From a virus: a DNA stretch of 64,000 bases. This document shows positions 1 through 64,000 of the stretch, in pieces; the first letter of the stretch is position 1, and each line of letters opens with the position of its first letter. The translations under genes were made by a program, and so were the position numbers. A model generated the notes under the pieces. That model saw only the letters and a list, made by a program, of their open reading frames with translations, did no database searches and was not told where the DNA came from. The stretch lies in the IMG/VR virus record IMGVR_UViG_3300025121_000038, positions 16,999-80,998 of that record, one strand, 5' to 3'.

Positions 1-326
1 CCAAGCTCTAATCTTTCTTGACCATCTATATCATTATTGAGACCGACTCCAAAGTCTCTCCAGAAAGACCCCATTTGGTCCAGCATGCTCCAACAAGATT
101 TGAATACTTTAGGCTTTGCCCAATCTTCTGTGGATCTAATATTTCTAACACAATCTTCAGGCTTTTGAACATCGTACCGTTCTGCAAATCCATCTAAAAT
201 TGCGAGACATTTGTGGACATAATCTCTTTCTGGACTGATTTTGGCTTCTTTATACGGCAGAAGAGTCAAGTAATAGCTGGCTAGAAGGCCTTCAAACTCT
301 TCATATCGAAAGTCTGTATTAGGCAT
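1..326 (-). CDS. hypothetical protein, runs off window edge
   Basis: Open frame from ATG at 326 (MPNTDFRYEEF...) to the window start. Confidence 0.55.
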   Translation of the reverse strand, partial: MPNTDFRYEEFEGLLASYYLTLLPYKEAKISPERDYVHKCLAILDGFAERYDVQKPEDCVRNIRSTEDWAKPKVFKSCWSMLDQMGSFWRDFGVGLNNDIDGQERLEL

Positions 327-350
327 ACATCCGGAATTCATAGGTCCCTC

Positions 351-1009
351 TTACTCATAGATTACAGAAATAAATTTGACGTTATCATTTCTATGAACTT
401 TTTTCCAAGCTTCTACTGCTTTGTAATGTTGATTTTTGTCTTCAAAACAATAACGTTCAAAGCGTTGTTCCCAATATCTATCCTCTTTCTGGAACCAGAA
501 CTTTACTACATAAGATTCCGACAATATGGGAGTATGTGTTTTATGTGTATGTTTCCGTTTCATACAATCTCTTATTCTGGTTTTTATATTAAGATATGAC
601 GATAAAAGGATGGGATAAGTAAGAAACGAAATTAAGTAAGAAGAGACCATTCACAAGGTATGACATTAAGATTGTAATCAATCCTGATAGGACGTATTAG
701 GTCTCCATCATCCATTTCATTAGCAAGAGATCCGCAACCCCAAGCCTCTCCTGGTTTATCTCGTTTATAATAAACCATAGAGAGGAAATCATCCAATCGA
801 GTCTCTATAAAAAACTGACCGTGACGAACGGATGGGGTTAATTTCATTAAGGAGGTAAATTCTTGTATTGGACCGAGACTTGTATATTCTTCTGATCCTT
901 CGTCCCATTCAACTTTGGAATATACTTGCCAGTAATGAGGCCATTCGAGGTCTTCTACGTCAGGGAGAGTAGGTCTAAAAAAAGACATATCCATAAATAT
1001 TGAACACAA
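351..1009 (-). CDS. two hypothetical phage proteins (351-650, 632-1009)
   Basis: Co-oriented minus-strand ORFs in the track; no motif recognised. Confidence 0.55.
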
Positions 1010-1031
1010 AATATAGGATTATAAAAGGGAA

Positions 1032-1334
1032 GAGAAGTCAGGGGAGTTTGCAAGACTCCCAACATCCAACTTAGTAGAATATTTCAGTCACTCATATCAG
1101 ATTATATGTTTGCGCAAACATATAATCGTCATTTATGAGGAGAGCCTTTACCCTCAATGCAGCCGACCCATAGCCTAGTAACGACTGCATATCCGACCCG
1201 ATATAACTGCTCTCATTAGCCTCGTACAATCGGTCTATCGGTACTTTATTCACCCAAGCCATCCGCACCCCTCTTTAAGAGCGAGAGGGTACATTTCCTC
1301 CGGAGTCAGAGGAACATTCTGTCACTGACTTCTC
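1032..1334 (-). ncRNA. candidate structured ncRNA (~300 nt)
   Basis: Ends pair (GAGAAGTCAG/CTGACTTCTC); internal palindrome GATTATATGTTTGCGCAAACATATAATC and further hairpins; no ORF; directly 3' of tRNA-Pro. Confidence 0.5.
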
Positions 1335-1336
1335 CA

Positions 1337-1414
1337 TGGTATGAGTGAGAGGAGTCGAACCTCCATGATGTCCTGTTTCCAAAACAGGCGACTTAGCCAT
1401 TAGTCCACACCCAT
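1337..1414 (-). tRNA. tRNA-Pro(UGG)
   Basis: Cloverleaf; anticodon arm CCTGT-TTTGGAA-ACAGG; CCA encoded. Confidence 0.9.
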
Positions 1415-1491
1415 TGGTCGAGGCGAAAGGAATTGAACCTTCATGATGTCCTGCTTCCGACGCAGGCGACTTACCATTAGTCCACGCCTCG
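1415..1491 (-). tRNA. tRNA-Pro(CGG)
   Basis: Anticodon arm CCTGC-GTCGGAA-GCAGG; CCA. Confidence 0.9.
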
Positions 1492-1511
1492 ATTTTTAGA
1501 TACTTAAAACA

Positions 1512-1587
1512 TGGTGGAGCTGGTCAGGGTCGAACTGACATCCTCTTGATTGCAGGTCAAGTGCTCACCCAATTGAGCTACAGCCCC
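1512..1587 (-). tRNA. tRNA-Ala(UGC), C at position 33
   Basis: GGGGCTG/CAGCTCC acceptor with G3:U70; loop CCTGCAA; CCA. Confidence 0.9.
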
Positions 1588-1593
1588 AATTTA

Positions 1594-1848
1594 TCAATAC
1601 ATCACATACTCTTTAGTAGGGTCACCATTTGGGCGTCTACGTCCACTTTGGGGGTTACGCATCCATCCATCAGGCTCTCCTACCCCATCCCATGCTTCAA
1701 AAACTGCGACCGCAGTCGAATATTCGTCGTATCACCAACTATCATCATAAAACATCTCGGAGCCTATGGCTATACGACCCCTTCCAAAAGTCAAAGGAAA
1801 TACAGATAAAACTTTCCCTGTAGTCAAAACTTTTTGTTTAACAGACAT
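1594..1848 (-). CDS. 84-aa protein with in-frame UGA (codon 39); candidate selenoprotein
   Basis: MSVKQKVLTTGKVLSVFPLTFGRGRIAIGSEMFYDDSW*YDEYSTAVAVFEAWDGVGEPDGWMRNPQSGRRRPNGDPTKEYVMY; hairpin GACTGC-GGTC-GCAGTT begins 15 nt after the UGA; ends TGA TAA. Confidence 0.65.
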
Positions 1849-1931
1849 ATAAGATCCATTGGTAAGGTCTTCAATAAATACTTATCCGTATAAACAAAGA
1901 TCAGGTCAAAAAGTGCGAATGGAATATCTAA

Positions 1932-2701
1932 TCAGGCTAGAAAAATCTGAGCTATCTTGCGAAAATCTGAAAATGACATATGAACATCTTTGATGTCTGG
2001 TCCAGTCTTCTGTAATAGAGTAATTCTGTCGTCTTTTATCAATAAATCTAACGTGTTTGTAAGTTTAGTCTTATGACCTTTCTTCAATAAAGTAGCCACA
2101 GAGTCTAACTCTTGTTCTAATTTTGTTTTCTCTCCAATCAAAGATTCAGATAAAGCTAATGTTTTCATAAGATCCGAGAGTTCGAAATCTTCTATCTCTT
2201 CTGGTAAAAGAACTTTTAATTTGTCATTTATGGGTGTAGATGGAAATGCTACTTTAACAGGTGCTGTAAGATCGCCCTGAGTATATTTAAGTCGTTTACA
2301 ATTGTGGCGCTTTATAGTTTTAGAGTCCCACTCTACCGTTACACCATATGTATCAATACCTATCACCACACCTACAGCCCCCAGAGGGATACCGTATCTT
2401 CTCACAGAATCATTTAAAAGAACAAAATCACCAATCTTGAATTTGTGTATAGGCATCTAAAGACTCCGAAGTGTTAATTGCGATCGGGAACTAACTCATG
2501 AACTATACCACGCCACCCACATGCACATACAGCTCTGTTGTTGTCTACTGCTGTCTGTAGATCTGTAAATATGACACCTTTACAAGTAGTTTCCACATCT
2601 TGAGACCCACATGTTGGACAACACCTATGTATATTGTGATATTGGGTATAAACAGACTCTCTAACAGTCGGCTCTGGTATTGAAGATATTAGTATAATCA
2701 T
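1932..2701 (-). CDS. two hypothetical proteins (1932-2456; 2474-2701 zinc-ribbon-like)
   Basis: ORF track; CPTC...CAC in the second, whose ATG abuts a tRNA CCA. Confidence 0.65.
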
Positions 2702-2775
2702 TGGAGCGGAATAAGGAAATTGAATCCTTAACTACGGCTTGGGAAGACGTCGTGTTACCCTTACACTAATCCCGC
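2702..2775 (-). tRNA. tRNA-Gly(CCC)
   Basis: GCGGGAT acceptor, loop TTCCCAA, U73, CCA. Confidence 0.85.
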
Positions 2776-2831
2776 ATATACTAGCATACTGAACAATATG
2801 AAGGTAAGCAAAATTTGAGATTTAGTCTAAA

Positions 2832-3092
2832 TTAATTTGACGGACCACATTCTAGTTCGTAGTCTATAATGGCTTGTTGTATTCTGGTGAGATTAACGAA
2901 AGAAATTCTACCCATTTGTTCAGAGGATAAAAAAGCAAAAGCTGTGTTAGCAAAACTAGGGGAGATATGTGTTACACACGTAAAATCTAAAATAATACTT
3001 TGGGATCCAGACAGGAACTTTTCTCTAAAGGTCTTACCGCCGTCTCTGCCCGACAGTCTAGATTTAAACTCAGAGGCAATGTCTATAAGCAA
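2832..3092 (-). CDS. STAS-like (DUF4325-type) small protein
   Basis: LSGRDGG...ILDFTCVTHISPSFANTAF pattern. Confidence 0.6.
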   Translation of the reverse strand: MLIDIASEFKSRLSGRDGGKTFREKFLSGSQSIILDFTCVTHISPSFANTAFAFLSSEQMGRISFVNLTRIQQAIIDYELECGPSN

Positions 3093-4600
3093 TTGTACAC
3101 TCCACTTGTTGAGGGGTTAGAGAGCCTATACCTTTCCATCTTGCGGAATTGTCTTCAATTTCTATTAAACCGGAGTCTCTATACGAAGATAAAGTGTCGT
3201 ATAGTAGGTCTCCTAAAGTGTTGTTGGTCCAAAAGATATGTTTATTATCTCGAAACTCTTGAAATTTATCTTCCGAAGAACTAACACCTTGGAAAATACC
3301 TAGAGTAACTCCTAAATAATAAGCAGCTACATCAAGATCTGTCCAATCCGTAAGATATTCTTTAAGTCTTTTCATAATTTTGAACTCAAAACAAAGACCA
3401 TTGTGGTCCCCTCTATAGCCGTGATGTCAACTATTCTCAAAATCTCTTGAGTGTTATCCATAAACTCTACATTCAAAGATTTAACAAACATCGCCTTTTC
3501 AAAAGTATGCTCAAGATGAGTTTTACACCCTAGGTACCACCATGCGTTTGGGTGTTTCTCATCGTTCTCACTCAAAGTTATGTCATCAGAGTTTGTTTTT
3601 AGCAAAACTCGTTTAAGGATATATTTGTCGGGTACCTTTATATCCTCTCTTGCTTCTGCTTCTTCTATATCTATACCTAGAAGGACTTCCATTCTAGAAT
3701 ATAAGTCATCCATAGAGATGAACATTTTCTTATTTAACGCGTCATGAAATTCTGGATCGTTGTATCTAGGTATATTCATGAATCAAACCTTATATCAAAC
3801 ATCTGTCTATGACTATATTCTCTATAATCTTGTATAACAAGATCAAATTTGTGATTGTGTACTATGGGAATATCCGACCAAAATACTTTTAAATATGCTG
3901 GGTTTGACCGTGGATAATCACTTGATACTACACATGCCAATTTTTCTGGCAGATCCTCACACAAATGCCCTTTAACAAAACCAGCAGAAGAAAATATATT
4001 CCATCCTTCATATAAAAGCTCTTCAAAAGAGAATTTCTTGATACCAGAGTAGGAATTTCTAACCTGGATAGAAGCAGCTTTAGACAAATGGATAGTTTGT
4101 GGAGCTATATTAGAATAGACGACATATATGGTCTATGACAAAAGGCGTACACCGGGTAACATAACACGCATCAACAGGTAGAGTAATTATGGTTTTAGAA
4201 TTTCTATGAATCCAAGGACCTATATTAGAAAAATTACTTCCACAATTCATGGAATTGGTACTCTAGAATCACCCCAACCACCGTGTTCTAAGCCACCCAA
4301 TAAGGGTTTTACGGGCCTGCCTAGTTCTATTAGAACCTTTTCTATTTCTTTATATGCTCTATTTCTATTTGGAAGTACTTTCTCAGGTACAGGTAGAGTT
4401 ATAGTCAAAATACCTATCAACACACTAAGGTTGTCTTTAAGGTCAAAGGCATGGTCCGCGAAGATACCACATAAATCATCAGAAATTTTGAACTCCCCTT
4501 TCCGGTGTAAGTCATCTAACTCACCGAACATTATATCCAGAGCACCCTCTATTAGGGGTTCTGCAAGTATTTTGTTATAAAGTTCTTGAGCTTCTGTCAT
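3070..4600 (-). CDS. run of hypothetical proteins (3070-3375, 3372-3779, 3776-4087, 4247-4600)
   Basis: Co-oriented ORFs, several with ATGA overlaps. Confidence 0.6.
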
Positions 4601-4659
4601 AATTTATTCTAAGATTGATATATTATTAGATAACACTATTCAAAATGGATTAGTGTAGA

Positions 4660-4700
4660 ACAAAGAAGGGGATTAGAATTATTCTAATCCCCTTCTTTGT
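4660..4700. terminator. long hairpin, probable terminator
   Basis: 20-bp perfect inverted repeat ACAAAGAAGGGGATTAGAAT-T-ATTCTAATCCCCTTCTTTGT. Confidence 0.7.
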
Positions 4701-5162
4701 GATGAAGTTGCCTGTTCCCATCTCGATCGGCTTTTTGCCAACTTACATGTTAGTAAGTGTAATCAACCTCATCAGACCTTCTGCGTGTCCTAGCACTGGT
4801 TTTATCCAGTTGCAGAATTGCTCTTCCATAATCTGGCACTTAGCAGGCTTATCTATCAGATTGAGCTAGGCTCTCGAAGTCCTAGCACCGAAAGTGCTCC
4901 CATGCTCTTGTGTGGCACGAAAGGTATCAGTTAAGGTATAGGATGAGTTACTCCGTCGGACATTTCTTAGGAAACATACACGGTTAAAATCCGCAGTAAA
5001 CCTAAGCCGTCTTCCCAACCAGTTTTACTCTCAAACTTCTTTTCACAGAAATTTCGCAGTCCTATACTACGGCTTTGACAAGCAGCCCGTCTTTTCCAGG
5101 AGCAACCCTGGTTCTCATCGTGAGTTGTAACGGCTCTCACTAGCTGGAAGCTAACCAGCACG
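4701..5162 (-). ncRNA. candidate large structured ncRNA (~460 nt)
   Basis: GC-richer than flanks, many hairpins (CCAGG-GTTGCT-CCTGG, GCAC-TTTCG-GTGC, ACTTAC-TAACAT-GTAAGT); lies between tRNA-Met and a terminator; no credible ORF. Confidence 0.55.
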
Positions 5163-5163
5163 T

Positions 5164-5242
5164 TGGTAGCGGGGGCTGGATTTGAACACAGCGATCTTTT
5201 GGTTATGAGCCAAATGAGATGACCAAGCTTCTCTACCCCGCT
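5164..5242 (-). tRNA. tRNA-Met(CAU), initiator-like body
   Basis: AGCGGGG/CCCCGCT acceptor, loop CTCATAA, CCA; lacks the three G-C anticodon-stem pairs. Confidence 0.85.
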
Positions 5243-5248
5243 ATATGA

Positions 5249-5331
5249 TTTTCTGAAAGGGATTCGAACCCCTAAGTCTTTCGACCGGACCTTTTATGGG
5301 CCCTTTGTTTACCAATTTCATCATCAGAAAA
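5249..5331 (-). ncRNA. degenerate tRNA-Leu(UAA)-like element
   Basis: Long variable arm, T arm AGGGG-TTCGAAT-CCCTT, A33, AT-rich acceptor, no CCA. Confidence 0.55.
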
Positions 5332-5335
5332 TTGC

Positions 5336-5420
5336 GCCTTGGAGAGGGGTTTTAACCCTCACGCCACGTCTGGCAGAGTATTTATAGTACTCCACGTCTG
5401 TCTTTTCCGTCATCCAAGAC
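5336..5420 (-). ncRNA. degenerate class II tRNA-like element (loop CT-ATA-AA)
   Basis: GTCTTGGA/TCCAAGGC stem, GAGTA-CTATAAA-TACTC arm, long variable arm, aberrant T loop. Confidence 0.5.
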
Positions 5421-5543
5421 TAAAGCCCGCATTTTGTTGGGTGCCAGCCCTTCTCCATGCACTATATAACTGGCATATATAGTGAGTTCAAGCCACTTAC
5501 CATGTGTGCATGGTAGTAATACTATCTACCTCAGGCTCTTTTT

Positions 5544-5646
5544 ATACTCAAGGAAGGGTTCGAACCTTCAACCTAACAAGTGTATTGTTAGGTGCCTTAA
5601 TGACTAAAGCCATTAATTGATATGTTTTACAACATTTCTTGAGTAT
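5544..5646 (-). ncRNA. tRNA-like RNA with 9-bp acceptor and closed anticodon arm
   Basis: ATACTCAAG/CTTGAGTAT; T arm GAAGG-TTCGAAC-CCTTC; 8-bp variable arm. Confidence 0.55.
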
Positions 5647-5734
5647 GTATCAAGTATCAGAGACCAGGGTCAGTCCACCACTGGAACGTCTGAACTAGGA
5701 ATAGAATGAAGTCCATTTGTGTATCCTTTCTGTG

Positions 5735-5953
5735 TTAGTTGTTTAGCTTTTGAAGCTCGCTCTCAGCCCAGTTTTTGAGGCTAGTCCAGTGTCTACACTG
5801 CTCGTCCAGACTATATTCTGAAGGGCCTTCTTCAGATCCGAAAGTATCTTGGCCCAAGTTACAATGGGTCAAACTACTATTTGCAGTAGTAAGCATATGC
5901 TCAAACTCAGTACGACGACTTTCGGTAGATTCTGGTTCACGAGAGCTAAACAT
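5735..5953 (-). CDS. hypothetical protein
   Basis: ORF track. Confidence 0.6.
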   Translation of the reverse strand: MFSSREPESTESRRTEFEHMLTTANSSLTHCNLGQDTFGSEEGPSEYSLDEQCRHWTSLKNWAESELQKLNN

Positions 5954-6028
5954 GGGTTTTACCTTTTGTTAATATTGATGTATTTAGTCTTCTTGCAACA
6001 TATATACAACGATATAATCAAATCAAAA

Positions 6029-7049
6029 TTAAGAGCGTTTCTTAAGTTTTCTATAATCTAAACCGTAATCAAAAGCCCATTTTCTGATCGCATTATCTGA
6101 AACACCGTATTTTAACCCAAGTGCGGGTATAGTATTAAATTTTATATCTTGTTCGAGTACTTTTTGATGGTCTTCCACATCTTCTACGACTTTTTGAAAA
6201 ACATTCTTGAGAACATGTTTTCATAGTGGGTCTTACTTTTAAGACCTGTTTTCCACAAATACATACAAAATATATTTTAGGTTTCAAGTCAACATCTTTC
6301 TTTTCTTGAAGAGATTTTGCTTGAAAAGCATCATATATTATATCGAATTTTTCTGAACATAAATCTTGGAATTCTTCTATGTTTTGAGTATTACTCAATT
6401 GAGTAAGTTGTTTGTACCTAACAAACAAGAGTTTTATATCATTAGATGATAATATCCTTTGTAATTTGTCTAAATCATACGCGGAGAAAAATCCCTTTAC
6501 TTCTACATACAAATCATAATTAGGCAAATAAAAATCGGGAGCATATGTTTTTAATACATCGCTTGATGAAAGGTACTTTAGGTATACTTTTCTAATCCAT
6601 AATATACCTTTAGAGTTAAACCATTCTGCTACTTTTACTTCCCAGGTTCCTCTACATACATATTCTTCTCCTTGTATGTTTTTAATAGTGTACCACTTCA
6701 CATCTTTAAATCCACCTCCACCTTTTTCTTCCAAAAATTTAGATCTTGCTGCGGATATTTTCTCTTTAGCTTCTTTCGACATTATCTTTGTAGGTTGTAG
6801 TTTAGCTTTTTCTGATCTTTTAGCTTTAATAGAAGCAAGATTGGGGTTTAGAGAGCATTTTAAAGTATGTGCCCCCAACCGGACCCAGTCAAAAGATTGA
6901 TGGCAAAATTTACACGAATAAATATTCGAAAGCTGTGCTAGAAATACTTCTCTATGAATGGTTTTGGATTTTTGTGAGTGAGAATTATTATGGCCGCCTA
7001 ATTGGGCCACCGTATCAAAAGTTTTATCGCATTTTGAACATTTATACAT
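6029..7049 (-). CDS. zinc-finger PD-(D/E)XK homing-type endonuclease; C-terminal HTH out of frame
   Basis: C2H2 finger, YAPDFYLP...VEVKG; GVSDNAIRKW continues in another frame (about 6160-6029). Confidence 0.8.
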
Positions 7050-7063
7050 ACCCGTCCTAAAAT

Positions 7064-7096
7064 AAAAAAGGGCTCTGAAATGTTTCAGAGCCCTTT
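7064..7096 (-). terminator. intrinsic terminator
   Basis: AAAGGGCTCTGAAA/TTTCAGAGCCCTTT stem with minus-strand U tract. Confidence 0.8.
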
Positions 7097-7182
7097 GGTC
7101 CGAGTCGCGGGAGTTGAACCCGCATCCAACCAGTTACCTCATTATAATGGACCGCTTATAAGACGGGAAGGTTACACTCGGA
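7096..7182 (-). ncRNA. rearranged tRNA-like RNA with UAU loop and CCA
   Basis: Acceptor and T arm present; no D arm before the CCGT-CTTATAA-GCGG hairpin. Confidence 0.6.
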
Positions 7183-7225
7183 TATTAACTTTTCTAACTG
7201 CAATCTTCTGTACACTATCAAAATC

Positions 7226-7300
7226 TGGTGACCCTAGAGGGGATCGAACCCTGCGTTACCGGATTGAGAATCCAGCGTTCTACCATTAAACTATAGGGCC
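7226..7300 (-). tRNA. tRNA-Glu(CUC)
   Basis: CTGGA-TTCTCAA-TCCGG; CCA. Confidence 0.85.
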
Positions 7301-7315
7301 GTATTTATCTTACTT

Positions 7316-7347
7316 CTATATAACGTTTCTATCTTAAAAAAGTTAAG
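7316..7347 (-). promoter_or_regulatory. putative phage promoter CTWAN-N16/17-CGTTATAT
   Basis: Motif recurs at 6007, 12663, 14530, 52859 and 62937 upstream of minus-strand units. Confidence 0.5.
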
Positions 7348-7687
7348 AGAGAAAAACAAAAATTCGAGAAAAATTTGAGATCGATTGGATTTTAACCAAT
7401 ACCTCGACGATGCCCCCTCGACAACGTGCGAAACTTTTAGGGTTTCTCTAGAGGCTGTCCTGTGAATAATCACCCCGTTCGCATCCTTTTTTACATCGGC
7501 TTTTCATCTATGGATAACCTTTGTTGATTATGTTTCTACCATAGATCCGAAAACTGAGGCAGTGCCCTCTACCTGTACTCTCCACGAGCTACGATCTCAA
7601 AGGATTAAAAAATCACGGTCTCCCTTAGATTGTTATTGCCAAGTCTGGTGGCCAGCCGTGACAATCAACACGTTATATGTGGGTTTT

Positions 7688-7759
7688 TGGTAGGAGAGCA
7701 GGGAATCGGACCCTGTAAACATCCTTATAAGAGACGCGTCTGCAACCAGCAACTCTCCC
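7688..7759 (-). tRNA. compact non-canonical tRNA-Ile(UAU)
   Basis: Small D arm, 6-bp anticodon stem GCGTCT-CTTATAA-GGATGT, 3-nt variable loop, CCA. Confidence 0.65.
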
Positions 7760-7994
7760 ATTATAACTTATCTAGCTCAACATTCCTCTGGGTTCTCCTA
7801 CATACGTATCTATTATAGCGTCCACTTATACGGGATCAACTTAATAGCCCTACCTTATGTAAAAGGTGCAATACCCCTTCTCAGAGCCTTCGTTTAAACT
7901 GCACTTGGTTCTTACTCTAGCTCAATGGCTTAATCCTCCATGTACTCACTAATGTTAGAGTAACGAAAGGTCTTAGCAAAAAGTAAGAGATTTA

Positions 7995-8177
7995 TTAAAA
8001 TCCGTCAAATTCAGGTAAAGCTTTATATTTGTCTTCTTCCATTTCTTCGACATGGATAATTAATTTACTGCTTTGACATAACTCTGTTAACTCTTGAGTT
8101 ACAAATTGTCCTATTGCATCTGCACTGGTATCTATGTAACCACCTTTTTCACTGTCTAAGACTCTATATACAATCAT
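7995..8177 (-). CDS. hypothetical protein (start reassigned to MIVYRV)
   Basis: GAGG Shine-Dalgarno; the longer ORF would run through a tRNA half. Confidence 0.65.
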   Translation of the reverse strand: MIVYRVLDSEKGGYIDTSADAIGQFVTQELTELCQSSKLIIHVEEMEEDKYKALPEFDGF

Positions 8178-8198
8178 TTGTATTGCCTCTTTATGTTT

Positions 8199-8237
8199 TG
8201 GCGGTCCCAGAGAGAATCGAACTCTCGTTTTTTCACG
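8199..8237 (-). pseudogene. 3' half of split tRNA (Asp-type acceptor)
   Basis: CGTGA-AAAAC-GAGAG-TTCGATT-CTCTC-TGGGACC-G-CCA; pairs with 9153-9183. Confidence 0.85.
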
Positions 8238-8305
8238 TTTTATTAATGTTATATAACAAGCAAATTTGACTTCATTTAAAATAAATCGTACATTCATGGA
8301 TAAAC

Positions 8306-9157
8306 ATGCAAAAACAATATATTAAGAGTAGGCGTAAAGATCAAAAAAGAGAGATGCTAACCTACAAAGGTGGATCATGTCAATTATGTAATTACGCGAT
8401 ATGTGCTAGAGCAATGGATTTTCATCACAAAGACCCTACTCAAAAAGACTTCGGAATATGTGGTATGAATAAATCTTGGGAAGAAATTAAGACAGAATTA
8501 GACAAATGTATTTTAGTCTGTAAAAACTGTCACGGAGAAATACACGATGGCCTTCACGACCAATTTAAAATACTCAATGTAAAAGTGCGCTCAAACTATG
8601 CTAATAGAATATATTATTATCGAAAACAATTCAAACACAATTTAGTCCAATACGCGGGTGGGTATTGTGCTATTTGTACTTACAAAAAGAGTTACAGATG
8701 TTTATCTTTTCACCATTTGAACAAATCAACAAAAACATTTGAAATAAATGAAGCTACTCAGAAAACTTTGGAAGAGATAGCAGTAGAACTTGATAAATGT
8801 ATTTTATTATGTCTAAACTGTCACTCTGAGGTACATGACGAAATTTCTGACATAAGCGATGTTAAACCAATAAAAAATCTTGAATATCTCGATATCATAA
8901 AATCTCTCATTCAAAAAGATGAAAAACCATTAATAATAGAAAAATATTATTGTTTAGATTGTAATGTGGAAAAGAAAACATCCGCCGCAAGATGTGTTCC
9001 TTGCAGTCAAAAATACCAAGAGAAAGTGAAATGGCCAGAAATAGAAGAATTGATAGAAATGTTAAAAACAAGTAATAAAGTGTTATTGGCTAAACAACTC
9101 GGTGTTTCAGAAGCTGCTATACGGAAAAGGTTGTCAAAATATATGTTCAATACATGA
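8306..9157 (+). CDS. tandem-domain HNH endonuclease with C-terminal HTH
   Basis: Two CxxC...FHH...CxNCH units; LGVSEAAIRK. Confidence 0.9.
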   Translation: MQKQYIKSRRKDQKREMLTYKGGSCQLCNYAICARAMDFHHKDPTQKDFGICGMNKSWEEIKTELDKCILVCKNCHGEIHDGLHDQFKILNVKVRSNYANRIYYYRKQFKHNLVQYAGGYCAICTYKKSYRCLSFHHLNKSTKTFEINEATQKTLEEIAVELDKCILLCLNCHSEVHDEISDISDVKPIKNLEYLDIIKSLIQKDEKPLIIEKYYCLDCNVEKKTSAARCVPCSQKYQEKVKWPEIEELIEMLKTSNKVLLAKQLGVSEAAIRKRLSKYMFNT

Positions 9158-9183
9158 CGTACTAACCACTGTACGATGGAACC
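9153..9183 (-). pseudogene. 5' half of split tRNA
   Basis: GGTTCCA-TC-GTAC-AGTGGTTA-GTAC-G-TCATG. Confidence 0.85.
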
Positions 9184-9187
9184 CTTT

Positions 9188-10243
9188 TTAATGACAGCCA
9201 GTTTCTTTCATAGTCTTTCTAAACATAGAAACTATGCTTGAACGACATAATATTTTCACATCTTCAGGTAAGCGTTTATCTTTATTGACCCGTTTCAAAG
9301 ACTCGTCTCTACACAAAATAGCAATTCTCTGTCTCATATGATTGTCTTGTATATCCCTTATCGCAGACATACATTCAGACATATACGTAAGACAATGGGT
9401 TACTTTTTTAAATACTGCCTCCTTGTTTTCATCCATTCTATGGATAGCTTCTTTTAGTTCGGAGGTTATTAAAACATGTTCCATAATTTTCATTTTTAAA
9501 ATATCTGGTTAAACTACAAATCATCCTAAGCATTAACCTATGGAACCTTAGCTACCAGGTCAGTAGTCCACTTTTATCCCCACTAAACCATTTGCCTTGA
9601 TGAACCGTATCATGTCCCTTTATTTGGTGACATACAACCTGTTTGTTATCTTTATGTTCTTCACCACAAAGACCCAAACCTTGAGCCATTTTTGAAAAAT
9701 TGGGAGTAGGTAAATAAGGAGTCAAAGGTAAATCAGACTGGAGATATTGGTTCATTAATAAGTCCATGTCTTTAGAGGAAATCATTATTAAATATATCCG
9801 TTTTAGTTGTTAATCAAAATTATGTAACCTTAAACATCAACAACAGTATAACCGTGATCCTCTAAGATGGATGTCAATAAATTTACGTGATAATCAGAAC
9901 CTTGAAATGAGGTATTCACACAAAGGTACGAATGTAATGGCTCTAGAGTCTCTGGTAAGGCTCTAGACAAAATCTCTTGCCTTATGGCTCTAACCTCAGG
10001 ATCCAACTCTTTGAGGTCTGAGATTACTTTTTTATTCCAACATACTCTTTTCATAGCTCACCACTGAACAGAAGAAAAAACTACAACACAGGTACGTAGA
10101 AAATCTTCCCGAGCTTTACGTTCATTTGGGTCATAGCCCCACTCCGTCGCGGCTTTGTCTTTAGCCTCTTCTTCACTAAGAGCTTTTATCATCTTAGCGC
10201 CATCTTCGGTATATTCTGGGTCGTAAACAAAGTAGCAATTCAT
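9188..10243 (-). CDS. four hypothetical proteins (9188-9493, 9552-9785, 9830-10054, 10058-10243)
   Basis: ORF track, co-oriented. Confidence 0.6.
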
Positions 10244-10314
10244 GTCTAAGTTCCTCCTAAGGAGGAAAACGATTTGGTAGGAGAAAGACTTAGAGAGTTT
10301 TTGAAGATATAGAG

Positions 10315-10403
10315 CGGAGACGGAGAGATTCGAACTCTCGGACCTTTTTAGGGGCCACTTCCTTAGCAGGGAAGTACCTTAAACCAGACTCAGACACGTC
10401 TCC
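10315..10403 (-). tRNA. tRNA-Ser(GCU)
   Basis: CTTCC-CTGCTAA-GGAAG, long variable arm, G73; CCA not encoded. Confidence 0.9.
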
Positions 10404-10408
10404 ATAAA

Positions 10409-10497
10409 TGGCGGAGAGTTGGGGAATTGAACCCCAGAACGGGTATTAGCCGCCAGCCGCCTTCCAAGCGGGTTCCTCGACCAACCGGACACTCTCC
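10409..10497 (-). tRNA. tRNA-Ser(GGA)
   Basis: Loop TTGGAAG, long variable arm, G73, CCA. Confidence 0.85.
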
Positions 10498-10577
10498 AAA
10501 AATCAGCAAAATCTAATAATTTAAACAATAGTGTAGCAATAGTTTAAATTATTTGGTCAGGGGCTATCCTGGATTAT

Positions 10578-10610
10578 AGCAGGTGCCATAAGCCGCTCGA
10601 CCACCCTTCT
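10578..10610 (-). pseudogene. orphan 5' half of a class II tRNA
   Basis: AGAAGGG-TG-GTCGAGCGGCTTATGGC-A-CCTGCT with no T arm following. Confidence 0.5.
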
Positions 10611-10615
10611 ATAAA

Positions 10616-10689
10616 TGGAGCTCCTGAGAGGAATCGAACCCCTATCCTCTGAGTACAAAACAGACATTCTACCGTTGAACTACAGGAGC
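10616..10689 (-). tRNA. tRNA-Thr(UGU)
   Basis: Loop TTTGTAC; CCA. Confidence 0.9.
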
Positions 10690-10691
10690 AT

Positions 10692-10765
10692 TGGAGCGGG
10701 TAGAGAGAATCGAACTCTCAATTGTAACTTGGAAGGATACCGTGTTACCTTTACACTACACCCGC
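10692..10765 (-). tRNA. tRNA-Gly(UCC)
   Basis: Loop CTTCCAA, U73, CCA. Confidence 0.9.
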
Positions 10766-10849
10766 AATCGATTCGAACCCCGACCAAACATCAAAATTTA
10801 ATCTTTTTATACTTCTCTTGATTAGACTAAATAATTGACGAGAAGTTAA

Positions 10850-11590
10850 ATGCACATAACAAAAAATTTTTCTGAAGAAGGATTTGTTAAAAATATTAAA
10901 TGTTCTGACTCGGACTTCATAATTGCTGTAAATAAAACCATAAGTATCGCAGAATTACTAAGATACTTAAACATACCTCAACATAGGGGCAGGCATTATG
11001 AGTCTGTTAAATTTAAAATAAAACAATTAAAATTAGACACATCTCATTGGGGTCCTTATGTTAAACGTAATGGTCATAAAAGAAAAGATTTAAAAGACAT
11101 TCTTACAATAGGCACTTCCATATGTCATTTAAAAAGATTATTAGATGAAAATGTCTTAAAAAATGAATGTTATGAGTGTGGCCTAATACCCTATTGGAAA
11201 GAAAAACCTCTTAAATTACAAATTGACCATATCAATGGTATAAATACAGACAATAGACTTGAAAATCTAAGACTATTGTGTCCCAATTGTCACTCTCAAA
11301 CAGACACGTTTTGTGGTAGAAATGTAACAAAACGACATAAAAAGCCAACTTGCATAGATTGCAATACACAAATAAGCAGGAAATCTTTAAGGTGTACTAT
11401 TTGTCAAGCAAAAATTAATAAAGTTACTACAAAAATTACATGGCCAGAAACAAGAGATCTTATAAAGATGATAGAAAATAGTTCTGTATTGGCCACTTCA
11501 AGAAATTTAAAGTGTTCTGATGCAGCCGTATATAAACACTTAGAATCAAGAGGGTTTGTAGTAAAAAACAAAAAAGTTTATAAAGACTGA
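10850..11590 (+). CDS. HNH endonuclease with C-terminal HTH
   Basis: LQIDHINGINTDNRLENLRLLCPNCHSQT. Confidence 0.92.
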   Translation: MHITKNFSEEGFVKNIKCSDSDFIIAVNKTISIAELLRYLNIPQHRGRHYESVKFKIKQLKLDTSHWGPYVKRNGHKRKDLKDILTIGTSICHLKRLLDENVLKNECYECGLIPYWKEKPLKLQIDHINGINTDNRLENLRLLCPNCHSQTDTFCGRNVTKRHKKPTCIDCNTQISRKSLRCTICQAKINKVTTKITWPETRDLIKMIENSSVLATSRNLKCSDAAVYKHLESRGFVVKNKKVYKD

Positions 11591-11615
11591 CACACTACCA
11601 TTGTGTTATACCCGC
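11583..11615 (-). pseudogene. 5' half of tRNA-Gly
   Basis: GCGGGTA-TA-ACAC-AATGGTA-GTGT-G-TCAGT-CTT, then HNH sequence. Confidence 0.85.
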
Positions 11616-11746
11616 ATAAATTTTATCAGAGCGTAGGTCGAATTCCACTCCACCGTGTCCAGGTCTTTACCCTATTGGACCCTGTCTGCGAATGCCCGGT
11701 TCGACTCACGCATCCACCTTCACAGATTACGGTATGATAAAATTGT

Positions 11747-11820
11747 TGGCGGTCCCAAGGGGAATCGAACCCCTACAGTCTCGTAGACAGCGAGACATAC
11801 TGCCGTTATATTATGGAACC
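11747..11820 (-). tRNA. tRNA-Asp(GUC)
   Basis: Loop CTGTCTA, G73, CCA. Confidence 0.88.
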
Positions 11821-11824
11821 AAAT

Positions 11825-12269
11825 GCTACTTAAGCGTGCTTTTACGCCAAAGACCTCAAAGGGTTGATTAGGAAGTCCCAGAAATACCCCTATCCTATTA
11901 CCTGTATTTCTAGTCAGACCCTCAGTTCCTCTGGTACTGTGAGGGCAATTCCTAACCCGCTACTGCTATGTTTTACAGATCTTTACCTTACGAGGGGAAC
12001 TTCAGCTATTGCTAACTTACTAAACCTCCGACAAAGATCCATAACCCATCATTCACACGCCCATTCGTAGTTTAATCTTACATATTCCGGAGCACATAGA
12101 GTATATGTTAAGGTCTTAAACCTTCAAACCTCTATGAGGGTCTCCCCGCTTATTAATTCGGATCAACAACCAAGTAAGATATCTTGATTTCGGATGCGCT
12201 TTCCTACTTTCTTCTACATTTCGGTCACTCATTAAGGGTGGACGCTTCTAATCCTACCTCTTAAGTAGC
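11825..12269 (-). ncRNA. candidate large structured ncRNA (~445 nt)
   Basis: Closing stem GCTACTTAAG/CTTAAGTAGC; fills the gap between two tRNA-Asp genes; many internal stems. Confidence 0.6.
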
Positions 12270-12343
12270 TGGCGGTCCCGAAGGGAGTCGAACCCTCAAA
12301 TCTTGATAGACAATCAAGCATTTTACCGTTAAATTACGGGACC
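12270..12343 (-). tRNA. tRNA-Asp(GUC)
   Basis: CTTGA-TTGTCTA-TCAAG; CCA. Confidence 0.9.
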
Positions 12344-12491
12344 GTTACCTGTGTAATATGCTCCTCAGGCCGGAGTTTTAAGGTTTAGATAGAGCTCCAA
12401 AGCTCTAGTTTCTTAACAGATTGAAGGTTTGGAGTCCCTCGTGTGTTAATTGACTAAAGGATCTGTCCTTGCGGTACAGTACCCTATCTAA

Positions 12492-12566
12492 TGGTGGTCT
12501 CGGAGAGGATCGAACTCTCTTCTCCAGGTTGAAAGCCAAGCGTCTTAGCCAATGGACCACGAGACC
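12492..12566 (-). tRNA. tRNA-Glu(UUC)
   Basis: Loop CTTTCAA; CCA. Confidence 0.9.
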
Positions 12567-12775
12567 AAAATTGTAAACTCACAAACAGATAATCGCATTC
12601 CCAAATGCGCGCTCTTGTAATGTAAAGAGGGGTCTTGTTCTCTTTACTTTTCGTTTACTCACTTATAACGTTCTTAAGTTGCACAAAGTTAGATGTTATT
12701 TTAAAATAAAGCGGAACAGGTGGTGCGACCCACACTCGGATCCTAGTTCACTTCGCGCTAGCTGTGACTGTCCGC

Positions 12776-12850
12776 TGGCTGGGGTAATAGGATTCGAACC
12801 TATAATAAGAGATTCAGAGTCTCCTGGTTTGCCAATTAGCCTATACCCCA
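12776..12850 (-). tRNA. tRNA-Gln(CUG)
   Basis: TGGGGTA/TACCCCA, loop CTCTGAA; CCA. Confidence 0.92.
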
Positions 12851-12856
12851 ATTATC

Positions 12857-13264
12857 TTATGCTATAAGATGTTTACGCATCTTATCATATTCAAGGTTTA
12901 GATACTCTATGTGTTTCTTTAGTCTTTCACAATTTTCCTCTACTAAAGAATTATAATGTCTTACACATTCTTCTTTATTGTCAAATATACATATAAATTC
13001 TGGAAATCTAGTATTATCCCACATGGGAATCTTCTTTCCAGATTTAGTTTTAATCTCTTTCAAATTTGGTTGATAAATTTGCGGCACGACAAGACATGTT
13101 ACTTCTGTAGGTTTTACATGTCTTGTCGGAGTATATTTACGTACATCAGAAAATCTATAATCACATACCCAATATGTCATACCTTCTTGAAGGGTAGTGT
13201 CTGATAAAATTTTCAAAATAATTCCTATAAATGTTGGATGGGGAGGAAGGATTTGAACCTTCAA
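12857..13264 (-). CDS. hypothetical protein (true start probably downstream of the tRNA fragment)
   Basis: ORF track. Confidence 0.6.
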   Translation of the reverse strand: MKVQILPPHPTFIGIILKILSDTTLQEGMTYWVCDYRFSDVRKYTPTRHVKPTEVTCLVVPQIYQPNLKEIKTKSGKKIPMWDNTRFPEFICIFDNKEECVRHYNSLVEENCERLKKHIEYLNLEYDKMRKHLIA

Positions 13265-13272
13265 CCTCTTGG
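13235..13272 (-). pseudogene. 3' half of split tRNA (Gln-type)
   Basis: GAAGG-TTCAAAT-CCTTC-CTCCCCA-T-CCA; pairs with TGGGGAG at 14098-14104. Confidence 0.8.
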
Positions 13273-13300
13273 TGCTGAGTCTGATGTAGTGCCACTTCTG

Positions 13301-13978
13301 CTATAATTTAAACAGATGTTTTCTTATAGCCGCCTCAGAAACCCCTAATCTTTTGGCAACCGTAGTTCTATTTGTTAATTTTATTTCTTCCAATAAATCT
13401 ATATCAGATGGCCAAATTATTTTCTTTTTCTTAGGGAGACTGTTAAAACACTTTTTGCATGTTGAAGCATTCAACGTTATTGTCTTTTGACAATGTGGAC
13501 ACTTATTACCAACAAAATCTGTCTTTTTCTTATTACGACCAGCAAAAGTAGGAGTTTGACTATGACAATTTGGACACAACAATCTTAAATTTTCTAACCT
13601 ATTGTCGGTATTAACCCCATTGATATGGTCAAGATGTAAAACCAAGGGTTCACCTTGCCAGATTGAACTTACCCCGCATTTCTCACACTTCTCTTGTATT
13701 ATATTATCTCGTATCAATTTTGTTTTCAAATCACGAGGTCTAAAGTTGGAATTGTCCCGTAATGGTTCTAATTTTAGACTTTTTCTATCATTAGGTTTCT
13801 TCAAGTCTGAAAGAGACAGGTTTTCTTCAGCCATTCTATTTTTTAATGTCTGACAATTTCCACCGGCTTGTTGCAGACCATAATGTGCTAGAATTTCAGT
13901 TAAAGTCTCACAACTTAAAACAATGTTTTTAAAATTCTCAGAAGAATCTTTCCAAATTGGACTTCGTCGTTTATTCAT
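13301..13978 (-). CDS. HNH endonuclease with C-terminal HTH
   Basis: LHLDHINGVNTDNRLENLRLLCPNCHSQT; LGVSEAAIRK. Confidence 0.92.
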   Translation of the reverse strand: MNKRRSPIWKDSSENFKNIVLSCETLTEILAHYGLQQAGGNCQTLKNRMAEENLSLSDLKKPNDRKSLKLEPLRDNSNFRPRDLKTKLIRDNIIQEKCEKCGVSSIWQGEPLVLHLDHINGVNTDNRLENLRLLCPNCHSQTPTFAGRNKKKTDFVGNKCPHCQKTITLNASTCKKCFNSLPKKKKIIWPSDIDLLEEIKLTNRTTVAKRLGVSEAAIRKHLFKL

Positions 13979-14058
13979 TGGCAGACGTGGTAGGATTCGA
14001 ACCTACATAAATGACCTGGGTTCAAAGCCCAGCGCAACGCCAATTTTGCTACACGTCT
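13979..14058 (-). tRNA. tRNA-Gln(UUG)
   Basis: CTGGG-CTTTGAA-CCCAG; CCA directly followed by the HNH ATG. Confidence 0.88.
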
Positions 14059-14089
14059 AAAACCTTTTAAAATTACTTCAAACCTGAAA

Positions 14090-14104
14090 TTGTGCTACTC
14101 CCCA
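14090..14104 (-). pseudogene. 5' stub of split tRNA
   Basis: TGGGGAG-TA-GCAC-AA. Confidence 0.6.
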
Positions 14105-14171
14105 ATTATGTTGAGGTCACCTAATTTTCATGTTTGATACACCTCAAGGTCTCAAACACTAGATGGTTTCG

Positions 14172-14225
14172 TTATCCATCTCCATATTTGCCTTCATGTT
14201 CTCCAAAACACATCTCACATATCAT
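14172..14225 (-). pseudogene. N-terminal remnant of a zinc-finger endonuclease gene
   Basis: MICEMCFGEHEGKYGDG*; resembles the CExCxxEHxGxYG start of phage HNH proteins (from memory). Confidence 0.5.
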
Positions 14226-14253
14226 TTTTTACCTTTAATTTCTTCCAAATCTT

Positions 14254-14340
14254 TAGTGGCTGTGGAGAGACTCGAACTCTCACATCCTTTCGGACCCTGG
14301 TTCTGAGCCAGGTGCGTCATACCAATTGCGCTACACAGCC
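14254..14340 (-). tRNA. tRNA-Leu(CAG), long variable arm
   Basis: CCTGG-CTCAGAA-CCAGG; ends A-CTA. Confidence 0.9.
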
Positions 14341-14343
14341 AAA

Positions 14344-14370
14344 TTGCCTCTACCGTTGGGCTACACCGGC
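14344..14370 (-). pseudogene. orphan 5' half of a tRNA (Leu-type D arm)
   Basis: GCCGGTG-TA-GCCCAACGGTAGAGGC-A, abutting the intact tRNA-Leu. Confidence 0.8.
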
Positions 14371-14571
14371 ATTTTTCAAAATAACAAATTACAAATGGTT
14401 TGAAACACTAACAAAGCCATCAAATCATAAGTAACAACGTTAACAAAGACTCCATTCAAAAGTAGGTTCTCAAATGCTTCTTTTATTTTGGTCGTTTCGT
14501 TATATAACCTTAGTTTAAGGGTTCAAGTTGATAACGAAATCTGTTTCAAGTATCTAAGATATAAAGTTTAT

Positions 14572-14648
14572 TGGTCGGAACGGCGGGATTTGAACCCACG
14601 ACCCCTACCACCCCAAGGTAGTGCTCTACCAAGCTGAGCCACGTTCCG
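14572..14648 (-). tRNA. tRNA-Pro(GGG)
   Basis: CTACC-TTGGGGT-GGTAG; CCA. Confidence 0.93.
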
Positions 14649-14724
14649 TGGTCTAGGTGACTGGATTCGAACCAGCGTGAACCTGCTTCCAACGCAGGTA
14701 GGTCAACCACTGCCTTACACCTAG
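14649..14724 (-). tRNA. tRNA-Pro(UGG)
   Basis: CCTGC-GTTGGAA-GCAGG; CCA. Confidence 0.88.
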
Positions 14725-14727
14725 ATA

Positions 14728-14931
14728 CTAATCTGTAACAGTCGAATCAATCTCGATGCGGTAATCTCCGCCGTCATAAAGATCATAGCCGAAACATTGA
14801 AACTGCTTATAATCGATATCAAGGCTAACCTTGGAGAGATCTACATCATCCCCGTACTTGGCCTTAATTGCGTCAATAAGGTCCTGAGCGGTAACCTGGA
14901 TCGAACTGCCACACATCAAAAGAGCATCCAT
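14728..14931 (-). CDS. hypothetical protein
   Basis: ORF track; AGGA upstream. Confidence 0.65.
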   Translation of the reverse strand: MDALLMCGSSIQVTAQDLIDAIKAKYGDDVDLSKVSLDIDYKQFQCFGYDLYDGGDYRIEIDSTVTD

Positions 14932-15014
14932 GATAAAGTTCCTTTTTGGTTTTAAGGTTTGTTTATCGTAAACGTTCTTTCCTACAAAGAAATCAGATAA
15001 GTTCTGAAATAAAT

Positions 15015-15088
15015 TGGAGCGGATGGAGAGAATCGAACTCTCACCTTCTGCATGGCAAGCAGATACACTACCATTGTGTTACACCCGC
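15015..15088 (-). tRNA. tRNA-Gly(GCC)
   Basis: TCTGC-TTGCCAT-GCAGA; CCA. Confidence 0.92.
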
Positions 15089-15162
15089 AAATGTGAGATG
15101 GTTACAACCAACGGCAGTGAGCTGTAGCAACGACGGGCCTACTAATTATCCGTCTCATCTCA

Positions 15163-15237
15163 TGGTCAGGGTGGCTGGGATCGAACCAGCGACCGCCTGC
15201 TTCCAAGGCAGGAAAGCTACCACTGCTCTACACCCTG
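15163..15237 (-). tRNA. tRNA-Pro(UGG)
   Basis: CCTGC-CTTGGAA-GCAGG; CCA. Confidence 0.92.
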
Positions 15238-15240
15238 ATT

Positions 15241-15426
15241 GCGGACACCGTGAAAACGATGTCTGAACTCCTTGTACACATGGTACATGAGCTAAAGCTT
15301 ATTATCAATCACTAATAGAAGCCATCTGTCAAGGTTTTCACAATTGAATAGATTTAGATCCTATTAGCTGAGCTAGTTGCATCCCTTATGTCCCTTAATG
15401 GGACTCTGGTTAGCAAATAATAAGCT
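15241..15426 (-). ncRNA. candidate pseudoknotted ncRNA
   Basis: AGCTTATTAT/ATAATAAGCT stem; loop GTTTTCAC complementary to upstream GTGAAAAC. Confidence 0.5.
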
Positions 15427-15427
15427 A

Positions 15428-15514
15428 TGGTAGCTGTGGTCGGATTCGAACCGACACGTCCATTACAGACACGGATTTTGAGTCCGCTTCGTCATGCCAA
15501 TTGCGTACACAGCC
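15428..15514 (-). tRNA. tRNA-Leu(CAA), long variable arm
   Basis: GCGGA-CTCAAAA-TCCGT; CCA. Confidence 0.88.
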
Positions 15515-15712
15515 ACAAAATTAATTGTCGAGTTTACCTTTACATCAAATCCGGTGCCACCGTAGGTTTCCCGGTTTGGTACTGGAACCACAAGAGGATT
15601 GGTTACCCCTACTTTTTCGGCTTAGTGCCTATGCCTCTAGTTGGGCTATGTGGTTTAAAATGAGGTGCAAGTTGTTAACATTTTATTCTGTCCATACACC
15701 TGTGTTTTAATA

Positions 15713-15792
15713 TGGTGGAGCACCTGGGATTTGAACCCAGCTAAATATCCGAATTGCAAGTCCGGCGACCACCCCTAGCAGTCTCGTGCCCC
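15713..15792 (-). tRNA. tRNA-Ala(UGC)
   Basis: G3:U70; loop CTTGCAA; CCA. Confidence 0.88.
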
Positions 15793-15814
15793 ATAAATAT
15801 GTTTCTACCAAAAC

Positions 15815-15891
15815 TGGTGGCCGTGAGAAGATTTGAACTTCCACTGAACAGGCTCTCAACCTGCTTCCTCTGCCAGTTGGGATACACGGCC
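15815..15891 (-). tRNA. tRNA-Leu(GAG), short variable loop
   Basis: GCAGG-TTGAGAG-CCTGT; 5-nt variable loop; CCA. Confidence 0.85.
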
Positions 15892-15946
15892 AATTTGAGT
15901 GTGATGTTCACACTCGTTTCTATATTCAATTGTCAAAGATCTAATG

Positions 15947-15967
15947 GGGTGCTATGAGAGAGTTGAA
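15947..15967. repeat. 21-bp direct repeat (second copy 16652-16672), the displaced tRNA-His 3' end
   Basis: GGGTGCTATGAGAGAGTTGAA identical at both sites; this copy carries the CCA. Confidence 0.9.
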
Positions 15968-15998
15968 AACTAATTTTCTCTTTATAACTTACCCATTT

Positions 15999-16712
15999 AT
16001 GATAAAAAAATTTACATATGACCAATATAACCAAGCTAAAAGTCTAGATAATCTATTACTAGAATGTCTATTTTGTAAACAAGATTTTCTATGTACAAAA
16101 CGAAATATTAAGCATGCATTACTCAACTCAACAAAAGACAAACGAAAATTCTGTACATTAAAATGTAGCAAAGAATATTTAAAGTCACTAAACTTCATTA
16201 TTTGTTCTTATTGTAACAATAAATCACATAGACAAAAAGCTCTTATAAATGTTGGCAATAATTTTTGTACTCAATCATGTGCGGCAAAATACAATAATGC
16301 ACATAAAACAAAAGGTACTAGAAGATCCAAACTTGAACAATGGTTAGAAATAAAATTACTTGAACTTTATCCAGACTTAGAATTTCACTTCAATAAAACA
16401 GATGCTATAAATGCTGAGCTTGACATATACATACCAAGTCTTAAACTGGCTTTTGAGCTAAATGGTATCTTTCATTATGAACCAATCTATGGTCAAGATA
16501 AATTAGATAAAATTCAATCTAATGATCACAGAAAATTTCAAGCATGTATAGAACATGACATATCCCTTTGTATTATTGATACATCAAATCAACTTTATTT
16601 CAAAGAACAAACATCTAAAAAATATTTAGACATTATAACTAATATAATTGAGGGTGCTATGAGAGAGTTGAACTCTCGTATTCGGATCCACAAACCGACG
16701 TTCTACCGTTGA
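15999..16712 (+). CDS. zinc-finger PD-(D/E)XK (Vsr-like) endonuclease
   Basis: FCxxxC repeats; ELDIYIPSLKLAFELNGIFHY; frame is open from 15954. Confidence 0.85.
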   Translation: MIKKFTYDQYNQAKSLDNLLLECLFCKQDFLCTKRNIKHALLNSTKDKRKFCTLKCSKEYLKSLNFIICSYCNNKSHRQKALINVGNNFCTQSCAAKYNNAHKTKGTRRSKLEQWLEIKLLELYPDLEFHFNKTDAINAELDIYIPSLKLAFELNGIFHYEPIYGQDKLDKIQSNDHRKFQACIEHDISLCIIDTSNQLYFKEQTSKKYLDIITNIIEGAMRELNSRIRIHKPTFYR

Positions 16713-16724
16713 ACTAATAACACC
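16652..16724 (-). tRNA. tRNA-His(GUG)
   Basis: G-1:C73, loop TTGTGGA; CCA not encoded; overlaps the endonuclease 3' end. Confidence 0.88.
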
Positions 16725-16948
16725 ATAATTTAGAACTGATATTAACAATTACCTTGAGTTGTTAATACCTATAGCAGAGTCTAGAACTTAAGATCTGCCT
16801 CGTAGTGTTCACACCATACCATTTTTATTGGTAGAGAGGTGTCGTCCACATCTCTTTTCAGAAATGCACTCCCCTAAGTATAGGATGCAGAGTGTCAAGG
16901 GTTTCGCATCCTTAGTGTTGAAGTCAGTAGTTCCGTACCGTATCAACT

Positions 16949-17024
16949 TGGTGCCCCTCCCCGAATTCGAATCGGGACTTTACAGATTTTAAGTCTGTTG
17001 CCTCTGCCGTTGGGCTAGAAGGGC
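16949..17024 (-). tRNA. tRNA-Leu(UAA), short variable loop
   Basis: ACAGA-CTTAAAA-TCTGT; CCA. Confidence 0.87.
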
Positions 17025-17101
17025 ATATTGTCTTGCTTACTCATTATACAACATACAGGCTTATAAGTGCGAATGGTCTATAAACTTATTCAGCCTATTT
17101 T

Positions 17102-17130
17102 TGGTGGTCCTGGAGAGTATCGATCTCTCG
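17102..17130 (-). pseudogene. orphan tRNA 3' end (Glu-type T loop)
   Basis: GAGAG-ATCGATA-CTCTC-CAGGACC-A-CCA directly after the endonuclease stop. Confidence 0.8.
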
Positions 17131-17820
17131 CTACTGATAATGTATCCATTTATATATCTTCTTAGACTTTATAAGAGTCACAGTACTTCTAGACACTCCG
17201 TATTCAAAAGCTAATTCTTTATGTAATTTATCAGTATGATATATCTCTAATGCTTGTTCTTTCGTTAATTTTAAAGGTTTGCCATCTAGACCATGAGTCC
17301 AAACATCCCCTTTTTCTGACATAATTCTATTCGTATTATACAATCCAAAACAAGACTTTGAACAAAAAGGTAGTACATTATATTTGACATCTCTAGAAAA
17401 AATCTTTTGACAATATGTACATTTAAACTCATGTTTAGGTTTAAAATTATCATATAAAATGTGATAATTTTTTGTTCCAAATTTATTCTTTACATAATCG
17501 AAAGCGAACTGTAAATCTTTTTCACGCAAAACTATTACTGTAAAACCATGATGTTCTGCTACTTTAGTTTTTGCTTCTACCTTCGAAGGAAGTTCATACC
17601 CTTTTATTTCTATTATGGTTTTATAGTCATCAAGTAAAAAATCAGGGACATACTTCAACCCATTATTTTCTAATATGCCAGAAAATCTTGTAAAGTTAAT
17701 ATTATGGTCTAAAGCATATACTACCCAACATAATTCATATGTTGACCCACAATAAATACCTTTATAATAACCATGTTTTGATCTTCCAGATCCTTTTCTA
17801 TACCCACCAATTTGTTTCAT
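17131..17820 (-). CDS. PD-(D/E)XK homing-type endonuclease with C-terminal HTH
   Basis: STYE...YVPDF...IEIKG; LAFEYGVSRSTV. Confidence 0.85.
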   Translation of the reverse strand: MKQIGGYRKGSGRSKHGYYKGIYCGSTYELCWVVYALDHNINFTRFSGILENNGLKYVPDFLLDDYKTIIEIKGYELPSKVEAKTKVAEHHGFTVIVLREKDLQFAFDYVKNKFGTKNYHILYDNFKPKHEFKCTYCQKIFSRDVKYNVLPFCSKSCFGLYNTNRIMSEKGDVWTHGLDGKPLKLTKEQALEIYHTDKLHKELAFEYGVSRSTVTLIKSKKIYKWIHYQ

Positions 17821-17894
17821 TGGTGCTCTCGGAGGGTGTCGATCCCTCGTTACCAGATTGAAAGCCTAGCGTTCTACTGTTGAACTACGAGAGA
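17821..17894 (-). tRNA. tRNA-Glu(UUC)
   Basis: CTAGG-CTTTCAA-TCTGG; U1:C72 mismatch; CCA directly followed by ATG. Confidence 0.82.
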
Positions 17895-17909
17895 AAACTT
17901 TCAAAAAAC

Positions 17910-18014
17910 TAGTGAGTACGGGAGGAATCGAACCTCATTGCACCCTTGCCATCTGTAGGAATCGAACCTACAATTACAGACGTCTCTGTAGTCACCTGAC
18001 TTTCATACTCACTA
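17910..18014 (-). ncRNA. tRNA-like RNA with two T arms
   Basis: 11-bp closing stem; GTAGG-TTCGATT-CCTAC and GAGG-TTCGATT-CCTC. Confidence 0.6.
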
Positions 18015-18018
18015 AAAA

Positions 18019-18192
18019 TGGTGGCGTTTAATGGATGCTACACGCCAAAGTCTAATCATGAACATTAAGGATTCGAACCTCAGTCTCTGAAGAGCGATAA
18101 AGGCCTCCGATGGCTTCGGGATTCGAACCCTCTTTATCGACTTATAACATCAGTGCTCTCCCGTTGAGCTATTTTGTTCATTTTAAAACGCC
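18019..18192 (-). ncRNA. nested tRNA-like RNA with two T loops and terminal ACCA
   Basis: Outer GGCGTTT/AAACGCC-A-CCA; inner cloverleaf with a T-loop module in its anticodon arm. Confidence 0.6.
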
Positions 18193-18539
18193 CCTGCATT
18201 GTTTCAACATAGTTTCTCTCGGGTCAAGAGCTATGCTATGTGTAGATAAAACAATGCTGCATCCAACCCTGCTCTCTGTCAGTCCGGTTTCTCGTGGGTC
18301 ACAAGCTATGCCGGGTTTTACAACAATGAGCTAATACCTACTTAATAAACTCTACTGAGTGGGTTTCAACAAATGACCCTTTATGTATTTTAATACATAA
18401 AGTAGTAAAAGTTGGCCTTGTTAGGGCTCATTTACTCTACACAAATGTTTCTACCTCGTCTAACCTATTATACTACAGTTACATAACTGTAGTATACTCT
18501 AAAATATATAACATATAATAACAAAATATAAGATAAATT

Positions 18540-18925
18540 TGGAGGAAGTTGGTCTTATGAGGACGCGTCCTCCGTTTTTTATTAGTTGCTAACTCTTCTA
18601 AATCTCTACAATGGGTTAGCATTCATTGTAGCGGAAGCATTACTTTCAACAAGCCCTCAGTCACTGTTACACCTTTTACAGTGTCCATCAACGCGTCCTA
18701 AAACGCTCAGACGTACTTTATCAGTACCGTTTTAAGGGCTCTCCAGTTTTTCTTCCGTCGCTCACAAGTGCTTGTCTTTTCCCCGCGTTACTTTGCATTT
18801 CTCGCGATTATTTAAGTCAAAACACTAATTTGCTTTTTTGCCCTTTGGAAGTGGATAATGGCTCGACCCTTTCAGGTATTAGCAACTGGGTCCATTATGC
18901 CGCTTTTGTTCCGCTCTTTACTTCC
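18540..18925 (-). ncRNA. candidate large structured ncRNA ending in CCA (~385 nt)
   Basis: GGAAGT/ACTTCC-T-CCA termini; long-range AGTTGCTAA/TTAGCAACT; many hairpins. Confidence 0.55.
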
Positions 18926-19001
18926 ATCGTTCATATAATACTAACGAACTACTATCAAAGTTAATCAGAGAGATTCTAAATTATTTTAAAATTATCCAAA
19001 A

Positions 19002-19292
19002 TCATTCAGACAAATTCTTGAACCCAGGTAAAAATCGAACCCCCACCGTCGCAACAATAGAAGGTCTCCATACCATGCCACATTTTTGACATGCATGAGT
19101 ATGATGTGCTTTTGTTTCAAACTCACCCGTATCTATATGTCTTTCGCCACATGAAGGACACCATAGCAACATCGGTATAGGCCTGGACAATACAAAGACT
19201 GCCTCTGTAAGGTCTTTTAAAGTAAACAGTACAGGGGCAGTCTTAATAGTTTCTACGCCCTCAATTATCTTGCGCAGATAGTCCTGGTTCAT
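19002..19292 (-). CDS. zinc-binding hypothetical protein
   Basis: CPSC...HHTHACQKC. Confidence 0.7.
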
Positions 19293-20482
19293 ACATTACC
19301 AATATTAGTGATCACCCCAGCCCCAATGGTACGACTACCTTCTCTAACCGCGAAGCGAGAGTTCACCTCAAAGCCAGCTGGTTTATTCAGTTCAACCTTG
19401 ATAGTAGTACGGTCACCTGGGTTGACACACTCTAACCCTTCTGGAAGAGTGATTACCCCAGTAACATCTGTAGTACCGAAATAGAATTGAGGTCTATACC
19501 CACTCTTGAATGGTTTCTCACGACCCCCTTCTTTTGCGGTCAAGGTATAAAACTCAGCCTCGAATTTTGCATTGCTTCTAATAGACCCAGGAGCGGCCAA
19601 AACTTGACCTCTCCGTATCTCGTCTCTCTTAACCCCACGGAGCAACATACCGATGTTCATACCAGCAAGACCTTCCGGTACATCTTTACGGAACATCTGG
19701 ACTCCTGTAACGACTACCTTTCTGGGTTTGCCACCCTCGTCTTCGGTAAGACCTACTATCTCAACCTCGTCTCCGATCTTGACCTTACCACGGTCAATAC
19801 GGCCTGTAGCTACCGTACCACGCCCAGATATTGTAACAACGTCTTCTACCGACATTCGGAACGGAGAGTCCATATCTCTAACAGGCTCTGGAATAGTATT
19901 GTCCAAAGCATCCATCAATTCTGGGATGGATCCGATCCAAGGGCTAGTCCAGTCTCCTGCATTAGCCGCTTCAAGAGCCTTAAGAGCGGATCCTCTCACG
20001 AACTTGACATCAGTATACCCATAGCTCTCGAGGATTTCGTTTGCTTCCATTTCTACGAGAGACAAGAGCTCTTCGTCTTCACAACGATCAACTTTGTTCA
20101 CGAAAACAACGATATGCTTTACCCCTACTTGAGATGCAAGCAATACGTGTTCCTTGGTTTGGGGCTCAGGTCCTTGAGATCCATCGACCAAAAGTATAGC
20201 ACCGTCCATCTGAGCAGCACCCGTGATCATGTTCTTGATGTAGTCAGCATGTCCTGGACAGTCAATATGTGCATAATGTCTGTTCTTTGTTACATACTCT
20301 ACGTGAGCGGTATTGATTGTAATACCACGAGCTTTTTCTTCAGGAGCTTTATCTATTTGATCATAGTTAAGGGCTTGCCCACCATGTTCTTTAGCCTGTA
20401 TCTTTGTGATAGCTGCCGTAAGAGTGGTTTTACCATGGTCGATGTGACCTATACTTCCGACTGTTAACATTACTCTACCCAT
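19289..20482 (-). CDS. tuf: elongation factor Tu with atypical (replacement) N-terminus
   Basis: [26 protein letters not shown]; GGAG before ATG at 20482. Confidence 0.96.
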
Positions 20483-20583
20483 CTTTTTCTCCAAATTTAA
20501 TTTACCACAGAACAACTAACGGATAATAACAATATTCCTTTTATGAAGTACTTCATCGAACCTAAAATTCATGGAGACTTCAT

Positions 20584-21501
20584 TTGCCAAATAACATTTC
20601 TACACGCACTAGGATTTGTCCAAATTGTCAAAACTCATATCTCTTAAATGTGACTATTGACGGAGAACGAATAGCCCTCCACAAACGTAAATATTGCTTA
20701 GATTGTTCTCCTTTTATCAAAGGTAGCAACAAAATAAGTAACCGAAAGACCTTAGAAAAACACAACAAGTCTGAATCTTTTTGCAAAGAATGTAACTCAA
20801 TAAAACCTATAGATCAATTCTATTTTAGGCACAGTGGACTACCCTTGTCTATCTGTAAAAAATGTCATCACGAAGAATCTAAACAACAAACTAAATCTTA
20901 TAAGGAGCAGGCAGTCGCTTATAAAGGCGGATCCTGCGAGCTTTGTAATTATAGCAAATGTTTAGATGCAATGGACTTTCATCACAAAGACCCTACTCAA
21001 AAAGATTTCACTTTTAGTAGAAGATTTCCATGTTTCAAAACAGCTAAACCAGAACTCGATAAATGTATGCTCTTATGTGCCAACTGTCACCGCGAAGAAC
21101 ATCAGCGTATGGCAGACATAGATTTTAAAAATTCTGACCACGGGCAGCTTGACCCATTAGGCCATAGATGTCGTAGATGCAACCTACATAAAACTATAAA
21201 TTCTTTCCCTATAGATAAAGGAATACCAAAACCTTGGTGTAAGTCATGTACTCGTTTATATGGTAGACAAGGTAGAGCAAAAATCAAACAAGAAATTATC
21301 TCCTATAAAGGAGGGGTTTGTGAAATATGCTCCTATAACAAAAACATTGCTGCATTAGATTTACATCACAAAGACCCAACTCAAAAATCTTTTGGCATTG
21401 CCGAAATGAGAGATAAATATCTCTCTGAAATCAAAGATGAGGTAGATAAGTGCATTTTAACCTGTGTAAACTGCCATAGAGAACAACACGTTAAACCTTA
21501 A
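20584..21501 (+). CDS. tandem-domain HNH endonuclease
   Basis: Two YKGGxCExC...HHKDPTQK...CxNCHRE units; related to 8306-9157. Confidence 0.9.
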   Translation: MPNNISTRTRICPNCQNSYLLNVTIDGERIALHKRKYCLDCSPFIKGSNKISNRKTLEKHNKSESFCKECNSIKPIDQFYFRHSGLPLSICKKCHHEESKQQTKSYKEQAVAYKGGSCELCNYSKCLDAMDFHHKDPTQKDFTFSRRFPCFKTAKPELDKCMLLCANCHREEHQRMADIDFKNSDHGQLDPLGHRCRRCNLHKTINSFPIDKGIPKPWCKSCTRLYGRQGRAKIKQEIISYKGGVCEICSYNKNIAALDLHHKDPTQKSFGIAEMRDKYLSEIKDEVDKCILTCVNCHREQHVKP

Positions 21502-21544
21502 TCTCCACGTGTCCTACCGTCCCTGTGTTAACATGAGTCTTCAT
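21491..21544 (-). pseudogene. tuf: stranded original 5' end of tuf
   Basis: AAAGGA, then MKTHVNTGTVGHV, matching the canonical EF-Tu N-terminus. Confidence 0.85.
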
Positions 21545-21632
21545 AAGGTCCTTTCTAGGTTTTTTGATTATGCAAACATTTGGATTCGAACCCTTGACCT
21601 ATTTAGTCATCATACCTATCTCATATGTCTGC

Positions 21633-21711
21633 TGGTGCCGGAAGTGGGGTTCGAACCCACACTGTCCACCTTCTGAAGATGGCGACTCCTTGCCAATTGG
21701 TCTATTCCGGC
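21633..21711 (-). tRNA. tRNA-Leu(CAG), short variable loop
   Basis: CCATC-TTCAGAA-GGTGG; CCA. Confidence 0.86.
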
Positions 21712-21717
21712 ATATAT

Positions 21718-22178
21718 TTATTCTACTGTCGTAACATAAGTACGAACAATACGTTCATATCTCTCAAGCCTTACTAACTTTATTCTGATATTATTTTTCT
21801 CCCCAAATTCGACAGCTCGTTGTTTCAACAATTGTAACACTCTTTGATTTCTTAGAGTAAAGTCTCCTTCATCTTCTGTATCTGAGCTAAAAAGATTGCT
21901 ACATCTTTGCAACCTTCTCCAGTTATAGTACAAACAACAGACCCGTATTCACTATACACATAATCGAGTTCAAATATGGGATCATACTCTTTAGATTCTG
22001 GAAAATGCTTATGCCAGAATTTCTTGGCATCCTTTGCATATTTCTCACATTTCCCATGGTAGTGTTCGCCAACATAACCAGTAAGATATGAGGTCATATC
22101 TCGTTCGAAATTACCAGCATAACTGTCCGTCTCTATGATCAATGCCTGTGATATTTGTTTTGCAAAATTTGATACCAT
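21718..22178 (-). CDS. hypothetical protein split by a frameshift in a T run (about 21889-21893)
   Basis: ORFs 21852-22178 and 21718-21933 join as ...DVAIF/FSSDTED... if one T is added. Confidence 0.55.
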
Positions 22179-22541
22179 TTAATCCTCCATCAGATCATAC
22201 CAGGAAACAATAGGCTGAGCAAAAGCTTTCAAGTTAGACATGTACGTATCTAACTGACCTTTCAATCTAATTCTTTCTTCATCTTCCAATCCAAACTGGA
22301 TTGCGTCTTCTAATGAGTCATGTTCACTAGAAGATCCATTCTCTTGTCAGCCCCATCCAGTATAATCACAACCAGCTCTGACTACACCATATTTGCCATT
22401 CTGAAGACAAAATAGACCTATCCAATTAGGTCCATCATTATCTCCATCTTCTTGAGCTATAGACTCAATGACGTCTTCTCTTGAAAAAGAAGCATATTTG
22501 AAAACTTCTGCCCAATCGGAATCGTCAATATCTAATATCAT
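22179..22541 (-). CDS. 120-aa protein with in-frame UGA (codon 65); candidate selenoprotein
   Basis: ...AGCDYTGWG*QENG... stays open 55 more codons to a TAA abutting the next ATG; 11-bp hairpin begins 13 nt after the UGA. Confidence 0.7.
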
Positions 22542-22550
22542 AAATCCTCC

Positions 22551-22627
22551 TGGTGCCTCTCCTCAGATTTGAACTGAGACTGTGTAGATTTTGAGTCTAC
22601 TGACTCTAACCGTTGGTCTAGAGAGGC
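22551..22627 (-). tRNA. tRNA-Leu(CAA), short variable loop
   Basis: GTAGA-CTCAAAA-TCTAC; CCA. Confidence 0.87.
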
Positions 22628-22823
22628 TTTTAAGGGAATAGGTTATCACCCTTTATGCACGAATCAACCTAGACGTGCTTTCAGAAATTGATTGATCGGA
22701 ACCAATTTCCACAATGTCCCTCGTTCTATCCGATCCTGAGTATTAAACTACATCCGCAACTATGGGCATAATGCCGTGTCTCAAACCGGATGCCAGGATT
22801 TCATACCTGGATTAAGGGCCTAA

Positions 22824-22906
22824 TGCGAGAGGTGGGATTCGAACCCACACGATCTTTCGATCGCCAGCCCCTCAAGCTGGTGCGGCTACCATTACGCCAC
22901 TCTCGC
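22824..22906 (-). tRNA. tRNA-Leu(GAG), long variable arm
   Basis: CCAGC-TTGAGGG-GCTGG; CCA not encoded. Confidence 0.9.
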
Positions 22907-22910
22907 ATAT

Positions 22911-23234
22911 TTATCGTCTGCTGCTTCGAAATCTGGGTCTAGGATCATGAACGTGTGAACCTTTTTTATCCAAAACAGTCACAATAGCTTTTTCTATACA
23001 TACGAAAACACAATCATCACTAACATAGAAACTATATTTTCTATCATAACCATACCGTTCACCAAGATAAATCATGAAAGGAGTGTTATTCAAATATGTT
23101 CTGTCTTCTTTAGACCTTTTATATAATTCAACAGCCACTGCTTTATATACGTCGCCATCAAATTCATCAACCTTTTTTGGAAACCGTTCTTTAAATCGAT
23201 TTAAGGCATGATATCTAAAACTAAAAGACTTCAT
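22911..23234 (-). CDS. hypothetical protein (HALxRFxER motif)
   Basis: YHALNRFKERF...IVTV; a similar motif occurs in 50947-51414. Confidence 0.65.
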   Translation of the reverse strand: MKSFSFRYHALNRFKERFPKKVDEFDGDVYKAVAVELYKRSKEDRTYLNNTPFMIYLGERYGYDRKYSFYVSDDCVFVCIEKAIVTVLDKKGSHVHDPRPRFRSSRR

Positions 23235-23413
23235 TTCAGTCTACCAAGTTTTTAGTGTTCCTTCTACTTTTAATCTTTCATGATCAGACATCTTGTACCA
23301 CAAAACATCCAGTTCATCTAGCAAATCATCTTCCTCTTTTGAATCGATTCCGTTATTCTTTCTACGTATCTCTAAAACTTGTTTTGCTAATGCTAAACAT
23401 GCCTCAACTAACA

Positions 23414-24169
23414 TCATATCTCCACAACGAAGTCAGATATAAAACCTGACTTCTCTTTAGGGTAACCTCGGGGGTTAGACACAATCCTAGTCTGTCCTAA
23501 CATGTAATCATTATGATCATGTATATGACCGTGTATCCATAACTCAGGTTTAAAGGTTTCGATATATGTCTCCATGTTAGAGGCATATGTTGGAGACAAC
23601 TCATCGGATTTCCACCCAGGCTCTAAAGACTTGGCACTTGGAGCATGATGTGTAATAACAACCTTCTTACCTGTATACGAACTATCTATCTGTTTTTCCA
23701 ACCAAGATTTAGAAAATGCATTTATAGCTGCTGTATCTCTTGTCCTAAGTTTCCTAAAGTCTGAACTAACACGTATTTTTCTGTAGTCATTCATTCGATC
23801 TTGAGCGGCAGTATAACTAGAGACCGAAGTACCAAAAAGATCAAAATCTGTCCAAAGGGTACACCCATAAAATCTGGTATTATCAATATCTATGAACTCA
23901 TTCTCTAAAAAGATTACGTTCGAGGTTTTGGACGCAGCCTCTCTCAATTTCTCAGCAAACCTAGGATAAGAGTTACTATAATACTCATGATTACCCGCTA
24001 TGTATAGGACCATCTGATTTGGGAAAGACTCAGATGCCCAGAGAATGCCTCGTATACCCTCAATAGTATCACCCGCCAATATGACCACATCTGCGTCTGT
24101 ATTGACAGGTTTATACCAGTGATTGGTAATCCCTATATGTAAGTCTGACATTATCTGTATCTTCACCAT
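23414..24169 (-). CDS. calcineurin-like metallophosphoesterase
   Basis: SDLH, AGD, GNHE, THH, HGHIH. Confidence 0.92.
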   Translation of the reverse strand: MVKIQIMSDLHIGITNHWYKPVNTDADVVILAGDTIEGIRGILWASESFPNQMVLYIAGNHEYYSNSYPRFAEKLREAASKTSNVIFLENEFIDIDNTRFYGCTLWTDFDLFGTSVSSYTAAQDRMNDYRKIRVSSDFRKLRTRDTAAINAFSKSWLEKQIDSSYTGKKVVITHHAPSAKSLEPGWKSDELSPTYASNMETYIETFKPELWIHGHIHDHNDYMLGQTRIVSNPRGYPKEKSGFISDFVVEI

Positions 24170-24182
24170 TGCCCCATAAAAT

Positions 24183-24216
24183 AAAAAGCCCGTCTTCTGT
24201 ATTAGAAGTACGGGCT
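24183..24216 (-). terminator. intrinsic terminator
   Basis: AGCCCGT...ACGGGCT stem with U tract. Confidence 0.7.
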
Positions 24217-24582
24217 CTTAAAGGTCTCAATCTTAACAAGATCCTCTAAGGCCCTCCATCCAACAGATCTTCCAGAGATAGGAAGATCTGTTCTAAACTA
24301 TCTAACGATAGCGAATATGGAATGGTAAGAGATATAGGTACGGAATTAATCATGTAGGCTTAAACTGTTCTTCTGTCGAGAAAGTTGTATCAAGGTCAAA
24401 AGATTTATTCAGAAGGATCTAACAAAAGTTTCTCTAATTCATTAGCTGCTTCAACAGACAAGAATATGGTTGGGACTTGTGTCATACCTGAAACAGCTTT
24501 TAAATACACGGTCCTATATGAAACACCTATACCATGTATAGTAGGGCCGATAGCTAATACATGTTCTGGGTCTATTAGAAAA

Positions 24583-24852
24583 TCACTTACTTGTACAAAC
24601 ATTATTATCCTCTATATGTAGTTCTATGCGTTTATCTAATTTTCCGCCTACGGCTTTCAAAATAGTGTTTATAGTTTCATATGCTCCAGAAGATGTTAGT
24701 TTTTGGTTATCTTTGGCATTTACAGAGAGACGTAAAGTCAAAAAAGACCCCTCATCAACTAAAGAGGAATGAACTTCTGCCGGGCTGTCTACTATAGACT
24801 TGACTAGTTGTTCAAGAAGCTTATCTGGGTTCATGTTTAATATGATTGTCAA
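24583..24852 (-). CDS. KhpA/YlqC-like KH-domain protein (GxxG loop degenerate)
   Basis: LLEQLVKSIVDSP...LSVNAKD...INTILKAVG...RIELHI. Confidence 0.7.
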   Translation of the reverse strand: MTIILNMNPDKLLEQLVKSIVDSPAEVHSSLVDEGSFLTLRLSVNAKDNQKLTSSGAYETINTILKAVGGKLDKRIELHIEDNNVCTSK

Positions 24853-25411
24853 GAGCGTTTAATATTATTTTCCAGATGTAAGTACCAATAGGAGCGGGAG
24901 GTTTTAAAATGTTATTACCTACTGCCAATTCTTGACTAGTAGGCAACCCTCCAAACCAATTAGCAACATTAATAGCTGGTTCCCAAGTATCCCACCCAGC
25001 TATCCACATTTCTACACATAAAGCACGTATGTCAACATGCTTTATCTTTTCTTGCATAGCATGTGTAGGCGGCCATGTAAAACCCAGTGCGGTATGGACT
25101 CTGGCTTCCCACTTTTCTTCAATGGCACAGTAGTCTGGAAGTACTTCTTTCAAACCTTTCGGTAAATCGTTTATATAACTCTCGTGTAGATCATGGGCAG
25201 CACAATAAGCTATCTCTTCTACAGAGTACCCGTATAGCTGAGATAGGCCCGTGCATATAGCACTATGTTGCATAATGCTTACGAGGTTTTGACCGGAGTA
25301 CCTTATATTACGTTGACCGGCGTATATGTCTTCTAAAAGAATTTGAGTTTTCTCTGGGTATAGATACCAAATAGGTTGGCCAGAGGCAGTTCGTATGTTT
25401 GTTTTTTGCAT
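24821..25411 (-). CDS. HD-domain phosphohydrolase (YfbR-like)
   Basis: RYSGQ...SIMQHS...HDLHESYINDLPKGLK. Confidence 0.8.
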   Translation of the reverse strand: MQKTNIRTASGQPIWYLYPEKTQILLEDIYAGQRNIRYSGQNLVSIMQHSAICTGLSQLYGYSVEEIAYCAAHDLHESYINDLPKGLKEVLPDYCAIEEKWEARVHTALGFTWPPTHAMQEKIKHVDIRALCVEMWIAGWDTWEPAINVANWFGGLPTSQELAVGNNILKPPAPIGTYIWKIILNALDNHIKHEPR

Positions 25412-25484
25412 GTGTTTCCTTTTAATTTTAATATCTTATCAAGGAAACATGCAAAAAAGAAAGGCTTATATAAATGTAGGAATA

Positions 25485-25808
25485 TTAGACAGAGAAGCTC
25501 TCTCCACACCCACAAGATTTGGTAGCATTAGGGTTCAGAAACTTAAACCCTGTTTCCATTAATGACTCTACATAATCTAATGTAGTACCAGATAAATATA
25601 TGTGACTTTTAGGATCTACGAATATTTTAAGTCCTTCAATGTCCCATATTAAATCGTCTTCCTCTGGGTCCTCCGCAAACTCTATTAAATAGCTTAAACC
25701 CGAACAACCACCCCCACGGACACCTATCTTAAGTCCGTAATGCGGTATATTATCTTGTTCTTTGAGATATTTGATTTTAGTCGATGCTTTAGGAGTGATA
25801 TTTATCAT
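25485..25808 (-). CDS. iscA: Fe-S cluster A-type carrier
   Basis: GGGCSGLSY...NPNATKSCGCGESF. Confidence 0.95.
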   Translation of the reverse strand: MINITPKASTKIKYLKEQDNIPHYGLKIGVRGGGCSGLSYLIEFAEDPEEDDLIWDIEGLKIFVDPKSHIYLSGTTLDYVESLMETGFKFLNPNATKSCGCGESFSV

Positions 25809-26188
25809 TTGATTTGTTTCTTCTTGTAGTCAGTTATAGCTGCTAATATGGCATCTTGAGACAACACACTGCAATGAATTTTTACAGGAGGAAGAGACAA
25901 CTCTTGAGCTATTTCTTGATTGGATATTTTTGAAGCTTGGTCTAAACTCTTACCATTAATTAATTCAGTCACATAACTAGAACTGGATATCATTGCCCCA
26001 CACCCAAAAGCTTTAAACCTTGCCTCTTCTATTATACCTTTCTCATTCACTCGTATTTGTAATTTAAGTAAGTCCCCACAACTCGGAGCGCCTACTAAGC
26101 CTGTACCTACATTTGGGTCAGACTTATCTAAGGATCCTACATTTCTGGGGTTTTCGTAATGGTCTAAAACTTTTTCGCTGTATGCCAT
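25805..26188 (-). CDS. iscU: Fe-S cluster scaffold
   Basis: MAYSEKVLDHYENPRNVG, GAPSCGD, FGCG, LPPVKIHCS. Confidence 0.96.
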   Translation of the reverse strand: MAYSEKVLDHYENPRNVGSLDKSDPNVGTGLVGAPSCGDLLKLQIRVNEKGIIEEARFKAFGCGAMISSSSYVTELINGKSLDQASKISNQEIAQELSLPPVKIHCSVLSQDAILAAITDYKKKQIK

Positions 26189-26401
26189 GGAGGGTCTCCG
26201 TATATATCGCTTAAACAAAGGTATATACGGAGTATGATTTAAAATAAGGCAGGAAAGTTGCTAAGGATCTCCAGAATCTTTTGAACCACATCCCAAGCCA
26301 CATTTGTCAGCATATTGCACCCAGCTATTGTGTTGAAGGTTGACCAATAACGGGTAAATGTAAGGGCTTTATGGCACAAGTAAAGCAAACTCGTCTAATG
26401 A

Positions 26402-26743
26402 CTATTCATCGTCTAACCGTATTTCTGAAACTTTTTTCCAAGATAAGTTTTTATATACCAAGTCTCTTTCTGGAACATTTAAAACACCATTCTCATCTTC
26501 TATATTTATTAACTCTGAAATGTCTTCCATAGACAATAAAGTGGTAGATAGAATAGATACTCTTTCTTCAGAAGAAAGAGTATCGAAAACTTGGTCTGTG
26601 TAGTCATAATCATAAGCATCAGATAAGTCTATGTTCCAAGGTACTTCTTTATTCCCGTCATGGGTAGGTATTTCTTGTGTTAAGACATACTCTGTTTTAG
26701 ACAGAATTTTTATCTTTTTGATAGTTCTAAGATCAGGCATCAT
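26402..26743 (-). CDS. hypothetical protein
   Basis: ORF track. Confidence 0.65.
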   Translation of the reverse strand: MMPDLRTIKKIKILSKTEYVLTQEIPTHDGNKEVPWNIDLSDAYDYDYTDQVFDTLSSEERVSILSTTLLSMEDISELINIEDENGVLNVPERDLVYKNLSWKKVSEIRLDDE

Positions 26744-27378
26744 ATCCTCACAATACTACGCATGAACTTACTGTTGTTGCGTACCGTGTCATCAATTCTA
26801 TCCGCAACTTCTTCTACAGATAAATAATTATTCCAATCCAAAGTCAATACAGGCACGAAGTTTCCAATTTCTGAGATAAAAGTTTCATACCCTTCATAAA
26901 GATCCTCTAAATAAGAGAGTGGTATACCTGCCTCACAATCCCTTGAACGTTTGTTTATTCTTTCCAAGGCTAGCTCTGGGTACACCTTCAAATATACTAT
27001 AACATCAGGGTATTGAAGAAATCTCTTCATGACGTTGAAATGACTTATGTAGGTGTTATAGTCTCTCTCATCCATCAAACAGTCTCTATAATGCATTCTG
27101 GCAAAGATAGTATCTTCATATATAGTACGGTCTTGTACCACACCAGAACCTATTTGATGACATGGATCCCATATTACTTCTTGATGTTGCTGGTATCTTT
27201 TAGCTAAGAGGAACATTTGCATAGGGAAGGTCCATCTAGACATATCCTTGTAAAAGTCTTCTAAGTATGGGTTTGTTTGAACAGGCTCGTAATAAGCTTT
27301 ATAATTTAGATGTTCCGCTAAAGATTTTGTAAGGGTAGACTTACCGACTCCAATCAATCCAGAAATGCCTATAAACAT
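26740..27378 (-). CDS. deoxynucleoside kinase
   Basis: GLIGVGKST, DRTIYED, RINKRSRDCE lid. Confidence 0.92.
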   Translation of the reverse strand: MFIGISGLIGVGKSTLTKSLAEHLNYKAYYEPVQTNPYLEDFYKDMSRWTFPMQMFLLAKRYQQHQEVIWDPCHQIGSGVVQDRTIYEDTIFARMHYRDCLMDERDYNTYISHFNVMKRFLQYPDVIVYLKVYPELALERINKRSRDCEAGIPLSYLEDLYEGYETFISEIGNFVPVLTLDWNNYLSVEEVADRIDDTVRNNSKFMRSIVRI

Positions 27379-27429
27379 TAAATCCTCTTATATGGTGGGG
27401 TTCTAACAGCATTTTCTGGTCAGGTAGAA

Positions 27430-27981
27430 TTAGCTCTGATCTTCGAAAGTATCTTCAAAAGATTCAGCACTCACTGAAGTCTCGGTCGGAGTTACAGACT
27501 TACGTAAAATACCTTTCAGATCCTCCTCATAAACTGCCTTCATGATCTGGTAAGCATCCCGTAATTCGTCAAGGACGAGTCCGTTTCTCTTTATAACGTC
27601 TGGGTAAAACGCAATAGGGTAAGGGATTGACCAATAATGCATGTCTCCGCCCTTGTCGTCTTCTTCTCCTGTAATACCAGACAACAAAGTATCTACCCAG
27701 TATCGTCTTTGAGCTACAGAATATTCCTGCCATATATCATATCCAAACTCTAATACTAAGTCTTTCTTAGTTAGAAGTTCATACTTTCCAGCTCCCATCT
27801 TAGTAAAATTGCCGGGTATTACTTGAGTAGTTTCTCCATCTAGGGTCAGATTTTTTCTAGATGCTTTATCTTTGAAAAGATACGCAATCTTAGCGCTCGC
27901 CAAATATGGATGAGCGTTGGCAATTAGATCTTCAGCTAGTTCTTTTAATTCGTCACTTTCCCAATAATCAGCCATTGTCAT
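27430..27981 (-). CDS. putative phage metallopeptidase-like protein lacking HExxH
   Basis: HPYL...IAYLF...W.......WVD pattern; catalytic motif absent. Confidence 0.45.
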   Translation of the reverse strand: MTMADYWESDELKELAEDLIANAHPYLASAKIAYLFKDKASRKNLTLDGETTQVIPGNFTKMGAGKYELLTKKDLVLEFGYDIWQEYSVAQRRYWVDTLLSGITGEEDDKGGDMHYWSIPYPIAFYPDVIKRNGLVLDELRDAYQIMKAVYEEDLKGILRKSVTPTETSVSAESFEDTFEDQS

Positions 27982-28418
27982 TTTCTCCTGACACGTAATG
28001 CTCGTTGTTTGTTTTCGATAACTGCTAGTAAGTATGATACTTCATCGCCTATTGTAAAATCATCATACATTACATCCGCAAAGTGGAAAAACACGTCTCC
28101 TTTTGTAGAACCTACAAATCCATATCCTAGATTGTCAAACTTTTTGGTTATTAATCCGATTTGGGTTGGAAGTGTTAAAGGATTTAGTCTTCTAACCCTT
28201 AGAGCTGAAGGTCCACGCCTAAAGTCATGTAGATCATATTCTACAAGCTCTCCAGGAATCAAAATGTCAGAAGGGTCTCCTTCATTCTCTAATATATTAG
28301 AGACATGAACGAATACATCTGCATCTAAGGTCTGAATATATCCAGAAGTATCTTGAGAAGATTTATGGATAAATCCACTTCCGTTTTTTGTTTTGAATGA
28401 TTTGACTTTTCCGAACAC
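27978..28418 (-). CDS. double cold-shock-domain protein
   Basis: GKVKSF...GFI...DVFVH; GYGFV...DVFFH. Confidence 0.88.
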   Translation of the reverse strand: MFGKVKSFKTKNGSGFIHKSSQDTSGYIQTLDADVFVHVSNILENEGDPSDILIPGELVEYDLHDFRRGPSALRVRRLNPLTLPTQIGLITKKFDNLGYGFVGSTKGDVFFHFADVMYDDFTIGDEVSYLLAVIENKQRALRVRRK

Positions 28419-28488
28419 TGATACCTCGTTCTAGAAAAAAGCGTCTACGGTAGGTTACAACAATAAAGATTAGATTGGATATGGAATT

Positions 28489-31400
28489 TTAATAAGAACG
28501 ATCTTGCACTCTTTCTAAGTGTACAACGTACAGTACTCTTATTCTACTTACATCTGCAATTGCATACTCAGCGTCTCTACCGCCATATCCATTATTGTCT
28601 ACTTTCTTGGGCCAGTAAACGCTATCATACCCGGCTGAGTTCCAAGACCTCTTTTGATGATCGTTTTTGTCATTTAAGATCAAACAATTACCTAAATCTA
28701 CTTCACAAATTAAAAAGGCTCCGGATTCAGTATATACCCCAAACCCACCGCTGATATATTGAGCACTCTTGCTTCCGCAATCTGTAAAATATATACCATC
28801 CCCCAACATTCTACCGCTCTTCGCGGTAGTCATGACTTTGAAATGATTTTGTATAATTAATCCAGCTGCAAAGTAGTGAGTGCCATGTATCAATGTTTTT
28901 ACATTTGTAGTGGGGTTTTTCCTCTTCTCATATTCTTTTTGAGGAGGGTTAACAACCTTAAATACACTTTTGATATTTGGTTTGATACCTCGATCTGCAC
29001 CTTTCCAGGTATCCTTTATGAATTTTTCAATCTTATCATGTTCATCGTTAGCTACCGCGTCTATTCTAACCGTAGATTTAGATGCGTCTGCTTCTGGTTT
29101 AATAAAATCAAAAACTCTAAGAGGATTTGATAATAACCATCCTCGAATGTCAGTATCCGACGCACGTTCAAGGGACATACTGAACAATTCTTTGTGCGTG
29201 ATAGTCCTAGATTTGGATTTGATAAGATTCAAAAACTCAGAGGTCTTGCTAGAATCATTAGTTCCAAGAGTAAATTCTGTATCTAAAGGAGCTGATAAAG
29301 GTATGGCTCTTTCTACTAAACTTTGTAGTAATGTTTCTGTGGTACTTCTGTTATTGGTCTCATCAAGCCATTTTTCTTTAGCAGACTGAGTCTTTAAGCC
29401 ATCCCAATAATCTAGTACACTTCCAATTTTCTCTGAGCGAACTCTACCAGACCCATTGAATTTTTCATTTAAAGGGGCTGAGTCTATCTTAGTGACTATA
29501 GGAATCATGTCCAGAGTAAACTGCTTCTTTCTTAATTTGAACTCCTTAGACAACAAGAATGTTAGCAAAATATTTTTGAAGTCTGAGTCTAGATCCAATT
29601 TTTCAAGAAAGGCTTCTCTCACCTTAGGACCAAAAGTACCTTGTACTTCGTAATAATATTTGAAGAGATCTAATGTCTGTGTGGAGTCAGCCCTCTCAAT
29701 CATAGATGCTTTAGTTCTAGTATCCTCTGTAACATAAGATGGGTTTGGCCATTTTACACCCTTAACTTCCATAATACCTTTACCACGCATATATTCTATC
29801 ATGCCAGGTAAGCGTGTGTCAAATTCCCATTTCGGACATGCCTGTATTAAAAGGGTTCTAGAGTTTGTATCAAACTCCCACAAAAAGTCTAAAAGCTCTT
29901 TGGATCCATACTGTACAACTGCCATTTTAAACCCAAAATTTACAGATTTGGATTTCAAAAAATTGGTCAGTACCGTATGAGAAGCGGTATCTAGTGCTGT
30001 TGTACCAGGCTTCCATAAGAGGTTTGCACAAGAAACGGGATCTTGATTTGTAATAGCTTCTGTTATCAAATCAGAATGACTATGTTCTTTCTCTTTTTCT
30101 CTTAAGGTCTGCCTACGTCTCAATTCTTCTTCAAATCTTCCTCTCGGACCCCAACCTAACTCATAATCTTTAGACGCTTTTACAAGGTCTGCGTCATCTA
30201 CCGCAGAAAGCCATACAGGGTGTTTAACATAAAAGCTAAAACATACATCTACTAAATCTCGGAATACCGGGAAAAGTGGTAGTATTGGGGACCTGTACAT
30301 ATCCCAAATAGGGAACCTTGAAGTTAGTTCGGTGAGAGATAAATTATCTAGTATAAATCTACAGTTATTCTGTCCAATATTGTAAAGATCTTTATCCTTT
30401 AAAGATACGATCCGCATCACAGTATTGGGTCCGAATGGTCTCATAGATCTTATGCAAGCTTGTACATCTAAAGTTGTAGCATTACCAAGAGCCAGAGCCC
30501 CTAACGCTGACTTAAATTGGTCATCCGACATCTTTAATACAGCTTCATCAAATCCAATTAAAGATGATTGCCAATTCCCATCCATACGATAGGAATAAGA
30601 ACTAGCCATTCGTTCTAAATGTGCGTTCAGATACATTGGGGCGTTTTCAGCAAAATCATCTCTACCAAAAACACCATTTATTATTGGGTTAGAGGATGCG
30701 GTTATTGTACTCACAACAGTATTAGAGTCTACTCCAATAACTGCTGCTGCTTGGATTAAGTGTGATGAGGATCCAATATAATTGGCGGCTATATCAGGCA
30801 TTGTACGTATGATACAAGCTATAGTAGCATCTCTAGTGTCTGGTCCTACCTCTCTGACTACGGCTCTATCTTCTAACAGAGACAAAATATACTGTTTATC
30901 TGTTTTAGAGAATTCAGTTATTCTGTTGCAAATTTGTGAAATTAATTTATATTTAGACTTCTTAACTTGTTTGATTAACTCATCTGGCGGTATATTGTTA
31001 CCTACCCATGCTTGTATACCATCAACCTCTATGTCCAATAATTCCAAATAATCTCCAGGACGTAATCTAGGCAGAACTACTTCAAGGACATCTCTTGTAT
31101 AATAGAACATATTATGCATGGTCAAAAATTTAGCTAAAGTAGCTACAGACGCTCTTCTTGCTACACATATATCAATATCGGATGATCTGCTATATCTTGT
31201 CAACAAGGCATACTTATCTACTAATTTGTCAGGATCTAAACATTCGAAATATTGCAATAACTGAGAGGAAGACATACTATTGATATCTGAGTATCTTCTT
31301 TCCATTTCTTCAGCTTTTACCTTCAAGCCCTTTGATTTCAACTCTATCGCATCTGACAATTTAGCATGTAAAGGGTCGGATGCATCTACAGACTCTTGCA

Positions 31401-32931
31401 AAACGTCTATATATTTAGACGGCAAAAAAGTAAATAACCATATGTGAACCGGATTAGATGAAACACGCCATATATCTGAGATATAAGCAAGAGACCCACC
31501 CGGATAAGACCCTAAACTATTTTCTAAATAATCTATGAATCCTTTCTTAAAAGTAGTCTCTTCAAGGAAGAGTATGTCTTCTCTAGACAATTTTTGGAAA
31601 AAAGTAAGAAACAAATTGAGGTCTACTGCACTACGAGACCATCTATCAGCTCTTACAGCTTTGATTATCTCACCCCAAGGTCTTCCAAAGATGCTGTTTA
31701 TGAATGTCGCATCTTTCACAAGATTAGCTTTTAACAAGGGTTCTATTTCTGCTCGGGTACAGTCAAAAAGCCACAATACTTCAAGGTTTCTATCACTGTT
31801 ACCATTACGTACAATTTCATTGAATAAAGTTATTCTCTCCGGCTTAGAGAGTCTGTGTATTAATGGATCTGGATCGGGAGCGTAACCCCATATTTGGGAG
31901 ATTTGTGCATTTGTCCACCGTTCTGGACTTACTACAATCACAGCAGCTTTATAAAAATCAGAATTAGCAAACAAACTGTAATCCATCATCTTAAGAGTTA
32001 GACTCTCTCTTCCTTTTAGGAGCGTTTTATAAGTTGCTTCCCAGTTTTTCGGAAACTTAGATCTCCAGCCGTAATTCCCTAAAGTATATCGTAGATACTC
32101 AAATAATATATCATCTTTGAGTTTAGAGAAATTACCTACTGTTACAAGTCCATTTGCCTCATACTTAGGCATTAAATAACCTTGCATGTATCCACGAGCA
32201 AACAAGGCACTTAATACACTCTTATCACCTTCATCTGCTATGGTCGCTAAATTCTTTAATGTCTGATCATCTGTAGTATGTTGAGCAAGGTATAATCTAT
32301 CGCCTTTGGACATTACCCGTATATCAGCTAAATCCGCTATAAAGTTAGTTGGGATACCAGTTTCTGTCGGCTGTGGAGCAGAAGCCACCATTTTGTCTAG
32401 GTCCAACAAAATCATATCCAACATTCTTCGTATGCGTGGGTTACGGAGATTATCTAAGGACTCAATCAACTGTAGCTCTACATCTTTGTTAGGAACAGAC
32501 CCATTCCTGAAATAAATCGTTGCAGGAATCAATACAGCTCTTAACTTAGGAACATGGACATGTTTAATATCATCTCGTATAGATGTGAATATTCTCTTTA
32601 GAGAAGGAGCATGATAGTTACCCGCTGCAACACGGGTCTGCACTTGATCAAATAAAGCTTTTACTTCTCCATACTCACCTGGATTCAAAATACTTTGGAG
32701 GAACTCATAAAACTCTGTAGAATTATTCTCCAAATGCTTGTATCTATTCATAGTGGTTATGAATTGACTACCATTGTAGAGAGTAGTAGCGTCTATAGAC
32801 TTTGAGTCATTTTTATAGAAATCAGACTTCGAGAATATGTACAATATCGCCAAGAATTGGACTATTTCAATCCACTCTGATCTATATTGATCAATTGGGT
32901 GTAAAGAAGGATCAACAGCTACTTTATTCAT
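28489..32931 (-). CDS. 1480-aa protein with C-terminal PARP-type ADP-ribosyltransferase domain
   Basis: LIHGT...GRMLGDGIYF...SKSAQY...CEVDLG...YDSV...EYAI (H-Y-E triad). Confidence 0.88.
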   Translation of the reverse strand: MNKVAVDPSLHPIDQYRSEWIEIVQFLAILYIFSKSDFYKNDSKSIDATTLYNGSQFITTMNRYKHLENNSTEFYEFLQSILNPGEYGEVKALFDQVQTRVAAGNYHAPSLKRIFTSIRDDIKHVHVPKLRAVLIPATIYFRNGSVPNKDVELQLIESLDNLRNPRIRRMLDMILLDLDKMVASAPQPTETGIPTNFIADLADIRVMSKGDRLYLAQHTTDDQTLKNLATIADEGDKSVLSALFARGYMQGYLMPKYEANGLVTVGNFSKLKDDILFEYLRYTLGNYGWRSKFPKNWEATYKTLLKGRESLTLKMMDYSLFANSDFYKAAVIVVSPERWTNAQISQIWGYAPDPDPLIHRLSKPERITLFNEIVRNGNSDRNLEVLWLFDCTRAEIEPLLKANLVKDATFINSIFGRPWGEIIKAVRADRWSRSAVDLNLFLTFFQKLSREDILFLEETTFKKGFIDYLENSLGSYPGGSLAYISDIWRVSSNPVHIWLFTFLPSKYIDVLQESVDASDPLHAKLSDAIELKSKGLKVKAEEMERRYSDINSMSSSQLLQYFECLDPDKLVDKYALLTRYSRSSDIDICVARRASVATLAKFLTMHNMFYYTRDVLEVVLPRLRPGDYLELLDIEVDGIQAWVGNNIPPDELIKQVKKSKYKLISQICNRITEFSKTDKQYILSLLEDRAVVREVGPDTRDATIACIIRTMPDIAANYIGSSSHLIQAAAVIGVDSNTVVSTITASSNPIINGVFGRDDFAENAPMYLNAHLERMASSYSYRMDGNWQSSLIGFDEAVLKMSDDQFKSALGALALGNATTLDVQACIRSMRPFGPNTVMRIVSLKDKDLYNIGQNNCRFILDNLSLTELTSRFPIWDMYRSPILPLFPVFRDLVDVCFSFYVKHPVWLSAVDDADLVKASKDYELGWGPRGRFEEELRRRQTLREKEKEHSHSDLITEAITNQDPVSCANLLWKPGTTALDTASHTVLTNFLKSKSVNFGFKMAVVQYGSKELLDFLWEFDTNSRTLLIQACPKWEFDTRLPGMIEYMRGKGIMEVKGVKWPNPSYVTEDTRTKASMIERADSTQTLDLFKYYYEVQGTFGPKVREAFLEKLDLDSDFKNILLTFLLSKEFKLRKKQFTLDMIPIVTKIDSAPLNEKFNGSGRVRSEKIGSVLDYWDGLKTQSAKEKWLDETNNRSTTETLLQSLVERAIPLSAPLDTEFTLGTNDSSKTSEFLNLIKSKSRTITHKELFSMSLERASDTDIRGWLLSNPLRVFDFIKPEADASKSTVRIDAVANDEHDKIEKFIKDTWKGADRGIKPNIKSVFKVVNPPQKEYEKRKNPTTNVKTLIHGTHYFAAGLIIQNHFKVMTTAKSGRMLGDGIYFTDCGSKSAQYISGGFGVYTESGAFLICEVDLGNCLILNDKNDHQKRSWNSAGYDSVYWPKKVDNNGYGGRDAEYAIADVSRIRVLYVVHLERVQDRSY

Positions 32932-33149
32932 TCAACATCTCCAACTTGTTTTGCTTCAACATAGGCATACGGGTCTTTTATTTCTATTACTTCTTCCTCG
33001 TCTGTGACGACACACTCTCTACCTAAGCCTTGTAGGCTGCTCCTATAAAAAGGACAGCGGAAACAATCCAATAATACCCCGTGTCTAACAGCGTCTTCCT
33101 TCACACAATAGAGATAGCCATCTGGGTTAGCGTGGCTGTAATATTTCAT
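32928..33149 (-). CDS. small Cys-rich hypothetical protein
   Basis: ORF track, overlap with the PARP gene. Confidence 0.6.
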   Translation of the reverse strand: MKYYSHANPDGYLYCVKEDAVRHGVLLDCFRCPFYRSSLQGLGRECVVTDEEEVIEIKDPYAYVEAKQVGDVE

Positions 33150-33150
33150 A

Positions 33151-33846
33151 TTATCCTCTTAATAAGTCTAATTTCCCATCTTCCCAATCTTGTAGTCTAA
33201 TCTTTTTATCAGTCCTATGATCAAATACAAAACCATCTTGATACCTTATGGTTCTAATTTTATCCCCACGCATTCCAGAACCTACTTGACTCTGTCGATG
33301 TTGAGATATTTCTGATTTATTCTTCGATTCCATTTCTTCATGTATTCTTGATCTAAGAACAGATAATGCCATCTTTTTATTGGCATTTTGAGACTTAGAA
33401 GCAGAGTATGCTGTAATCTTTGTTGGCACATGAGTTATACGTACCGCAGAGTCTGTAGTATTCCTATGTTGTCCACCTGGACCTGATCCTCTCATAGTTT
33501 CATATATAAGATCCGAAGGTTTTATTTGCAAATCAAAGTCTGTAGGCTCTTTCAATACAGCTACTGTGACGGTAGAAGATTGTCTTCTACCTTTCTTTTC
33601 AGTAGGAGGAACTCTCTGTACTCTGTGCCCTCCAGCCTCGTTTACTAAAAGATTATAAACATCTCTACCAGTTACCATAAACGATATCTCATGGTAACCT
33701 TTAGAGGCTTCTTTCATTTCCAATATTTCAGTATCCCATTTATGGATAGAACAATATCGGACTAACACTTTAAACATATCATAGACAAATAATTTTGCAT
33801 CATCTCCACCTTCGGCGGATCTGATTTCTATAATGACGGTATCCAT
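33151..33846 (-). CDS. prfA: class I release factor, RF1-type, lacking the N-terminal domain
   Basis: HRVQRVPPTE (PxT), GPGGQ, IRT; 231 aa. Confidence 0.88.
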   Translation of the reverse strand: MDTVIIEIRSAEGGDDAKLFVYDMFKVLVRYCSIHKWDTEILEMKEASKGYHEISFMVTGRDVYNLLVNEAGGHRVQRVPPTEKKGRRQSSTVTVAVLKEPTDFDLQIKPSDLIYETMRGSGPGGQHRNTTDSAVRITHVPTKITAYSASKSQNANKKMALSVLRSRIHEEMESKNKSEISQHRQSQVGSGMRGDKIRTIRYQDGFVFDHRTDKKIRLQDWEDGKLDLLRG

Positions 33847-34102
33847 ACTCCAATTCCTTTCTTGTTATTTGAGATTTCTAGTTTCTTTTTATCTAGAAAA
33901 TTCAACTACAAGAAAGGAAGAAGATGGACTTGTATCTAACTTTGAGTGACTTTAGGCGAGGCGATAGGATTTTTTGGTACAGCAACAAGTGCTGGTTCTG
34001 GTTCATATTGTTTTACTTCTGGCTGATCAGTCTTTATATAAGATCTATTCACGAATGTACGAGGCGGTCTTAGTATCTTGCCACCTTTTTTATCAGACAT
34101 TG

Positions 34103-36330
34103 TCAACTCCAATTTACAGCAGTATGTATATTTTCTATAGGCTCTATTTTAGAAAAGTGATCTATAGCATCTTGTAACAGGTCTATCATTGTTTGTGGAC
34201 TATATTGAGTACTTACTATCCAATTGCCTGTATCAGAGTCCACATAAAACTTGATCAAACTATCATATGGGATCTGTTGACCGTTGATTTCAACAAACTT
34301 CTGCTTTCCTTTTTCAAGCTCTCGCATATCGTCTCCTTATAGAGACAAGCGATTACAAACAGATTAGGCTTCAGCAGGATTTTAGGTTTTATGCTTCTGT
34401 TCGAAAAGATCTCAGACTTTGGATAAGTCTGCTATTTGCTGACACACCAGGATCAATTCTGAAATAGAATTTGACAAGTCATCATATGTAGAATCAATAA
34501 TGAACTCTCCCCCTATACGTTTTACTTTAAACCTGCTACAAATTTGCTCTATAGCCTCGCCCTTCTCACAAAGAGCCTTAAAGTCAATAAACACGTTTAA
34601 CAAATAAGAAATAGTATGTCCAAGGTCAGTCAATAAGATTTTATCTCTCTGGTCCAAAAATAAATCTATGTTATCCTCATCAGGATACAAGAACGGAGTT
34701 TGCATCCTCAACATACCATTAGCTATAATGTCACATTTGACTACTAATGATTCAGAGACAAAATCATGTATGTTATTACAGGTAATCAGCATAGTAATTC
34801 AGAAACTTCTTTACGCATAAAATCTTGCAACCTGCGAAGCAATGTGGATGCATATAATCTTGCTTCATGAGGCCAAGGATCATCTTCATCTATAGGTTCA
34901 GTCCGTGGGTATTCTATAATAGAAAGGACTTCCTCTATAGACAACTCTGGCATTTTCACATAAGTATCTGCGGGACCTACCAATACTTTTGCTTCATACA
35001 TAAGATGTTGAACAACTTTTTGCAAATCATTTCTTCTCACTTCAATCATGAATTAACTCTCTAAGTTTAAAATCTGCTGTGTTTACTTCTTCCGCCAAAT
35101 AATCTCTGTCTTGAGGACATTTTCTATACCAATACGGGTCTTCAATATCCCCACCTACTGTAGCCGTGTTAAACTTTTGATGAAATTTCTGGTACACTAA
35201 ATGAGCCAAATCCTCGGGTAAAAACAAACCCCACTGCTCATGAAAGAATATTCCTTTCTTTCGGTCTTCATCATGTTTTCCTATCAACTCTCGTGCTTCT
35301 ACCTCGACAGCCTTTAACATATATTGGGCTGCTTTACATACAGCCATTTCGAAAGTTTCAGCATATATTGTTTCAGGATTCATATATGAGTAACCACACG
35401 GTATGCTTACCGGAGCAATCCATTTTATTTTATGGTTGTAAGATTTCCATCTTACAAAAGTTTCAATATCCTCATCTTCAAAATATTTTTCTATAGGTAG
35501 ACACCAGAATTCAAATTTTTCACGTTTATCTACTCGGTATCTACATGGATAAGGATAACGACTGTCTTTTTGTCCAGTTTGAAGTTTATTTAAAGCAGTG
35601 TAAACGTGTTTTGCATATTCTGGATTAGTGCTATATGGGTACGGATAACCACCTCTGTTGAACATTAATGTATGGATGTTCATGTCCAATTCAGAATATT
35701 TCGTCTTATTGTCTAAAACGTACCTAGTATATTTATTTTTTACAGTTAGTATATGATCATCTATTAAGGTTCGGCCTTCCTCAAAAGTATAACATTTACC
35801 ATGCTCTCCAAATACACGCCACGTATGCCAACCATAACCAAGCTCTAGACCATAGACTCGTCCATAATTATTCCAACGTTCCCATCTTTCCCAAGAACTA
35901 CAAAGAGGGTTGAAAATCCAAGGTCCAATTTTTGTGACAAATTTACGTTTCATGAACGCCCAACATACCAAGAAAGGTTACGAAAAATAGGTACTCCATT
36001 CAAATCCGTGCCGTCATTTCTACAGTAAGGTCCATTACTATATACGGTTATTACATCGCCTGTCTGTACTTTATACCCACCTATATTAATTTTAAGGCCA
36101 TATTCTAAAGTACACCAAGCGCCATTTCCGATATATTCAACTTCTAAAACTTTGTAATTTTGTTTAGGAACATCTTCCCATCTAGGCCCGGTAGAAGGCA
36201 TAGAAACAAGATGTTGATTAAACTGGCTTTCGACAGTATTTTTAACACCTTTTGGGTCTGCTGAAAATGTCACTTCCAAAACAAGTTCCCAAAATAAGTC
36301 GTATCTTGACACAGACTTCTCCTCGAACAT
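34103..36330 (-). CDS. hypothetical proteins (34103-34327, 34412-34792 DUF1828-like, 34786-35049, 35042-35971, 35950-36330)
   Basis: ORF track; TPFLYPDEDNI...LTDLG in 34412-34792. Confidence 0.6.
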
Positions 36331-36371
36331 TTATTTGGATAACGGAATTGGAAATGTATGATTAAGAGATA

Positions 36372-37418
36372 TTAAGTGGGGTCATCTAGAAAATCTGTCA
36401 AATTACGAGTACCTGTTCTTGGGTTGGGTGCTTGAACAACAGAACTACCCTTTGGAACCATAGCTACAGATTTTTGTACGAGGTCATAATTTACTGCGCC
36501 ATAAGCGGTACTGCCTCTCCTTGATTGATAAGAAGAGTTGAAGACCTCGTCTTGATCGGTTCGTCTAGCTACACTAGCTAACATAGTCTCTACCACAAGG
36601 TTAGCTCGGTCCAGTTGTAAAACACGGTCAGGCCCTAAGGTAGTATCCCAATACTGGCGAATAAGTCTAGGGCTGTACTCAGGCATATCCGTTTCTTTAA
36701 GTATCACAAACACTTCCATTTTTCGAAGCAACGCTTGAAATATGTGCCGCACTTCCACAAGCTCTGGTTTCAAGGTCAGGGCCACAGATCTCTTTAGGTT
36801 AGAGGCTAATATTCTAGGAGCAGCAGCTTCATCCGTGATAATGTACGCATATACATGTTTAGCGCTGCTTACATCAACACTCTCTAGAAGATAGTATGCG
36901 GCGAGCTCTGGCGATTCTTCACCATCTCCACCACCACTCATCTTGGTAAAAGCCTGAAGATGAGAATCTAGTTCTGGACCACTTCCAAAAGTAGCTATTT
37001 GTATAGTATCTCCGTACTTTACATCCCCAAAAGCGATAAACAAAATCTCCAAACTCTGGCCTAGAAGAGTTTGACTCTCTTCATAGAGATTTACCAGGAA
37101 TTTGAATATGTCTTCTCTCCATTGACCCATGGACCCAGTCATATCCATCATGACTATGAGTACATTTTCTTTCGTGCTCTTAAGTACCTTAGCACGGAGA
37201 TCTGTATATGCGTGGACTGGTGGGGGTACTGCTACACTACCCATCAAGAGGTCTAGTCTGTCCAGAGGACCGCTGTCTGGGGTTGAGGATCTAGTACCAT
37301 ATTGTGACCTCGTTCGAGGACTATCATATGCCCTACGGGCACTAGAAAAGTCATCTCTGTCATTCTGGGGGTTATAAGAAGATCTATCATTACCGCCCCA
37401 TCCATGTGCTCCACTCAT
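36372..37418 (-). CDS. von Willebrand A domain protein
   Basis: MIDAS DMTGSMG; GGGDGEES; ITDE. Confidence 0.85.
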   Translation of the reverse strand: MSGAHGWGGNDRSSYNPQNDRDDFSSARRAYDSPRTRSQYGTRSSTPDSGPLDRLDLLMGSVAVPPPVHAYTDLRAKVLKSTKENVLIVMMDMTGSMGQWREDIFKFLVNLYEESQTLLGQSLEILFIAFGDVKYGDTIQIATFGSGPELDSHLQAFTKMSGGGDGEESPELAAYYLLESVDVSSAKHVYAYIITDEAAAPRILASNLKRSVALTLKPELVEVRHIFQALLRKMEVFVILKETDMPEYSPRLIRQYWDTTLGPDRVLQLDRANLVVETMLASVARRTDQDEVFNSSYQSRRGSTAYGAVNYDLVQKSVAMVPKGSSVVQAPNPRTGTRNLTDFLDDPT

Positions 37419-38248
37419 ACAGGTCTCCTTTTAAAAGATTCTAGGCACTCAGTACGATCAAACATTCTTTTTCGTAAATCCGCTAATTGAGTTCGAAGTT
37501 CATTGGCATTTGATGGTCTAGCCATAGGGTCCCTGCGTATGAGAGACATCAAAAACTCTCGTAATGGTGGTCTCATATTAGCTGGTGGCTCTCCTTGTTG
37601 TATATTTCCTCCGGCCAGAGCAACCCCTATCTTGCCTACAGAGTAAAAGTCAGACTGAGCTATAGGCGGTAGCCCTAATGCAAACTCTGGCGGCAGATAG
37701 CCCGGAGTCCCACCCTTTGCTAAAGTATCTGCATCGGGTCTTGAAGCTGCCATGCCGAGATCTACTAAGACTACCTCATGGTTTTCTATATTTATAATAC
37801 AGTTACCTGGTTTTAGATCACAGTGTACTATCTGGTGTCTACCATGCAAATAAGCCAGACCATATAAGATACGATCTAATACCCAACAAATATGTTCATC
37901 ATCTATGTGTCTACCAGGATAGTCTCTACCACTAATAGGCCCAGACTCCAGTATTTTATCTAGTGACTCTCCTTGTATGAAGGATAGAACTATAAATCTT
38001 TCTAAACCTTCTTTACCAGGTATCTCTAAGTAATTTTGGAAAGATGGTAAAGCAGGATGTCTCATTTTAGATAAGAGGATAGCCTCTTCCTTGAACATCC
38101 TAATAAAAGGCTCTTGCTGTGTCTTCTCCCTTTTCAGACAGACCGGTACTTCTGTTCCAAGTATAGAATGGTGTCCTGTATATATCCACCCAAAAGACCC
38201 TTCTCCAAGGGCTCCCGTGATATAATAATTACCAACTAATTTTGGCAT
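37415..38248 (-). CDS. Ser/Thr protein kinase
   Basis: LGEGSFG, HCDLKPGN, DLG, GTPGYLPPE. Confidence 0.93.
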   Translation of the reverse strand: MPKLVGNYYITGALGEGSFGWIYTGHHSILGTEVPVCLKREKTQQEPFIRMFKEEAILLSKMRHPALPSFQNYLEIPGKEGLERFIVLSFIQGESLDKILESGPISGRDYPGRHIDDEHICWVLDRILYGLAYLHGRHQIVHCDLKPGNCIINIENHEVVLVDLGMAASRPDADTLAKGGTPGYLPPEFALGLPPIAQSDFYSVGKIGVALAGGNIQQGEPPANMRPPLREFLMSLIRRDPMARPSNANELRTQLADLRKRMFDRTECLESFKRRPV

Positions 38249-39399
38249 GTTTGTCTCTTAGCTAAAGATGGAAAAACAGTTACTAACTCTTCTGTCAATG
38301 CAGACATAGAATCTACATAATCGCGATTTTCTTTTACATTAGAAAACGTGAAGACACGTCCGTATCTATCTTTACGAATACGATTACGTAAAGTTTCTAT
38401 CTTATTTTCGGTAGACAAATCTCTGGAATTATTCAAGGATATAAAATCCTCTGAATAATTGCTTCTCGCAAATTCATCCCTATTTGGACTATCTACTACT
38501 ATCATGACATTATTGGTCCAGCTAGATAAATTATCTTCTAAAAGGCGACCATAATCCACTAAAATAGTCCCCGCAAAAGATGTTGCTAATCTCTCCCTAT
38601 ATAATCGATGTACATGCGGGAGAATTAACTTCCAGATTTCATCTTTGGCTTCAGGCCCAGCTTTCGTTACGGCCTCTATTAGTTTGACCTTATCTACGGA
38701 CAAACTATCTTCCGATAAAACATCATCTTGGAACATAGCGTTCAAATTGTCTCTAACTAACTGAGCCCCAGGTGTGGCTTCTTGAAAAAGTTTTTGAATC
38801 AAATCATCTATAGATATAAATTGGACAACATGACCTGTTTTATACCGGATATAAGACGATAATCTCTCACAAAGGTATGACTTGCCACTTCCTAAACATC
38901 CAGTGACCCCTATCAAAAGATGTTTGTGCATGCGTTTTTCTAAACTAGCTTTTACAGACAGCCTCACCATTGGCGAGACGTCAACATGATGCCAAGCAAA
39001 GGATTTGATTAATGTAGAAGAGATATGGACTAATTCTGGGTTGGCCAATATATATTGAACATTTAGATGTGGGTATATCAATTTATGAAAAGACATCTGT
39101 TTGTCTTCATATGCTTTGTCAGATTCGTTACGTATACCACGGAAGAGAACGTCACAACCTTCTCGTAGATACATATCTACAAGTGGTAGATTGCCAGTCA
39201 CTACTTCATACTTTATACCCGCAGCTCTTATTAATTCGACTCTCTCTTCTTGAGAATATAAATAAGATCCTCTCTTCTCATCATTATCAGTGATATATAT
39301 GACGAAACTTTGACATTTAGAGGAAGCCACTTGGAACAGATGTTCATGTCCTAAATGAACTGGGTCTCCAGATAAAGCTACCATCCCACGTCGATACAT
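38236..39399 (-). CDS. coaD: phosphopantetheine adenylyltransferase fused to dephospho-CoA kinase-like domain
   Basis: DPVHLGH, RGIR, ISSTLIK; then GVTGCLGSGKS. Confidence 0.8.
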   Translation of the reverse strand: MYRRGMVALSGDPVHLGHEHLFQVASSKCQSFVIYITDNDEKRGSYLYSQEERVELIRAAGIKYEVVTGNLPLVDMYLREGCDVLFRGIRNESDKAYEDKQMSFHKLIYPHLNVQYILANPELVHISSTLIKSFAWHHVDVSPMVRLSVKASLEKRMHKHLLIGVTGCLGSGKSYLCERLSSYIRYKTGHVVQFISIDDLIQKLFQEATPGAQLVRDNLNAMFQDDVLSEDSLSVDKVKLIEAVTKAGPEAKDEIWKLILPHVHRLYRERLATSFAGTILVDYGRLLEDNLSSWTNNVMIVVDSPNRDEFARSNYSEDFISLNNSRDLSTENKIETLRNRIRKDRYGRVFTFSNVKENRDYVDSMSALTEELVTVFPSLAKRQTCQN

Positions 39400-39791
39400 T
39401 ACTCTCTTTCTGCTTTCTTCTTATTGATGCCAGTTCGTAAAATTTGCCCAGTCAGATATAGGTTTTCACCGAACATACCTGTGGGCCAGTTAGGGCATGC
39501 TCCATATTTATTAACTGTTACTGGTAAGGCTTGTGTAGTATGAGTTTCTTCGTCAGACTCCTCATACTCAAATCGGACTTCATCTTGGGCTAAAACGCCT
39601 TGAGCTACTAGTAGTCTGAGAGCATTGAAAAGATCGATGTTTTCGATTTTGATTTCAGAGATACGACCTTCTCTATAGTCTTCCAAAATGACCTTAGCTC
39701 GTTCTTGGGCGGATTGGTCAGGATTTTTTAATCTTATTTTTAACATGTTTTGCCTTGACAGACGGGTGAAGCCAGTCGTACATCTTCTCAA
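39399..39791 (-). CDS. stand-alone DUF3696-like protein
   Basis: NALRLLV...NKYG...NWPTGMF. Confidence 0.55.
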   Translation of the reverse strand: MRRCTTGFTRLSRQNMLKIRLKNPDQSAQERAKVILEDYREGRISEIKIENIDLFNALRLLVAQGVLAQDEVRFEYEESDEETHTTQALPVTVNKYGACPNWPTGMFGENLYLTGQILRTGINKKKAERE

Positions 39792-41465
39792 TCAATGGAT
39801 GCCCACAATACCTACAGAACGCATAGTTTCCATCCATAGTTGGAAAGCCGGGTGCATCTTTTGGAATACATTTTCCAGAGTACCTACATGATGTTTTCTT
39901 AACCATTGGATACATTACTATCCTCGCATCGCTACCACACGATTTCCGACTTTAACTCGTTTGGCTGCATACACCCCGCTCTGTCCGACCCAATCAACCA
40001 CCTTCTGAGCCTTGCTGCGGTCAGGGTACACAGTAGCCTTCATGATGTCAGAAAGCCAGGATTCAGTCTTCTTGTCCCAATACTGACTATTTCGAATTAC
40101 AACCCATTCAAAGCCCATGATATATTCCTTTCAAAAGGTTTAGCGGTTGGGGTCAAACATATAAGAAGGGAGCCGGGTCTCGATATAAATCGGTTTTGTG
40201 GGCTGGCTAGGTGTTAGGTCACGCTTGTTGTCTTCGTAGTTTGAGTACCGGAAGTCGTCATCACGGTTTTCGTCACCGTACTGGTCAAGCTCGTTATCGT
40301 AGCTCATTGCTTCTTCATCCTTATGCTTTCGGTTACTGTTCATGTTCATAAAGATAACGATGTGTGGTTAGATTATTTAAGACAAGAAATACATCTTTCT
40401 TGCTTCTGAGGAAGATAAAAGATTCATGCCGAAAATGTTTTCTGGTATTAGTTTATTGGCTCTATTAGCGATATTCATAGTCATGAATGTACCACTGTAC
40501 ATTTTCTTTCCAGTCCAAAAAGCGGCTACCGTGTCACTTAATTCTACTATATGTTCATTCCGAGCACGGTATGTAACTCGACTGTCATGTACTATATCTG
40601 CTGTGTCACATACAGACATGTCTACCTTTTTCTTATCATAAGGTAGAGTCACTATCCTCTTAATGTGAGGATGGTTTATATAGAACCAATGATGGACATA
40701 GACATCGATACCTATACACCCACCTGTAACTATCGTGTCCGGTTGTAGTCTTAAGAATAAATCTTCCAAACACGCATCGACATATGCTTTTTCACCATTA
40801 CGAAGGGTCTGAGTTCCTGTAAATCCTAAGATCATGTTTTTAAGACTTTTGGCCAAAGTTACTTTCAATTATAAGTCTATGTGCTCAATCATTTTGATTT
40901 CCACTTTGAATAATATCGCTTTGCTTAACGTGTTTTATCAACCACGGTCTGAAAGTGTTTATAAACACTTCTCTATCTAAAATTTCTAGTATCGCGCGAT
41001 CTTCGGAATAACGAACCACACACCCACGCAACTCTTTAAAAGCGTCTTTAGCATATTCAGCTTCCGTCCGGCCTTTGAATAGCTCTTCGTTGAACTCAAC
41101 CTCCGCTATAATTCTATAGATGTCGTCCAAACTCGGTCGACCTAATACCATATTCATAAAATTATTCAAAAACTTTTTCATCTAAACTAACCCTTCCATG
41201 AATGATGTGACTAATAACACTTGAGTTCTCGTAAACCCTAAAATCACTGGTCTACAACTAGCTTGTTTAGGTATTTTTCAAACCACGCATCCATACCTGC
41301 TACAAACGCATCTGCATCGACAATACGCAATTCCAAAGCCCCAACAACCTCAACTCCAGGCAGCTCCGAAATAGCTTCTTGAGCTACTTCCTCTTCAGTC
41401 CGCCCTGCCAAAAGCTCCGGTTTGAAACTCATTTTCGTAAAAATCGAAGTCAAGTCTTTAGACAT
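39718..41465 (-). CDS. small hypothetical proteins, including SLOG/DprA-like 40377-40868
   Basis: ILGFTG...TGGCIGID...RNEHIV...SGT in 40377-40868. Confidence 0.6.
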
Positions 41466-41476
41466 GTTACTACCCT

Positions 41477-42325
41477 CTAAAATTTAGTTTCTCCATGTAT
41501 CGGATGATAGACAGACCTAGCATCCAAATCAATTAAGACGTATTTAGGCGGACAAGCCCCAGGTTGTATAGCTAATGTATCTCCTATACTCGTATACCAT
41601 TGTCCTGTGGTCCTTGGAGACTCATGTATATGTCCGTGGAGACTAAGCAAAGGTTGGTGCTTTGCTATGTAATCCAATCCTGCTTTAGATCCTACACGCT
41701 CTCCATTACTGATTACGTCTAAACCTCCGTGTGAGGGAGGTGAGTGCATAACGAAAATGCTTTTGGAAAAATCAGGTGAACCAGGTAACTTTGACAGTCT
41801 TTCTTTAAGAGTTGGTCTTCTGGCTATTTCATCCTCCCATGATCCACTTAGTTTTACAAAATGGAATTGGTCTGTGATAACTGGATCACTATATTGAACA
41901 AGATTTGGAATGGGTTCTAAGTCTCCACAAACCCAGTCTTTTAAACCAAAGGGATAATCAGGAACCCAAGGCATACCTAAAATCCAATACTCACCGAACC
42001 GAATCCATCCTCTTTCATCTAAACGAATCATAGTACCAAGACTATCTGCTTTATCTAAAAGATGGACAATGCCTTTTGCATCGTCATTACCAAATTGAGT
42101 ATAGAACCGGATTCCATTTTGTCTCAATCTCTCAGCTTCGGGTAATAACCAGGATTGAAAAAATTCCTGCTGTGACTTACTAAAAGGAGTTCCTGATTTG
42201 AAATTCTTGGGTAATATATCTCCACCGTTTACTATTACTTGACATTTAAAATCAATAGCCGCTTGGAACGCTTCTTTATATGCACTATGGTTACCATGAA
42301 AATCTGTGATATAAATAAATCTCAT
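41477..42325 (-). CDS. metallophosphoesterase
   Basis: TDFHG, GGD, GNDD, HSPP, HGHIHE. Confidence 0.9.
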   Translation of the reverse strand: MRFIYITDFHGNHSAYKEAFQAAIDFKCQVIVNGGDILPKNFKSGTPFSKSQQEFFQSWLLPEAERLRQNGIRFYTQFGNDDAKGIVHLLDKADSLGTMIRLDERGWIRFGEYWILGMPWVPDYPFGLKDWVCGDLEPIPNLVQYSDPVITDQFHFVKLSGSWEDEIARRPTLKERLSKLPGSPDFSKSIFVMHSPPSHGGLDVISNGERVGSKAGLDYIAKHQPLLSLHGHIHESPRTTGQWYTSIGDTLAIQPGACPPKYVLIDLDARSVYHPIHGETKF

Positions 42326-42968
42326 TTATTCCTCAAAAATTAGGTCTAGTTTGTTTACATGTCTAAGAAACTGTGAAGGAATTCCATATACAGGGTTCTT
42401 CTTTTTACCGTCTTGTATGACCGCTACTATACCGGGACAATCTGAAACTCCAAAATCACAATCTCGATAAAGTTTTACAGGATGGAATTTAGACCCTTTG
42501 AAAAGCGTTACAGAATTGGTCCATATTTCATAATCTTGGGTGAGAATATAAACTTGACTAGATATTTCTCGTATTTCTGTATTACGAACTCTCCCCATCT
42601 AAAACCCTTTTTCTAATCTTATGAGATGTCAACATTATAAGCATTGTGATTGCCGTGAAAATCCATGATATAAATAAATCTCATATATCCTCAAACAAAA
42701 GACCTAATTTTGTTACACTATAAACAAGTTTTAATTTTTGTGATGGGAACCCACGTACTTTTGATTTTGTTATATTATCAATATTCACAACAGCCACATA
42801 ATCTGGGGCAACGTCTAAACAATGTCCAAAAGGTTTATCTGGATATATTTTGACAAGTTTGACTTTATCTCCTATCTTAAAATCAAACTTACTACCAAAG
42901 TCCCAAGAGTGAGACTCTACTACCTCATAAGTTTCTTCAGAAACTCCCAATATATCAAGAAACATCAT
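42326..42968 (-). CDS. two related small proteins (42326-42598, 42681-42968)
   Basis: Share G(I/F)PSQxL and the C-terminal KLxL(I/L)FE motif. Confidence 0.7.
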
Positions 42969-43416
42969 TAACCAACCGGTCTCTAATATTATGTAGCCTA
43001 GAGCAAAACTCTGTTTCTGTTAAAACCGTGTCTGATTTTTTGCTTTTACCCATACTATGAGTCAGGACAGCATTACCTGTAGAAAGAAGTGCTCTTCGAA
43101 AACCCTGATTTTTAGACAAAGCATCAAAAGCTCTATCCAATAAGTCTTGATACTCTTCAGAATCTCGTTTGTAAGCTACATCATTCCACCACAGAGTCTG
43201 AACAGATTTCCAGGCTTTATTACGTTTCTGTCCTCTGCGCTTTGCGGCTAAACCAACAAGCTTACATACTTCTACCTGGATGTGGATCTTATCAAACTTA
43301 AAGGACTGTAGGAGGCCTTCAAAACTGTTACATTCTACTCCATCAAACACGAACGGATGAGGAGCAAAATTACTCAAAGAGCTAGAAGCTCCTCCACTTT
43401 TTGACCCTATGTTCAT
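42955..43416 (-). CDS. T4 gp30.3-like NADAR-family protein
   Basis: LSNFAPHPFVFDG...SFEGLLQSFKF...ALLSTG..LTHS. Confidence 0.8.
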   Translation of the reverse strand: MNIGSKSGGASSSLSNFAPHPFVFDGVECNSFEGLLQSFKFDKIHIQVEVCKLVGLAAKRRGQKRNKAWKSVQTLWWNDVAYKRDSEEYQDLLDRAFDALSKNQGFRRALLSTGNAVLTHSMGKSKKSDTVLTETEFCSRLHNIRDRLVNDVS

Positions 43417-43425
43417 GATTTTCTT

Positions 43426-44060
43426 CTACTCCTCAAATAATAAAGATTCCCGTGTTGGTAAATTTGACCATAAAGTCAAACTACTTCTAAGTATTCCCAT
43501 AGCCCAACACTTTGGCTGAGGTATAAAATAGTCTTTTACTGCTAAAACATAAGACGAATTCCACTTATAAAAACCATAGGGCACATCATCTTTTTCACGT
43601 ATTAGTCTAACTCTTTCACCAACATAGAAATTATATTCTATTACGCCAACTGTCATAGGTGTTGTTATGATATATATTTCAGGAGAACATTCCATGACCA
43701 CTATGCTTCCATCTGTAGAATGATTACAAACGTTAGCATATATCATATCACAAGTCATTTTTTGAATTTCCTGGGATTATACTGAGCTTTATAACACAAA
43801 GCAATATAGAGACCTTTATCTATCCCCATTCCTTTCCAAAATCTCTTCTCAGCCTCTACGAAGAGATTCCCATAAATATCTTGGGATTTTTCCAGAAAAG
43901 AGTAATACAGGGTCGTCATACGTCTTATGTCCGCCACTGTATATTTTGAATATGCAGCCTTAATAGCTATACCTTTTTCAGACTGCGACATTTCTTCGTA
44001 AAGTTTTGAAGAGACAATAGACTTAGATAGGTCGGTCAATCTAGAAGGAACATCAGACAT
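43426..44060 (-). CDS. two hypothetical proteins (43426-43758, 43755-44060)
   Basis: ORF track. Confidence 0.65.
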
Positions 44061-44099
44061 AGGTCACTCCATATTTTTATGTTATGGAGTACAAACGCA

Positions 44100-45281
44100 T
44101 TACAGCCCAATAAGATAAGGAGCAAATGTTTGCGGATGCAGATTAATATACCAGGCACCATAACCAATCACAACACAACATATCAAACCCACAAAGGCAT
44201 ATCCTACCAGGCTCTTCGCGGGTATCTCAAACAGTTTGATCAATACCCATAGTCCAAGAGCTGTTCCTGCGTATTTTGATAGACCCACAAAGTCAAAATA
44301 CTGCCCGAAGAAAACCATACCTAAAGCACCACCTACCATCAGGAGGTTAGCGAGAAGCCGCTCCGGATCAAACCCGTCACTGTAGTACCATTTAGCAGAG
44401 TAAATTAAGAGTCCGCCGAATCCTGCTATGGAACATATGTGGAAAACGCCTGGCTCAAATATAGATACAAAACCTAACTGACTACCTCCTAGCCTAAACA
44501 TCACGAATGCGGATAACATAAGAAGGGCTGTGATGGTAGTACGAGGTACTAGTCTCTCAAACATTTTACCATACGCGTCGCTAAACCAAATGGACAACAT
44601 TAAGGTCAATATAGCTACAGCTGCGGTCAGTTGGGATCCAAAATATATAGCTAGGATCGCAGTCCCTACCCCGTGTATAAATAGTAAAACCGGACCAGCG
44701 TCTTCTAATTTGACATTGATGTGCAAATACGAGCTGAGCGAAAGTCCACATCCAAACAGTACCGAGGCTAGTAATGTCAAGTATGTTTGTACAGCCGGGT
44801 CAGAACCTGGAAGGATAGATACTACATAGGCTATGAGCGCATAAAGTCCTAACTCCCAAACCACTTTAGGCACAGCTAGTATCACCTCTGATAGATGGAA
44901 AAGTATCACCCCTAAACAGAATACCCCAAGCCCTATTACAAGGACCCATACAAAATTAATGAAAGTGATGTATGCGGCCACCTTTTGCATCACATTTAAT
45001 TCGGGTGTTGTCTCTAACCCCACTTTCAAATTCATTAAAGATTCAATATTAAGAGTTGACTTTGTCAAACTAGAGGCATCTTTAAGATATTGATTTATAA
45101 TAGGTTGGGCTTGTCCTTCTGTGATAGCTTGGCCAGAAACCATCTTTTGAACTGTATCTACTCGTATTTGAAGAACAGCTATGTCTCTTGGATTTGGAGA
45201 ACCATTTTGACTTTGAGCCGACAGGGGTACGGTTAACATACAGAAAAACAAACTTAACATCCAAACCAATCTTTTCAACAT
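44100..45281 (-). CDS. polytopic membrane protein with signal peptide
   Basis: MLKRLVW...LSAQ signal, about 10 hydrophobic segments. Confidence 0.8.
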   Translation of the reverse strand: MLKRLVWMLSLFFCMLTVPLSAQSQNGSPNPRDIAVLQIRVDTVQKMVSGQAITEGQAQPIINQYLKDASSLTKSTLNIESLMNLKVGLETTPELNVMQKVAAYITFINFVWVLVIGLGVFCLGVILFHLSEVILAVPKVVWELGLYALIAYVVSILPGSDPAVQTYLTLLASVLFGCGLSLSSYLHINVKLEDAGPVLLFIHGVGTAILAIYFGSQLTAAVAILTLMLSIWFSDAYGKMFERLVPRTTITALLMLSAFVMFRLGGSQLGFVSIFEPGVFHICSIAGFGGLLIYSAKWYYSDGFDPERLLANLLMVGGALGMVFFGQYFDFVGLSKYAGTALGLWVLIKLFEIPAKSLVGYAFVGLICCVVIGYGAWYINLHPQTFAPYLIGL

Positions 45282-45628
45282 ACTTTTCCTTTCATAGAAT
45301 GTGTATTGCATCTGACTCCCAAATAATCTGATCTTGAATAAACCCATATAAGACGACATCTAAATGTATGTAATGACTAGAGGATCTACGTCTATCATCA
45401 ATACGGTATGTACCTTGATGATATATAAATTCTAGTCCTGGATTGCTTTTATCTAAACCCCTCAATATGTTCTTTTTTCTGAGGATTATACGTGACCCTT
45501 CAGATAAAACTTCAAACCCAACAAATAGTTGATCATTACAGATAAATACAGATTATACAGAAAAGACTCTAAAGCCTCTTCTGTATAATCTGTCTCTTCT
45601 TCAAAAAGTAAGCTTAGTCTATCCATAT

Positions 45629-45704
45629 AGGTGCCCCTGGTGGGTTTTGATCCCACTGCCTTGGTATTTAAAGTACCTCGCTCTTCCAATTGAGCTACAG
45701 GGAC
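45629..45704 (-). tRNA. putative ochre suppressor tRNA (UUA)
   Basis: Full cloverleaf; GGTA-CTTTAAA-TACC; ends A-CCT. Confidence 0.7.
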
Positions 45705-46515
45705 ATTTTTAATTTTATATCTTCTAATGCTTCCTTAATATGTTTTGGAAGACACAAATCTCTCATCCATTTAGGGTATTGTCTTAGCTCTTTATAGTCC
45801 AGGTCAACCCTATACACCCACCATCCATATCTATCATGACCATTCGGAAAGGGTAGTCTGAGCTGTTCGATATAATCTATTATCCATTCTATACACTCTG
45901 AACATGTAGGAGCATTTGACGTTGTCCAGACGCAACTCCCTATGTTCATATAATATAACCTTAAACCACATCTAAAATAGATACTTCCGAATTTGTCTAC
46001 TCTATCTATCATGTGGATAGGTTCTTCATCTTGTTGATACCAACATTGCGATATTGGGTAATGTCCTACGTCTATCATCAATCGAACAATAACTCCATGC
46101 GTGACGTAAGTTCTGCTTGAGTCAAACCTTCAGTATTCGGACCCAGATAAACATCACATTCCATCATGTTTACATCTTTAAGCTTTGCCCAGAATAGACC
46201 CGCTTTAATAACTTTTTTGCCAGTTCCATTCCAGTCAAGGTGTTTTACACTGAAAGTAAGACTGTCGTACGTATCCGCTGTTCCCTGACGGATATATACT
46301 CGCCTCACCCGAAAGATGGTGCCTTTAGGTAATGTTACAGATACCACGACATTTACCATGTTTTCTCCGTAAAGTCCCCAATTAGCCCTAATATCTGTAA
46401 AGTGTCCAAGCTTTTGCCCAAAAGACATATTGCGTCGTTCTGGGTACAGGCGAAACGTCCAAGGAGCGGTAAGTATTAGCTCTGTTTTACAATTAGGCAC
46501 GAACAATTTCATCAT
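45695..46515 (-). CDS. two hypothetical proteins (45695-46081, 46078-46515)
   Basis: ORF track. Confidence 0.65.
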
Positions 46516-46910
46516 ATCTCCATCTTCAATCGAGTTGTTGGTATCACTATGGCTTTTACTTCACACACTTCTAATATAGCAACTATCTTCTTAGACTCGT
46601 CTTTACTCCAATACCCAAGAAGGAAAGGACCTACCATAGAAGCCATTGCTTCTACCTTTATCTTTGCATCGTATAGTCCGATATCAAAAATCTTTCTAAA
46701 AGCTTTGATTAAATGTAGTTTCCCTCTATGCTCCTGCACTATAACTACGTCATCTTCTCTATATGCATTATCGAATAACGTTTCCGACCCAGGTGAAAAC
46801 TCAGACAAATCTCTGTCAAAATACTTAGAATCTTTAAGTAAGTAGAATATTTCACCTACTTCTTCTAAGTTACTGTTCAAAAGGTATGTCAGAACTTCTT
46901 CTTTAGTCAT
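46512..46910 (-). CDS. protein with ribosomal L7/L12 C-terminal-like domain
   Basis: KLHLIKAFRKIFDIGLYDAKIKVEA. Confidence 0.65.
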   Translation of the reverse strand: MTKEEVLTYLLNSNLEEVGEIFYLLKDSKYFDRDLSEFSPGSETLFDNAYREDDVVIVQEHRGKLHLIKAFRKIFDIGLYDAKIKVEAMASMVGPFLLGYWSKDESKKIVAILEVCEVKAIVIPTTRLKMEI

Positions 46911-47935
46911 TGAAGTAATGCGAAAATACCGGCCAGTTCAGAGTCTACAACGGGAGTCTGTCCATCCGGAACCAGGGTTCCATTTAAGCAGTCCGTCTTA
47001 CCCATATACTTTTTGAACGTATACGAGATATAACCCATGTTGTTATAATTTTGATTCCACTGGGTATAGTACTCAATAATACTCGTCCTAAACCTAGGAC
47101 CCAGCTCTGCAAGTAGGTTAGGTGGCAGTGGCATGTCACCTACCTTATCTACATAAGAGCAATTCTTCACCACGTTGATTCTGTGGGTCATTTTCTTTTC
47201 TACCATGTACTCATGAAAAGTTCTTAGCCCTTCCTCTTCATCGTGAAACTCGTAAAATTCAAACCACACTTGGTATCGGTCTGTAGATCCATGTCGTCGA
47301 GCAAACCCAATGAAAACACCTCTCTCGCCAGCGGGTCTCGCATAGATACCCCCAGGTACAAGGTCTTTTGCCGAAATTTTCTTAAGCTCCCGTCGCTCCG
47401 TGGTCTTGGTCAAATCTCGATATAGAGGAGACCCTACTCGAGTGAGTTTCATTTGGCTACCTTGAACAGCCCATACATACTCGCCGTTTAGGATCCCACC
47501 CCTCTCAATACCCGCTTCAATCATCGCTTCCAGAATCACGTCTTCTCGAAGATCATAACAGTAACCTTCTTCACTCACTACCTTATAGGCTCGTCCTCCT
47601 TCACCACGAATCTCAAGGGTGATGATACGAAGACCCTTGATCGGAGAGTTAGGCACGTCTTCAAAAAGCTCAGTATCATCTTCAAATAGGACTTGAAGGC
47701 GATTCAGGGTGGGTGCTAGAAAAGGATGTGCCTTCGACCAGCTATCTGCGGTCTGATTAAAGCCTTTACTGTCACGGTCAACCGCAAAGGCTTTTCTAGC
47801 GACTACCTTATTGACCATTTCTGCCTTGTCTTGATACCACCATCCACGTCCCCACATCTCACTGAGGGTGAATGTTTCCGGTTTGCGACTGTAGATACGG
47901 AGATTCTTGGGGATGTGTCCCTTCACGTTTGCCAT
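46907..47935 (-). CDS. hypothetical protein, paralogue of 57387-58421
   Basis: Shared IPxNLRxYSRK, GGRAYKVV, YDxRED, LNGE.VWA. Confidence 0.85.
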   Translation of the reverse strand: MANVKGHIPKNLRIYSRKPETFTLSEMWGRGWWYQDKAEMVNKVVARKAFAVDRDSKGFNQTADSWSKAHPFLAPTLNRLQVLFEDDTELFEDVPNSPIKGLRIITLEIRGEGGRAYKVVSEEGYCYDLREDVILEAMIEAGIERGGILNGEYVWAVQGSQMKLTRVGSPLYRDLTKTTERRELKKISAKDLVPGGIYARPAGERGVFIGFARRHGSTDRYQVWFEFYEFHDEEEGLRTFHEYMVEKKMTHRINVVKNCSYVDKVGDMPLPPNLLAELGPRFRTSIIEYYTQWNQNYNNMGYISYTFKKYMGKTDCLNGTLVPDGQTPVVDSELAGIFALLQ

Positions 47936-48105
47936 TTTTTACTTATCCTTGATTGGGGTATTTATAACAAAAAACCATACATACCCTATCAACAAAGTGA
48001 CGGGTATGTTTATACTTAAAGCGATCAAAAGCTTGCAATCAATAATCATAAAATCTCCAAAGCTACTTTCTTAAATCCTTTAAAAATATATTGGATATTT
48101 GATTT

Positions 48106-49161
48106 TTAATCGCTAAAAATAACAGTTTCTTTAGTATCTTCCCATTTCCACTCAGTACAAGGAAGATTTCTAACTATAGACTCAGTCCTACCAGAAACAT
48201 CCAAAAGAATCATTTCTCTTTCAAAATGATGATTTTGTTCTCGAATATTTTCTCTATACACATTGAGTACCGAGACTTTTTGGAGATTGCCTCTGTACAT
48301 TAAATAAAAAGTAAGGGTATAGCTCATAAAACCTCTGTTATTATGAAGTTCTAACAACAATCATCTTTTGTAGGTTAGCGAAAGGAGTGTGAGTAAGAAC
48401 TTGGTCTTGAACGCCACCATAAACAGGAGGTGTTACTCGTCGCTCCACAGGATACTCTGTTTCACCGATGGACCTGTAATACTCATTCCAGCGTGTCCGC
48501 TCATCGTCCCAGGAGTCAAAGAGCATTTGGTATGCATCTGCAATAGGCAGAGCACCAGGAGTGCCAAAAGGAACTTCGATAACAGTGTCTCCATCAGAAA
48601 TCTTATCGAAATATTCGATGCCCTCAAGATAGCCGTTCACAACTCGTCCATATCCAGTATGACGACCCTCGTATTCTTCCAGAACCTGAAGTGTCGAACC
48701 ATCCGTACAGGTAAGCGTAATAAACTTGATGTCCTCAGACATTTAGGTAATCTCCGAATGTTGTTTATGGTTTGATATAAACGACATCGATGTTATTAAA
48801 CTCAGATAGAAATATGTAGATATGTCTTTTCTTTCGAAGAGAGATTCTCTACAGATGTGTTTAGAATTCCTGAGTGGGCCTTATAAAAAGCCCTAACTTC
48901 GGCCCATGCAAAGGCCTCTACCAATTGCATATCTGATTCCATCTCTGCCTTAGACGTCACAGTGTTAGCATGTGTCAACATCTTAAGAAAAGTGTCTCGA
49001 ATGCTATTCAGAAGATCCTGATGGATTTGGACCATCTCTAGGAGATCGAACTGAGCCTGGACGGCACTTTGAGCACTGCGAGATAGTACAGCCCGAAGCA
49101 CTGGATCCGAGATAATGTTCTTTTCCAACATATAATCAACACGTTCTTGAAGCGACTTCAT
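48106..49161 (-). CDS. three hypothetical proteins (48106-48360, 48341-48742, 48802-49161)
   Basis: ORF track. Confidence 0.6.
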
Positions 49162-49162
49162 T

Positions 49163-49747
49163 TTATTCCTTTCCGGGGATATAATCGAGAAGGTTGTTTA
49201 AGTGTACCCAGAGAGACTCCAAAGGAGTGTGAGGTACGTAGAGGGTCTGATAAAACTCTGTCTGCTCTTTTTTGTACATGTCCAGCTTGTGTCCGCCCTT
49301 CGTAAACTTTTCTGAAGCGACTACGCTAGCTTCCATGTTGGCGATACGGTCACAAAGCTTAACCAAGGTAGCACCTGGTGTAATAGGGATCAAGCGATAA
49401 GGTCCAGGTACCGCATCCGTACCCCAATGTCGCAATTTCCTGTTAGCCCCTTCGATCTTCGCATCCGAAACCGCAAATACGATAGAGGCAACTACAGTCC
49501 CAAAAAGGGCCTCAATCATAGCTCTGGTAGCGGGAGTGTCCTCAATGGTGTCATGCAGCCAAAGTGCAATGACCAAGATCTCCCTGGTAAGTCCATAAAA
49601 AGCTACCATCTCATCCGTCACACGGCGACGATATACATCTTGCACCTTCTCAAGGTGGTACTCATACGGAAAATCTCCGTACATCTGGTTACCGTGGCAG
49701 GCAAGGGCAAAACGTTTTGCGGTTAGGATTCGTTGAAGCGTGCTCAT
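49163..49747 (-). CDS. HD hydrolase, small alarmone hydrolase (Mesh1/SpoT-HD)-like
   Basis: FA..CHGNQ...PYEYHL...LHDTIEDT...VKLCDRIAN. Confidence 0.85.
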   Translation of the reverse strand: MSTLQRILTAKRFALACHGNQMYGDFPYEYHLEKVQDVYRRRVTDEMVAFYGLTREILVIALWLHDTIEDTPATRAMIEALFGTVVASIVFAVSDAKIEGANRKLRHWGTDAVPGPYRLIPITPGATLVKLCDRIANMEASVVASEKFTKGGHKLDMYKKEQTEFYQTLYVPHTPLESLWVHLNNLLDYIPGKE

Positions 49748-49796
49748 ATGATTCCTTTCGTTGTGTGTCTATTTAACGAAAGGAATTAGATGAATA

Positions 49797-50279
49797 TCAG
49801 AGAGAATTTCGAAGAATTGTTAAACATTGGTCTAAATGGTCTGGGGTAAGTCCTCCAAGATAATGTGTCTTTAAGAAATGAGGTAGTTGCTCATCTAACA
49901 TATCGTCACTATCATCAAGAATAAGATAAGTGGTAGTCCTGTTATGATCATCTCTCCATTTTTTAATCTCATCTCCACGTATCTTACCGTAGGTAGGGGT
50001 CCTGTCCACTATCCTATGTGTATGTGTAAGACCTCCTTGAGTACTAAACCCACGTCGTATTTCTTCTAAGGTATGTATCTTACGCCAAGCAGAAGAAATG
50101 ATAAGATTAGCAGGACATTGGTCCAAAATCTGTTGTAGTATTGCTACATTACCTGGGTCGAACCCATACAGCTTGGAGCTTTCTACAGGCCACCGTTCGA
50201 CGGTAAGCCAATGTTTATTGAACACCCCGTCTATGTCTACAAAAATGTCAGGAAGAGACGGGTCTAGCACATAATTCAA
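49797..50279 (-). CDS. HAD-family phosphatase (RNA-repair-associated type)
   Basis: DIDGV, ISSAWR, RGDEI, ILDD. Confidence 0.82.
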   Translation of the reverse strand: MNYVLDPSLPDIFVDIDGVFNKHWLTVERWPVESSKLYGFDPGNVAILQQILDQCPANLIISSAWRKIHTLEEIRRGFSTQGGLTHTHRIVDRTPTYGKIRGDEIKKWRDDHNRTTTYLILDDSDDMLDEQLPHFLKTHYLGGLTPDHLDQCLTILRNSL

Positions 50280-50357
50280 AATAATCCCTCAGTCTTTAAT
50301 TTTCTGTAAGTCTATTATTGAAAAACGTAAATACTATTGAAATATTTAGAGGAAAGG

Positions 50358-50981
50358 TCAACTAAGACGTGTAAACATAGCTTCTGCTTCTTGCTCGTTT
50401 CTGGATGTAGTCTTACATCGATCTCTTAAAGTTTGATACCAAGCATTACTTTTAATCTTAAACATGTCTGGGCCATGTTTACCTTTACCCTTACATACCA
50501 CACCTTCAAAAGCCATTCCTTCTAAAGTTCCATCTTTAATCTGTCTAATCAAATCTTCATTGATAGGCCCTTGGTATAAACACGGGGCATGATCTATATA
50601 CCTACACCAGTCTAAAAACTCATTTGGTAAAAGAATACCCCTCTTATGGACATGTATGTCAATAAGAGTTACGGTATGTGGCTCGTCATAATGTACACCA
50701 AAGGCTGACGTAGGTCCATAAAACTCAAAAAATGCTGTAGCTTCATCTACTCTCTTGGACCTGAAAATTTCATCAAGTTGGTCTCCGTAAAGACTTAGTA
50801 TGAGATCCTTAGCTTGACTCAGGTAGGGAGTTTGGTCATCTAAGAGACCATTACGTTTTCCAAATTTATAGAAACTTCTCTTTCGATTCCACTGAGCCCT
50901 ACAATTCGACCCATCGAATTTTGGAAATACATAATAGTGACCAGACCTAATCTGGGCATCTATACTGGGGTACTGTATCAT
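50358..50981 (-). CDS. RNA-ligase-like nucleotidyltransferase
   Basis: KFDGSN, EFYG, EGVV, FKIK. Confidence 0.75.
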   Translation of the reverse strand: MIQYPSIDAQIRSGHYYVFPKFDGSNCRAQWNRKRSFYKFGKRNGLLDDQTPYLSQAKDLILSLYGDQLDEIFRSKRVDEATAFFEFYGPTSAFGVHYDEPHTVTLIDIHVHKRGILLPNEFLDWCRYIDHAPCLYQGPINEDLIRQIKDGTLEGMAFEGVVCKGKGKHGPDMFKIKSNAWYQTLRDRCKTTSRNEQEAEAMFTRLS

Positions 50982-51809
50982 ACATTCTTTCTAAAGCTTC
51001 TAAACGAGACTCAATATTGTCATATACTAGCTCTAAACGATCTAGCTCTTTATTGACTTCTAAAAGGGATAAATCTATAGCATCAAACTCTCTATGCATT
51101 TTATTAAGTCTCAAAATTTCTGGAATAGGTAAAAAGCTCACAATCAAATGTCTGAAACAATCATAAACCACCCTCACAATCATTTGATAACCAATGACAC
51201 TAGAAATGTCTAGCTGCCATACCCTTACTCTATTGGATTGAACCTCAACTAGATATTTGCCGGGTCTGTTCTTTTTGATTATATTACAGATCCGGATATA
51301 CTCTTCATCCGTAAGCAATCTATCGTGTCGTTCTAGGAACCTACGTTTCGCATGAGCTACAATAGCGTTTGTTTTGGAGTTTCTAGATCCGAATTTTTTC
51401 TTGATGGTTCTCATTTAAGATATTGTTCTTTGTATGTTTTCATGCACATGATCTCATCATATGTCAAAAGGTCTGCTTCCAGAAAACCTTTCTTATTATA
51501 TTCAAACAACTCCTCCCAAACACCAGCTTCTTTAAGATATTGACATGATTCCTTTATTACCGGATGTATAGGACCATCTTTATGTTTCCTCTGCAACGTC
51601 ACATATGTTGCAGAGTTAGATGCAAATATAAGCCTTACTGTCCATGGCGGTCTTAACTCAATTTCTTTAGGATAGGGGCTTGCATACCCTGTTTTAGCCC
51701 AACGAGCTTTCCAACCCTTTTTAAGGAAAAGCAAATGCTCACATTGAGCTTCTCTTCTCCACAAATCTTGGTATTGATTAAAAAACTCATTCAGCCATTT
51801 ATATTCCAT
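50947..51809 (-). CDS. two hypothetical proteins (50947-51414, 51411-51809)
   Basis: ORF track. Confidence 0.65.
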
Positions 51810-51810
51810 A

Positions 51811-51885
51811 TGGTGACCCCGGAAGGGCTCGAACCTCCGACATCTTCTTTAGGAAAGAAGTGTTCTTCCACTGAACTACGGGGCC
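51811..51885 (-). tRNA. tRNA-Arg(CCU)
   Basis: CTTCT-TTCCTAA-AGAAG; CCA. Confidence 0.92.
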
Positions 51886-51891
51886 GAATTA

Positions 51892-51977
51892 AGAGACCGC
51901 TCAGAATCGAACTGAGATTGAGGTATTACCCTCTTCGGTTTTGCAGGCCGACGGCTTTACCAATCACCCACGGTCTC
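51892..51977 (-). tRNA. tRNA-Cys(GCA) with long variable arm
   Basis: Loop CTGCAAA, U73, variable arm GAGG-GTAATA-CCTC; no CCA. Confidence 0.8.
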
Positions 51978-52325
51978 AAAGTCTATGAAATCCATCCACT
52001 ATATTTATTAACGGGAGGAGCATCTTCCAACATCTTTTTAGCCTGCCTTCGCAGCAGCTTACTGGTCATACGCTTCAGGAAAGCTCTTGTTTTCCGAAAT
52101 GAAGACTTTGTTTGAATATCTATCTGATCGTTGCTTGCGCCCATAACACTCCCTTAAAATTAAATTAGAGGCCCTCAGTTGGCAAACCATTTTATAGGTT
52201 TCTTTTATCCTAGACATCAATCTAGTTAATTCCGGATAAAGGAATCTTTCGATCCTCCAAGTCTCAAGGCTTTACGCCCTGGCATTTTCCTCTACGAGTC
52301 TATGCGAGTCTCTAATACTTAAAAT

Positions 52326-52426
52326 TTGTTGCCCCAGTGGGATTCGAACCCACACCCTCGTCGGATAAAGACGCCATACTAACCAAGAAGACGCCATAAG
52401 CGTCTTTATTTATACTATAGGACAAC
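52326..52426 (-). ncRNA. tRNA-like RNA with extra hairpin in the D loop
   Basis: T arm GTGGG-TTCGAAT-CCCAC; AAGACGC-TTATG-GCGTCTT inserted in the D loop; anticodon loop TTTATCC. Confidence 0.55.
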
Positions 52427-52704
52427 TTACTAGAATGTCCCGCCTGCATATCCGGGACGTGGGGGATGCTATCTTCGTAGCTAATGTCTTTGTGTTGACA
52501 TTCCTACTCGAAACCCCTTGGGCCTCAATTTTACTTATGTCTCCACCAAGTTTTTGCTTGGCTTCTTAGATACACAAGGTCCCTGAAACCCGCTACTGTG
52601 TCACGTAGCCTGCCCGGTTAGTTTCCATGCGTGATTCACCATCAACCGGGTAACTGGTTTTACTGTCGAGCACACCGTCTCGCCTTGTTAATTATGAGTG
52701 ATAA

Positions 52705-52805
52705 GTAAAAACATAAGTAGGAGTTGAACCTACACAAAGCTTAGTATTACTACCTCGCATCACCCAGGCACTGGGCTGCCCTCCCATTAGGCTATTATGT
52801 TTTAC
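52705..52805 (-). ncRNA. tRNA-like RNA with 12-bp acceptor and no anticodon loop
   Basis: GTAAAAACATAA/TTATGTTTTTAC; D and T arms intact. Confidence 0.55.
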
Positions 52806-52906
52806 TTACCTTAAGCTGCTTTTCAACAAGGTAACTAAGTAGCTTCTCACTAGGCTGTCTATATAACGCGATGGGTCAAAGAAAAGTAAGAGGATTTCTA
52901 AAATTT

Positions 52907-53757
52907 TTACTCTTTAACTTCTGGATAAGTATACTTTCCACGATTAAAAATCAACTCACTATCTGTAAGCCATCCTTTCTTAATAGCTACAAACCGCCAA
53001 CGCACCCACACTACATCTATTCCAGAAATACCTGGACAGGATCGCAGGGCTCTATCCAAAGCCTTCCCTTCATCTACGGTCACATTGTCAGCATTGTCCA
53101 TAAGAGTATCAGCGTAATTACGCAAGGCAACTGCTACCATTTTTTCGCTATTCTTAGCTTTCATGACTTACTCCATAAGGTCAAATTAAATACCTATGAG
53201 GAGGTAACGGTCGGTCTACGATAGAAGTAAGACTCTGACTAATATATCACACCATCATCTTCATAACCTATAGATCCTACCGCATAATATTCATCTTCAT
53301 CAAGACAATGATAACCGAGCAGAGATTTCTCAGATTTCTGAAGGCTCCATGGGCAAATCTTTTTCTCACGAGCACATTTACCACATATCTTAGGCTCATG
53401 ACCAATCATAGAGTGAGATATAACTATCTGATCACAATATAAACATTTCTTATCCATGACACGATACCCTCAATGTTTCAGGACATTATGATAGCCGTTA
53501 GTCAATTTATAAGACTTGAATCCTTCTTCATCATTCTTACCTAAAAACTCTACCAAAGTACGATGATATTCAGAAGGGCTATGTCGGTATGTATTTCTTT
53601 TCCTGCCTGCTTTCAAATGAGCGGCAAGACCTTCTTTGTACTCTCCTTCTCCCAGACGTTGAAGATATTTTTGAGCAGCACTTTGCCAATGAGTGTCACT
53701 TCTGTCATCGGAAACGATCCTGTCTGACAAATTTAATATTTTTGAGAACGTGTCCAT
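52907..53757 (-). CDS. three hypothetical proteins (52907-53164, 53239-53457, 53470-53757)
   Basis: ORF track. Confidence 0.65.
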
Positions 53758-53764
53758 GCGTCAC

Positions 53765-54589
53765 CTATTCTGGAAGTAGTAAGGTCACTCTCTTCTCTAA
53801 ATCCTGTGGAAGTTTATTCTGAAAATGTTTGATGACCTCTTCTCTGGTATACCTAGAAGAAAAATGAGTGAACAAAATATGTTGATTCTGTAGATCAGAA
53901 GCCCTCTCAAGTATGTGGTCTATGTGTATATGTCCGTGTTTACGAGCACCTTCTGCCGTTACTCTCTCATACTCCAAAAAAGTGACTTCTAGGATTAACA
54001 CTTTAGCTTGTCGGACAAGAGGCTGGTCTAATACATCAATAGCAGTATCTCCACAGAACACAGCTTCCACTTCTTTTATTTCTTGAGTTACAGTAACACC
54101 TTTAAGTCTCAAATCACGTATCACATTAGAGCTAAAATCTCTAAGTTCCGGAAGCAACTGTTGTTTCTTGGATACTAAAGCGTACCCTAAAGATGGTGTA
54201 GTATGATAATTTTGGAAGGTATGTATCTCTTTACTATTATCCAAAGGTACTACATCACCTACATCTAAAGGGTGTATTGCACATTCTAGATCAGATCCAT
54301 TTAATCTTCTCCAAACTGAGAACAAATCTTTCAAATCTTGTTCTTTAGGTCTAGGAAGCCAATACTCTGTAGGAGTCATTCGTTTCAATTCACGGGTAGC
54401 ACAGTGCATTTGCACTCCACCCATGTGATCAGAATGACAATGTGTAAAGAATACTTTTGGAAATTTAGTAGAGAATAATGGACAATGTCCTATGTCAAAA
54501 CATAATTTCCAGGCGGGAAAACCTATACAAGTTTCCCACCCTCCAACAGATATAGCTTCGATGTTTTGATTGCCTAGTGTTAATTTCAT
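53765..54589 (-). CDS. tRNase Z, short-arm (Thermotoga/plant TRZ1-like) type
   Basis: THCHSDH, H..PSLGY, short basic exosite, GDT, EVTF, HxH, THFSSRY. Confidence 0.8.
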   Translation of the reverse strand: MKLTLGNQNIEAISVGGWETCIGFPAWKLCFDIGHCPLFSTKFPKVFFTHCHSDHMGGVQMHCATRELKRMTPTEYWLPRPKEQDLKDLFSVWRRLNGSDLECAIHPLDVGDVVPLDNSKEIHTFQNYHTTPSLGYALVSKKQQLLPELRDFSSNVIRDLRLKGVTVTQEIKEVEAVFCGDTAIDVLDQPLVRQAKVLILEVTFLEYERVTAEGARKHGHIHIDHILERASDLQNQHILFTHFSSRYTREEVIKHFQNKLPQDLEKRVTLLLPE

Positions 54590-54641
54590 ATGATCCTACA
54601 TGTTGTTGTATCTCATATGATATAGAATAGTACAGATAAGT

Positions 54642-56023
54642 TTAAATAGGCTGTCCATCAATGTTTACTTTCATTTCTTTTAATACTCTTTCTAAATCTT
54701 CAGGTGGTACTTCATTTATAAAATCGTACCACCCGCGTTTCGCAAAATCTATATCTAAATGTTTTCTCTTTTGGAAAAGATCTCCGAATTTTTCTCGAAT
54801 TAAATCTAAAAGAGAGTAAGATCTGCCGCTTTGAATTTGTTTGCTTAATACGGATATCTGATTTGATAATTTCATAATATTCCTTAAGGAAGAGGTTTAG
54901 GAGTCCAACCAGATACTCTTTTTTCCATTATTCGAATATCGGATTTTAATTGTTGTATCTGACCTTCAGTCTGTGCTATTACCATCTTATAAGCCTTGTC
55001 CCATTTATGTTCTCCCTTATGAACAAGTATCGTTCGAGAACTATCTTTAAGATGAAGAGAATCTATTCTTCCGGAGTTTAGGTCCGCTAGGTATTTTTCT
55101 GTACCTTCAAGAGTCGGTATGAGATATGTATCTTTATAATTCTTACACCCAGCAGCGGATATCTCATACGGAGGCCACCCTACCCCAGGACAATCCCCAA
55201 TTACATATCCAATACCAGGTCTTTGGAATCCATGAAGAACCATAACGGGAGGATCCGCTATCTTTAATTTCATGTTCATGTTACATATGGAACATGTGCC
55301 GGTATTCTCTCTAGTCCTTTGATCTGCTGGTATATGTGCGCTTACACCTAATATCTCGGCGGCTTCATCTTTCATTTGACTATTATCTTTAAGCCACCAC
55401 CAAATCTTCTGCATCTCGCTATGGGCAAACGATTTACCATTCGGTAGTCGAATTCTAAAACCTATGGCCCCTCTGTATAAAACTGTTTCAAATCCGTATA
55501 CGTCACCAGAGGTTGAATCAAACCCTGTATTTCTTTTGCTATAAGTCAATCTAGACAGATACGTGGCATAATAGGTCCCTTTCTTTATTTTGTCCGGCAA
55601 CTCATGAACATAAGCTCTAGAGAGTATTTTGTAAGACGTTTCTATTGCTTCTTTTTCTTCTTGATCTCTTTCTTCAATAATTTTTGCTCTCTCAGGGCTT
55701 ACGTTCACTTTCCAACTATCGTCTTTGACTTCTCTATCATAGATATATACATAAATTGACTCCTCGGTAGACCCTCGGGAGGTTAAAAAAACCCCCTTCT
55801 TAAAGTCTTTCTGGAAATCTCTATCAATATAGTCTAATTGAACAGGCACTATATCCTTTTCAAAAGACCATCCTCTGAAATAAGGAATCACCTCTAACAA
55901 TTGTTTAGGGGTTAAACCCATTACAGCCCACTTACGTATCTTTTCTAAGATAGCTTTCGATGTTTGTGGGATGTCATTGATGTCAGCGGATAATTTACGT
56001 ATTTGATTTACTATGTCACTCAT
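54642..56023 (-). CDS. two hypothetical proteins (54642-54875, 54884-56023)
   Basis: ORF track; second start reassigned to MSDIV. Confidence 0.7.
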
Positions 56024-56073
56024 ATGTCCTCTTAATGCATTTTTAGAGGATGAATATAAAAACACTATGGAAC

Positions 56074-56109
56074 AAAAAAGGCCGTCTGGTGTAAAAACCA
56101 GACGGCCTT
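56074..56109 (-). terminator. intrinsic terminator
   Basis: AAGGCCGTCTGGT/ACCAGACGGCCTT with U tract. Confidence 0.85.
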
Positions 56110-56116
56110 CAAATTA

Positions 56117-56262
56117 TCTCTGTACAAGTTTAAAGAGCTGTGTCTTTTTAAGACAGCTTTATGGCTGTTGCCTTTTCCAGTTAGGCTACTTCCCCAAATT
56201 TTAGTGGGGAAGGAAGGATTCGAACCTCCATATTTGTGTATGCTCTAGGTGTAGTACAGAGA
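56117..56262 (-). ncRNA. Y-RNA-like RNA carrying a circularly permuted tRNA
   Basis: Closing stem TCTCTGTAC/GTACAGAGA; order is T arm, closed acceptor, D arm. Confidence 0.65.
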
Positions 56263-56276
56263 AACCTTAAAAATTT

Positions 56277-56383
56277 ACTTTGTGCAAATTTACAGTGCTA
56301 TGAGCGACCTTAAAACCTACTCCGAGGTTTTAAGGTCTAAACATATATCCGTGTTTTTGTATGCACCGTATGAGGCACAAAGT
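56277..56383 (-). ncRNA. second member of the same stem family
   Basis: ACTTTGTGC/GCACAAAGT, second stem, then ATACA. Confidence 0.55.
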
Positions 56384-56384
56384 T

Positions 56385-56418
56385 TGGTAGCGAGAGGTTG
56401 GAATCGAACCAAGTATCC
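56385..56418 (-). pseudogene. orphan tRNA 3' end (Met-type)
   Basis: TTGG-TTCGATT-CCAA-CCTCTCGCT-A-CCA. Confidence 0.75.
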
Positions 56419-56427
56419 GCTATATTA

Positions 56428-56501
56428 ATGCGGCAGAAAGAATTGAACTTTCGTCATTGGCTTATGAGGCCAAGCTGGAACCACCTCCAGTCTATGCCGC
56501 A
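56428..56501 (-). tRNA. tRNA-Met(CAU), atypical D arm, no CCA
   Basis: TTGGC-CTCATAA-GCCAA; acceptor extended to 13 bp. Confidence 0.78.
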
Positions 56502-56548
56502 TTAATAGAAACATTATTTCTTAAATAAAGTTAAATTCAGATCCAAAA

Positions 56549-57283
56549 TTATTTCTTATTCTGCCAGAAACCTTTCTCATACCCAAGACCAGAGTAATAG
56601 TCAAAGTCTTCTGGTTTAATTCTTAAATTTTTCTTTTCTTGGACATTACATATACCGATTAAACCTTTGTACTTCTCTCGGTATATTTCTGAATATTTAT
56701 TTTGCATAGTCTGAGAAAGACTTGATCTCATTTCTTCTGTTCTCTCATATTCGCATAAACGTTTCCCCTTAGAATTTTGAGATATCTTTCTTCTTGTTTC
56801 TTCAGAATGTTTAAACCCATTTTTCATTCTTTCTTTTGCTTTCAAAGAGATTTTCTTAAGGGTTTCTTCAGAAAAGAAATTTCCGTGATTTTTCAACAAT
56901 CTTGTCTCTCGTTCTTTTTGGATAACATCTACAGATTTTTTATAGTGAGTACCTATTCTCTTAAGAGATATTTTCTTTTTAGTTTCTTCAGAATGCTTTC
57001 TACCTTTAAAGGTAGCACCACCCTTACCGCCTGGAGCAAGGTTTAAACATTTTTCATCTTTAAGACACTGTTCTAATAAACATATCTCCAAAGCTAAAGC
57101 TTCTTCATATGTAGGTAAATACGCTATTACGGTCTTAATGAAATTATGTCGTCCATATTTTGTGATGGATCTTTTAATACGGATACCTGAACCCATATAT
57201 TTATCATCAATATTTTCAGTTTGATGTACCCCTATATAATATTGATCCGTTAATATATTGGTTATTTTATAAACTATATTCAT
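56549..57283 (-). CDS. GIY-YIG (Seg-like) homing endonuclease with NUMOD3 repeats
   Basis: IVYKITN...YYIG...YMGSG...YG..NF; HSEETKKKIS repeats. Confidence 0.92.
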   Translation of the reverse strand: MNIVYKITNILTDQYYIGVHQTENIDDKYMGSGIRIKRSITKYGRHNFIKTVIAYLPTYEEALALEICLLEQCLKDEKCLNLAPGGKGGATFKGRKHSEETKKKISLKRIGTHYKKSVDVIQKERETRLLKNHGNFFSEETLKKISLKAKERMKNGFKHSEETRRKISQNSKGKRLCEYERTEEMRSSLSQTMQNKYSEIYREKYKGLIGICNVQEKKNLRIKPEDFDYYSGLGYEKGFWQNKK

Positions 57284-57386
57284 AATTAAACCTAGAAAGT
57301 GTTGAGCTATCTTAATCGAATTAACCTCCTAAAAAAGAATTATTGTTCTTTACTTCAGACCAAATACTAACCAAAATGAGGATAAT

Positions 57387-58421
57387 ATGGCTATACCAGA
57401 AAATTTACGCGTCTATTCTAGAAAAGCGGAGACATTCAACATCCATAGTCTCGACGAGACGGTAAAGGCTCGTAAAGGTTTCGCAGTAGATATCAAAAGT
57501 AAAAATTTCCAGGCAACTGCAAGCAACTGGAGTCAGTCTATAACCCATCTAGCTCCTACCCTAAATAGATTCCAAGTTCTATTTGAAGAGGATGGAGACC
57601 TGTCAGAAGATACTCCCAACACTCCCATCAAGCTTAGGTTAGTGAGTCTTGAACATAGAGGTCAAGGTGGTAGGGCTTATAAGGTCGTCACAGAAACCGG
57701 TTACATTTATGATTTCAGAGAAGACGCTTTGATGGATGTTCTAACTACTGTTGGGGTAAGTCCAAAAGGACATTTGAACGGAGAATTTGTTTGGGCTTCT
57801 ATTGGTGCTCAGATGAAACTTATCCTTGTAGGTGGGAAAATTTGGAAGTCTTTCCAAAAAGACAAAGCAAGACAAGAAACCAAGAAAATAGATAACAAAG
57901 ACCTAGAAGTAGGTTGTGTTTACGAAACAAAGAACGGGGGTAAGACATTATTCTTAGGGTGGGGTCATACAGCTTTAGCTCCTAACAAGAAGGTTGGGGT
58001 ATGGAGAGGCATCGCAGGTTCTAGACGTGAGTGGGATCCTCAAACCAGAGAGATAAAGTATATTGAACTAACACCAGAGGAGGAGGTTGGTGATTTAGAC
58101 CCTATTATAGGGTCTAGAGATGTCATAAAGAAAATATCTGGGCCACATGACCTATTCATAAACAGGTTCACAGACATAAGAGAACCTGGTATACGACAAT
58201 TTGTTCGTGAATACGAACAAGAAATATCAAGAAGGTACAACATATCTGATCATTGGGGTAGACCTGCCAATAGAATACCCCCAACTAAACAGGACTTTTT
58301 CCAAAGTCAAATAAATAGTACATGGGATAGAAAGAACGTTTTGAGAGCGACTTTATTTCTTAGAACAGAACCTATTGTCATAGACCCAAGGTTGGTAGAT
58401 TTCTTCCCGCCTAAAGTATAA
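57387..58421 (+). CDS. hypothetical protein, paralogue of 46907-47935
   Basis: GAGG SD; shared N-terminal half. Confidence 0.85.
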   Translation: MAIPENLRVYSRKAETFNIHSLDETVKARKGFAVDIKSKNFQATASNWSQSITHLAPTLNRFQVLFEEDGDLSEDTPNTPIKLRLVSLEHRGQGGRAYKVVTETGYIYDFREDALMDVLTTVGVSPKGHLNGEFVWASIGAQMKLILVGGKIWKSFQKDKARQETKKIDNKDLEVGCVYETKNGGKTLFLGWGHTALAPNKKVGVWRGIAGSRREWDPQTREIKYIELTPEEEVGDLDPIIGSRDVIKKISGPHDLFINRFTDIREPGIRQFVREYEQEISRRYNISDHWGRPANRIPPTKQDFFQSQINSTWDRKNVLRATLFLRTEPIVIDPRLVDFFPPKV

Positions 58422-59181
58422 AAGCTTGATGTCTACGTACCGCTCCTTTAAATCCCGCACCACTAACATCAATATCCACGGGTACTTTTGTATAATGCAT
58501 CAAATAAGTTTTCTCTTTGATGTCCTTCGGAAGGGAGCATAAATCTTCATAATGAGTATGTACCGTACCTAGATATTTGGGTCCAAAGGTACAGTCATGA
58601 AATATGACATCCGCATTAAACAGTCCACATTGAGGATTGAAGATAGTATCTGAAGTGTAGTAAGCTGTTTTCTCCCCTTGTTTTAAGTATATCCCAAAGG
58701 ATGGTTTGTCAAAATTATTGCCTACCACATGTTCTGTTTTATGGAACCGAAATTGTACCCCGCCAAACTCAAACCATGTTGTCGGTATCTCTTCAATTAG
58801 ATCCTTACTACCTGTATTCTTAATGGTTCCATCCTGTGACGTATAATAATCTATACAGCTTGACAGGTATGGGGCAACATCTTTCAAGACACTGGGGGGA
58901 GACCATACTGTTACGCTTTTCCAGCTCGGGCCTAATAAGCCTGTATAATAGCTTTCCCAAATAAGTTGCTCAAGACCGCCTACATGGTCGCCATGCATAT
59001 GAGTCAAAGCGACTCCAGCTATTTCCCAAGGACGAATACCTAATTCTTTGAGGCTTTGTACGGCTGTAGAACCACAATCTATCAAAACCCATCCTTCAGT
59101 GGTTTCTACTATGACATTGTTGTGGTAGTTGTCTCTGTAATCAGTAAAGGCACCACCAGTCCCGAGGAATATTATTTTCAT
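58411..59181 (-). CDS. MBL-fold hydrolase (RNase Z/BN-like)
   Basis: FLGTGGAF, IDCG, THMHGDH, TSDT, HDC, VHTH. Confidence 0.85.
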   Translation of the reverse strand: MKIIFLGTGGAFTDYRDNYHNNVIVETTEGWVLIDCGSTAVQSLKELGIRPWEIAGVALTHMHGDHVGGLEQLIWESYYTGLLGPSWKSVTVWSPPSVLKDVAPYLSSCIDYYTSQDGTIKNTGSKDLIEEIPTTWFEFGGVQFRFHKTEHVVGNNFDKPSFGIYLKQGEKTAYYTSDTIFNPQCGLFNADVIFHDCTFGPKYLGTVHTHYEDLCSLPKDIKEKTYLMHYTKVPVDIDVSGAGFKGAVRRHQAFIL

Positions 59182-59266
59182 GTCGTATCTCCTTTTGTGT
59201 TTCGAGAAATATGACAACAAAAATGAGAATGGATTGTGAAAGAGATTATTTATTGGATATTTAGAG

Positions 59267-59338
59267 AGCACCTACTCAGATTCGAACTGAGGCTACATCT
59301 TTACGAGGGATGAGTTCTGCCCATTAAACTATAGGTGC
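59267..59338 (-). tRNA. tRNA-Thr(CGU)
   Basis: Loop CTCGTAA; no CCA. Confidence 0.87.
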
Positions 59339-59347
59339 GGAGATGTG

Positions 59348-59434
59348 TGGCGGAGAGTAGAGGAATCGAACCCCGAGCCTTTTAGAGCCCCGACAGTTTT
59401 CGAAACTGCTTGTCGACCATCGACCGTACTCTCC
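59348..59434 (-). tRNA. tRNA-Ser(CGA), 8/4 fold
   Basis: GGAGAGTA/TACTCTCC, 4-bp T stem, loop TTCGAAA, G73, CCA. Confidence 0.85.
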
Positions 59435-59542
59435 GGTTTTTTACTTCTTGTTTTTTCGTTCCCAGATCCAGAACCATACTGTTCTAGCTGATTCCCAAAT
59501 CCAAAAATATGCGTTCTTAAAAAATTTCATATATCCCCTTTG

Positions 59543-59632
59543 TGGCGGTGGATAAGAGAATCGAACTCTTGAGAGGGTATTAGCCTCCAGCCGCTTTCAA
59601 GGCGGTTTCCTCGTCCATGCCGGACACCCACC
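59543..59632 (-). tRNA. tRNA-Ser(UGA)
   Basis: Loop CTTGAAA, long variable arm, G73, CCA. Confidence 0.87.
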
Positions 59633-59856
59633 ATATTTAAGACTCAGCAGTCTACCATTTAAATAGAATATGCACAACTCATATCAACAAGATCTAATAC
59701 TTGACAGTGCAAATTAGTCATAAAAATTGTTTTTATATACGATTTTTTATCTCATGACTTTACATTAGAATGAATAGAACTAGACATACTCCATAACCTT
59801 AACGAAACGATCCGATAAGGTTTGTAATCAAAAACTAGAAAACGAGGGTATGACAC

Positions 59857-60510
59857 ATGAGAGCAACCGCAGCACAAGTCGATCAAATCAAAGAATTCCG
59901 CGCTAAAGGCTTAACCTATGACGCGATAGCGCATAAGGTAGACCCGCCAGTGAGCTACTATATCGCTTCTAGGTACTCGAAAGGGGTCGACAAGCCCATC
60001 AAAGGCAATCGTAAAGTAGGACCCACTCCTCAGACAGATACAGCTACACAGACCGTTCAAGCCGTAGGTCAAATTCAAGATACCACTACAAATCAAAGCG
60101 TGACTCAGCCACCTCAAGCTATCTCCAATGTTCAGCACGAGATGGTAGAGATGAGAGTAGCTCTCGCTCTTGCTAAATCCGGTATTACCCCAAGCAAGCC
60201 TATGTTGTGTGGTACATCTTATGAGCTGATCGCAGACAACGGCTCTGACCTGGTCCGGATCAAGGTGGAAGAAGCCATCATCAAGAATGGTGTCCTGTGT
60301 TTCGACAAAATGGGTGGGAGCGTCGACATTTATGCTATCTACGACAAACGTAATGACACCATCTACTGGGTACCCTCCGACGAAAAGTCAAACAAGCTCA
60401 GTCTCAAAGACCGCAAGCGTGGCAAGATGCCAAACGCTTCTGACTATCAGAAGCCGATATTCTCGGGCCTACGATCTGACCAATCTCAATCGGCTTCTAC
60501 TCACCATTGA
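59857..60510 (+). CDS. HTH plus degenerate PD-(D/E)XK domain protein
   Basis: GLTYDAIA HTH; YELIAD...RIKVE in place of YDL...QVK. Confidence 0.65.
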   Translation: MRATAAQVDQIKEFRAKGLTYDAIAHKVDPPVSYYIASRYSKGVDKPIKGNRKVGPTPQTDTATQTVQAVGQIQDTTTNQSVTQPPQAISNVQHEMVEMRVALALAKSGITPSKPMLCGTSYELIADNGSDLVRIKVEEAIIKNGVLCFDKMGGSVDIYAIYDKRNDTIYWVPSDEKSNKLSLKDRKRGKMPNASDYQKPIFSGLRSDQSQSASTHH

Positions 60511-60793
60511 GATACATTTTTACTTCCTCCGAAATCCCATCCAGTAAGTCCTCGTTCATCTGTCTCATCAAGTCTTTAGCCCTGTCCAAATTACCAGACC
60601 GTAAACTCGCTATTATATAAGTCCAGACCGCTTGATAAATAAAGTCTGGAAGTGATTGTGGATTATTCCTTGTAGATTGGATAGATGTTTGTATAGACGC
60701 TATAACGTTCGAATGATCTTCCTCTTTAATAGACCGTCTAATTTTGTAAATAGTAGTGTCCAACAGGGTATAAACAAAAAGCCCTATGATCAT
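60497..60793 (-). CDS. hypothetical protein
   Basis: ORF track; start uncertain. Confidence 0.45.
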   Translation of the reverse strand: MIIGLFVYTLLDTTIYKIRRSIKEEDHSNVIASIQTSIQSTRNNPQSLPDFIYQAVWTYIIASLRSGNLDRAKDLMRQMNEDLLDGISEEVKMYLNGE

Positions 60794-60811
60794 TTGATCA
60801 TAGGGCTTTTT
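60776..60811. terminator. bidirectional-type terminator
   Basis: AAAAAGCCCTATGATCA-TT-TGATCATAGGGCTTTTT. Confidence 0.85.
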
Positions 60812-60816
60812 AAAAA

Positions 60817-60940
60817 TTACCGTTCAAGTCTTAAGGACTAATGAGTTATATGCAGGTTTCGAGCCTGCTACATTTCGTGTTCAAGACGAATGCTCTACCA
60901 ATGAGCTAATATGTGTATGTCCTAAACGTCAGAACGGCAA
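60817..60940 (-). ncRNA. Y-RNA-like RNA enclosing a tRNA cloverleaf
   Basis: TGCCGTTC/GAACGGTA, AGGAC/GTCCT, ATACACA, then D, anticodon (CTTGAAC) and T arms. Confidence 0.65.
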
Positions 60941-61114
60941 AAACTATTTCCAATAAATCTTGATGAACTTTATAGCAGCATATATCAAGAGTATAATACA
61001 AGTAATTTTTAGAATAAAACCAAAATAATAAATCCCAATAAGAGCTAAAAATCCCATAATTAAGAATTCTAACATGCCCATTTTTGGAATTACATTTGTG
61101 GTCTTTTTTACCAT

Positions 61115-61141
61115 TGGAGCCAACAGAGAGAATCGAACTCC
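61115..61141 (-). pseudogene. 3' end of split tRNA
   Basis: GAG-TTCGATT-CTCTC-TGTTGGC-T-CCA; pairs with 62018-62044. Confidence 0.85.
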
Positions 61142-61190
61142 ATAGTTGTATTAACTTACTTATATAAGTAAGTTAATACAACTATGGAGT
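61137..61190. repeat. perfect 54-bp palindrome
   Basis: ACTCCATAGTTGTATTAACTTACTTAT/ATAAGTAAGTTAATACAACTATGGAGT. Confidence 0.95.
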
Positions 61191-61203
61191 ATAAAAAGGT
61201 ACT

Positions 61204-61965
61204 ATGTTTAAATTTCAAGAAATAATTAAAAATCCAGAATTAATCAAAAACTATACTTACACTCAAGACGTTCCTTTAATATGCGAAGCTTGTAAAGCAA
61301 CCTTCTTAAGGAACAAGTTGGACCTTACAATAAAAATCAAAAAAGGCAGGAAAAAGTCCTATTGTTCTAAACAATGTAGTTATACATCCACAAGAAAAAC
61401 AGAAGAAATAAAATGTACTAATTGTCAAAAAGCTATCTTTCGACTTTCTTCACACATCGGTACAAACAATTTTTGTGGCCATACTTGTTCGGCAATTTTC
61501 AACAATACAGGCAGAAAAACCAAAAAATATGTAGCCCCTTTAACACATTGTTTATTTTGCAACAAGAGTTTATTTTCTTCAGAAAATAAACTCTTCAAAA
61601 CTGGAAAGAAATACTGTAATCATAAATGCCATCATGCATTTGTGCGTCAACAAAAAATAGAAAAATGGCTTTCTAATGAAAATGTAGAGGCTACGCCCCA
61701 TGGGAGTTTACCAAATCATATTTACAATTACATACGAAATTTTTATGAAAATAAATGTTCTAGATGTGGTTGGAATGAAATAAATGAGCAAACGAAAAAA
61801 TCACCCCTAAATATACATCATATAGACGGTAATTATAGAAATAACAGATTTGACAATTTGGAGTTATTGTGCCCAAATTGTCACTCACTGACACATAATT
61901 ATGGAAGTTTAAATAAAGGTAAAGGAAGAGAATTTAGGTACAAAAAAGCTCTCACCGGGACTTGA
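61204..61965 (+). CDS. zinc-finger HNH endonuclease
   Basis: LNIHHIDGNYRNNRFDNLELLCPNCHSLT. Confidence 0.92.
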   Translation: MFKFQEIIKNPELIKNYTYTQDVPLICEACKATFLRNKLDLTIKIKKGRKKSYCSKQCSYTSTRKTEEIKCTNCQKAIFRLSSHIGTNNFCGHTCSAIFNNTGRKTKKYVAPLTHCLFCNKSLFSSENKLFKTGKKYCNHKCHHAFVRQQKIEKWLSNENVEATPHGSLPNHIYNYIRNFYENKCSRCGWNEINEQTKKSPLNIHHIDGNYRNNRFDNLELLCPNCHSLTHNYGSLNKGKGREFRYKKALTGT

Positions 61966-62017
61966 ACCCAGAATTTCACCATACCAAGATGATGTTTTAC
62001 CTTTAAACTATAAGAGC
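61947..62017 (-). tRNA. tRNA-Thr(GGU)
   Basis: TCATC-TTGGTAT-GGTGA; no CCA; overlaps the HNH 3' end. Confidence 0.88.
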
Positions 62018-62044
62018 AGTGTAATACCACTATACTATGTCGGC
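62018..62044 (-). pseudogene. 5' half of split tRNA
   Basis: GCCGACA-TA-GTATAGTGGTATTAC-ACT abutting the intact tRNA-Thr. Confidence 0.85.
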
Positions 62045-62128
62045 ATTTATGAGTGTAAGGTCCGAATCGAACGGACGCTCTCCAGAATATTCCAAACTGA
62101 ATATGACTGTACACGCTTGCTCGTGTAC

Positions 62129-62208
62129 TATCTATGAATAGAGGATTTGAACCTCTGACCTCCAGATTGGGGTCCGGCACTCTACCAGACTGAGCTAATT
62201 CATAGATA
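62129..62208 (-). ncRNA. tRNA-like RNA, 11-bp acceptor, 6-nt anticodon loop
   Basis: CCGGA-CCCCAA-TCTGG; canonical D and T arms; no CCA. Confidence 0.6.
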
Positions 62209-62263
62209 CATATTTAATATGAAACTTCCACGGTGACATTCCACTTTGTCCGCATACACTCAC

Positions 62264-62338
62264 TGGTGCCTCCAGTAGGAGTCGAACCTACGTCTCAATC
62301 TTATGAGGATCATATTCTAACCGTTAAAATATGGAGGC
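62264..62338 (-). tRNA. tRNA(CAU), Ile2 or elongator Met
   Basis: Loop CTCATAA; CCA. Confidence 0.85.
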
Positions 62339-62392
62339 ATTTTATCTTAGTAAGTATACAACAAGAGGCTTTACGGAAAGTTAATCTAGATC

Positions 62393-62908
62393 CTAAAAAT
62401 TCCTCTTCATACCATTAGGTCCAGTCACATACTCATCCCAATGCCCAACAGATAAATGAAGTGGTACTCGAGGATTACGCGGAAGTCCAAAATACTCTCG
62501 AACATCTAGAAGATCCTCACAACGGATTGAGTACCAGATATGACGTGAGTTATACCAAGGCTCCGGGTCAAACTCAAACTTAAAGACCTTACCGTTCAAA
62601 TAACGTCCCCAATCTTGGACATTACGAGTCGGTCGCTCTTGCCGAAAAACAGACACATGACATCCCCAAGGAGGTGGAAGCATTTTGCCCATCAACCCTA
62701 AACGGGTATCTGTAATTTTACCTGAGCTACCCGTTGACCGAAGTTGATCAATAACATTCATCCAAGTCTGCGGAAGCTGTCCTCGAGTGTCATATTCTGT
62801 TTTCCGGAACCAATCATAGTCACACTTCAAGATCAAACACCACTGAGTAAACTCTACCGAAGTGGCTCGGGGATCATATTGAAGTGTTCCAGTAGCAGTC
62901 AAAGTCAT
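62393..62908 (-). CDS. 2H phosphoesterase-like protein
   Basis: Two HxS motifs (HVSV, HLSV). Confidence 0.65.
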   Translation of the reverse strand: MTLTATGTLQYDPRATSVEFTQWCLILKCDYDWFRKTEYDTRGQLPQTWMNVIDQLRSTGSSGKITDTRLGLMGKMLPPPWGCHVSVFRQERPTRNVQDWGRYLNGKVFKFEFDPEPWYNSRHIWYSIRCEDLLDVREYFGLPRNPRVPLHLSVGHWDEYVTGPNGMKRNF

Positions 62909-63264
62909 GATAAACTCGATATAAGGTTTGTATCTAATATAACGAGTTTTAGGCGAGTAGAGTAAGACGAATTATTTGAAGAGTTAAGAAAGTAGATCTG
63001 TTATGCACTCCTCATGAAACACGAATCTGTTCCCGTTTGGAACAAAGTTAGGTCTTACTACTGTCTTTTTAGTGTAGATACCATAAGCTTCTTTCTTAGT
63101 CAGCTTCACTTTGGATAAAAGATAGCCTTCATCTACCACAGGCTTTTTACAGATTGGACATTTCTCACTAACGAACACACCAGCCATTTTTATACCCAAG
63201 ATTGACTAAGTTCAAGACATATATTTCTGAGGAGGATAGGTCAACAATCTTATTACTTGCCGTG

Positions 63265-63705
63265 TCATACCAACATATAAGGTGCAGTTTCTTTTAATTG
63301 TTCAAGTATCTCTTCTCTGTATTCATTATTTTTGTCAAGCATGTCTTCTATAGATATAGGACCATCTATAAGGTGGACTTCCAGATCCTTATAAACTACT
63401 TCCCATAAGCATTCAAAATCTGATTTTGAAAACTGATTGGGGTCATAAATCCTGGTTGTATACATTATATCATGTACTATGTCAAGTCCGGCAGAGTGTA
63501 ACACCTTGGATGCAAAATCAGGTATTAGCTTACCTTTTGTAACTATATAACTATCTCCAGTGACAGGTCTAGCATATCTATTGAGATGAAGTTTATCCGC
63601 ACGATATAAAATTAGAAAAGCTTTGTAGACGTCAATTTTAGGATAGGCAGTAGCTACCCATATTAAGGTTTCTAGTGTTTTCTTTTCATTGACCTTAAAT
63701 TTCAT
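63265..63705 (-). CDS. Panacea (DUF4065/SocA-like) domain protein
   Basis: KAFLILYRADKLHLNRYARPVTGDSY...FSKSDFECL. Confidence 0.75.
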   Translation of the reverse strand: MKFKVNEKKTLETLIWVATAYPKIDVYKAFLILYRADKLHLNRYARPVTGDSYIVTKGKLIPDFASKVLHSAGLDIVHDIMYTTRIYDPNQFSKSDFECLWEVVYKDLEVHLIDGPISIEDMLDKNNEYREEILEQLKETAPYMLV

Positions 63706-64000
63706 TCTAAATCCTCAAAACTTCCATCAAATAGATCCGTTTCTGGGTCCTCCATACGTAATTTTTCGCGGAGTTCCATCAATAAATACCCAAGCCTATT
63801 CTTACCACTTCCGTCTCCACCATCTCCCCAATAAGAGTCTCGTTCAGTATGCTCAACAAGTTTTGCATCTCCGGTACTGAGTAATAATTTCTTAAGATCT
63901 GGATGCTGTGTAAACTTAGCATAGAGTGCCCGTCTCATTATGTTCTCTTTAACCGACTCCCAGTCGCGGCGTAGGGGTAGCTTTCTATCTCTGCCCATAG
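63702..64000 (-). CDS. NADAR (YbiA-like) protein, 5' end outside window
   Basis: LRRDWESVK...AKFTQH...LLSTG...DSYWG...GKNRLG..LM. Confidence 0.92.
   Translation of the reverse strand, partial: MGRDRKLPLRRDWESVKENIMRRALYAKFTQHPDLKKLLLSTGDAKLVEHTERDSYWGDGGDGSGKNRLGYLLMELREKLRMEDPETDLFDGSFEDLE

What the first reader, a model, noticed from the sequence alone, without database searches (positions are those of the whole stretch)
1594..1848. Hidden ORF with in-frame UGA and fdhF-like SECIS hairpin: candidate phage selenoprotein 1
Seen: the gap between tRNA-Ala and the next gene holds a protein-like frame, missed by the ORF track, broken once by TGA at 1732-1734 (FYDDSW*YDEY...EAWDGVGEPDGWMRNPQSGRRRPNGDP). 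It ends in a double stop TGA-TAA. Fifteen nt after the UGA is GACUGC-GGUC-GCAGUU, extendable by UUCGA/UUGAA. Established: bacterial SECIS elements sit just 3' of the Sec UGA, and the E. coli fdhF apex is UGCAGGUCUGCA. From memory (unverified), homologues read W-C-Y at this position. Inference: Sec is inserted using host SelB and tRNA-Sec.
Basis: partly seen in the sequence, partly recalled or inferred. Interest (0 to 1): 0.85.

Follow-up and report, generated by a model that had tools for sequence, protein, structure and literature searches.

The report
Phage gene encoding a selenocysteine protein
A small gene of an uncultured groundwater phage runs through an internal UGA "stop" at a codon where other relatives have cysteine, and a co-evolving RNA hairpin follows it, so it most likely makes a selenium-containing protein using the host's machinery.

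Summary

- **Gene:** an 84-codon gene lies on the minus strand at 1848-1597, with an in-frame TGA at codon 39 (1734-1732).
- **Cys/stop pairing:** all 59 Cys-type homologues examined have Cys (TGC/TGT) at that codon. 84 distinct phage or metagenome sequences carry TGA there and 3 carry TAG. On a quick tree the stop-bearing forms fall on one side of a branch.
- **Hairpin:** a 6-bp hairpin with a GGUC loop starts at the 15th nt after the UGA. It has the same loop as the E. coli fdhF SECIS, which I read from the K-12 genome. It covaries strongly at wobble positions, is absent from the Cys forms, and meets all four published bacterial SECIS constraints.
- **TGA is otherwise a stop:** it ends 48 of 110 ORFs on this contig.
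- **Fold:** AlphaFold folds the read-through protein as one domain (pLDDT 95.6).
- **Not an assembly error:** the sequence is identical in contigs from 3 samples.

The contig encodes no tRNA-Sec or SelB, so the host machinery is inferred. The protein's function is unknown (no Pfam family, no fold match). I found no paper describing a phage selenoprotein. This scan has flagged phage selenoprotein candidates before on other DNA, probably including this same family.

The parts
1597..1848 (-). 84-codon gene of an uncharacterised phage protein family (no Pfam family). It reads through one in-frame UGA. ATG at 1848-1846.
   Evidence: Translations. Homologues align across the UGA. AlphaFold2 on the 70-sequence alignment gives one compact domain, pLDDT 95.6 and pTM 0.84.
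1732..1734 (-). In-frame UGA, codon 39: the predicted selenocysteine codon.
   Evidence: It aligns with an invariant Cys (TGC 43, TGT 16) in the Cys-type homologues. TGA is kept in 20 of the 79 loci L001-L080 that cover the codon, one of them the window's own, and in 78 of 82 further loci, the other 4 having TAG.
1702..1717 (-). SECIS-like hairpin inside the coding sequence: 6-bp stem GACUGC/GCAGUU with apical loop GGUC (1711-1708). It codes for the Ala-Val-Ala stretch.
   Evidence: RNAalifold predicts the same 6 pairs on its own. Pair 24-33 of the alignment reads GC 24, CG 23, UA 17, UG 5, AU 4, GU 1. The loop matches E. coli fdhF. It meets the bSECIS consensus constraints.
1696..1720 (-). 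Possible lower-stem extension: UUC 1720-1718 pairs with GAA 1698-1696 across a UUU bulge.
   Evidence: Seen in the sequence and in the single-sequence fold. The two extension pairs tested in the alignment are only weakly conserved in relatives (pairs 19-38 and 20-37).
1591..1596 (-). Real terminator: TGA (1596-1594) followed by TAA (1593-1591).
   Evidence: In 18 of 20 TGA-bearing loci the frame ends exactly 45 codons after the internal UGA, and 14 of those 20 genes end in TGA themselves.
1512..1587 (-). tRNA-Ala(UGC), the downstream neighbour on the same strand. Context only.
   Evidence: ARAGORN and Rfam.

Best explanation
The gene at 1848-1597 (minus strand) encodes an 84-residue selenoprotein of a large, unnamed phage protein family.

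**How it is read.** During infection the host's Sec machinery reads the UGA at codon 39 as selenocysteine: tRNA-Sec, charged through SerRS, SelA and SelD, and delivered by SelB. SelB is recruited by the hairpin that begins 15 nt downstream (6-bp stem, GGUC loop) and lies inside the coding sequence, as in bacterial selenoprotein genes. Ribosomes that lose the race to RF2 make a 38-residue fragment. Those that insert Sec continue 45 codons to the real TGA-TAA terminator.

**What Sec replaces.** Sec replaces the only invariant Cys of the family. That residue sits at the end of beta-strand 4 of a small four-strand-plus-helix domain, so it is presumably the reactive (redox or nucleophilic) residue.

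**Shown:**
- the Cys/UGA pairing;
- conservation of the UGA across diverged phages;
- a covarying hairpin specific to the UGA forms;
- TGA is a normal stop elsewhere on the contig;
- one fold spans the UGA.

**Inferred:**
- SelB binding;
- a host that has the Sec trait;
- the identity of the inserted residue;
- the protein's chemistry.
For: 1. **Sec/Cys pair.** All 59 Cys-type loci have TGC or TGT at the codon. 20 loci have TGA, including the window's own.
2. **Breadth.** 87 distinct 57-nt segments carry the stop (84 TGA, 3 TAG). They are 42-59% identical in protein to the window's gene within the IMG/VR set. In the 20-row Sec alignment the invariant residues downstream of the stop are A46, V47, W53, G55, G57, P59, G61, W62, R64, R70, R72, D76, E80 and Y81, so the part after the UGA is under selection.
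3. **Hairpin.** 86.4% of cells are paired against 72.4% in shuffles (0 of 500). The covariation score is 0.440 against 0.193 (0 of 500), and every slid register scores lower. 71 of 87 sequences have at least 5 of 6 pairs in register, with loops GGUC 61, AGUU 8, GGUU 1 and AGGU 1. The Cys forms average 3.0 of 6 pairs.
4. **bSECIS constraints** from the legend of Fig. 2 in PMC13188914 are all met: loop 4 nt, stem 6 bp, G in loop positions 1-2 followed by U, 20-nt spacing, MFE -8.2 kcal/mol.
5. **E. coli fdhF**, read from NC_000913.3, has the same GGUC loop at +22 to +25. Here the loop is at +24 to +27.
6. **TGA is a true stop here.** 48 of 110 ORFs end in TGA, and the next ORF is in frame +2 in 25 of 39 cases, as ATGA-type overlaps would give. 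14 of 20 family genes end in TGA.
7. **No suppressor.** None of the 43 tRNAs that ARAGORN lists on the contig, nor the one extra tRNA that only Rfam found, has a UCA anticodon.
8. **Fold.** AlphaFold2 gives pLDDT 95.6 for the read-through protein.
9. **A second gene** on the same contig (22541-22182) has a UGA where a homologue reads GCDYTGWLCQ.
10. **Identical sequence** in contigs of 3 samples.
Against: - There is no direct evidence for selenium.
- The host is unknown, so its Sec trait is untested. EF-Tu homologues gave no host lead.
- The contig is only about 35% of the genome, so a phage-borne factor elsewhere cannot be excluded.
- Rfam has no match for the hairpin at gathering thresholds.
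- The window's own hairpin is not thermodynamically unusual (z -0.08).
- The loop lies 2 nt further from the UGA than in fdhF, and I did not assess a conserved bulged U.
- 16 of 87 sequences do not fit the common register. By my reading, most have a shifted hairpin; three have only a weak one (L100, L157, L160) and two a hairpin without GU in the loop (L137, L140).
- The loop's GU is also the Val codon, so RNA and protein constraints are confounded there.
- The metagenome scan used the pattern GEPxGWMR[HN], which favours the Sec type. The 78:0 ratio of TGA to Cys in that set is therefore biased.
Confidence: 0.85

Rival explanations
1. SelB-independent read-through. The UGA is decoded by a near-cognate or suppressor tRNA (Trp, Cys or Arg), and the downstream hairpin only slows termination. 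The product is full length but has no selenium.
For: The host's Sec machinery is not shown. The hairpin is short. The phage manipulates translation heavily: 43 tRNAs, EF-Tu, an RF1-like protein and a tRNA with a UUA anticodon.
Against: The replaced residue is an invariant Cys, the hallmark of Sec. The loop is the SelB-type GGUC and its GU is kept in the loop variants. No tRNA on the contig has a UCA anticodon. The same design recurs in about 87 diverged phage sequences of very different GC content, which would each need a suppressor. In one sub-lineage the codon is UAG with the same hairpin, which suits a codon-independent, hairpin-directed delivery.
Confidence: 0.08
2. Termination at the UGA gives a 38-residue peptide. 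The rest is a decaying pseudogene remnant, or is made separately by re-initiation.
For: Gene callers stop at the UGA. A TGY-to-TGA change is a single substitution.
Against: 84 distinct TGA sequences keep exactly the same frame, and most keep the 45-codon length after the stop. Invariant motifs lie downstream. No start codon follows the UGA here. The predicted fold needs both halves. The stop-bearing forms lie on one side of a branch with long internal divergence, which is not what recent decay would give.
Confidence: 0.03
3. These phages or their hosts read TGA as a sense codon throughout (code 4 or 25 type).
For: The phage carries an RF1-like gene and no RF2 gene on the 81 kb held.
Against: TGA ends 48 of 110 ORFs here, with following-ORF frames of the kind ATGA overlaps would give. 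The family gene itself ends in TGA in 14 of 20 loci, including all 4 TAG-bearing loci.
Confidence: 0.01

Closest known systems
Bacterial selenoprotein genes with an in-ORF SECIS read by SelB (prototype E. coli fdhF; bSECIS consensus as summarised in PMC13188914)
   Same: An in-frame UGA at a Cys position, with a stem-loop immediately 3' inside the coding region. The apical loop is GGUC, identical to fdhF as read from NC_000913.3. All four consensus constraints are met.
   Different: The gene is in a virus of bacteria, and in a protein family never listed as a selenoprotein. The loop is 2 nt further from the UGA than in fdhF. The closing pair is C-G rather than A-U. The Sec machinery must be borrowed from the host.
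Poxvirus glutathione peroxidase selenoproteins (molluscum contagiosum, fowlpox), the viral selenoproteins named in the review PMC8310308 (passages read)
   Same: A virus-encoded gene decoded as Sec by the host's machinery. In fowlpox the SECIS is also inside the coding region.
   Different: Those are captured host GPx genes with eukaryotic SECIS elements and SBP2/eEFSec. This is a bacterial-type SECIS in a phage-specific family with no cellular selenoprotein counterpart.
Natural Sec recoding at UAG or UGC/UGU by anticodon variants of tRNA-Sec (Mukai et al. 2016, as cited in the introduction of PMC8124441; passage read; the 2016 paper itself is not held)
   Same: Three distinct members of this family (L084, L094, L132/L133) have UAG instead of UGA at the same codon, with the same GGUC hairpin, and end in TGA.
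   Different: No tRNA-Sec(CUA) was looked for or found here. The UAG reading as Sec is an inference.
Cys-containing homologues: hypothetical proteins of Caulobacter Bertelyvirus phages (CcrC2_gp253c, CcrBL9_gp257c), Brevundimonas phage Kabachok (KABACHOK_01010) and Sinorhizobium phage Phosso
   Same: The same family, 31-38% identical, with invariant C39, W53, G57, P59, G61, W62 and R70.
   Different: They have Cys plus GWHRHP, no hairpin, and a somewhat longer N-terminus. The Sec forms have GWMR[HN]P.

Membership tests
Bacterial SECIS element (bSECIS consensus model) | Stem-loop immediately downstream of an in-frame UGA, inside the ORF | tested here: met
   The stem starts at the 15th nt after the UGA and the frame stays open for 45 more codons.
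Bacterial SECIS element (bSECIS consensus model) | Apical loop of 3-9 nt and upper stem of 4-16 bp | tested here: met
   4-nt loop and 6-bp stem. RNAalifold finds the same helix. Criterion taken from PMC13188914, Fig. 2 legend.
Bacterial SECIS element (bSECIS consensus model) | At least one G in the first two loop positions, usually followed by G or U | tested here: met
   The loop is GGUC here. Among the 71 in-register sequences the loops are GGUC 61, AGUU 8, GGUU 1 and AGGU 1.
Bacterial SECIS element (bSECIS consensus model) | 16-37 nt between the UGA and the apical loop | tested here: met
   20 nt.
Bacterial SECIS element (bSECIS consensus model) | MFE of -7.5 kcal/mol or lower | tested here: met
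   -8.2 kcal/mol for the 46 nt from the UGA. This is a narrow pass and is not better than shuffles (z -0.08).
Bacterial SECIS element (bSECIS consensus model) | Binds SelB | not testable with these tools
   Needs a binding or reporter assay.
Selenoprotein gene | Cys-containing homologues align with the UGA | tested here: met
   59 of 59 Cys-type loci have TGC or TGT at the codon. The profile search found 1141 proteins of the family at E <= 0.001; I did not inspect that column in them.
Selenoprotein gene | UGA conserved in diverged orthologues, with conserved sequence downstream | tested here: met
   84 distinct TGA segments. Invariant residues lie after the stop.
Selenoprotein gene | The organism (here the host) has selA, selB, selC and selD | not testable with these tools
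   The host is unknown. The phage contig has none: tRNA-Sec best 41.2 bits against a cut-off of 47, and the selB-model hit is EF-Tu. selA and selD were not searched.
Selenoprotein gene | Selenium in the protein (75Se labelling or mass spectrometry) | not testable with these tools
   This needs an experiment.
Genome-wide TGA reassignment (codes 4 or 25) | TGA is not used as a terminator, and in-frame TGA occurs in many genes | tested here: not met
   48 of 110 ORFs end in TGA, with following-ORF frames as ATGA overlaps would give.
E. coli fdhF-type SECIS | GGUC apical loop with G and U exposed, a bulged U below the upper stem, and fixed spacing to the UGA | tested here: inconclusive
   The loop is identical. 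Spacing is +2 nt. A conserved bulged U was not assessed. That the G, U and bulged U contact SelB is recalled and comes from no call.

The most novel reading that the evidence does not exclude
This is one family of a hidden phage selenoproteome. Phages of soil and groundwater bacteria carry genes that use the host's SelB, tRNA-Sec and selenium supply.

In this family the recoded codon follows the host's Sec codon. It is UGA in 84 distinct sequences. It is UAG, two substitutions away, with the hairpin intact and TGA used as the real stop, in a high-GC sub-lineage.

The Cys-to-Sec switch came with a neighbouring His-to-Met change (GWHRHP to GWMRHP). This would fit loss of a general base once the residue is a selenolate at neutral pH.

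Sec dependence would then tie phage fitness, and possibly host range, to the host's Sec trait.
Probability: 0.55. Interest if true: 0.9.

Novelty: new variant of a known kind. Interest (0 to 1): 0.82.

Why it matters
Selenocysteine insertion is known in cells and, among viruses, in two poxviruses that captured host GPx genes (PMC8310308, passages read). I found no report for a virus of bacteria. The phrases 'phage selenoprotein', 'phage-encoded selenoprotein', 'bacteriophage selenoprotein' and 'selenoproteins in phages' occur in no paper of the library. A 2026 review of the prokaryotic selenoproteome does not contain any word beginning with phage, prophage, virus or viral.

If true:
- Phage genomes are systematically mis-annotated at such genes, because gene callers truncate them.
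- Phages draw on a scarce host resource and a specialised translation factor.
- The Sec trait of a host becomes a possible determinant of phage fitness.
- A new, very small (84-residue) selenoprotein with a compact SECIS becomes available for study.
- The UAG variants offer natural test cases for Sec recoding at another codon.

It is directly testable with a reporter in selB+ and selB- strains.

Tried and rejected
**Function**
- Pfam: 0 families for the protein. Across the 70 family members there was only one chance SPASM hit, E 0.0099.
- PHROGs: only phrog_24748 at E 0.077.
- PDB by sequence profile: a lectin at E 0.059.
- Fold searches: Foldseek against PDB gave nothing at E <= 0.001. VIA-align wide gave a best Z of 5.0, a LolB, within noise. 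BFVD gave a best E of 0.046, an uncharacterised protein.
- ESM Atlas with a natural Cys homologue returned only 'hypothetical protein' clusters.
- Gene neighbourhood: no neighbour family is shared by more than 7 of the roughly 155 loci.

**Host**
- EF-Tu homologues gave only unnamed metagenome proteins at 70-80% identity and mixed phyla at about 64%.
- Genome contigs held only two loci. Both are on about 83-kb contigs binned into two different MAGs, so they give no host evidence.

**Expression**
- No RNA holder was listed.

**Other checks**
- The single protein as query found no close relative in IMG/VR.
- Rfam at gathering thresholds found only tRNAs.
- The selB-model hit was examined and is EF-Tu (TIGR00485, 568 bits against a cut-off of 522).
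- The other same-frame TGA junction inside the window, at 53472, is two ordinary genes: an ATG lies 4 codons after the stop and the fold has z 0.01. The one at contig position 15570, outside the window, was not examined.
- The careful tree did not finish in 300 s, so the quick tree is reported.
- selA and selD were not searched on the contig.
- bSECISearch itself is not available. I applied its published constraints by hand.
- Supplements of the papers were closed. Lists of new selenoprotein families in supplements (for example deep-Sep or BSepDB) could hold this family and were not seen.
Full report
**What is there.** The window is the last 64 kb of an 80,998-b IMG/VR virus record that CheckV rates about 35% complete. 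GC content is 38%. The contig has 43 tRNA genes, 42 of them in the window. The DNA comes from groundwater metagenomes.

Between the gene at 2456-1932 and tRNA-Ala(UGC) at 1587-1512, the minus strand holds an ATG at 1848-1846. It is followed by 38 sense codons, a TGA at 1734-1732, and 45 more sense codons. The frame ends in TGA at 1596-1594 and TAA at 1593-1591.

The hairpin GACUGC-GGUC-GCAGUU occupies 1717-1702. Its stem starts at the 15th nt after the UGA, and 20 nt separate the UGA from the loop.

**Is the TGA real?** Logan contigs of four runs (three samples, two studies; one sample is not flagged as a possible source of this DNA) are identical to the window over 1500-1950. No differing letters or indels were reported.

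**Homologues.** tblastn against 50,697 phage records found 17 records: Caulobacter Bertelyvirus, Brevundimonas and Sinorhizobium phages. Every match runs across codon 39. Four annotated 'hypothetical proteins' align with Cys at that column, as DRWCY or DRYCY/F.

A profile-guided scan of IMG/VR gave 75 loci. I ran my own tblastn over 80 loci, including the four named phages and the window's own contig. 79 loci cover the codon: TGC 43, TGT 16 and TGA 20. One locus (L054) does not reach it.

A metagenome scan found 112 relatives, of which 80 were kept. Together with two MAG contigs, these gave 78 TGA, 4 TAG and no Cys codon. This scan used the pattern GEPxGWMR[HN], which is biased towards the stop-bearing type. 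After removing duplicates there are 87 distinct 57-nt segments: 84 with TGA, including the window, and 3 with TAG.

The family as a whole is large. 1141 proteins match the profile at E <= 0.001. Every source name shown among the 120 listed reads 'hypothetical protein' or 'uncharacterized protein', and none of the 120 has a Pfam domain.

**The region after the stop is under selection.** In 18 of 20 TGA loci the frame ends exactly 45 codons after the TGA. In the 20 Sec-type sequences, 14 positions downstream of the stop are invariant: A46, V47, W53, G55, G57, P59, G61, W62, R64, R70, R72, D76, E80 and Y81. AlphaFold2 on the 70-sequence alignment, with Cys standing in for Sec, gives one compact domain with pLDDT 95.6 and pTM 0.84. 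It has strands at 4-7, 13-18, 24-29 and 34-40 and a helix at 43-52. Residue 39 ends strand 4, so the fold needs both sides of the UGA.

**The hairpin.**
- *First alignment.* On the ungapped alignment of the first 20 TGA loci, RNAalifold predicts the same 6-bp helix, columns 21-26 with 31-36.
- *Full alignment.* On all 87 distinct sequences, 86.4% of cells form standard pairs against 72.4 +/- 1.2% in shuffles (0 of 500 as high). The covariation score is 0.440 against 0.193 (0 of 500). Every slid register scores lower (0.065-0.179).
- *Covarying pairs.* The two pairs that fall on third codon positions vary freely but stay paired. Pair 24-33 reads GC 24, CG 23, UA 17, UG 5, AU 4, GU 1 and other 13. 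Pair 21-36 reads GC 25, CG 19, AU 12, GU 8, UA 3, UG 2 and other 18.
- *Register.* 71 of 87 sequences have at least 5 of 6 pairs in the common register, with loops GGUC 61, AGUU 8, GGUU 1 and AGGU 1. By my reading of the folds, most of the other 16 have a hairpin shifted by a few nt, usually with GU in the loop. Three have only a weak hairpin (L100, L157, L160), and two have a hairpin without GU in the loop (L137, L140).
- *Control.* The 52 distinct Cys-type sequences average 3.0 of 6 pairs at the same columns, against 5.55 for the TGA type. Only 1 of the 52 reaches 6 of 6.
- *Single sequence.* The window's own hairpin alone is not exceptional (-8.2 kcal/mol, z -0.08). The case rests on comparison.

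**Comparison with known SECIS elements.** The 2026 review PMC13188914 (section 'Prokaryotic SECIS elements' read) gives the consensus as:
- a 3-9 nt loop and a 4-16 bp upper stem;
- a G in the first two loop positions, mostly followed by G or U;
- 16-37 nt between the UGA and the loop;
- MFE of -7.5 kcal/mol or lower.

The window meets all four: 4 nt, 6 bp, GGUC, 20 nt and -8.2 kcal/mol. I fetched E. coli K-12 fdhF. Its Sec UGA is followed by a hairpin with the same GGUC loop at +22 to +25, counting the U of UGA as +1. Here the loop is at +24 to +27. That the loop G and U contact SelB is recalled knowledge and comes from no call. One caution applies: the loop's GU is also the invariant Val47 codon, so RNA and protein constraints are intertwined. 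Cys-type relatives have varied residues at that position (Lys, Leu, Ile and others).

**TGA is otherwise a stop.** Among 110 non-overlapping minus-strand ORFs of at least 70 codons, 48 end in TGA, 45 in TAA and 17 in TAG. After a TGA the next ORF is in frame +2 in 25 of 39 cases, as ATGA-type overlaps would give, and in the same frame in only 6. 14 of the 20 family genes end in TGA themselves. A strict scan of the whole contig found only this site. The scan asked for a TGA open for at least 25 codons on both sides, followed by a 4-nt NGUN loop on a stem of at least 5 bp.

**Who decodes it?** The contig has no tRNA-Sec. The best RF01852 hit scores 41.2 bits against a cut-off of 47, and such sub-threshold hits also appear in all 14 control genomes. 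Rfam finds only ordinary tRNAs. None of the 43 tRNAs has a UCA or CUA anticodon. By my reading of the sequence, the tRNA that ARAGORN labels '???' at 62131-62205 has a CCA anticodon.

The one selB-model hit is a phage EF-Tu (TIGR00485, 568 bits against a cut-off of 522). Five related phage records carrying the TGA form, three of them rated 100% complete, have no tRNA-Sec over the cut-off. The two best loci hold tRNA-Ser genes at the hit positions. So the machinery must be the host's. This is inferred, and the host is unknown.

**Supporting observation on the same contig.** A second gene (22541-22182) has an in-frame UGA in GCDYTGWG-UGA-Q where a phage homologue reads GCDYTGWLCQ (BLASTP E 4e-14). 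A stable 11-bp hairpin follows it (-17.6 kcal/mol, z -3.34), with a different 7-nt loop. Two independent Cys/UGA pairs in one phage fit a Sec-proficient host.

**Evolution.** A quick maximum-likelihood tree of 139 distinct proteins (87 TGA, 3 TAG, 49 Cys) puts all stop-bearing forms on one side of a branch (SH-aLRT 88). The Cys forms L010 and L044 are nearest. The TAG forms make up one subgroup (support 86). The alignment has few columns, most forks are unresolved and the root is arbitrary. One origin is therefore compatible with the data but not proven.

In the unbiased IMG/VR set the motif after the helix is as follows:

| Codon 39 | Motif | Loci |
|---|---|---|
| Cys | GWH | 54 |
| Cys | GWR | 1 |
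| TGA | GWM | 18 |
| TGA | GWH | 1 |

Because this may be a single event, it is an observation and not statistical co-evolution.

**The UAG variants.** L084, L094 and L132/L133 carry TAG at the codon, the same GGUC hairpin and 45 further codons, and they end in TGA. They come from contigs with 64-71% GC. Over 240 nt compared without gaps they are only 58-63% identical to each other, which may understate their identity if there are indels. TGA to TAG needs two substitutions.

[quoted passage not shown] 2016. That paper is not held. The simplest reading is that this sub-lineage infects such hosts. This is untested.

**Function.** Unknown. Sequence and fold searches gave nothing, and gene context is not conserved. 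Sec replaces the family's only invariant Cys. The most likely role is therefore a reactive thiol or selenol in a small redox or nucleophile-based protein. The Arg-rich C-terminal motif may bind a nucleic acid or an acidic partner. This is inference with low confidence.

**Literature.**
- Three searches combining selenoprotein or selenocysteine terms with phage terms listed no title or abstract about a phage selenoprotein.
- Of the six exact phrases searched, the five that name a phage or bacteriophage selenoprotein occur in no paper. 'Viral selenoprotein' occurs in 11 papers, all on viruses of animals.
- The recoding review PMC8310308 names the two poxvirus GPx genes as viruses that have incorporated a selenoprotein gene (passages read).
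- PMC9402790 reports few or no viral sequences in selenoprotein families of the GOS data (passages read).
- PMC13188914 and the deep-Sep paper PMC12013277 contain no word beginning with phage, virus or viral.
- Subscription journals and supplements were not searchable.

**Earlier notes of this scan.** Several follow-up agents reported phage selenoprotein candidates on other DNA. One concerns a 157-kb phage, the size of the contig behind my L015/L134. Another quotes '...DDFW-TGA' with 47 further codons. Both are probably this same family. I treat them as leads and not as independent evidence. L015 is in my alignments and behaves like the rest.

**Verdict.** This is a genuine recoded gene (about 0.95). 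Selenocysteine inserted through a SelB-type SECIS and host machinery is the best explanation (0.85). It is a known mechanism in a new setting: a virus of bacteria, and a new selenoprotein family.

Noticed in passing
window 22182-22541 (-): A second in-frame UGA gene (codon 65, GCDYTGWG-UGA-Q). A phage homologue (MW202608, L163:211-615) reads GCDYTGWLCQ, so Cys aligns with the UGA. An 11-bp hairpin with a 7-nt loop follows (z -3.34). No close relative was found in IMG/VR with the single protein as query.
   Followed up: partly
L084, L094, L132, L133 (metagenome contigs, GC 64-71%): Members of the same family carry TAG instead of TGA at the recoded codon. They have the same GGUC hairpin and a real TGA terminator. 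This is possibly Sec at UAG in hosts with an anticodon-variant tRNA-Sec.
   Followed up: partly
window 19292-20479 (-): The phage encodes a full-length EF-Tu (TIGR00485, 568 bits, over the cut-off). Its closest relatives (70-80% identity) are unnamed metagenome proteins, on contigs up to about 140 kb.
   Followed up: partly
window 33154-33846 (-): A 231-residue release-factor-1-like protein lacking the N-terminal domain (prfA 261 bits, below the cut-off of 423; RF2 model 164 bits). It has a PPT tripeptide and a GGQ motif. No RF2-like gene is on the contig.
   Followed up: partly
window 45630-45704 (-): A well-folded tRNA with a UUA anticodon, which would read ochre (z -3.30). TAA still ends 45 of 110 ORFs.
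   Followed up: no
window 62131-62205 (-) and 60848-60912 (-): By my reading of the sequence, the tRNA that ARAGORN labels '???' has anticodon loop CCCCAAU, that is a CCA (Trp) anticodon. A further tRNA, found only by Rfam, has anticodon UGA but no long variable arm.
   Followed up: partly
window 28492-32931 (-): A 1480-residue protein with a C-terminal PARP catalytic domain (PF00644, E 5.8e-17).
   Followed up: no
window 38239-39399 (-): A 387-residue protein that combines a cytidylyltransferase-like domain with a dephospho-CoA kinase (CoaE) domain.
   Followed up: no
L081 and L082 (genome contigs): The same family gene, with identical sequence around the UGA, lies on two about 83-kb contigs binned into two MAGs of different phyla (a proteobacterium and a Gemmatimonadetes). 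This looks like a phage contig mis-binned twice.
   Followed up: no
L010 (IMG/VR contig): One of the two Cys-type relatives nearest the Sec clade (the other is L044). It keeps the GGUC letters at the loop position but only 3 of 6 stem pairs. It may be a form before the gain of Sec or after its loss.
   Followed up: no

Follow-up and report, generated by a model that had tools for sequence, protein, structure and literature searches.

Endonuclease genes lodged in broken tRNA and tuf genes of a groundwater virus suggest homing with a substitute part

Results

The source record is a viral contig of 81 kb recovered from groundwater; its 42 tRNA genes all lie on the minus strand, and the window analysed here is a 64,000-nucleotide stretch of it. 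The tRNA array houses eight small nuclease genes, five HNH, two PD-(D/E)XK-type and one GIY-YIG-type (Table 1, n1 to n8). A preliminary description had listed eight free-standing nucleases of three folds, and all eight open reading frames (ORFs) are present at those positions. It had also placed pieces of a broken gene beside each of them: tRNA or tuf pieces directly adjoin seven of the eight, while the GIY-YIG gene next to tRNA-Met is a loose case. An intact gene of the same type, or a new end of it, is adjacent to six of the seven flanked nucleases; the Asp site has no substitute, and Met again fits loosely. The arrangement is compact: ORF ends coincide with the junctions within a few bases, and in two cassettes CCA stands directly against the ATG. 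Five of the eight nuclease genes run antisense to the tRNA transcript.

Table 1. Nuclease genes, gene fragments and working genes in the window (window positions)
Feature	Position	Strand	Remarks
PD-(D/E)XK-type nuclease n9	6135-7049	-	weak Phage_endo_I match, C2H2 fingers, PDF..EVK motif
orphan tRNA 3' fragment with CCA	7095-7123	-	46 nt upstream of n9
tRNA-Asp 3' fragment (T arm, acceptor strand, G, CCA)	8199-8229	-	from sequence and acceptor pairing
HNH nuclease n1	8306-9157	+	phrog_2255; antisense to tRNAs; stop codon at break
tRNA-Asp 5' fragment (acceptor strand, D arm)	9159-9183	-	pairs 7/7 with 3' fragment; X7 joint to 8229
working hybrid tRNA-Gly(TCC)	10692-10765	-	ARAGORN and Rfam, 61 bits
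cut-off Gly T-arm piece	10770-10785	-	directly upstream of hybrid tRNA-Gly
HNH nuclease n2	10850-11590	+	Pfam HNH_3/HNH; antisense
tRNA-Gly(UCC) 5' fragment, positions 1-33	11583-11615	-	break inside anticodon loop
tRNA-Gln 3' fragment (variable loop, T arm, acceptor strand, T, CCA)	13235-13267	-	
HNH nuclease n3	13301-13978	-	Pfam HNH; tRNA-strand orientation
substitute tRNA-Gln(TTG)	13979-14058	-	60 bits; unrelated acceptor stem; CCA against n3 ATG
tRNA-Gln 5' fragment (acceptor strand, D arm start)	14088-14104	-	pairs 7/7 with 13239-13245; X7 joint
tRNA-His 3'-end copy, 21 nt	15947-15967	-	21/21 identical; starts at first T of T-loop; full CCA after
Vsr/DUF559-like nuclease n4	15999-16712	+	antisense; end overlaps tRNA-His
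working tRNA-His	16652-16723	-	62 bits; 3' end CCT, CCA in repeat
Glu-like tRNA 3' fragment (T arm, acceptor strand, A, CCA)	17102-17129	-	begins 2 nt past n5 stop
PD-(D/E)XK nuclease n5	17131-17820	-	T7 endonuclease I / Bax1-like core
working tRNA-Glu(TTC)	17821-17894	-	53 bits; unusual T-loop; CCA against n5 ATG
four orphan T-arm pieces, clustered	17909-18133	-	upstream of tRNA-Glu; one span 26.7 bits, tRNA-Sec-like
working tuf (EF-Tu, three domains)	19289-20482	-	Pfam GTP_EFTU 2.5e-59, plus D2, D3
HNH nuclease n6	20584-21501	+	phrog_2255; antisense; between tuf fragment and tuf
stranded tuf start	21504-21555	-	ribosome-binding site and first 13 codons; break inside P-loop codons
tRNA-Met (56427-56502), then degenerate T-arm/3' piece (56386-56421)	56386-56502	-	piece 8 nt further
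GIY-YIG-type nuclease n7	56549-57283	-	upstream of tRNA-Met
3' fragment of split Thr-like tRNA (T arm, acceptor strand, T, CCA)	61115-61142	-	
perfect 54-nt palindrome	61137-61190		between n8 and 3' fragment; hairpin-like matches, both strands
HNH nuclease n8	61204-61965	+	Pfam HNH; antisense
substitute tRNA-Thr(GGT)	61947-62017	-	60 bits
5' fragment of split Thr-like tRNA	62018-62044	-	abuts working tRNA-Thr; pairs 7/7 with 61119-61125

Nucleases n2, n3 and n8 match HNH or HNH_3 in Pfam: n2 both, with phrog_10822 at 7e-39; n3 HNH, with phrog_10822 at 3e-38; n8 HNH, with phrog_1271, its N-terminal domain being common to n8 and n4. The paralogs n1 and n6 (39% identity) give no nuclease match in Pfam; they match PHROG phrog_2255, 'HNH endonuclease', at E 7e-40 and 1e-59, respectively. 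For n7 we found NUMOD3 (Pfam), phrog_314 'homing endonuclease' (1e-34) and TIGR01453 at 40 bits, under the 56-bit cut-off. The closest Atlas clusters of n4 are DUF559/Vsr-like, with a score of 0.95-0.98 that is a lead and not a test, and it matches phrog_9084, 'homing endonuclease'. Taken alone, n5 matches no family; a profile built from 30 members of its family matches the PD-(D/E)XK cores of Bax1 (1.3e-4) and T7 endonuclease I (2e-3), and residues D60, E71 and K73 are invariant.

The outer halves of the split Asp, Gln and Thr genes had been described as still forming one acceptor stem, and each set does so with 7/7 pairs; the Gly 5' piece also pairs 7/7, with the present Gly 3' end. By chance, such pairing has a probability of 0.0015 per pair.

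Joined alleles of three of these genes occur in X7, a run from another groundwater study holding a relative about 85-93% identical. Its contigs join 8229 to 9159 (19 letters between), 10719 to 11583 (13 letters) and 13267 to 14088 (27 letters); on inspection by eye of the tRNA strand, the joints complete canonical cloverleaves of tRNA-Asp(GTC), tRNA-Gly(TCC) and tRNA-Gln(TTG). Flank on the same contig is indicated for Gln only. There, positions 14343-14589 are covered by a 754-nt X7 contig whose depth, 6.2, equals that of the joining contig, and small indels listed at this depth lie at 14127, 14501 and 14562, from which we infer one contig with about 500 nt of upstream flank. In the Asp and Gly contigs, little or nothing past the tRNA itself is seen to match the window, and these genes could sit elsewhere in the relative, not at the cassette sites.

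The Gly joint (10719) is position 47 of the present tRNA-Gly. This gene is a hybrid, in which new, cassette-borne positions 1-46 (10720-10765) are followed by an old 3' part, positions 47-74 (10692-10719). The stranded Gly 5' fragment matches positions 1-24 of Gly(gcc) at 96%. The Gln fragments bracket a single unit of tRNA-Gln and n3, whose relatives lie inside tRNA arrays at 4/6 loci. The Asp cassette is one with no substitute; the split gene is dead, and the remaining Asp genes cover for it.

For the six cassettes within 6000-23500, an assembly artefact is ruled out: contigs of X1, X3 and X5 (three samples, two studies; X1 is possibly the sample of origin) reproduce their junctions with 0-1 differing letters. 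Cassettes 7 and 8 lie beyond this stretch, at 56-62 kb.

At the His site, the repeat is 21/21 identical, so the new and old copies are indistinguishable; the alignment of X7 record 29 ends exactly at 15967. The working tRNA-His, moreover, restores the tRNA portion of any target; both points count against the main reading given below. A paralog of n4 (63%), at genome positions 14508-15173, has the same layout. Among nine distinct members of the Vsr-like family inspected by eye on unrelated viral contigs, six have a tRNA at the ORF end and a far-side 3' fragment starting at the T-loop; of the other three, one has a tRNA split at the T-loop and one a tRNA-Thr split further 5'.

The Glu-like fragment matches positions 48-75 of Glu(ttc) in 24/28 letters. 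Relatives of n5 adjoin tRNA-Glu(UUC) at 8/10 distinct viral loci on unrelated contigs, five of these eight with a far-side fragment bearing the T-loop (both counts by eye). The n8 family behaves alike, both of its viral relatives adjoining tRNA-Thr (2/2, unrelated contigs, by eye); in the window, the split gene is typed as Thr by a 10-nt match and adjacency only.

A protein gene carries the same scar. In the working tuf, the N-terminus is atypical as far as the P-loop, whereas all of the closest EF-Tu relatives (19/19) keep the canonical form that the stranded fragment shows. Just upstream of the break, fragment and substitute differ at many positions.

The GIY-YIG case presents no clear split gene: the other flank of n7 is free of fragments, and the degenerate piece beyond tRNA-Met is not typable as Met. 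A ninth nuclease with its fragment (6135-7123) was absent from the preliminary description. The nuclease at 59857 (PDDEXK_5) has no fragment beside it. Orphan pieces also lie away from nucleases, at 17909-18133, 52332-52355, 56211-56229 and 62061-62077, and some of them could be functional tRNA-like RNAs instead of debris.

Discussion

We propose that these are free-standing homing-endonuclease cassettes which, with no splicing element, invade conserved genes while carrying a working substitute for the part that they break. We give this reading a probability of roughly three in four. Arguing for it are the anatomy of the seven cassettes, the paired acceptor halves of four split genes, the joined alleles in X7, the hybrid Gly gene, the canonical start stranded beside tuf, the compact junctions, the association of fragments with nucleases, and the same layout in unrelated viral contigs. 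Three layouts can be distinguished. In Gln, Thr and probably Glu, the substitute is a whole gene: a unit of tRNA and nuclease lies within the old tRNA, the outer halves of which are left. In Gly, tuf and His, it is a part, a new 5' or 3' portion fused to the remaining old one, the displaced old part being stranded beyond the nuclease gene, on the far side. In Asp, there is none. The layout recurs for three nuclease families in unrelated phages. The strategy had been called general, a term that has to be limited: Asp lacks a substitute, and the status of the GIY-YIG gene is uncertain.

The nucleases might instead be mere neighbours, with arrays decaying by slippage or unequal crossing-over and selfish genes settling in dispensable gaps. 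We consider this improbable, though it is the most serious competitor. Counting orphan tRNA fragments at most 120 nt from an ORF, we found one beside 7/10 nucleases in the window, against 1/29 other ORFs (Fisher p 6e-5), a strong bias that speaks against mere proximity. Across 22 related loci the bias is weak, 6/19 nucleases against 34/266 other ORFs (p 0.035), 13/19 nuclease homologues of distant relatives being without a detected fragment; a cruder first count in relatives gave no enrichment (2/13 against 27/220). Calls on related loci are readings by eye of short, decayed matches. Orphan fragments are, moreover, frequent in all related arrays, nuclease-free places included, as decay of the arrays would have it. 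In favour of the main reading, the fragments are genuine remnants: 137/148 lie on the tRNA strand, and 126 orphan T-arms were observed where shuffles lead to expect 8. Chance neighbours would nevertheless hardly place breaks within a few bases of ORF ends, keep the same partner or break point in three nuclease families of unrelated phages, or leave the same scar in tuf.

It is more unlikely still that some stranded pieces are retained as working RNA, either as tRNA-like processing signals or as stable tRNA-like RNAs; RNase P or RNase Z, for example, might recognise a split tRNA with its halves paired around the insert. The 7/7 pairing of acceptor halves, together with the preserved T arms and CCA ends, would suit such a role. 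The fragments in related loci are visibly more decayed than working copies, however, five of the eight nucleases are encoded antisense to the tRNAs, and in the X7 relative ordinary, unbroken tRNAs stand in their place.

Very little favours self-splicing introns, or inserts otherwise removed, that would leave the split tRNAs functional: Asp, Gln and Thr do retain both halves, paired, and group I introns with endonuclease genes are reported from bacterial tRNA genes (PMC3984707). In agreement with the earlier remark that no intron is visible, the 36 Rfam matches that reach the gathering score are without exception tRNAs, and no intron family occurs among 45 matches (7000-23500) and 26 (51000-64000) at E up to 10; the ORF nearly fills the insert and is antisense in Asp and Thr, and all three split genes lack the anticodon arm, as compared with the X7 alleles. 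Equally far-fetched is site-specific integration by a recombinase, as in islands that target and duplicate tRNA 3' ends. It would account for the 20-21-nt repeats at His and the upstream paralog, direct repeats over the tRNA 3' end that resemble attL and attR, and it has a precedent in an archaeon, where a tRNA-Thr fragment lies 1.8 kb from a new tRNA-Thr, left there by a recombinase-bearing element (PMC3293823). The 81-kb record, however, holds no Phage_integrase, Resolvase or rve domain, again as first remarked, the elements are about 700 bp with a nuclease gene as sole content, and the stranded copy found in relatives is not identical to the working end.

Under the homing reading, the nuclease would, in a mixed infection, cut the intact gene of a cassette-less phage. 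The likely cut sites are the anticodon-arm region for the HNH enzymes, the T-loop start for the Vsr-like family and the P-loop codons for tuf; recognition of the T-stem-loop DNA of tRNA genes by SegB is described in PMC2330249. In the founding event, invasion of the donor's diverged homologue by one broken end may have been combined with a homology-free joining of the other, because of which the stranded piece would end exactly at one point; T4 intron homing offers a case of one-sided, illegitimate repair of double-strand breaks (PMC2988022). Since the stranded pieces and flanks provide two-sided homology, the cassette could later home into alleles that lack it, through the usual repair of double-strand breaks. 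Around the break, substitute and target are unlike each other, and the substitute presumably escapes cutting for that reason. Repeated rounds would scatter tRNA debris throughout the array.

Such cassettes would be tolerated in a conserved gene because the inserted DNA itself supplies a working substitute. This would give selfish nuclease genes a splicing-free route for invading essential genes.

The viral record and its nuclease genes

The window is part of an 80,998-base IMG/VR record (bases 16999-80998; completeness about 35% by CheckV) of an uncultured phage, for which metagenomes are the sole source. Groundwater metagenomes from two studies contain near-identical DNA, and a third study contains a relative; a near search of a phage collection with 16 kb of sequence returned no close relative, and a 1480-aa protein gave weak partial matches only. 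The C-terminal ~200 residues of this protein resemble phage PARP/ADP-ribosylation enzymes (26-33% identity). With a G+C content of 38%, the window carries 42 tRNA genes, every one on the minus strand (ARAGORN), and all 36 Rfam matches at gathering score are to tRNA. The phage also encodes EF-Tu, whose relatives in viral contigs (50-65% identity, with one partial match at 77%) lie on jumbo-phage contigs of about 190-620 kb, often within tRNA arrays; they are too distant for allele comparison and therefore served for survey only. A metagenome search with EF-Tu gave bacterial EF-Tu at 58-65% among the matches listed, the 77-80% relatives not being among them.

All eight nuclease ORFs of the preliminary description are present, and the three folds assigned to them there are borne out by Pfam, PHROGs, TIGR01453, Atlas and a family profile. 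Pfam finds HNH in the nucleases of the Gly, Gln and Thr cassettes and NUMOD3 in that of the Met cassette, which also scores 40 bits, under the cut-off, against the group I intron endonuclease model TIGR01453. PHROGs places the Asp and tuf nucleases in phrog_2255 (7e-40 and 1e-59), those of Gly and Gln in phrog_10822, that of Thr in phrog_1271 and that of Met in phrog_314. An Atlas lead and PHROG labels suggest that the His nuclease is close to DUF559/Vsr-like clusters. The Glu nuclease gave no family match in a single-sequence search; its family is large (1701 representatives at E ≤ 0.001), keeps D60, E71 and K73 invariant and has a profile that matches the PD-(D/E)XK cores of Bax1 and T7 endonuclease I, so that its fold is assigned from sequence profiles. 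Judged by such matches, all eight would belong to the fold classes of known HEGs (HNH, GIY-YIG, PD-(D/E)XK/Vsr-like). They are separate ORFs outside any intron or intein, Rfam detecting no intron family (gathering score; E ≤ 10), and five run antisense to the host gene. The cassettes draw on at least five nuclease families, and their targets include tuf as well as tRNA genes. Three further nucleases occur beyond these eight: two in the window (Table) and, just upstream of it, a 63% paralog of the His nuclease.

Features of the array and joints in the relative; positions are those of the window and cassette layouts are read on the minus strand
Feature	Position	Description
Asp cassette	nuclease at 8306	5' part, antisense HNH, 3' part; no internal substitute
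Gly cassette	nuclease at 10850	5' part to first anticodon base, antisense HNH, cut T-arm, complete tRNA-Gly(TCC)
Gln cassette	nuclease at 13301	17-nt 5' stub, 29 nt, complete tRNA-Gln(TTG), HNH directly after CCA, 3' part
His cassette	nuclease at 15999	complete tRNA (gene ends in CCT), antisense putative Vsr-like gene, exact 21-nt 3'-end copy from first T of T-loop
Glu cassette	nuclease at 17131	complete tRNA, nuclease directly after CCA, Glu-like 3' part
tuf cassette	nuclease at 20584	ribosome-binding site and 13 codons broken inside P-loop codons, antisense HNH, complete tuf with odd N-terminus
Met cassette	nuclease at 56549	GIY-YIG gene, tRNA-Met, degenerate T-arm piece that could not be typed
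Thr cassette	nuclease at 61204	27-nt 5' part abutting complete tRNA-Thr(GGT), antisense HNH, 54-nt palindrome, 3' part
Further nuclease	6135-7049	weak Phage_endo_I match; PD..EVK motif
Further nuclease	59857-60510	PDDEXK_5 (Pfam)
X7 joint, Asp	8229 to 9159	19 letters between; anticodon arm with GTC
X7 joint, Gly	10719 to 11583	13 letters; rest of anticodon loop giving TCC, 3' stem strand, variable loop
X7 joint, Gln	13267 to 14088	27 letters; end of D arm, anticodon arm with TTG
Orphan 3' pieces	7095-7123, 17102-17129, 52332-52355, 62061-62077	no 5' partners found
T-loops of tRNA-Glu(UUC) and Glu-like 3' part	17821-17894, 17102-17129 (-); L124 1375-1450	
Permuted tRNA halves	56165-56229 (-)	3' part (T arm and acceptor strand), 8 nt, 5' part
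Leu-type 5' part; Cys-rich ORF	14340-14370 (-); 14180-14235 (-)	
tRNA with two-base 'anticodon'	62131-62205 (-)	odd anticodon loop
tRNA with anticodon TTA	45630-45704 (-)	called by ARAGORN
Probably damaged tRNA-Phe gene	60848-60912 (-)	Rfam tRNA, 46.7 bits, model positions 4-67
G+C-richer stretches	11821-12269; 11616-11746 (-)	
Metallo-beta-lactamase-fold ORFs	58411-59271 (-), 53765-54589 (-)	second tRNA zone
Paralogous ORFs, phrog_2475	57387-58421 (+), 46907-47935 (-)	49% identity over 205 aa
1480-aa protein	28489-32931 (-)	

Several other features of the array deserve mention in their own right. The tRNAs with a two-base 'anticodon' and with anticodon TTA, the latter of which would read the stop codon UAA, both have good tRNA scores in Rfam. 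Between the further nuclease at 59857 and the Thr cassette, Rfam detects a tRNA that is absent from the ARAGORN calls; it has a GAA anticodon by eye and an acceptor stem pairing at 4/7 positions, and is probably a damaged tRNA-Phe gene. A spacer of about 450 nt, richer in G+C and holding no convincing ORF, separates two intact tRNA-Asp(GTC) genes, and a similar 130-nt stretch follows the second copy; these stretches, which match no Rfam family, may be structured RNAs. The first of the two metallo-beta-lactamase-fold ORFs also matches the anti-Pycsar Apyc1 family (1.4e-18, 68 bits, cut-off 50), and one of the two phrog_2475 ORFs directly adjoins the GIY-YIG gene.

Anatomy of the cassettes

The claim that each nuclease is flanked by pieces of a broken gene holds for seven of the eight; the exception is the Met case, where the T-arm piece is degenerate. 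An intact copy or new end beside the pieces stands for Gly, Gln, His, Glu, tuf and Thr, and Met is not counted as shown. As described earlier, the outer halves of Asp, Gln and Thr still pair as one acceptor stem, 7/7 in each case, and the Gly 5' part pairs equally well with the present Gly 3' end; the chance of such pairing between two random 7-mers of the window is 0.15%. The complete tRNA of the Gln cassette has an unrelated acceptor stem.

Three cassettes carry a substitute end together with the displaced original end beyond the nuclease: the Gly hybrid, the tuf start and the His 3' end. For tuf, we fetched the 20 closest EF-Tu proteins, of which one is the window's own and 19 are 72-80% identical. 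All 19 have the canonical N-terminal motif of the stranded tuf fragment, from which the working tuf differs up to the P-loop. Between the stranded fragment and the substitute DNA, many mismatches lie in the ~20 nt that precede the break.

Where a nuclease of the Glu type is accompanied by tRNA-Glu(UUC), the T-loop of this tRNA gene begins with A and not with the near-universal T; L124, a related locus on another viral contig, holds a stranded fragment with a canonical T-loop. The A-starting T-loop may be the means by which the substitute escapes cutting.

Two further arrangements of tRNA parts stand out. In the permuted pair of tRNA halves, which are of one tRNA type, the acceptor strands are exact complements (7/7), and the halves also form a hairpin; the pair might have arisen where two tandem copies met, after each had lost its outer part. 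A strong terminator-like hairpin follows it, just before ORF 54884-56065. Elsewhere, a Leu-type tRNA 5' part abuts intact tRNA-Leu(CAG), after which comes a Cys-rich ORF of 17 codons, perhaps what is left of a nuclease cassette; a 3' partner for this Leu-type part was not found.

Fragments and nucleases

Orphan fragments were sought by short-word BLAST in the window and 30 loci, with 500-odd tRNAs as queries and all intact tRNAs masked. Of the 148 fragments recovered, 137 share the strand of the tRNAs; a strict T-arm pattern yielded 126 orphans versus 8 in shuffles. A tblastn of the nucleases against the genome revealed no decayed nuclease genes beside orphan fragments. As the preliminary description had expected, tRNA halves are commoner beside nucleases than beside non-nuclease genes. 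In the window, a fragment lies within 120 nt of 7/10 nuclease ORFs versus 1/29 other ORFs of at least 100 aa inside the array zones (p = 6e-5), the one exception being an ORF of doubtful status, in overlap with the 3' part of Gln. In 22 related loci with at least five tRNAs each, a fragment adjoins 6/19 nucleases versus 34/266 other ORFs (p = 0.035, a weak bias), by an automated test that is blind to half T-arms and scored locus L015 as negative; a cruder earlier count gave 2/13 versus 27/220.

Empty alleles in a relative

The cassette junctions are not an assembly artefact for the six cassettes within 6000-23500 (the Met and Thr cassettes lie outside it): they are covered, with 0-1 differences, by independently assembled contigs of three samples from two studies, one of which samples may be the window's source.

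The description had predicted empty alleles with the halves joined, and such joints exist for Asp, Gly and Gln in run X7, a metagenome of another study with a relative ~85-93% identical to the window (Table). The pieces of the relative differ from the window by ~7-15%. With its insert, every joint reads by eye as a full canonical cloverleaf on the tRNA strand; the relative thus has plain tRNA-Asp, tRNA-Gly and tRNA-Gln in place of the cassettes. A shared flank is indicated for Gln alone. Here a 754-nt X7 contig of the same depth (6.2) spans 14343-14589, with three small indels at 14127, 14501 and 14562 listed at that depth, which suggests a single contig sharing ~500 nt of the upstream Gln flank. 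For Asp, X7 depth in adjacent bins is consistent with cover of the tRNA parts only. The Gly joint falls at position 47 of the present tRNA-Gly, so this gene is a hybrid, new in its 5' part and old in its 3' part.

X7 record 29 aligns as far as 15967, precisely where the His repeat has its edge, which fits an empty His site without proving it. Cover is zero over 15968-17679 and a tuf contig begins at 20155; the X7 comparison is informative for the Asp, Gly and Gln cassettes. Presence/absence polymorphism is therefore seen as X7 joins across three of the eight cassettes. A pattern scan of viral contigs for the uninterrupted Gln allele gave 0 matches.

We set aside the other joints in the metagenome contigs (8225 to 10691, 14284 to 15472 and inside tuf), which have high depth and short sides and probably belong to tRNA or EF-Tu genes of other organisms. 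A 5-bp complementarity flanking the Asp insert, considered as a preserved anticodon stem, is out of register by 2 nt with the X7 allele and stays unproven. In run X5, a contig matches the window down to 8194, 5 nt past the CCA of the Asp 3' fragment, and then continues as unrelated sequence: a structural variant edge at a tRNA end.

Recurrence in other phages

Related loci were inspected by eye. The Vsr-like family has nine distinct members, namely the window's two copies, L015, L113, L114, L115 (to which L116, L120 and L121 are identical), L117, L118 and L119. Six of them have an antisense tRNA at the ORF 3' end, with a 3' fragment starting at the T-loop on the opposite side of the ORF; their partner tRNAs are His, one untyped, Gly, Met, one without an ARAGORN call and Gln. 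In L015 and L115 the stranded fragment is unlike the working end. L118 has a tRNA split at the T-loop without a new end, L119 has tRNA-Thr(GGT) split after the anticodon arm, and in L117 neither the layout nor a fragment was seen.

The family of the Glu nuclease, found at 13 loci in 10 distinct groups, adjoins tRNA-Glu(UUC) in 8/10, and five of these eight (L122, L124, L126, L128 and L129) have a far-side fragment bearing a T-loop. Relatives of the Thr nuclease adjoin tRNA-Thr in both loci found. Those of the Gln nuclease lie inside tRNA arrays in 4/6 loci, with no constant partner. The scan of viral contigs gave no relative of the tuf nuclease.

Discussion

Some of the orphan pieces that lie away from nucleases may be functional tRNA-like RNAs. 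That the nucleases settled passively in decaying tRNA arrays is hard to square with the strong bias in the window, the sharp junctions, the partners specific to each nuclease family and the scar in tuf. Recombinase-type integration, with an island at a tRNA 3' end, finds no counterpart in the 81-kb record (~35% of the genome), where PF00589, PF00239 and PF00665 have 0 matches; the integrase, like the intron, is absent as first described. Introns, including a group I intron with its HEG in a tRNA gene, are excluded because Rfam detects neither Intron_gpI nor another intron family (gathering score; E ≤ 10), the split genes lack their anticodon arm and ORFs are antisense, and the ORF nearly fills each insert.

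Our preferred reading is that the nucleases enter by cutting. Since each family shows one sharp end point of the stranded piece, with ORF ends at the junctions, we infer cleavage at that point; cutting, sparing and repair alike are reconstructed from sequence. In the cassettes with one stranded piece (Gly, tuf, His, Glu), invasion of the donor's diverged homologue by the other broken end is the likeliest course; this end would have copied the donor's gene part with the nuclease gene, and the retained end would then have been joined without homology. Where both pieces are left (Asp, Gln, Thr), the gene would have lost 19-27 nt in the region of its anticodon arm, and both junctions would be non-homologous. 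The formed cassette would possess homologous flanks on both sides and could spread by normal homing.

We give about even odds (0.5) to the general reading: HEGs of several unrelated folds would enter essential conserved genes without splicing, each bringing along a working version of its target, or of one target end, that presumably resists the cut, and would chiefly drive the replacement of tRNA alleles that takes place in jumbo-phage arrays when phages co-infect. Some lineages would keep to a single isotype (Glu, Thr), the Vsr-like lineage would enter via the universal T-loop, and the arrays would be layered records of invasion.

Mobile endonuclease ORFs of fungal mitochondria (Allomyces atp6 and others) bring a duplicated gene end with them: they insert into essential genes without intron or intein and supply a substitute end, the displaced end lying downstream. 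Their targets are organelle protein genes, and the ORF is usually fused in frame to a C-terminal duplicate. The cassettes share with them the substitute end and the displaced original end beyond the ORF, a likeness of design, not of descent. In contrast, the ORFs of the window are all separate, five on the opposite strand, and in-frame fusion does not occur; the targets are mostly phage tRNAs, whole-gene substitutes exist too and either end is replaceable. I-Ssp6803I, a PD-(D/E)XK homing endonuclease of a tRNA-fMet group I intron, likewise has a restriction fold and is housed in a tRNA gene, but needs a self-splicing intron, and no intron was detected in the window.

The choice of target recalls SegB of T4 and T6, a free-standing GIY-YIG homing endonuclease of the tRNA cluster that biases inheritance and changes tRNA copy number (PMC2330249, PMC13096335). 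Its 27-bp site holds a T-stem-loop motif, which establishes tRNA gene DNA as a homing target (PMC2330249), its reshaping of copy number is documented (PMC13096335), and co-location of such nucleases with tRNAs is widespread (PMC2330249, PMC13096335). SegB thus resembles the present nucleases in being free-standing within a phage tRNA array and in targeting tRNA gene DNA (T-stem-loop). However, segB lies between tRNA genes, and the excerpts available of these papers mention no split tRNAs, stranded halves or carried substitute; the window has at least five nuclease families, with tuf invaded.

One-sided illegitimate repair is documented for T4 intron homing (PMC2988022). In a 1999 study of that experimental system, homology on one side and microhomology joining on the other led to ectopic invasion (cited in PMC2988022), the same route as we propose for the founding events; that system involves an intron, and the excerpt available describes no natural cassettes with substitutes. 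In Aeh1 nrdA/mobE and split gene 43, a free-standing endonuclease splits a gene whose function survives (PMC2988022), and 'fractured genes' have split inteins (PMC2677866). These, too, have a free-standing nuclease within a conserved gene of preserved function, but, as far as the excerpts go, both halves are used by protein assembly or trans-splicing, whereas the window has dead pieces and a substitute. In Caldiarchaeum, a mobile element separates a tRNA-Thr(GGU) 5' fragment from a second, working tRNA-Thr that follows 1.8 kb downstream (PMC3293823); the excerpted account resembles ours in population heterogeneity with a tRNA fragment and a second working tRNA-Thr, and differs in concerning an archaeon, an element with a recombinase gene and a new tRNA that contains introns. 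Pope et al. 2014 are cited as linking HNH genes to the diversity of tRNA repertoires in cluster M mycobacteriophages (PMC5966550, PMC7589089).

The cassettes are a real feature, close in design to the fungal mitochondrial ORFs and in choice of target to SegB. New here are the combination of both in a phage, the splitting of tRNA genes, the replacement of either end or of the whole gene and the at least five nuclease lineages. In the literature searched we found no description of phage split tRNA genes with carried substitutes; Pope et al. 2014 may cover part of this.

In the textbook view, as excerpted, conserved genes are open to homing endonucleases only by way of a self-splicing intron or intein (PMC3943268). 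The cassettes are another solution, used many times in one phage, in RNA genes and a protein gene, with empty alleles in the natural population, and are of relevance to the fields of mobile elements and phage tRNAs. If the mechanism is true, it would provide natural cut/uncut target pairs for at least five nuclease families. It would also account for tRNA debris and the fast reshuffling of phage tRNA arrays, and would be a source of new tRNA alleles, of importance to phage escape from tRNA-targeting host defences (a topic of PMC13096335).

Follow-up and report, generated by a model that had tools for sequence, protein, structure and literature searches.

A free-standing HNH endonuclease gene lies antisense within the anticodon loop of a tRNA gene of a huge groundwater phage

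Group I introns in the anticodon loops of bacterial tRNA genes are well known, and the intron of cyanobacterial tRNA-fMet reportedly carries the homing endonuclease I-Ssp6803I. In archaea, intron-containing tRNAs are spliced via a bulge-helix-bulge, and split tRNAs occur in Nanoarchaeum. For phages, all group I introns known by 2014 lie in protein genes, according to the account given in one review (PMC3984707). In the tRNA cluster of phage T4, SegB (a GIY-YIG enzyme) is described as a free-standing homing endonuclease that recognises a conserved element of tRNA genes, cuts inside tRNA genes and spreads by gene conversion in mixed infections (PMC2330249). The same account cites the HNH enzymes F-TflI, F-TflII and F-TflIV as free-standing endonucleases of the tRNA region of phage T5 (cited in PMC2330249). 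Here we describe a locus within a 64,000-nt stretch of viral record IMGVR_UViG_3300025121_000038 (positions 16,999 to 80,998; hereafter the window), in which an endonuclease gene, coded on the opposite strand, fills the anticodon loop between the two halves of a tRNA gene. The open-access papers and bioRxiv preprints that were searched describe no case of a phage tRNA gene interrupted by an endonuclease gene that lacks an intron.

The locus resembles segB in being a stand-alone, intron-less endonuclease gene in a phage tRNA array. However, segB sits between tRNA genes and leaves the tRNAs whole, whereas the gene described here lies inside an anticodon loop on the opposite strand, belongs to a tandem HNH family and uses a stop codon supplied by the tRNA; its cleavage and homing are presumed. 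With tRNA group I introns that contain homing-endonuclease genes (HEGs), such as those of tRNA-fMet and of a tRNA-Thr at a related locus (L067), it shares the anticodon-loop position and a homing-type endonuclease, but it has no ribozyme core, none of its junctions follows the group I splice rule, and the open reading frame (ORF) is antisense and fills the insert. The locus behaves as an insertion, not as an intron. As in archaeal split tRNAs, the halves are apart in the DNA, and stem pairing could reunite them; by contrast, the halves described here are without a bulge-helix-bulge or complementary leader sequences and belong to a phage with bacterial-type traits, namely encoded CCA ends, an RF1/RF2-type release factor and EF-Tu. 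The features of the locus and its surroundings are collected in Table 1.

Table 1. Features of the split tRNA locus and of the rest of the window (positions are those of the window).
Feature	Position	Strand	Basis or remark
tRNA 5' half	9148..9183	(-)	direct reading and ARAGORN structure
tRNA 3' half	8199..8241	(-)	direct reading and ARAGORN structure
Insert as delimited by ARAGORN, 906 nt	8242..9147	(.)	ARAGORN and in-silico junctions
Double-HNH homing-endonuclease gene, 283 aa, intact	8306..9157	(+)	ORF and profile matches
Sigma-70-like promoter candidate for the HNH gene (TTGACT, 17 nt, TACATT)	8266..8294	(+)	9/12 positions match
tRNA-Asp(GTC), intact	11747..11820	(-)	ARAGORN
Second tRNA-Asp(GTC), intact	12270..12343	(-)	ARAGORN
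Endonuclease-type ORF ending inside a (-) tRNA-His	15954-16712		
Endonuclease-type ORF ending inside a (-) tRNA-Thr	61204-61965		
HAD_SAK_2 RNA-repair domain	49800-50279		E 4.5e-22; adjoins RNA ligase

The 5' half of the tRNA comprises the 5' strand of the acceptor stem (GGTTCCA, 9183-9177), U8, a D arm of GTAC/AGTGGTTA/GTAC, G26, the anticodon-stem strand TCATG and the loop bases TATTG. From its loop side, the 3' half consists of the final loop bases AAAA, the stem strand CGTGA, a 6-nt variable region (AAAAAC), a T arm of GAGAG/TTCGATT/CTCTC (8226-8210), the acceptor strand TGGGACC (8209-8203), the discriminator G and an encoded CCA (8202-8199). Between the halves, the acceptor stem forms with 7/7 pairs (GGTTCCA/TGGGACC) and the anticodon stem with 5/5 (or 6/6) pairs, one of them a T.G, joining TCATG (9157-9153) to CGTGA (8237-8233). 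The D and T arms are canonical, and all tertiary-contact bases are kept. The sequence-only reading had described the acceptor stem, D arm, anticodon stem and T arm as intact, with 915 nt from stem to stem (8238-9152) and a double-HNH gene whose stop lies in the anticodon stem; each of these points stood, the pairs being complete and the TGA at 9155-9157 being the complement of anticodon-stem bases. On the outside, the 5' half begins 5 nt past the stop of the upstream neighbour ORF (9188-9493), while 24 nt separate the end of the 3' half from an ATG at 8174, whose ribosome-binding site is AAGAGG.

A plain ARAGORN run gave 42 tRNA calls for the window, every one of them on the minus strand and not one at the split locus; with introns allowed, the split tRNA was called with a 906-nt insert. 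By itself, such a long-intron call is weak evidence in this tRNA-rich contig. When the contig was shuffled by 40-nt blocks, 26 of 30 versions yielded at least one such call, versus 1 of 30 mononucleotide shuffles; a further long-intron call in the real contig (window 5545-6432) proved spurious, its stems being mismatched. The stem pairing between the halves is stronger evidence than the call: when 5' and 3' halves from the contig's 43 tRNAs were combined into 1806 non-cognate pairs, only two reached 12/12 acceptor and anticodon-stem pairs, and eight reached at least 11. Neither half belongs to any other tRNA. The two halves are real and belong to one tRNA.

The insert consists almost wholly of a single intact HNH gene with its own upstream region. 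Its junction can be slid by ~3 nt, with A/T bases repeated on both sides, and only ~60 nt of it lie outside the ORF, which is antisense to the tRNA. The final 3–4 codons of the HNH gene, together with its TGA, are the complement of the tRNA anticodon stem-loop. The encoded protein contains two C-x2-C...FHH...C-x2-CH-x3-H repeats (HNH/zinc), a Cys4 ribbon and a C-terminal helix-turn-helix. Its best profile is PHROG 2255 'HNH endonuclease' (E 6.8e-40); PHROG 2255, 3106 and 35854, all 'HNH endonuclease', matched with E values of 7e-40 to 4e-36 and two matched stretches each. Pfam HNH matched only weakly (E 0.097); HTH_50 matched the same protein at E 0.0019. All of the family-invariant residues (C25, C28, H40, H41, C72, C75, H76 and H80) are present. 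The HNH nuclease domain thus appears intact, and we infer its activity and target from family membership. At 31.5%, the GC content of the gene compares with 38.5% for the window and 28–36% for the other HEGs in it. The gene has its own ATG and a promoter-like site, with no intron around it. This site sits in the 60 nt separating the tRNA 3' half from the HNH ATG and is a candidate only, promoter-like sites not being enriched in the region (12 versus 8.1 ± 2.8 in shuffles).

Over positions 7900-9500, a scan of both strands against Rfam 15 (E<=10, lax filters) returned four chance-level matches, the top one a microRNA at 18.2 bits, and zero introns. As a positive control for the library, a group I intron (RF00028) was detected at 76.6 bits inside the tRNA-Thr of the related locus L067. 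The 985-nt precursor is not unusually stable (fold z -1.24; 2/20 shuffles equally stable). None of the junctions considered follows the group I splice rule, in which U precedes the 5' splice site and G ends the intron: for 906-nt removals the 5' exon may end in U (9150 or 9149), and the intron then ends in A (8244/8243), while the sole nearby G (8236) is inside the stem and the matching 5' exon would end in A. A bulge-helix-bulge (two 3-nt bulges and a 4-bp helix) was not seen at the exon–intron junctions. In the minimum-energy fold of the precursor, the 5' junction is paired to 8305-8327 instead of to the 3' junction, six acceptor pairs are kept and the cloverleaf is absent; by inspection, a possible junction helix consists of A/U only and lies an 8 x 12 internal loop away from the stem.

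Inside the insert (8242-9147), neither ARAGORN (default or 80% threshold) nor Rfam found a tRNA. A low-threshold 'Asn' call (ARAGORN 70%) was rejected for its mismatched stems, and a scan of the insert region for T-arm motifs returned only the 3' half's own, plus one weak match inside the ORF. A seemingly degenerate inverted copy of the 5' half at the start of the HNH gene was likewise set aside (alignment score 16, equalled by 520/2000 shuffles). That no group I core can be recognised, and that the insert holds no replacement tRNA, had both been noted from the letters alone; the covariance-model search, which gave no group I or group II intron, and the agreement of ARAGORN, Rfam and the T-arm scan, respectively, point the same way.

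Healing the gene in silico at 360 junctions gave 11 best-scoring forms, 9 of which remove exactly 906 nt. The best of them pass the ARAGORN 110% threshold and fail at 115%. The healed tRNA departs from the textbook form: its total length is 79 nt, the variable loop counts 6 nt, and in the anticodon arm either the loop grows to 9 nt or the stem to 6 bp. If the stem is set at 5 bp and the loop at 7 nt, A occupies position 33 in every form; U33 requires the 6-bp stem. For the 906-nt removal the candidate anticodons ATA, TTA and TGA score alike, with TTG and TAA slightly lower at other junctions. Since several anticodons fit, redundancy with tRNA-Asp is read from the acceptor stem and discriminator only.

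The two intact tRNA-Asp genes that the sequence-only reading had placed nearby were both found by ARAGORN. The nearer, 2.5 kb off, has an acceptor stem and discriminator identical to those of the split tRNA and a similar anticodon stem (TCTCG/CGAGA), and on these sequence features it is likely a paralogue of the split tRNA that provides redundancy. Several further tRNA-like remnants in the contig look decayed. At least six further endonuclease-type genes lie among the contig's tRNAs, several of them on the plus strand. The closest same-genome relative of the HNH gene is a double-HNH paralogue at 20584-21501 (+), with 53% identity over residues 6-85 and 45% overall; like the gene in the split tRNA, it is a plus-strand HNH gene among minus-strand genes and near a translation gene, adjoining the phage EF-Tu gene (19292-20515). 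An RNA-ligase-like gene, which had also been noted, is present at 50361-50981 (PF09414 domain, E 6.4e-8), where it is accompanied by the HAD_SAK_2 domain and by HD and phosphoesterase genes; this module lies 41 kb from the split tRNA.

At E<=1e-10 the HNH protein has 727 relatives. tRNAs were found within 1.5 kb in 72 of 80 viral loci of the family, and in five of the first six viral loci the family HNH gene lies between same-strand tRNAs. Judged by these relatives, the HNH gene belongs to a family of free-standing endonucleases living in phage tRNA arrays. Besides this window, an antisense HNH gene inside a split tRNA was seen in none of the 86 family loci examined. A related insertion, in one other phage, is a cassette (L036/L045) in which a family HNH gene and an odd spare tRNA(UAU) interrupt a clean tRNA-Ile(UAU) in its anticodon loop: the HNH proteins share 51–53% identity over the HNH core, the tRNA halves there pair 7/7 and 5/5, and no group I match reaches the Rfam gathering score. 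There, however, the HNH gene and the tRNA share a strand, and the cassette supplies a substitute tRNA of identical anticodon, whereas here the gene is antisense and such a tRNA is absent. At L067, a group I intron in tRNA-Thr has a family HNH gene as its neighbour. Two candidates were not counted as further examples: an 'intron' call at L011 and a spanning call at L021 showed weak D arms or a tRNA half inside an ORF. The tRNA-Gln(UUG) genes preceding HNH relatives in L006-L009 are unrelated in sequence to the split tRNA and are not its orthologues.

Exact scans of viral contigs with 26 nt of the 5' half and 28 nt of the 3' half gave zero matches. The upstream neighbour protein (9191-9493) has no relatives in viral contigs and one weak metagenome relative (L012; 42% over 36 aa), which is without a tRNA. 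When 7900-9500 was compared with phage records by BLAST, the matches, in 12 records, were confined to an HNH core (134 nt, ~71% identity). Since the halves and the neighbour protein are without usable relatives, an orthologous uninterrupted tRNA was not found. A HEG-less form was likewise absent from the contigs of four DNA runs, contigs being prone to drop rare variants; an apparent 7293/8209 joint in X7 proved to be another organism's tRNA (22-nt side, high depth). Among the sequencing runs listed as containing this DNA, none is of RNA. Both junctions of the split locus are covered by contigs from three samples and two studies, some of which are possibly the source of the record (X2 record 1, whole stretch; X5 record 6, 7000-9258; X6 records 16 and 18, one junction each). 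The split locus is not an assembly artefact.

Taken together, these data make it probable that a free-standing HNH HEG invaded and inactivated a redundant tRNA gene of this huge groundwater phage. In co-infecting relatives, the HNH enzyme would cut the uninterrupted form of this tRNA gene in the region of its anticodon stem-loop, repair of the break would copy the HEG into the cut gene, and the insertion would destroy the enzyme's own target site. With a HEG lying backwards in its anticodon loop and no self-splicing intron, this tRNA copy is most likely dead as a decoder, and the interrupted tRNA would not be matured into a decoding tRNA. With upwards of 40 tRNA genes, two of them for tRNA-Asp and one of these two sharing the acceptor stem of the split tRNA, the phage could tolerate the insertion. 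That the halves pair perfectly would then reflect a young insertion and the copying of flanks during homing, and not selection for function. Counting against a dead gene, both halves are flawless, although in a streamlined phage one might anticipate the loss of DNA without function. Of the two options in the sequence-only reading, recent insertion and processing of a split tRNA, the former is favoured by the absence of a ribozyme, the ordinary fold, the antisense ORF and the HNH family, and the latter is without positive support.

Flawless halves would be explained if the tRNA were still made, with a protein endonuclease cutting the precursor on both sides of the insert and the phage's RNA ligase and repair enzymes sealing the halves, which the acceptor and anticodon stems would hold together beforehand. 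The cutter could be RNase III, acting on a duplex of the tRNA strand with the antisense HNH mRNA, or an anticodon nuclease. All 12 stem pairs and all tertiary-contact bases are in place, the antisense layout would yield a long sense/antisense duplex, and the window encodes RNA ligase, HAD_SAK_2, HD and phosphoesterase proteins. RNA-repair modules are, however, usual in large phages, and this one is 41 kb distant; neither a bulge-helix-bulge nor another defined cleavage motif was seen at the junctions, the arrangement is unconserved (0/86 other family loci), the healed product is non-canonical at 79 nt, and nothing speaks for it positively, so that we regard continued production of the tRNA as very unlikely. 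A self-splicing intron whose ribozyme overlaps the antisense ORF and is too divergent for the Rfam models has a precedent of sorts in L067, where a tRNA group I intron lies beside a family HNH gene. Against it stand an Rfam search empty of introns at E<=10 over 1.6 kb, the unremarkable fold (z -1.24), the ~60 nt that are free of the ORF and the fact that loop-restoring junctions never end the intron in G, and we hold such an intron to be highly improbable.

The halves might also have been retained in a dead decoder, as RNase P/RNase Z-type processing signals or as a stabilising scaffold, with RNA antisense to the HNH gene damping endonuclease expression while the tRNA operon is transcribed. 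Both halves are intact and abut the flanking genes (5 nt and 24 nt), and a transcript of the tRNA strand necessarily includes a full antisense copy of the HNH mRNA, but folding of the stems across 906 nt is unfavoured in the minimum-energy fold (six acceptor pairs, no cloverleaf) and the other family loci do not share the arrangement. We consider such retention unlikely. That unrelated tRNA fragments lie together by chance, or that the assembly is chimeric, is extremely improbable: block shuffles readily produce long-intron ARAGORN calls (26/30), the second call in the real contig is spurious and the contig has other tRNA-like fragments, yet 12/12 pairing occurred in just 2/1806 non-cognate half pairs, the halves are part of no other tRNA and contigs of three samples span the junctions.

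The locus is most likely a fairly ordinary footprint of mobile DNA. A joined tRNA, if it existed, would be the first protein-dependent, ribozyme-free tRNA splicing in a bacterial virus. If, instead, the invasion and inactivation of a redundant tRNA gene is the true reading, the locus would be another footprint of HEGs using the tRNA arrays of huge phages as landing sites, here with a HEG that entered a tRNA gene and brought neither the customary intron nor a spare copy, and it would indicate that huge phages can afford to lose single tRNAs. It also defines a candidate target, the tRNA anticodon stem-loop, for a tandem-HNH family found in hundreds of phage tRNA arrays.

Direct reading of the sequence found all that the sequence-only reading had described at this locus. 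It is a real tRNA gene whose anticodon loop is occupied, on the opposite strand, by an intact, free-standing HNH endonuclease gene, with neither a ribozyme nor a spare tRNA. As claimed, the acceptor stem, D arm, anticodon stem and T arm are intact in the two parts (minus strand 9183–9153, GGTTCCA-TC-GTAC-AGTGGTTA-GTAC-G-TCATG; minus strand 8237–8199, CGTGA-AAAAAC-GAGAG-TTCGATT-CTCTC-TGGGACC-G-CCA), with 7/7 acceptor pairs and 5/5 anticodon-stem pairs, or 6/6 counting the next T-A pair. The split tRNA keeps U8, A14, the D-loop GG, T54-T55-C56, A58 and G53-C61, and its variable loop is 6 nt. The anticodon-stem strands are indeed parted by 915 nt (8238–9152); with introns allowed, ARAGORN took out 906 nt and returned a clean cloverleaf of 79 nt.

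The ARAGORN call carries little weight in this DNA, because 26 of 30 shuffles of the contig in 40-nt blocks, which scatter tRNA halves, gave at least one long-intron call (mononucleotide shuffles, only 1 of 30). The contig's other long-intron call, at 5545–6432 of the window, was plainly spurious. The deciding evidence is instead the match of these two particular halves: in a control drawn from the contig's 43 tRNAs, 12/12 stem pairs were reached by 2 of 1806 pairings of a 5′ half with a non-cognate 3′ half (at least 11 by 8 of 1806) and by 30 of 43 cognate ones. Neither half is part of any other tRNA. Both insert junctions are spanned by contigs of three samples from two studies, some of which may be the record's own source, so that their independence is incomplete.

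In acceptor stem and discriminator the split tRNA exactly matches tRNA-Asp(GTC) of 11747–11820; their anticodon stems are set apart by two changes, one compensatory and the other one-sided. GTC is absent from the loop of the split tRNA, and the 3′ half is roughly as alike to tRNA-Glu(UUC) at 12492. When the insert was removed in silico, the healed anticodon varied with the choice of junction: ATA, TTA or TGA with 906 nt out and a 6-bp stem, TTG or TAA with 908 nt out. All these forms passed ARAGORN, and the 906-nt removals did so at a slightly stricter setting. Forms with a 7-nt loop closed by a 5-bp stem invariably carry A at position 33, an unusual base there. Either this tRNA was already odd before the insertion, like several others in the array, or a few bases were gained or lost on insertion.

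The protein encoded by the insert is strongly similar to three phage HNH endonuclease families, PHROG 2255 (E 6.8e-40), PHROG 3106 and PHROG 35854 (both ~1e-36), each match covering two stretches, and matches the generic Pfam HNH model weakly (E 0.097). It comprises two tandem C-x2-C...FHH...C-x2-C-H-x3-H units, a Cys4 ribbon and a C-terminal helix-turn-helix, the C-terminal part being common to single-HNH genes at 10850–11590 and 13301–13978 of the same contig. All family-invariant residues are kept, and its 727 relatives in a large protein collection (E ≤ 1e-10) are at most 45% identical. The C-terminus can be aligned with relatives until about ...RKRLSKY, and the final residues MFNT and the stop are encoded by the tRNA's anticodon stem-loop, the pattern expected when the reading frame of an inserted gene runs on into flanking sequence. 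The TGA (9155–9157), rightly placed in the anticodon stem by the earlier reading, is the complement of that stem strand's first three bases. GC content is 31.5% in the gene, 38.5% in the window and 28–36% in the further endonuclease genes of the contig. A promoter candidate, TTGACT-17-TACATT, lies in the 60 nt that separate the HNH ATG from the tRNA 3′ half; the region overall is not enriched for sites of this type. Just upstream of this candidate, the complement of the T arm runs into TTTTTT, which complements the variable-loop A-run (plus strand 8210–8239); together they resemble an intrinsic terminator.

No sign of an intron was found. Searches of 1.6 kb on both strands against Rfam 15 (E ≤ 10) gave four chance-level matches and no intron family, in keeping with the earlier failure to recognise a group I core. 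The test works on such DNA, since the same library found a group I intron (RF00028, 76.6 bits, 1180–1410) within tRNA-Thr(UGU) 1158–1459 of a 436-kb viral contig (L067), directly upstream of a free-standing HNH gene of the insert's family (1501–1977). A review (PMC3984707) places every phage group I intron that was known by 2014 within a protein gene. Only ~60 nt of the insert lie outside the antisense coding sequence, and the 985-nt precursor folded no better than its shuffles (z −1.24), with no cloverleaf in its best fold. Among the loop-restoring junctions none has both a 5′ exon that ends in U and an intron that ends in G, no bulge-helix-bulge can be drawn at the junctions, and the phage's features are of bacterial type. 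A protein-dependent route might still rejoin the split tRNA, given that both halves are flawless and that the phage encodes an RNA ligase and repair module; we consider this very improbable. The RNA-ligase-like gene noted earlier is a PF09414 match beside a HAD_SAK_2 domain, in a module adjoining tRNA-Arg and tRNA-Cys. It is also unlikely that the halves act as signals for processing or provide the scaffold of an antisense regulator that controls the HNH gene.

As noted before, no replacement tRNA lies inside the insert, and none is attached to it. The HNH family was compared across six viral loci found with the HNH protein and 80 more found with the family alignment. The gene lies between intact same-strand tRNAs in five of the first six; at least one tRNA occurs within 1.5 kb in 72 of the 80, where 353 surrounding tRNAs share the strand of the HNH gene and 39 are opposite to it. 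In three of the 80, ARAGORN reported a split tRNA around the gene; the call is doubtful in L021 and convincing in L036 and L045, which are one element on two contigs: a nested cassette of endonuclease and spare tRNA. Insertion into tRNA anticodon loops thus does occur in this family, there with a replacement tRNA. In that cassette the gene is on the tRNA strand, whereas in the window it is reversed, and the absence of a spare tRNA matters because the cassette brings one. Apart from the window, none of the 86 loci has an antisense HNH gene within a split tRNA, so the arrangement is unlike a conserved design. Gathering-level Rfam matches in viral contigs include a tmRNA (L040:1002–1285, 61.5 bits) and a tRNA-Sec (L016:1003–1088, 50.6 bits, 543-kb contig).

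The IMG/VR record (81 kb, completeness estimate 35%), whose DNA is present in groundwater metagenome runs, looks like a piece of a huge phage. ARAGORN called 43 tRNA genes in the whole contig and 42 in the window, the latter all on the minus strand. Pfam matches in the window include EF-Tu, an RF1/RF2-type release factor, deoxynucleoside kinase, T4 gp30.3 and a giant protein with a PARP domain. All three stop codons are used (TGA 15, TAA 13 and TAG 8 among 36 long ORFs); since TAA closes 13 of these, this portion of the genome shows no evident stop recoding.

Features of the window and of the interrupted tRNA-Ile(UAU) in other viral contigs
Feature	Position	Strand	Details
HNH gene	8306–9157	+	ORF, 283 aa; fills gap between tRNA halves
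HNH gene, single-HNH	13301–13978	−	start codon abuts 3′ end of tRNA-Gln(UUG) 13979–14058
Endonuclease ORF	15954–16712	+	ends in intact minus-strand tRNA-His 16652–16723, 61-nt overlap
Endonuclease ORF	61204–61965	+	ends in intact minus-strand tRNA-Thr(GGU) 61947–62017, 19-nt overlap
Release-factor gene	33151–33846		231 aa; PCRF and RF-1 domains
tRNA, anticodon UUA	45630–45704		would read UAA stop
RNA-repair module	49166–51414		HD-domain gene, HAD_SAK_2 (E 4.5e-22), RNA ligase PF09414 (E 6.4e-8), small unknown ORF
tRNA called with two-base 'anticodon'	62131–62205		
tRNA-like elements with T arm	7096–7168, 17912–18082, 52330–52401, 52708–52802, 56213–56260, 62051–62128		below ARAGORN default threshold
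Interrupted tRNA-Ile(UAU)	L045:1206–1791, L036:110–695		clean tRNA, 7/7 + 5/5 pairs; 512 nt inserted after position 33
D-arm-poor odd tRNA, anticodon also UAU	L045:1253–1330		Rfam tRNA 29.1 bits
HNH-family gene	L045:1306–1749	same as tRNA-Ile(UAU)	ORF, after odd tRNA

At least six further endonuclease-type genes lie among the contig's tRNAs, and the plus-strand genes of this minus-strand region are mostly of that type; the closest HNH paralogue (20584–21501) sits against the EF-Tu gene. The order tRNA-Gln(UUG) then HNH recurs in viral loci L006–L009. Just outside this pair in the window is a tRNA-like 3′ piece (13235–13300; T arm 13246–13262, CTCCCCA-T-CCA), and 860 nt upstream of it the acceptor complement TGGGGAG (14098–14104) is followed by TA-GCAC; these pieces possibly belong to a further tRNA interrupted by a tRNA and HNH cassette, with a middle that does not fold convincingly. 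Two tandem T-arm motifs occur at 17955–18082. A T arm at 56213 stands ahead of an acceptor-like hairpin formed by CTTCCCCA, a loop and TGGGGAAG. Such T-arm-bearing elements could be decayed or non-canonical tRNAs. Taken together, the endonuclease genes, the ORFs ending in tRNAs and the tRNA-like remnants support a picture of HEG invasion.

Phage tRNA clusters are already known to carry free-standing endonuclease genes. No report of such a gene interrupting a tRNA gene with no intron involved was found in the open-access literature and bioRxiv, and the particular traits of this insertion are its antisense orientation and the lack of a replacement tRNA. SegB (PMC2330249) recognises a conserved element of tRNA genes, cleaves within such genes and, when infections are mixed, drives its own inheritance. 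No uninterrupted allele or close relative of the locus was found in phage records or in viral and metagenome contigs; we infer that the insertion is recent, the gene homing and the tRNA dead. By analogy with the free-standing homing endonucleases that occur in phage tRNA clusters, the HNH enzyme would most likely cut the uninterrupted allele in a co-infecting relative, repair would copy the gene in, and the insertion would destroy the enzyme's own site. The interrupted copy would stop yielding a decoding tRNA, a loss that the phage would tolerate because its tRNA array is large and partly redundant.
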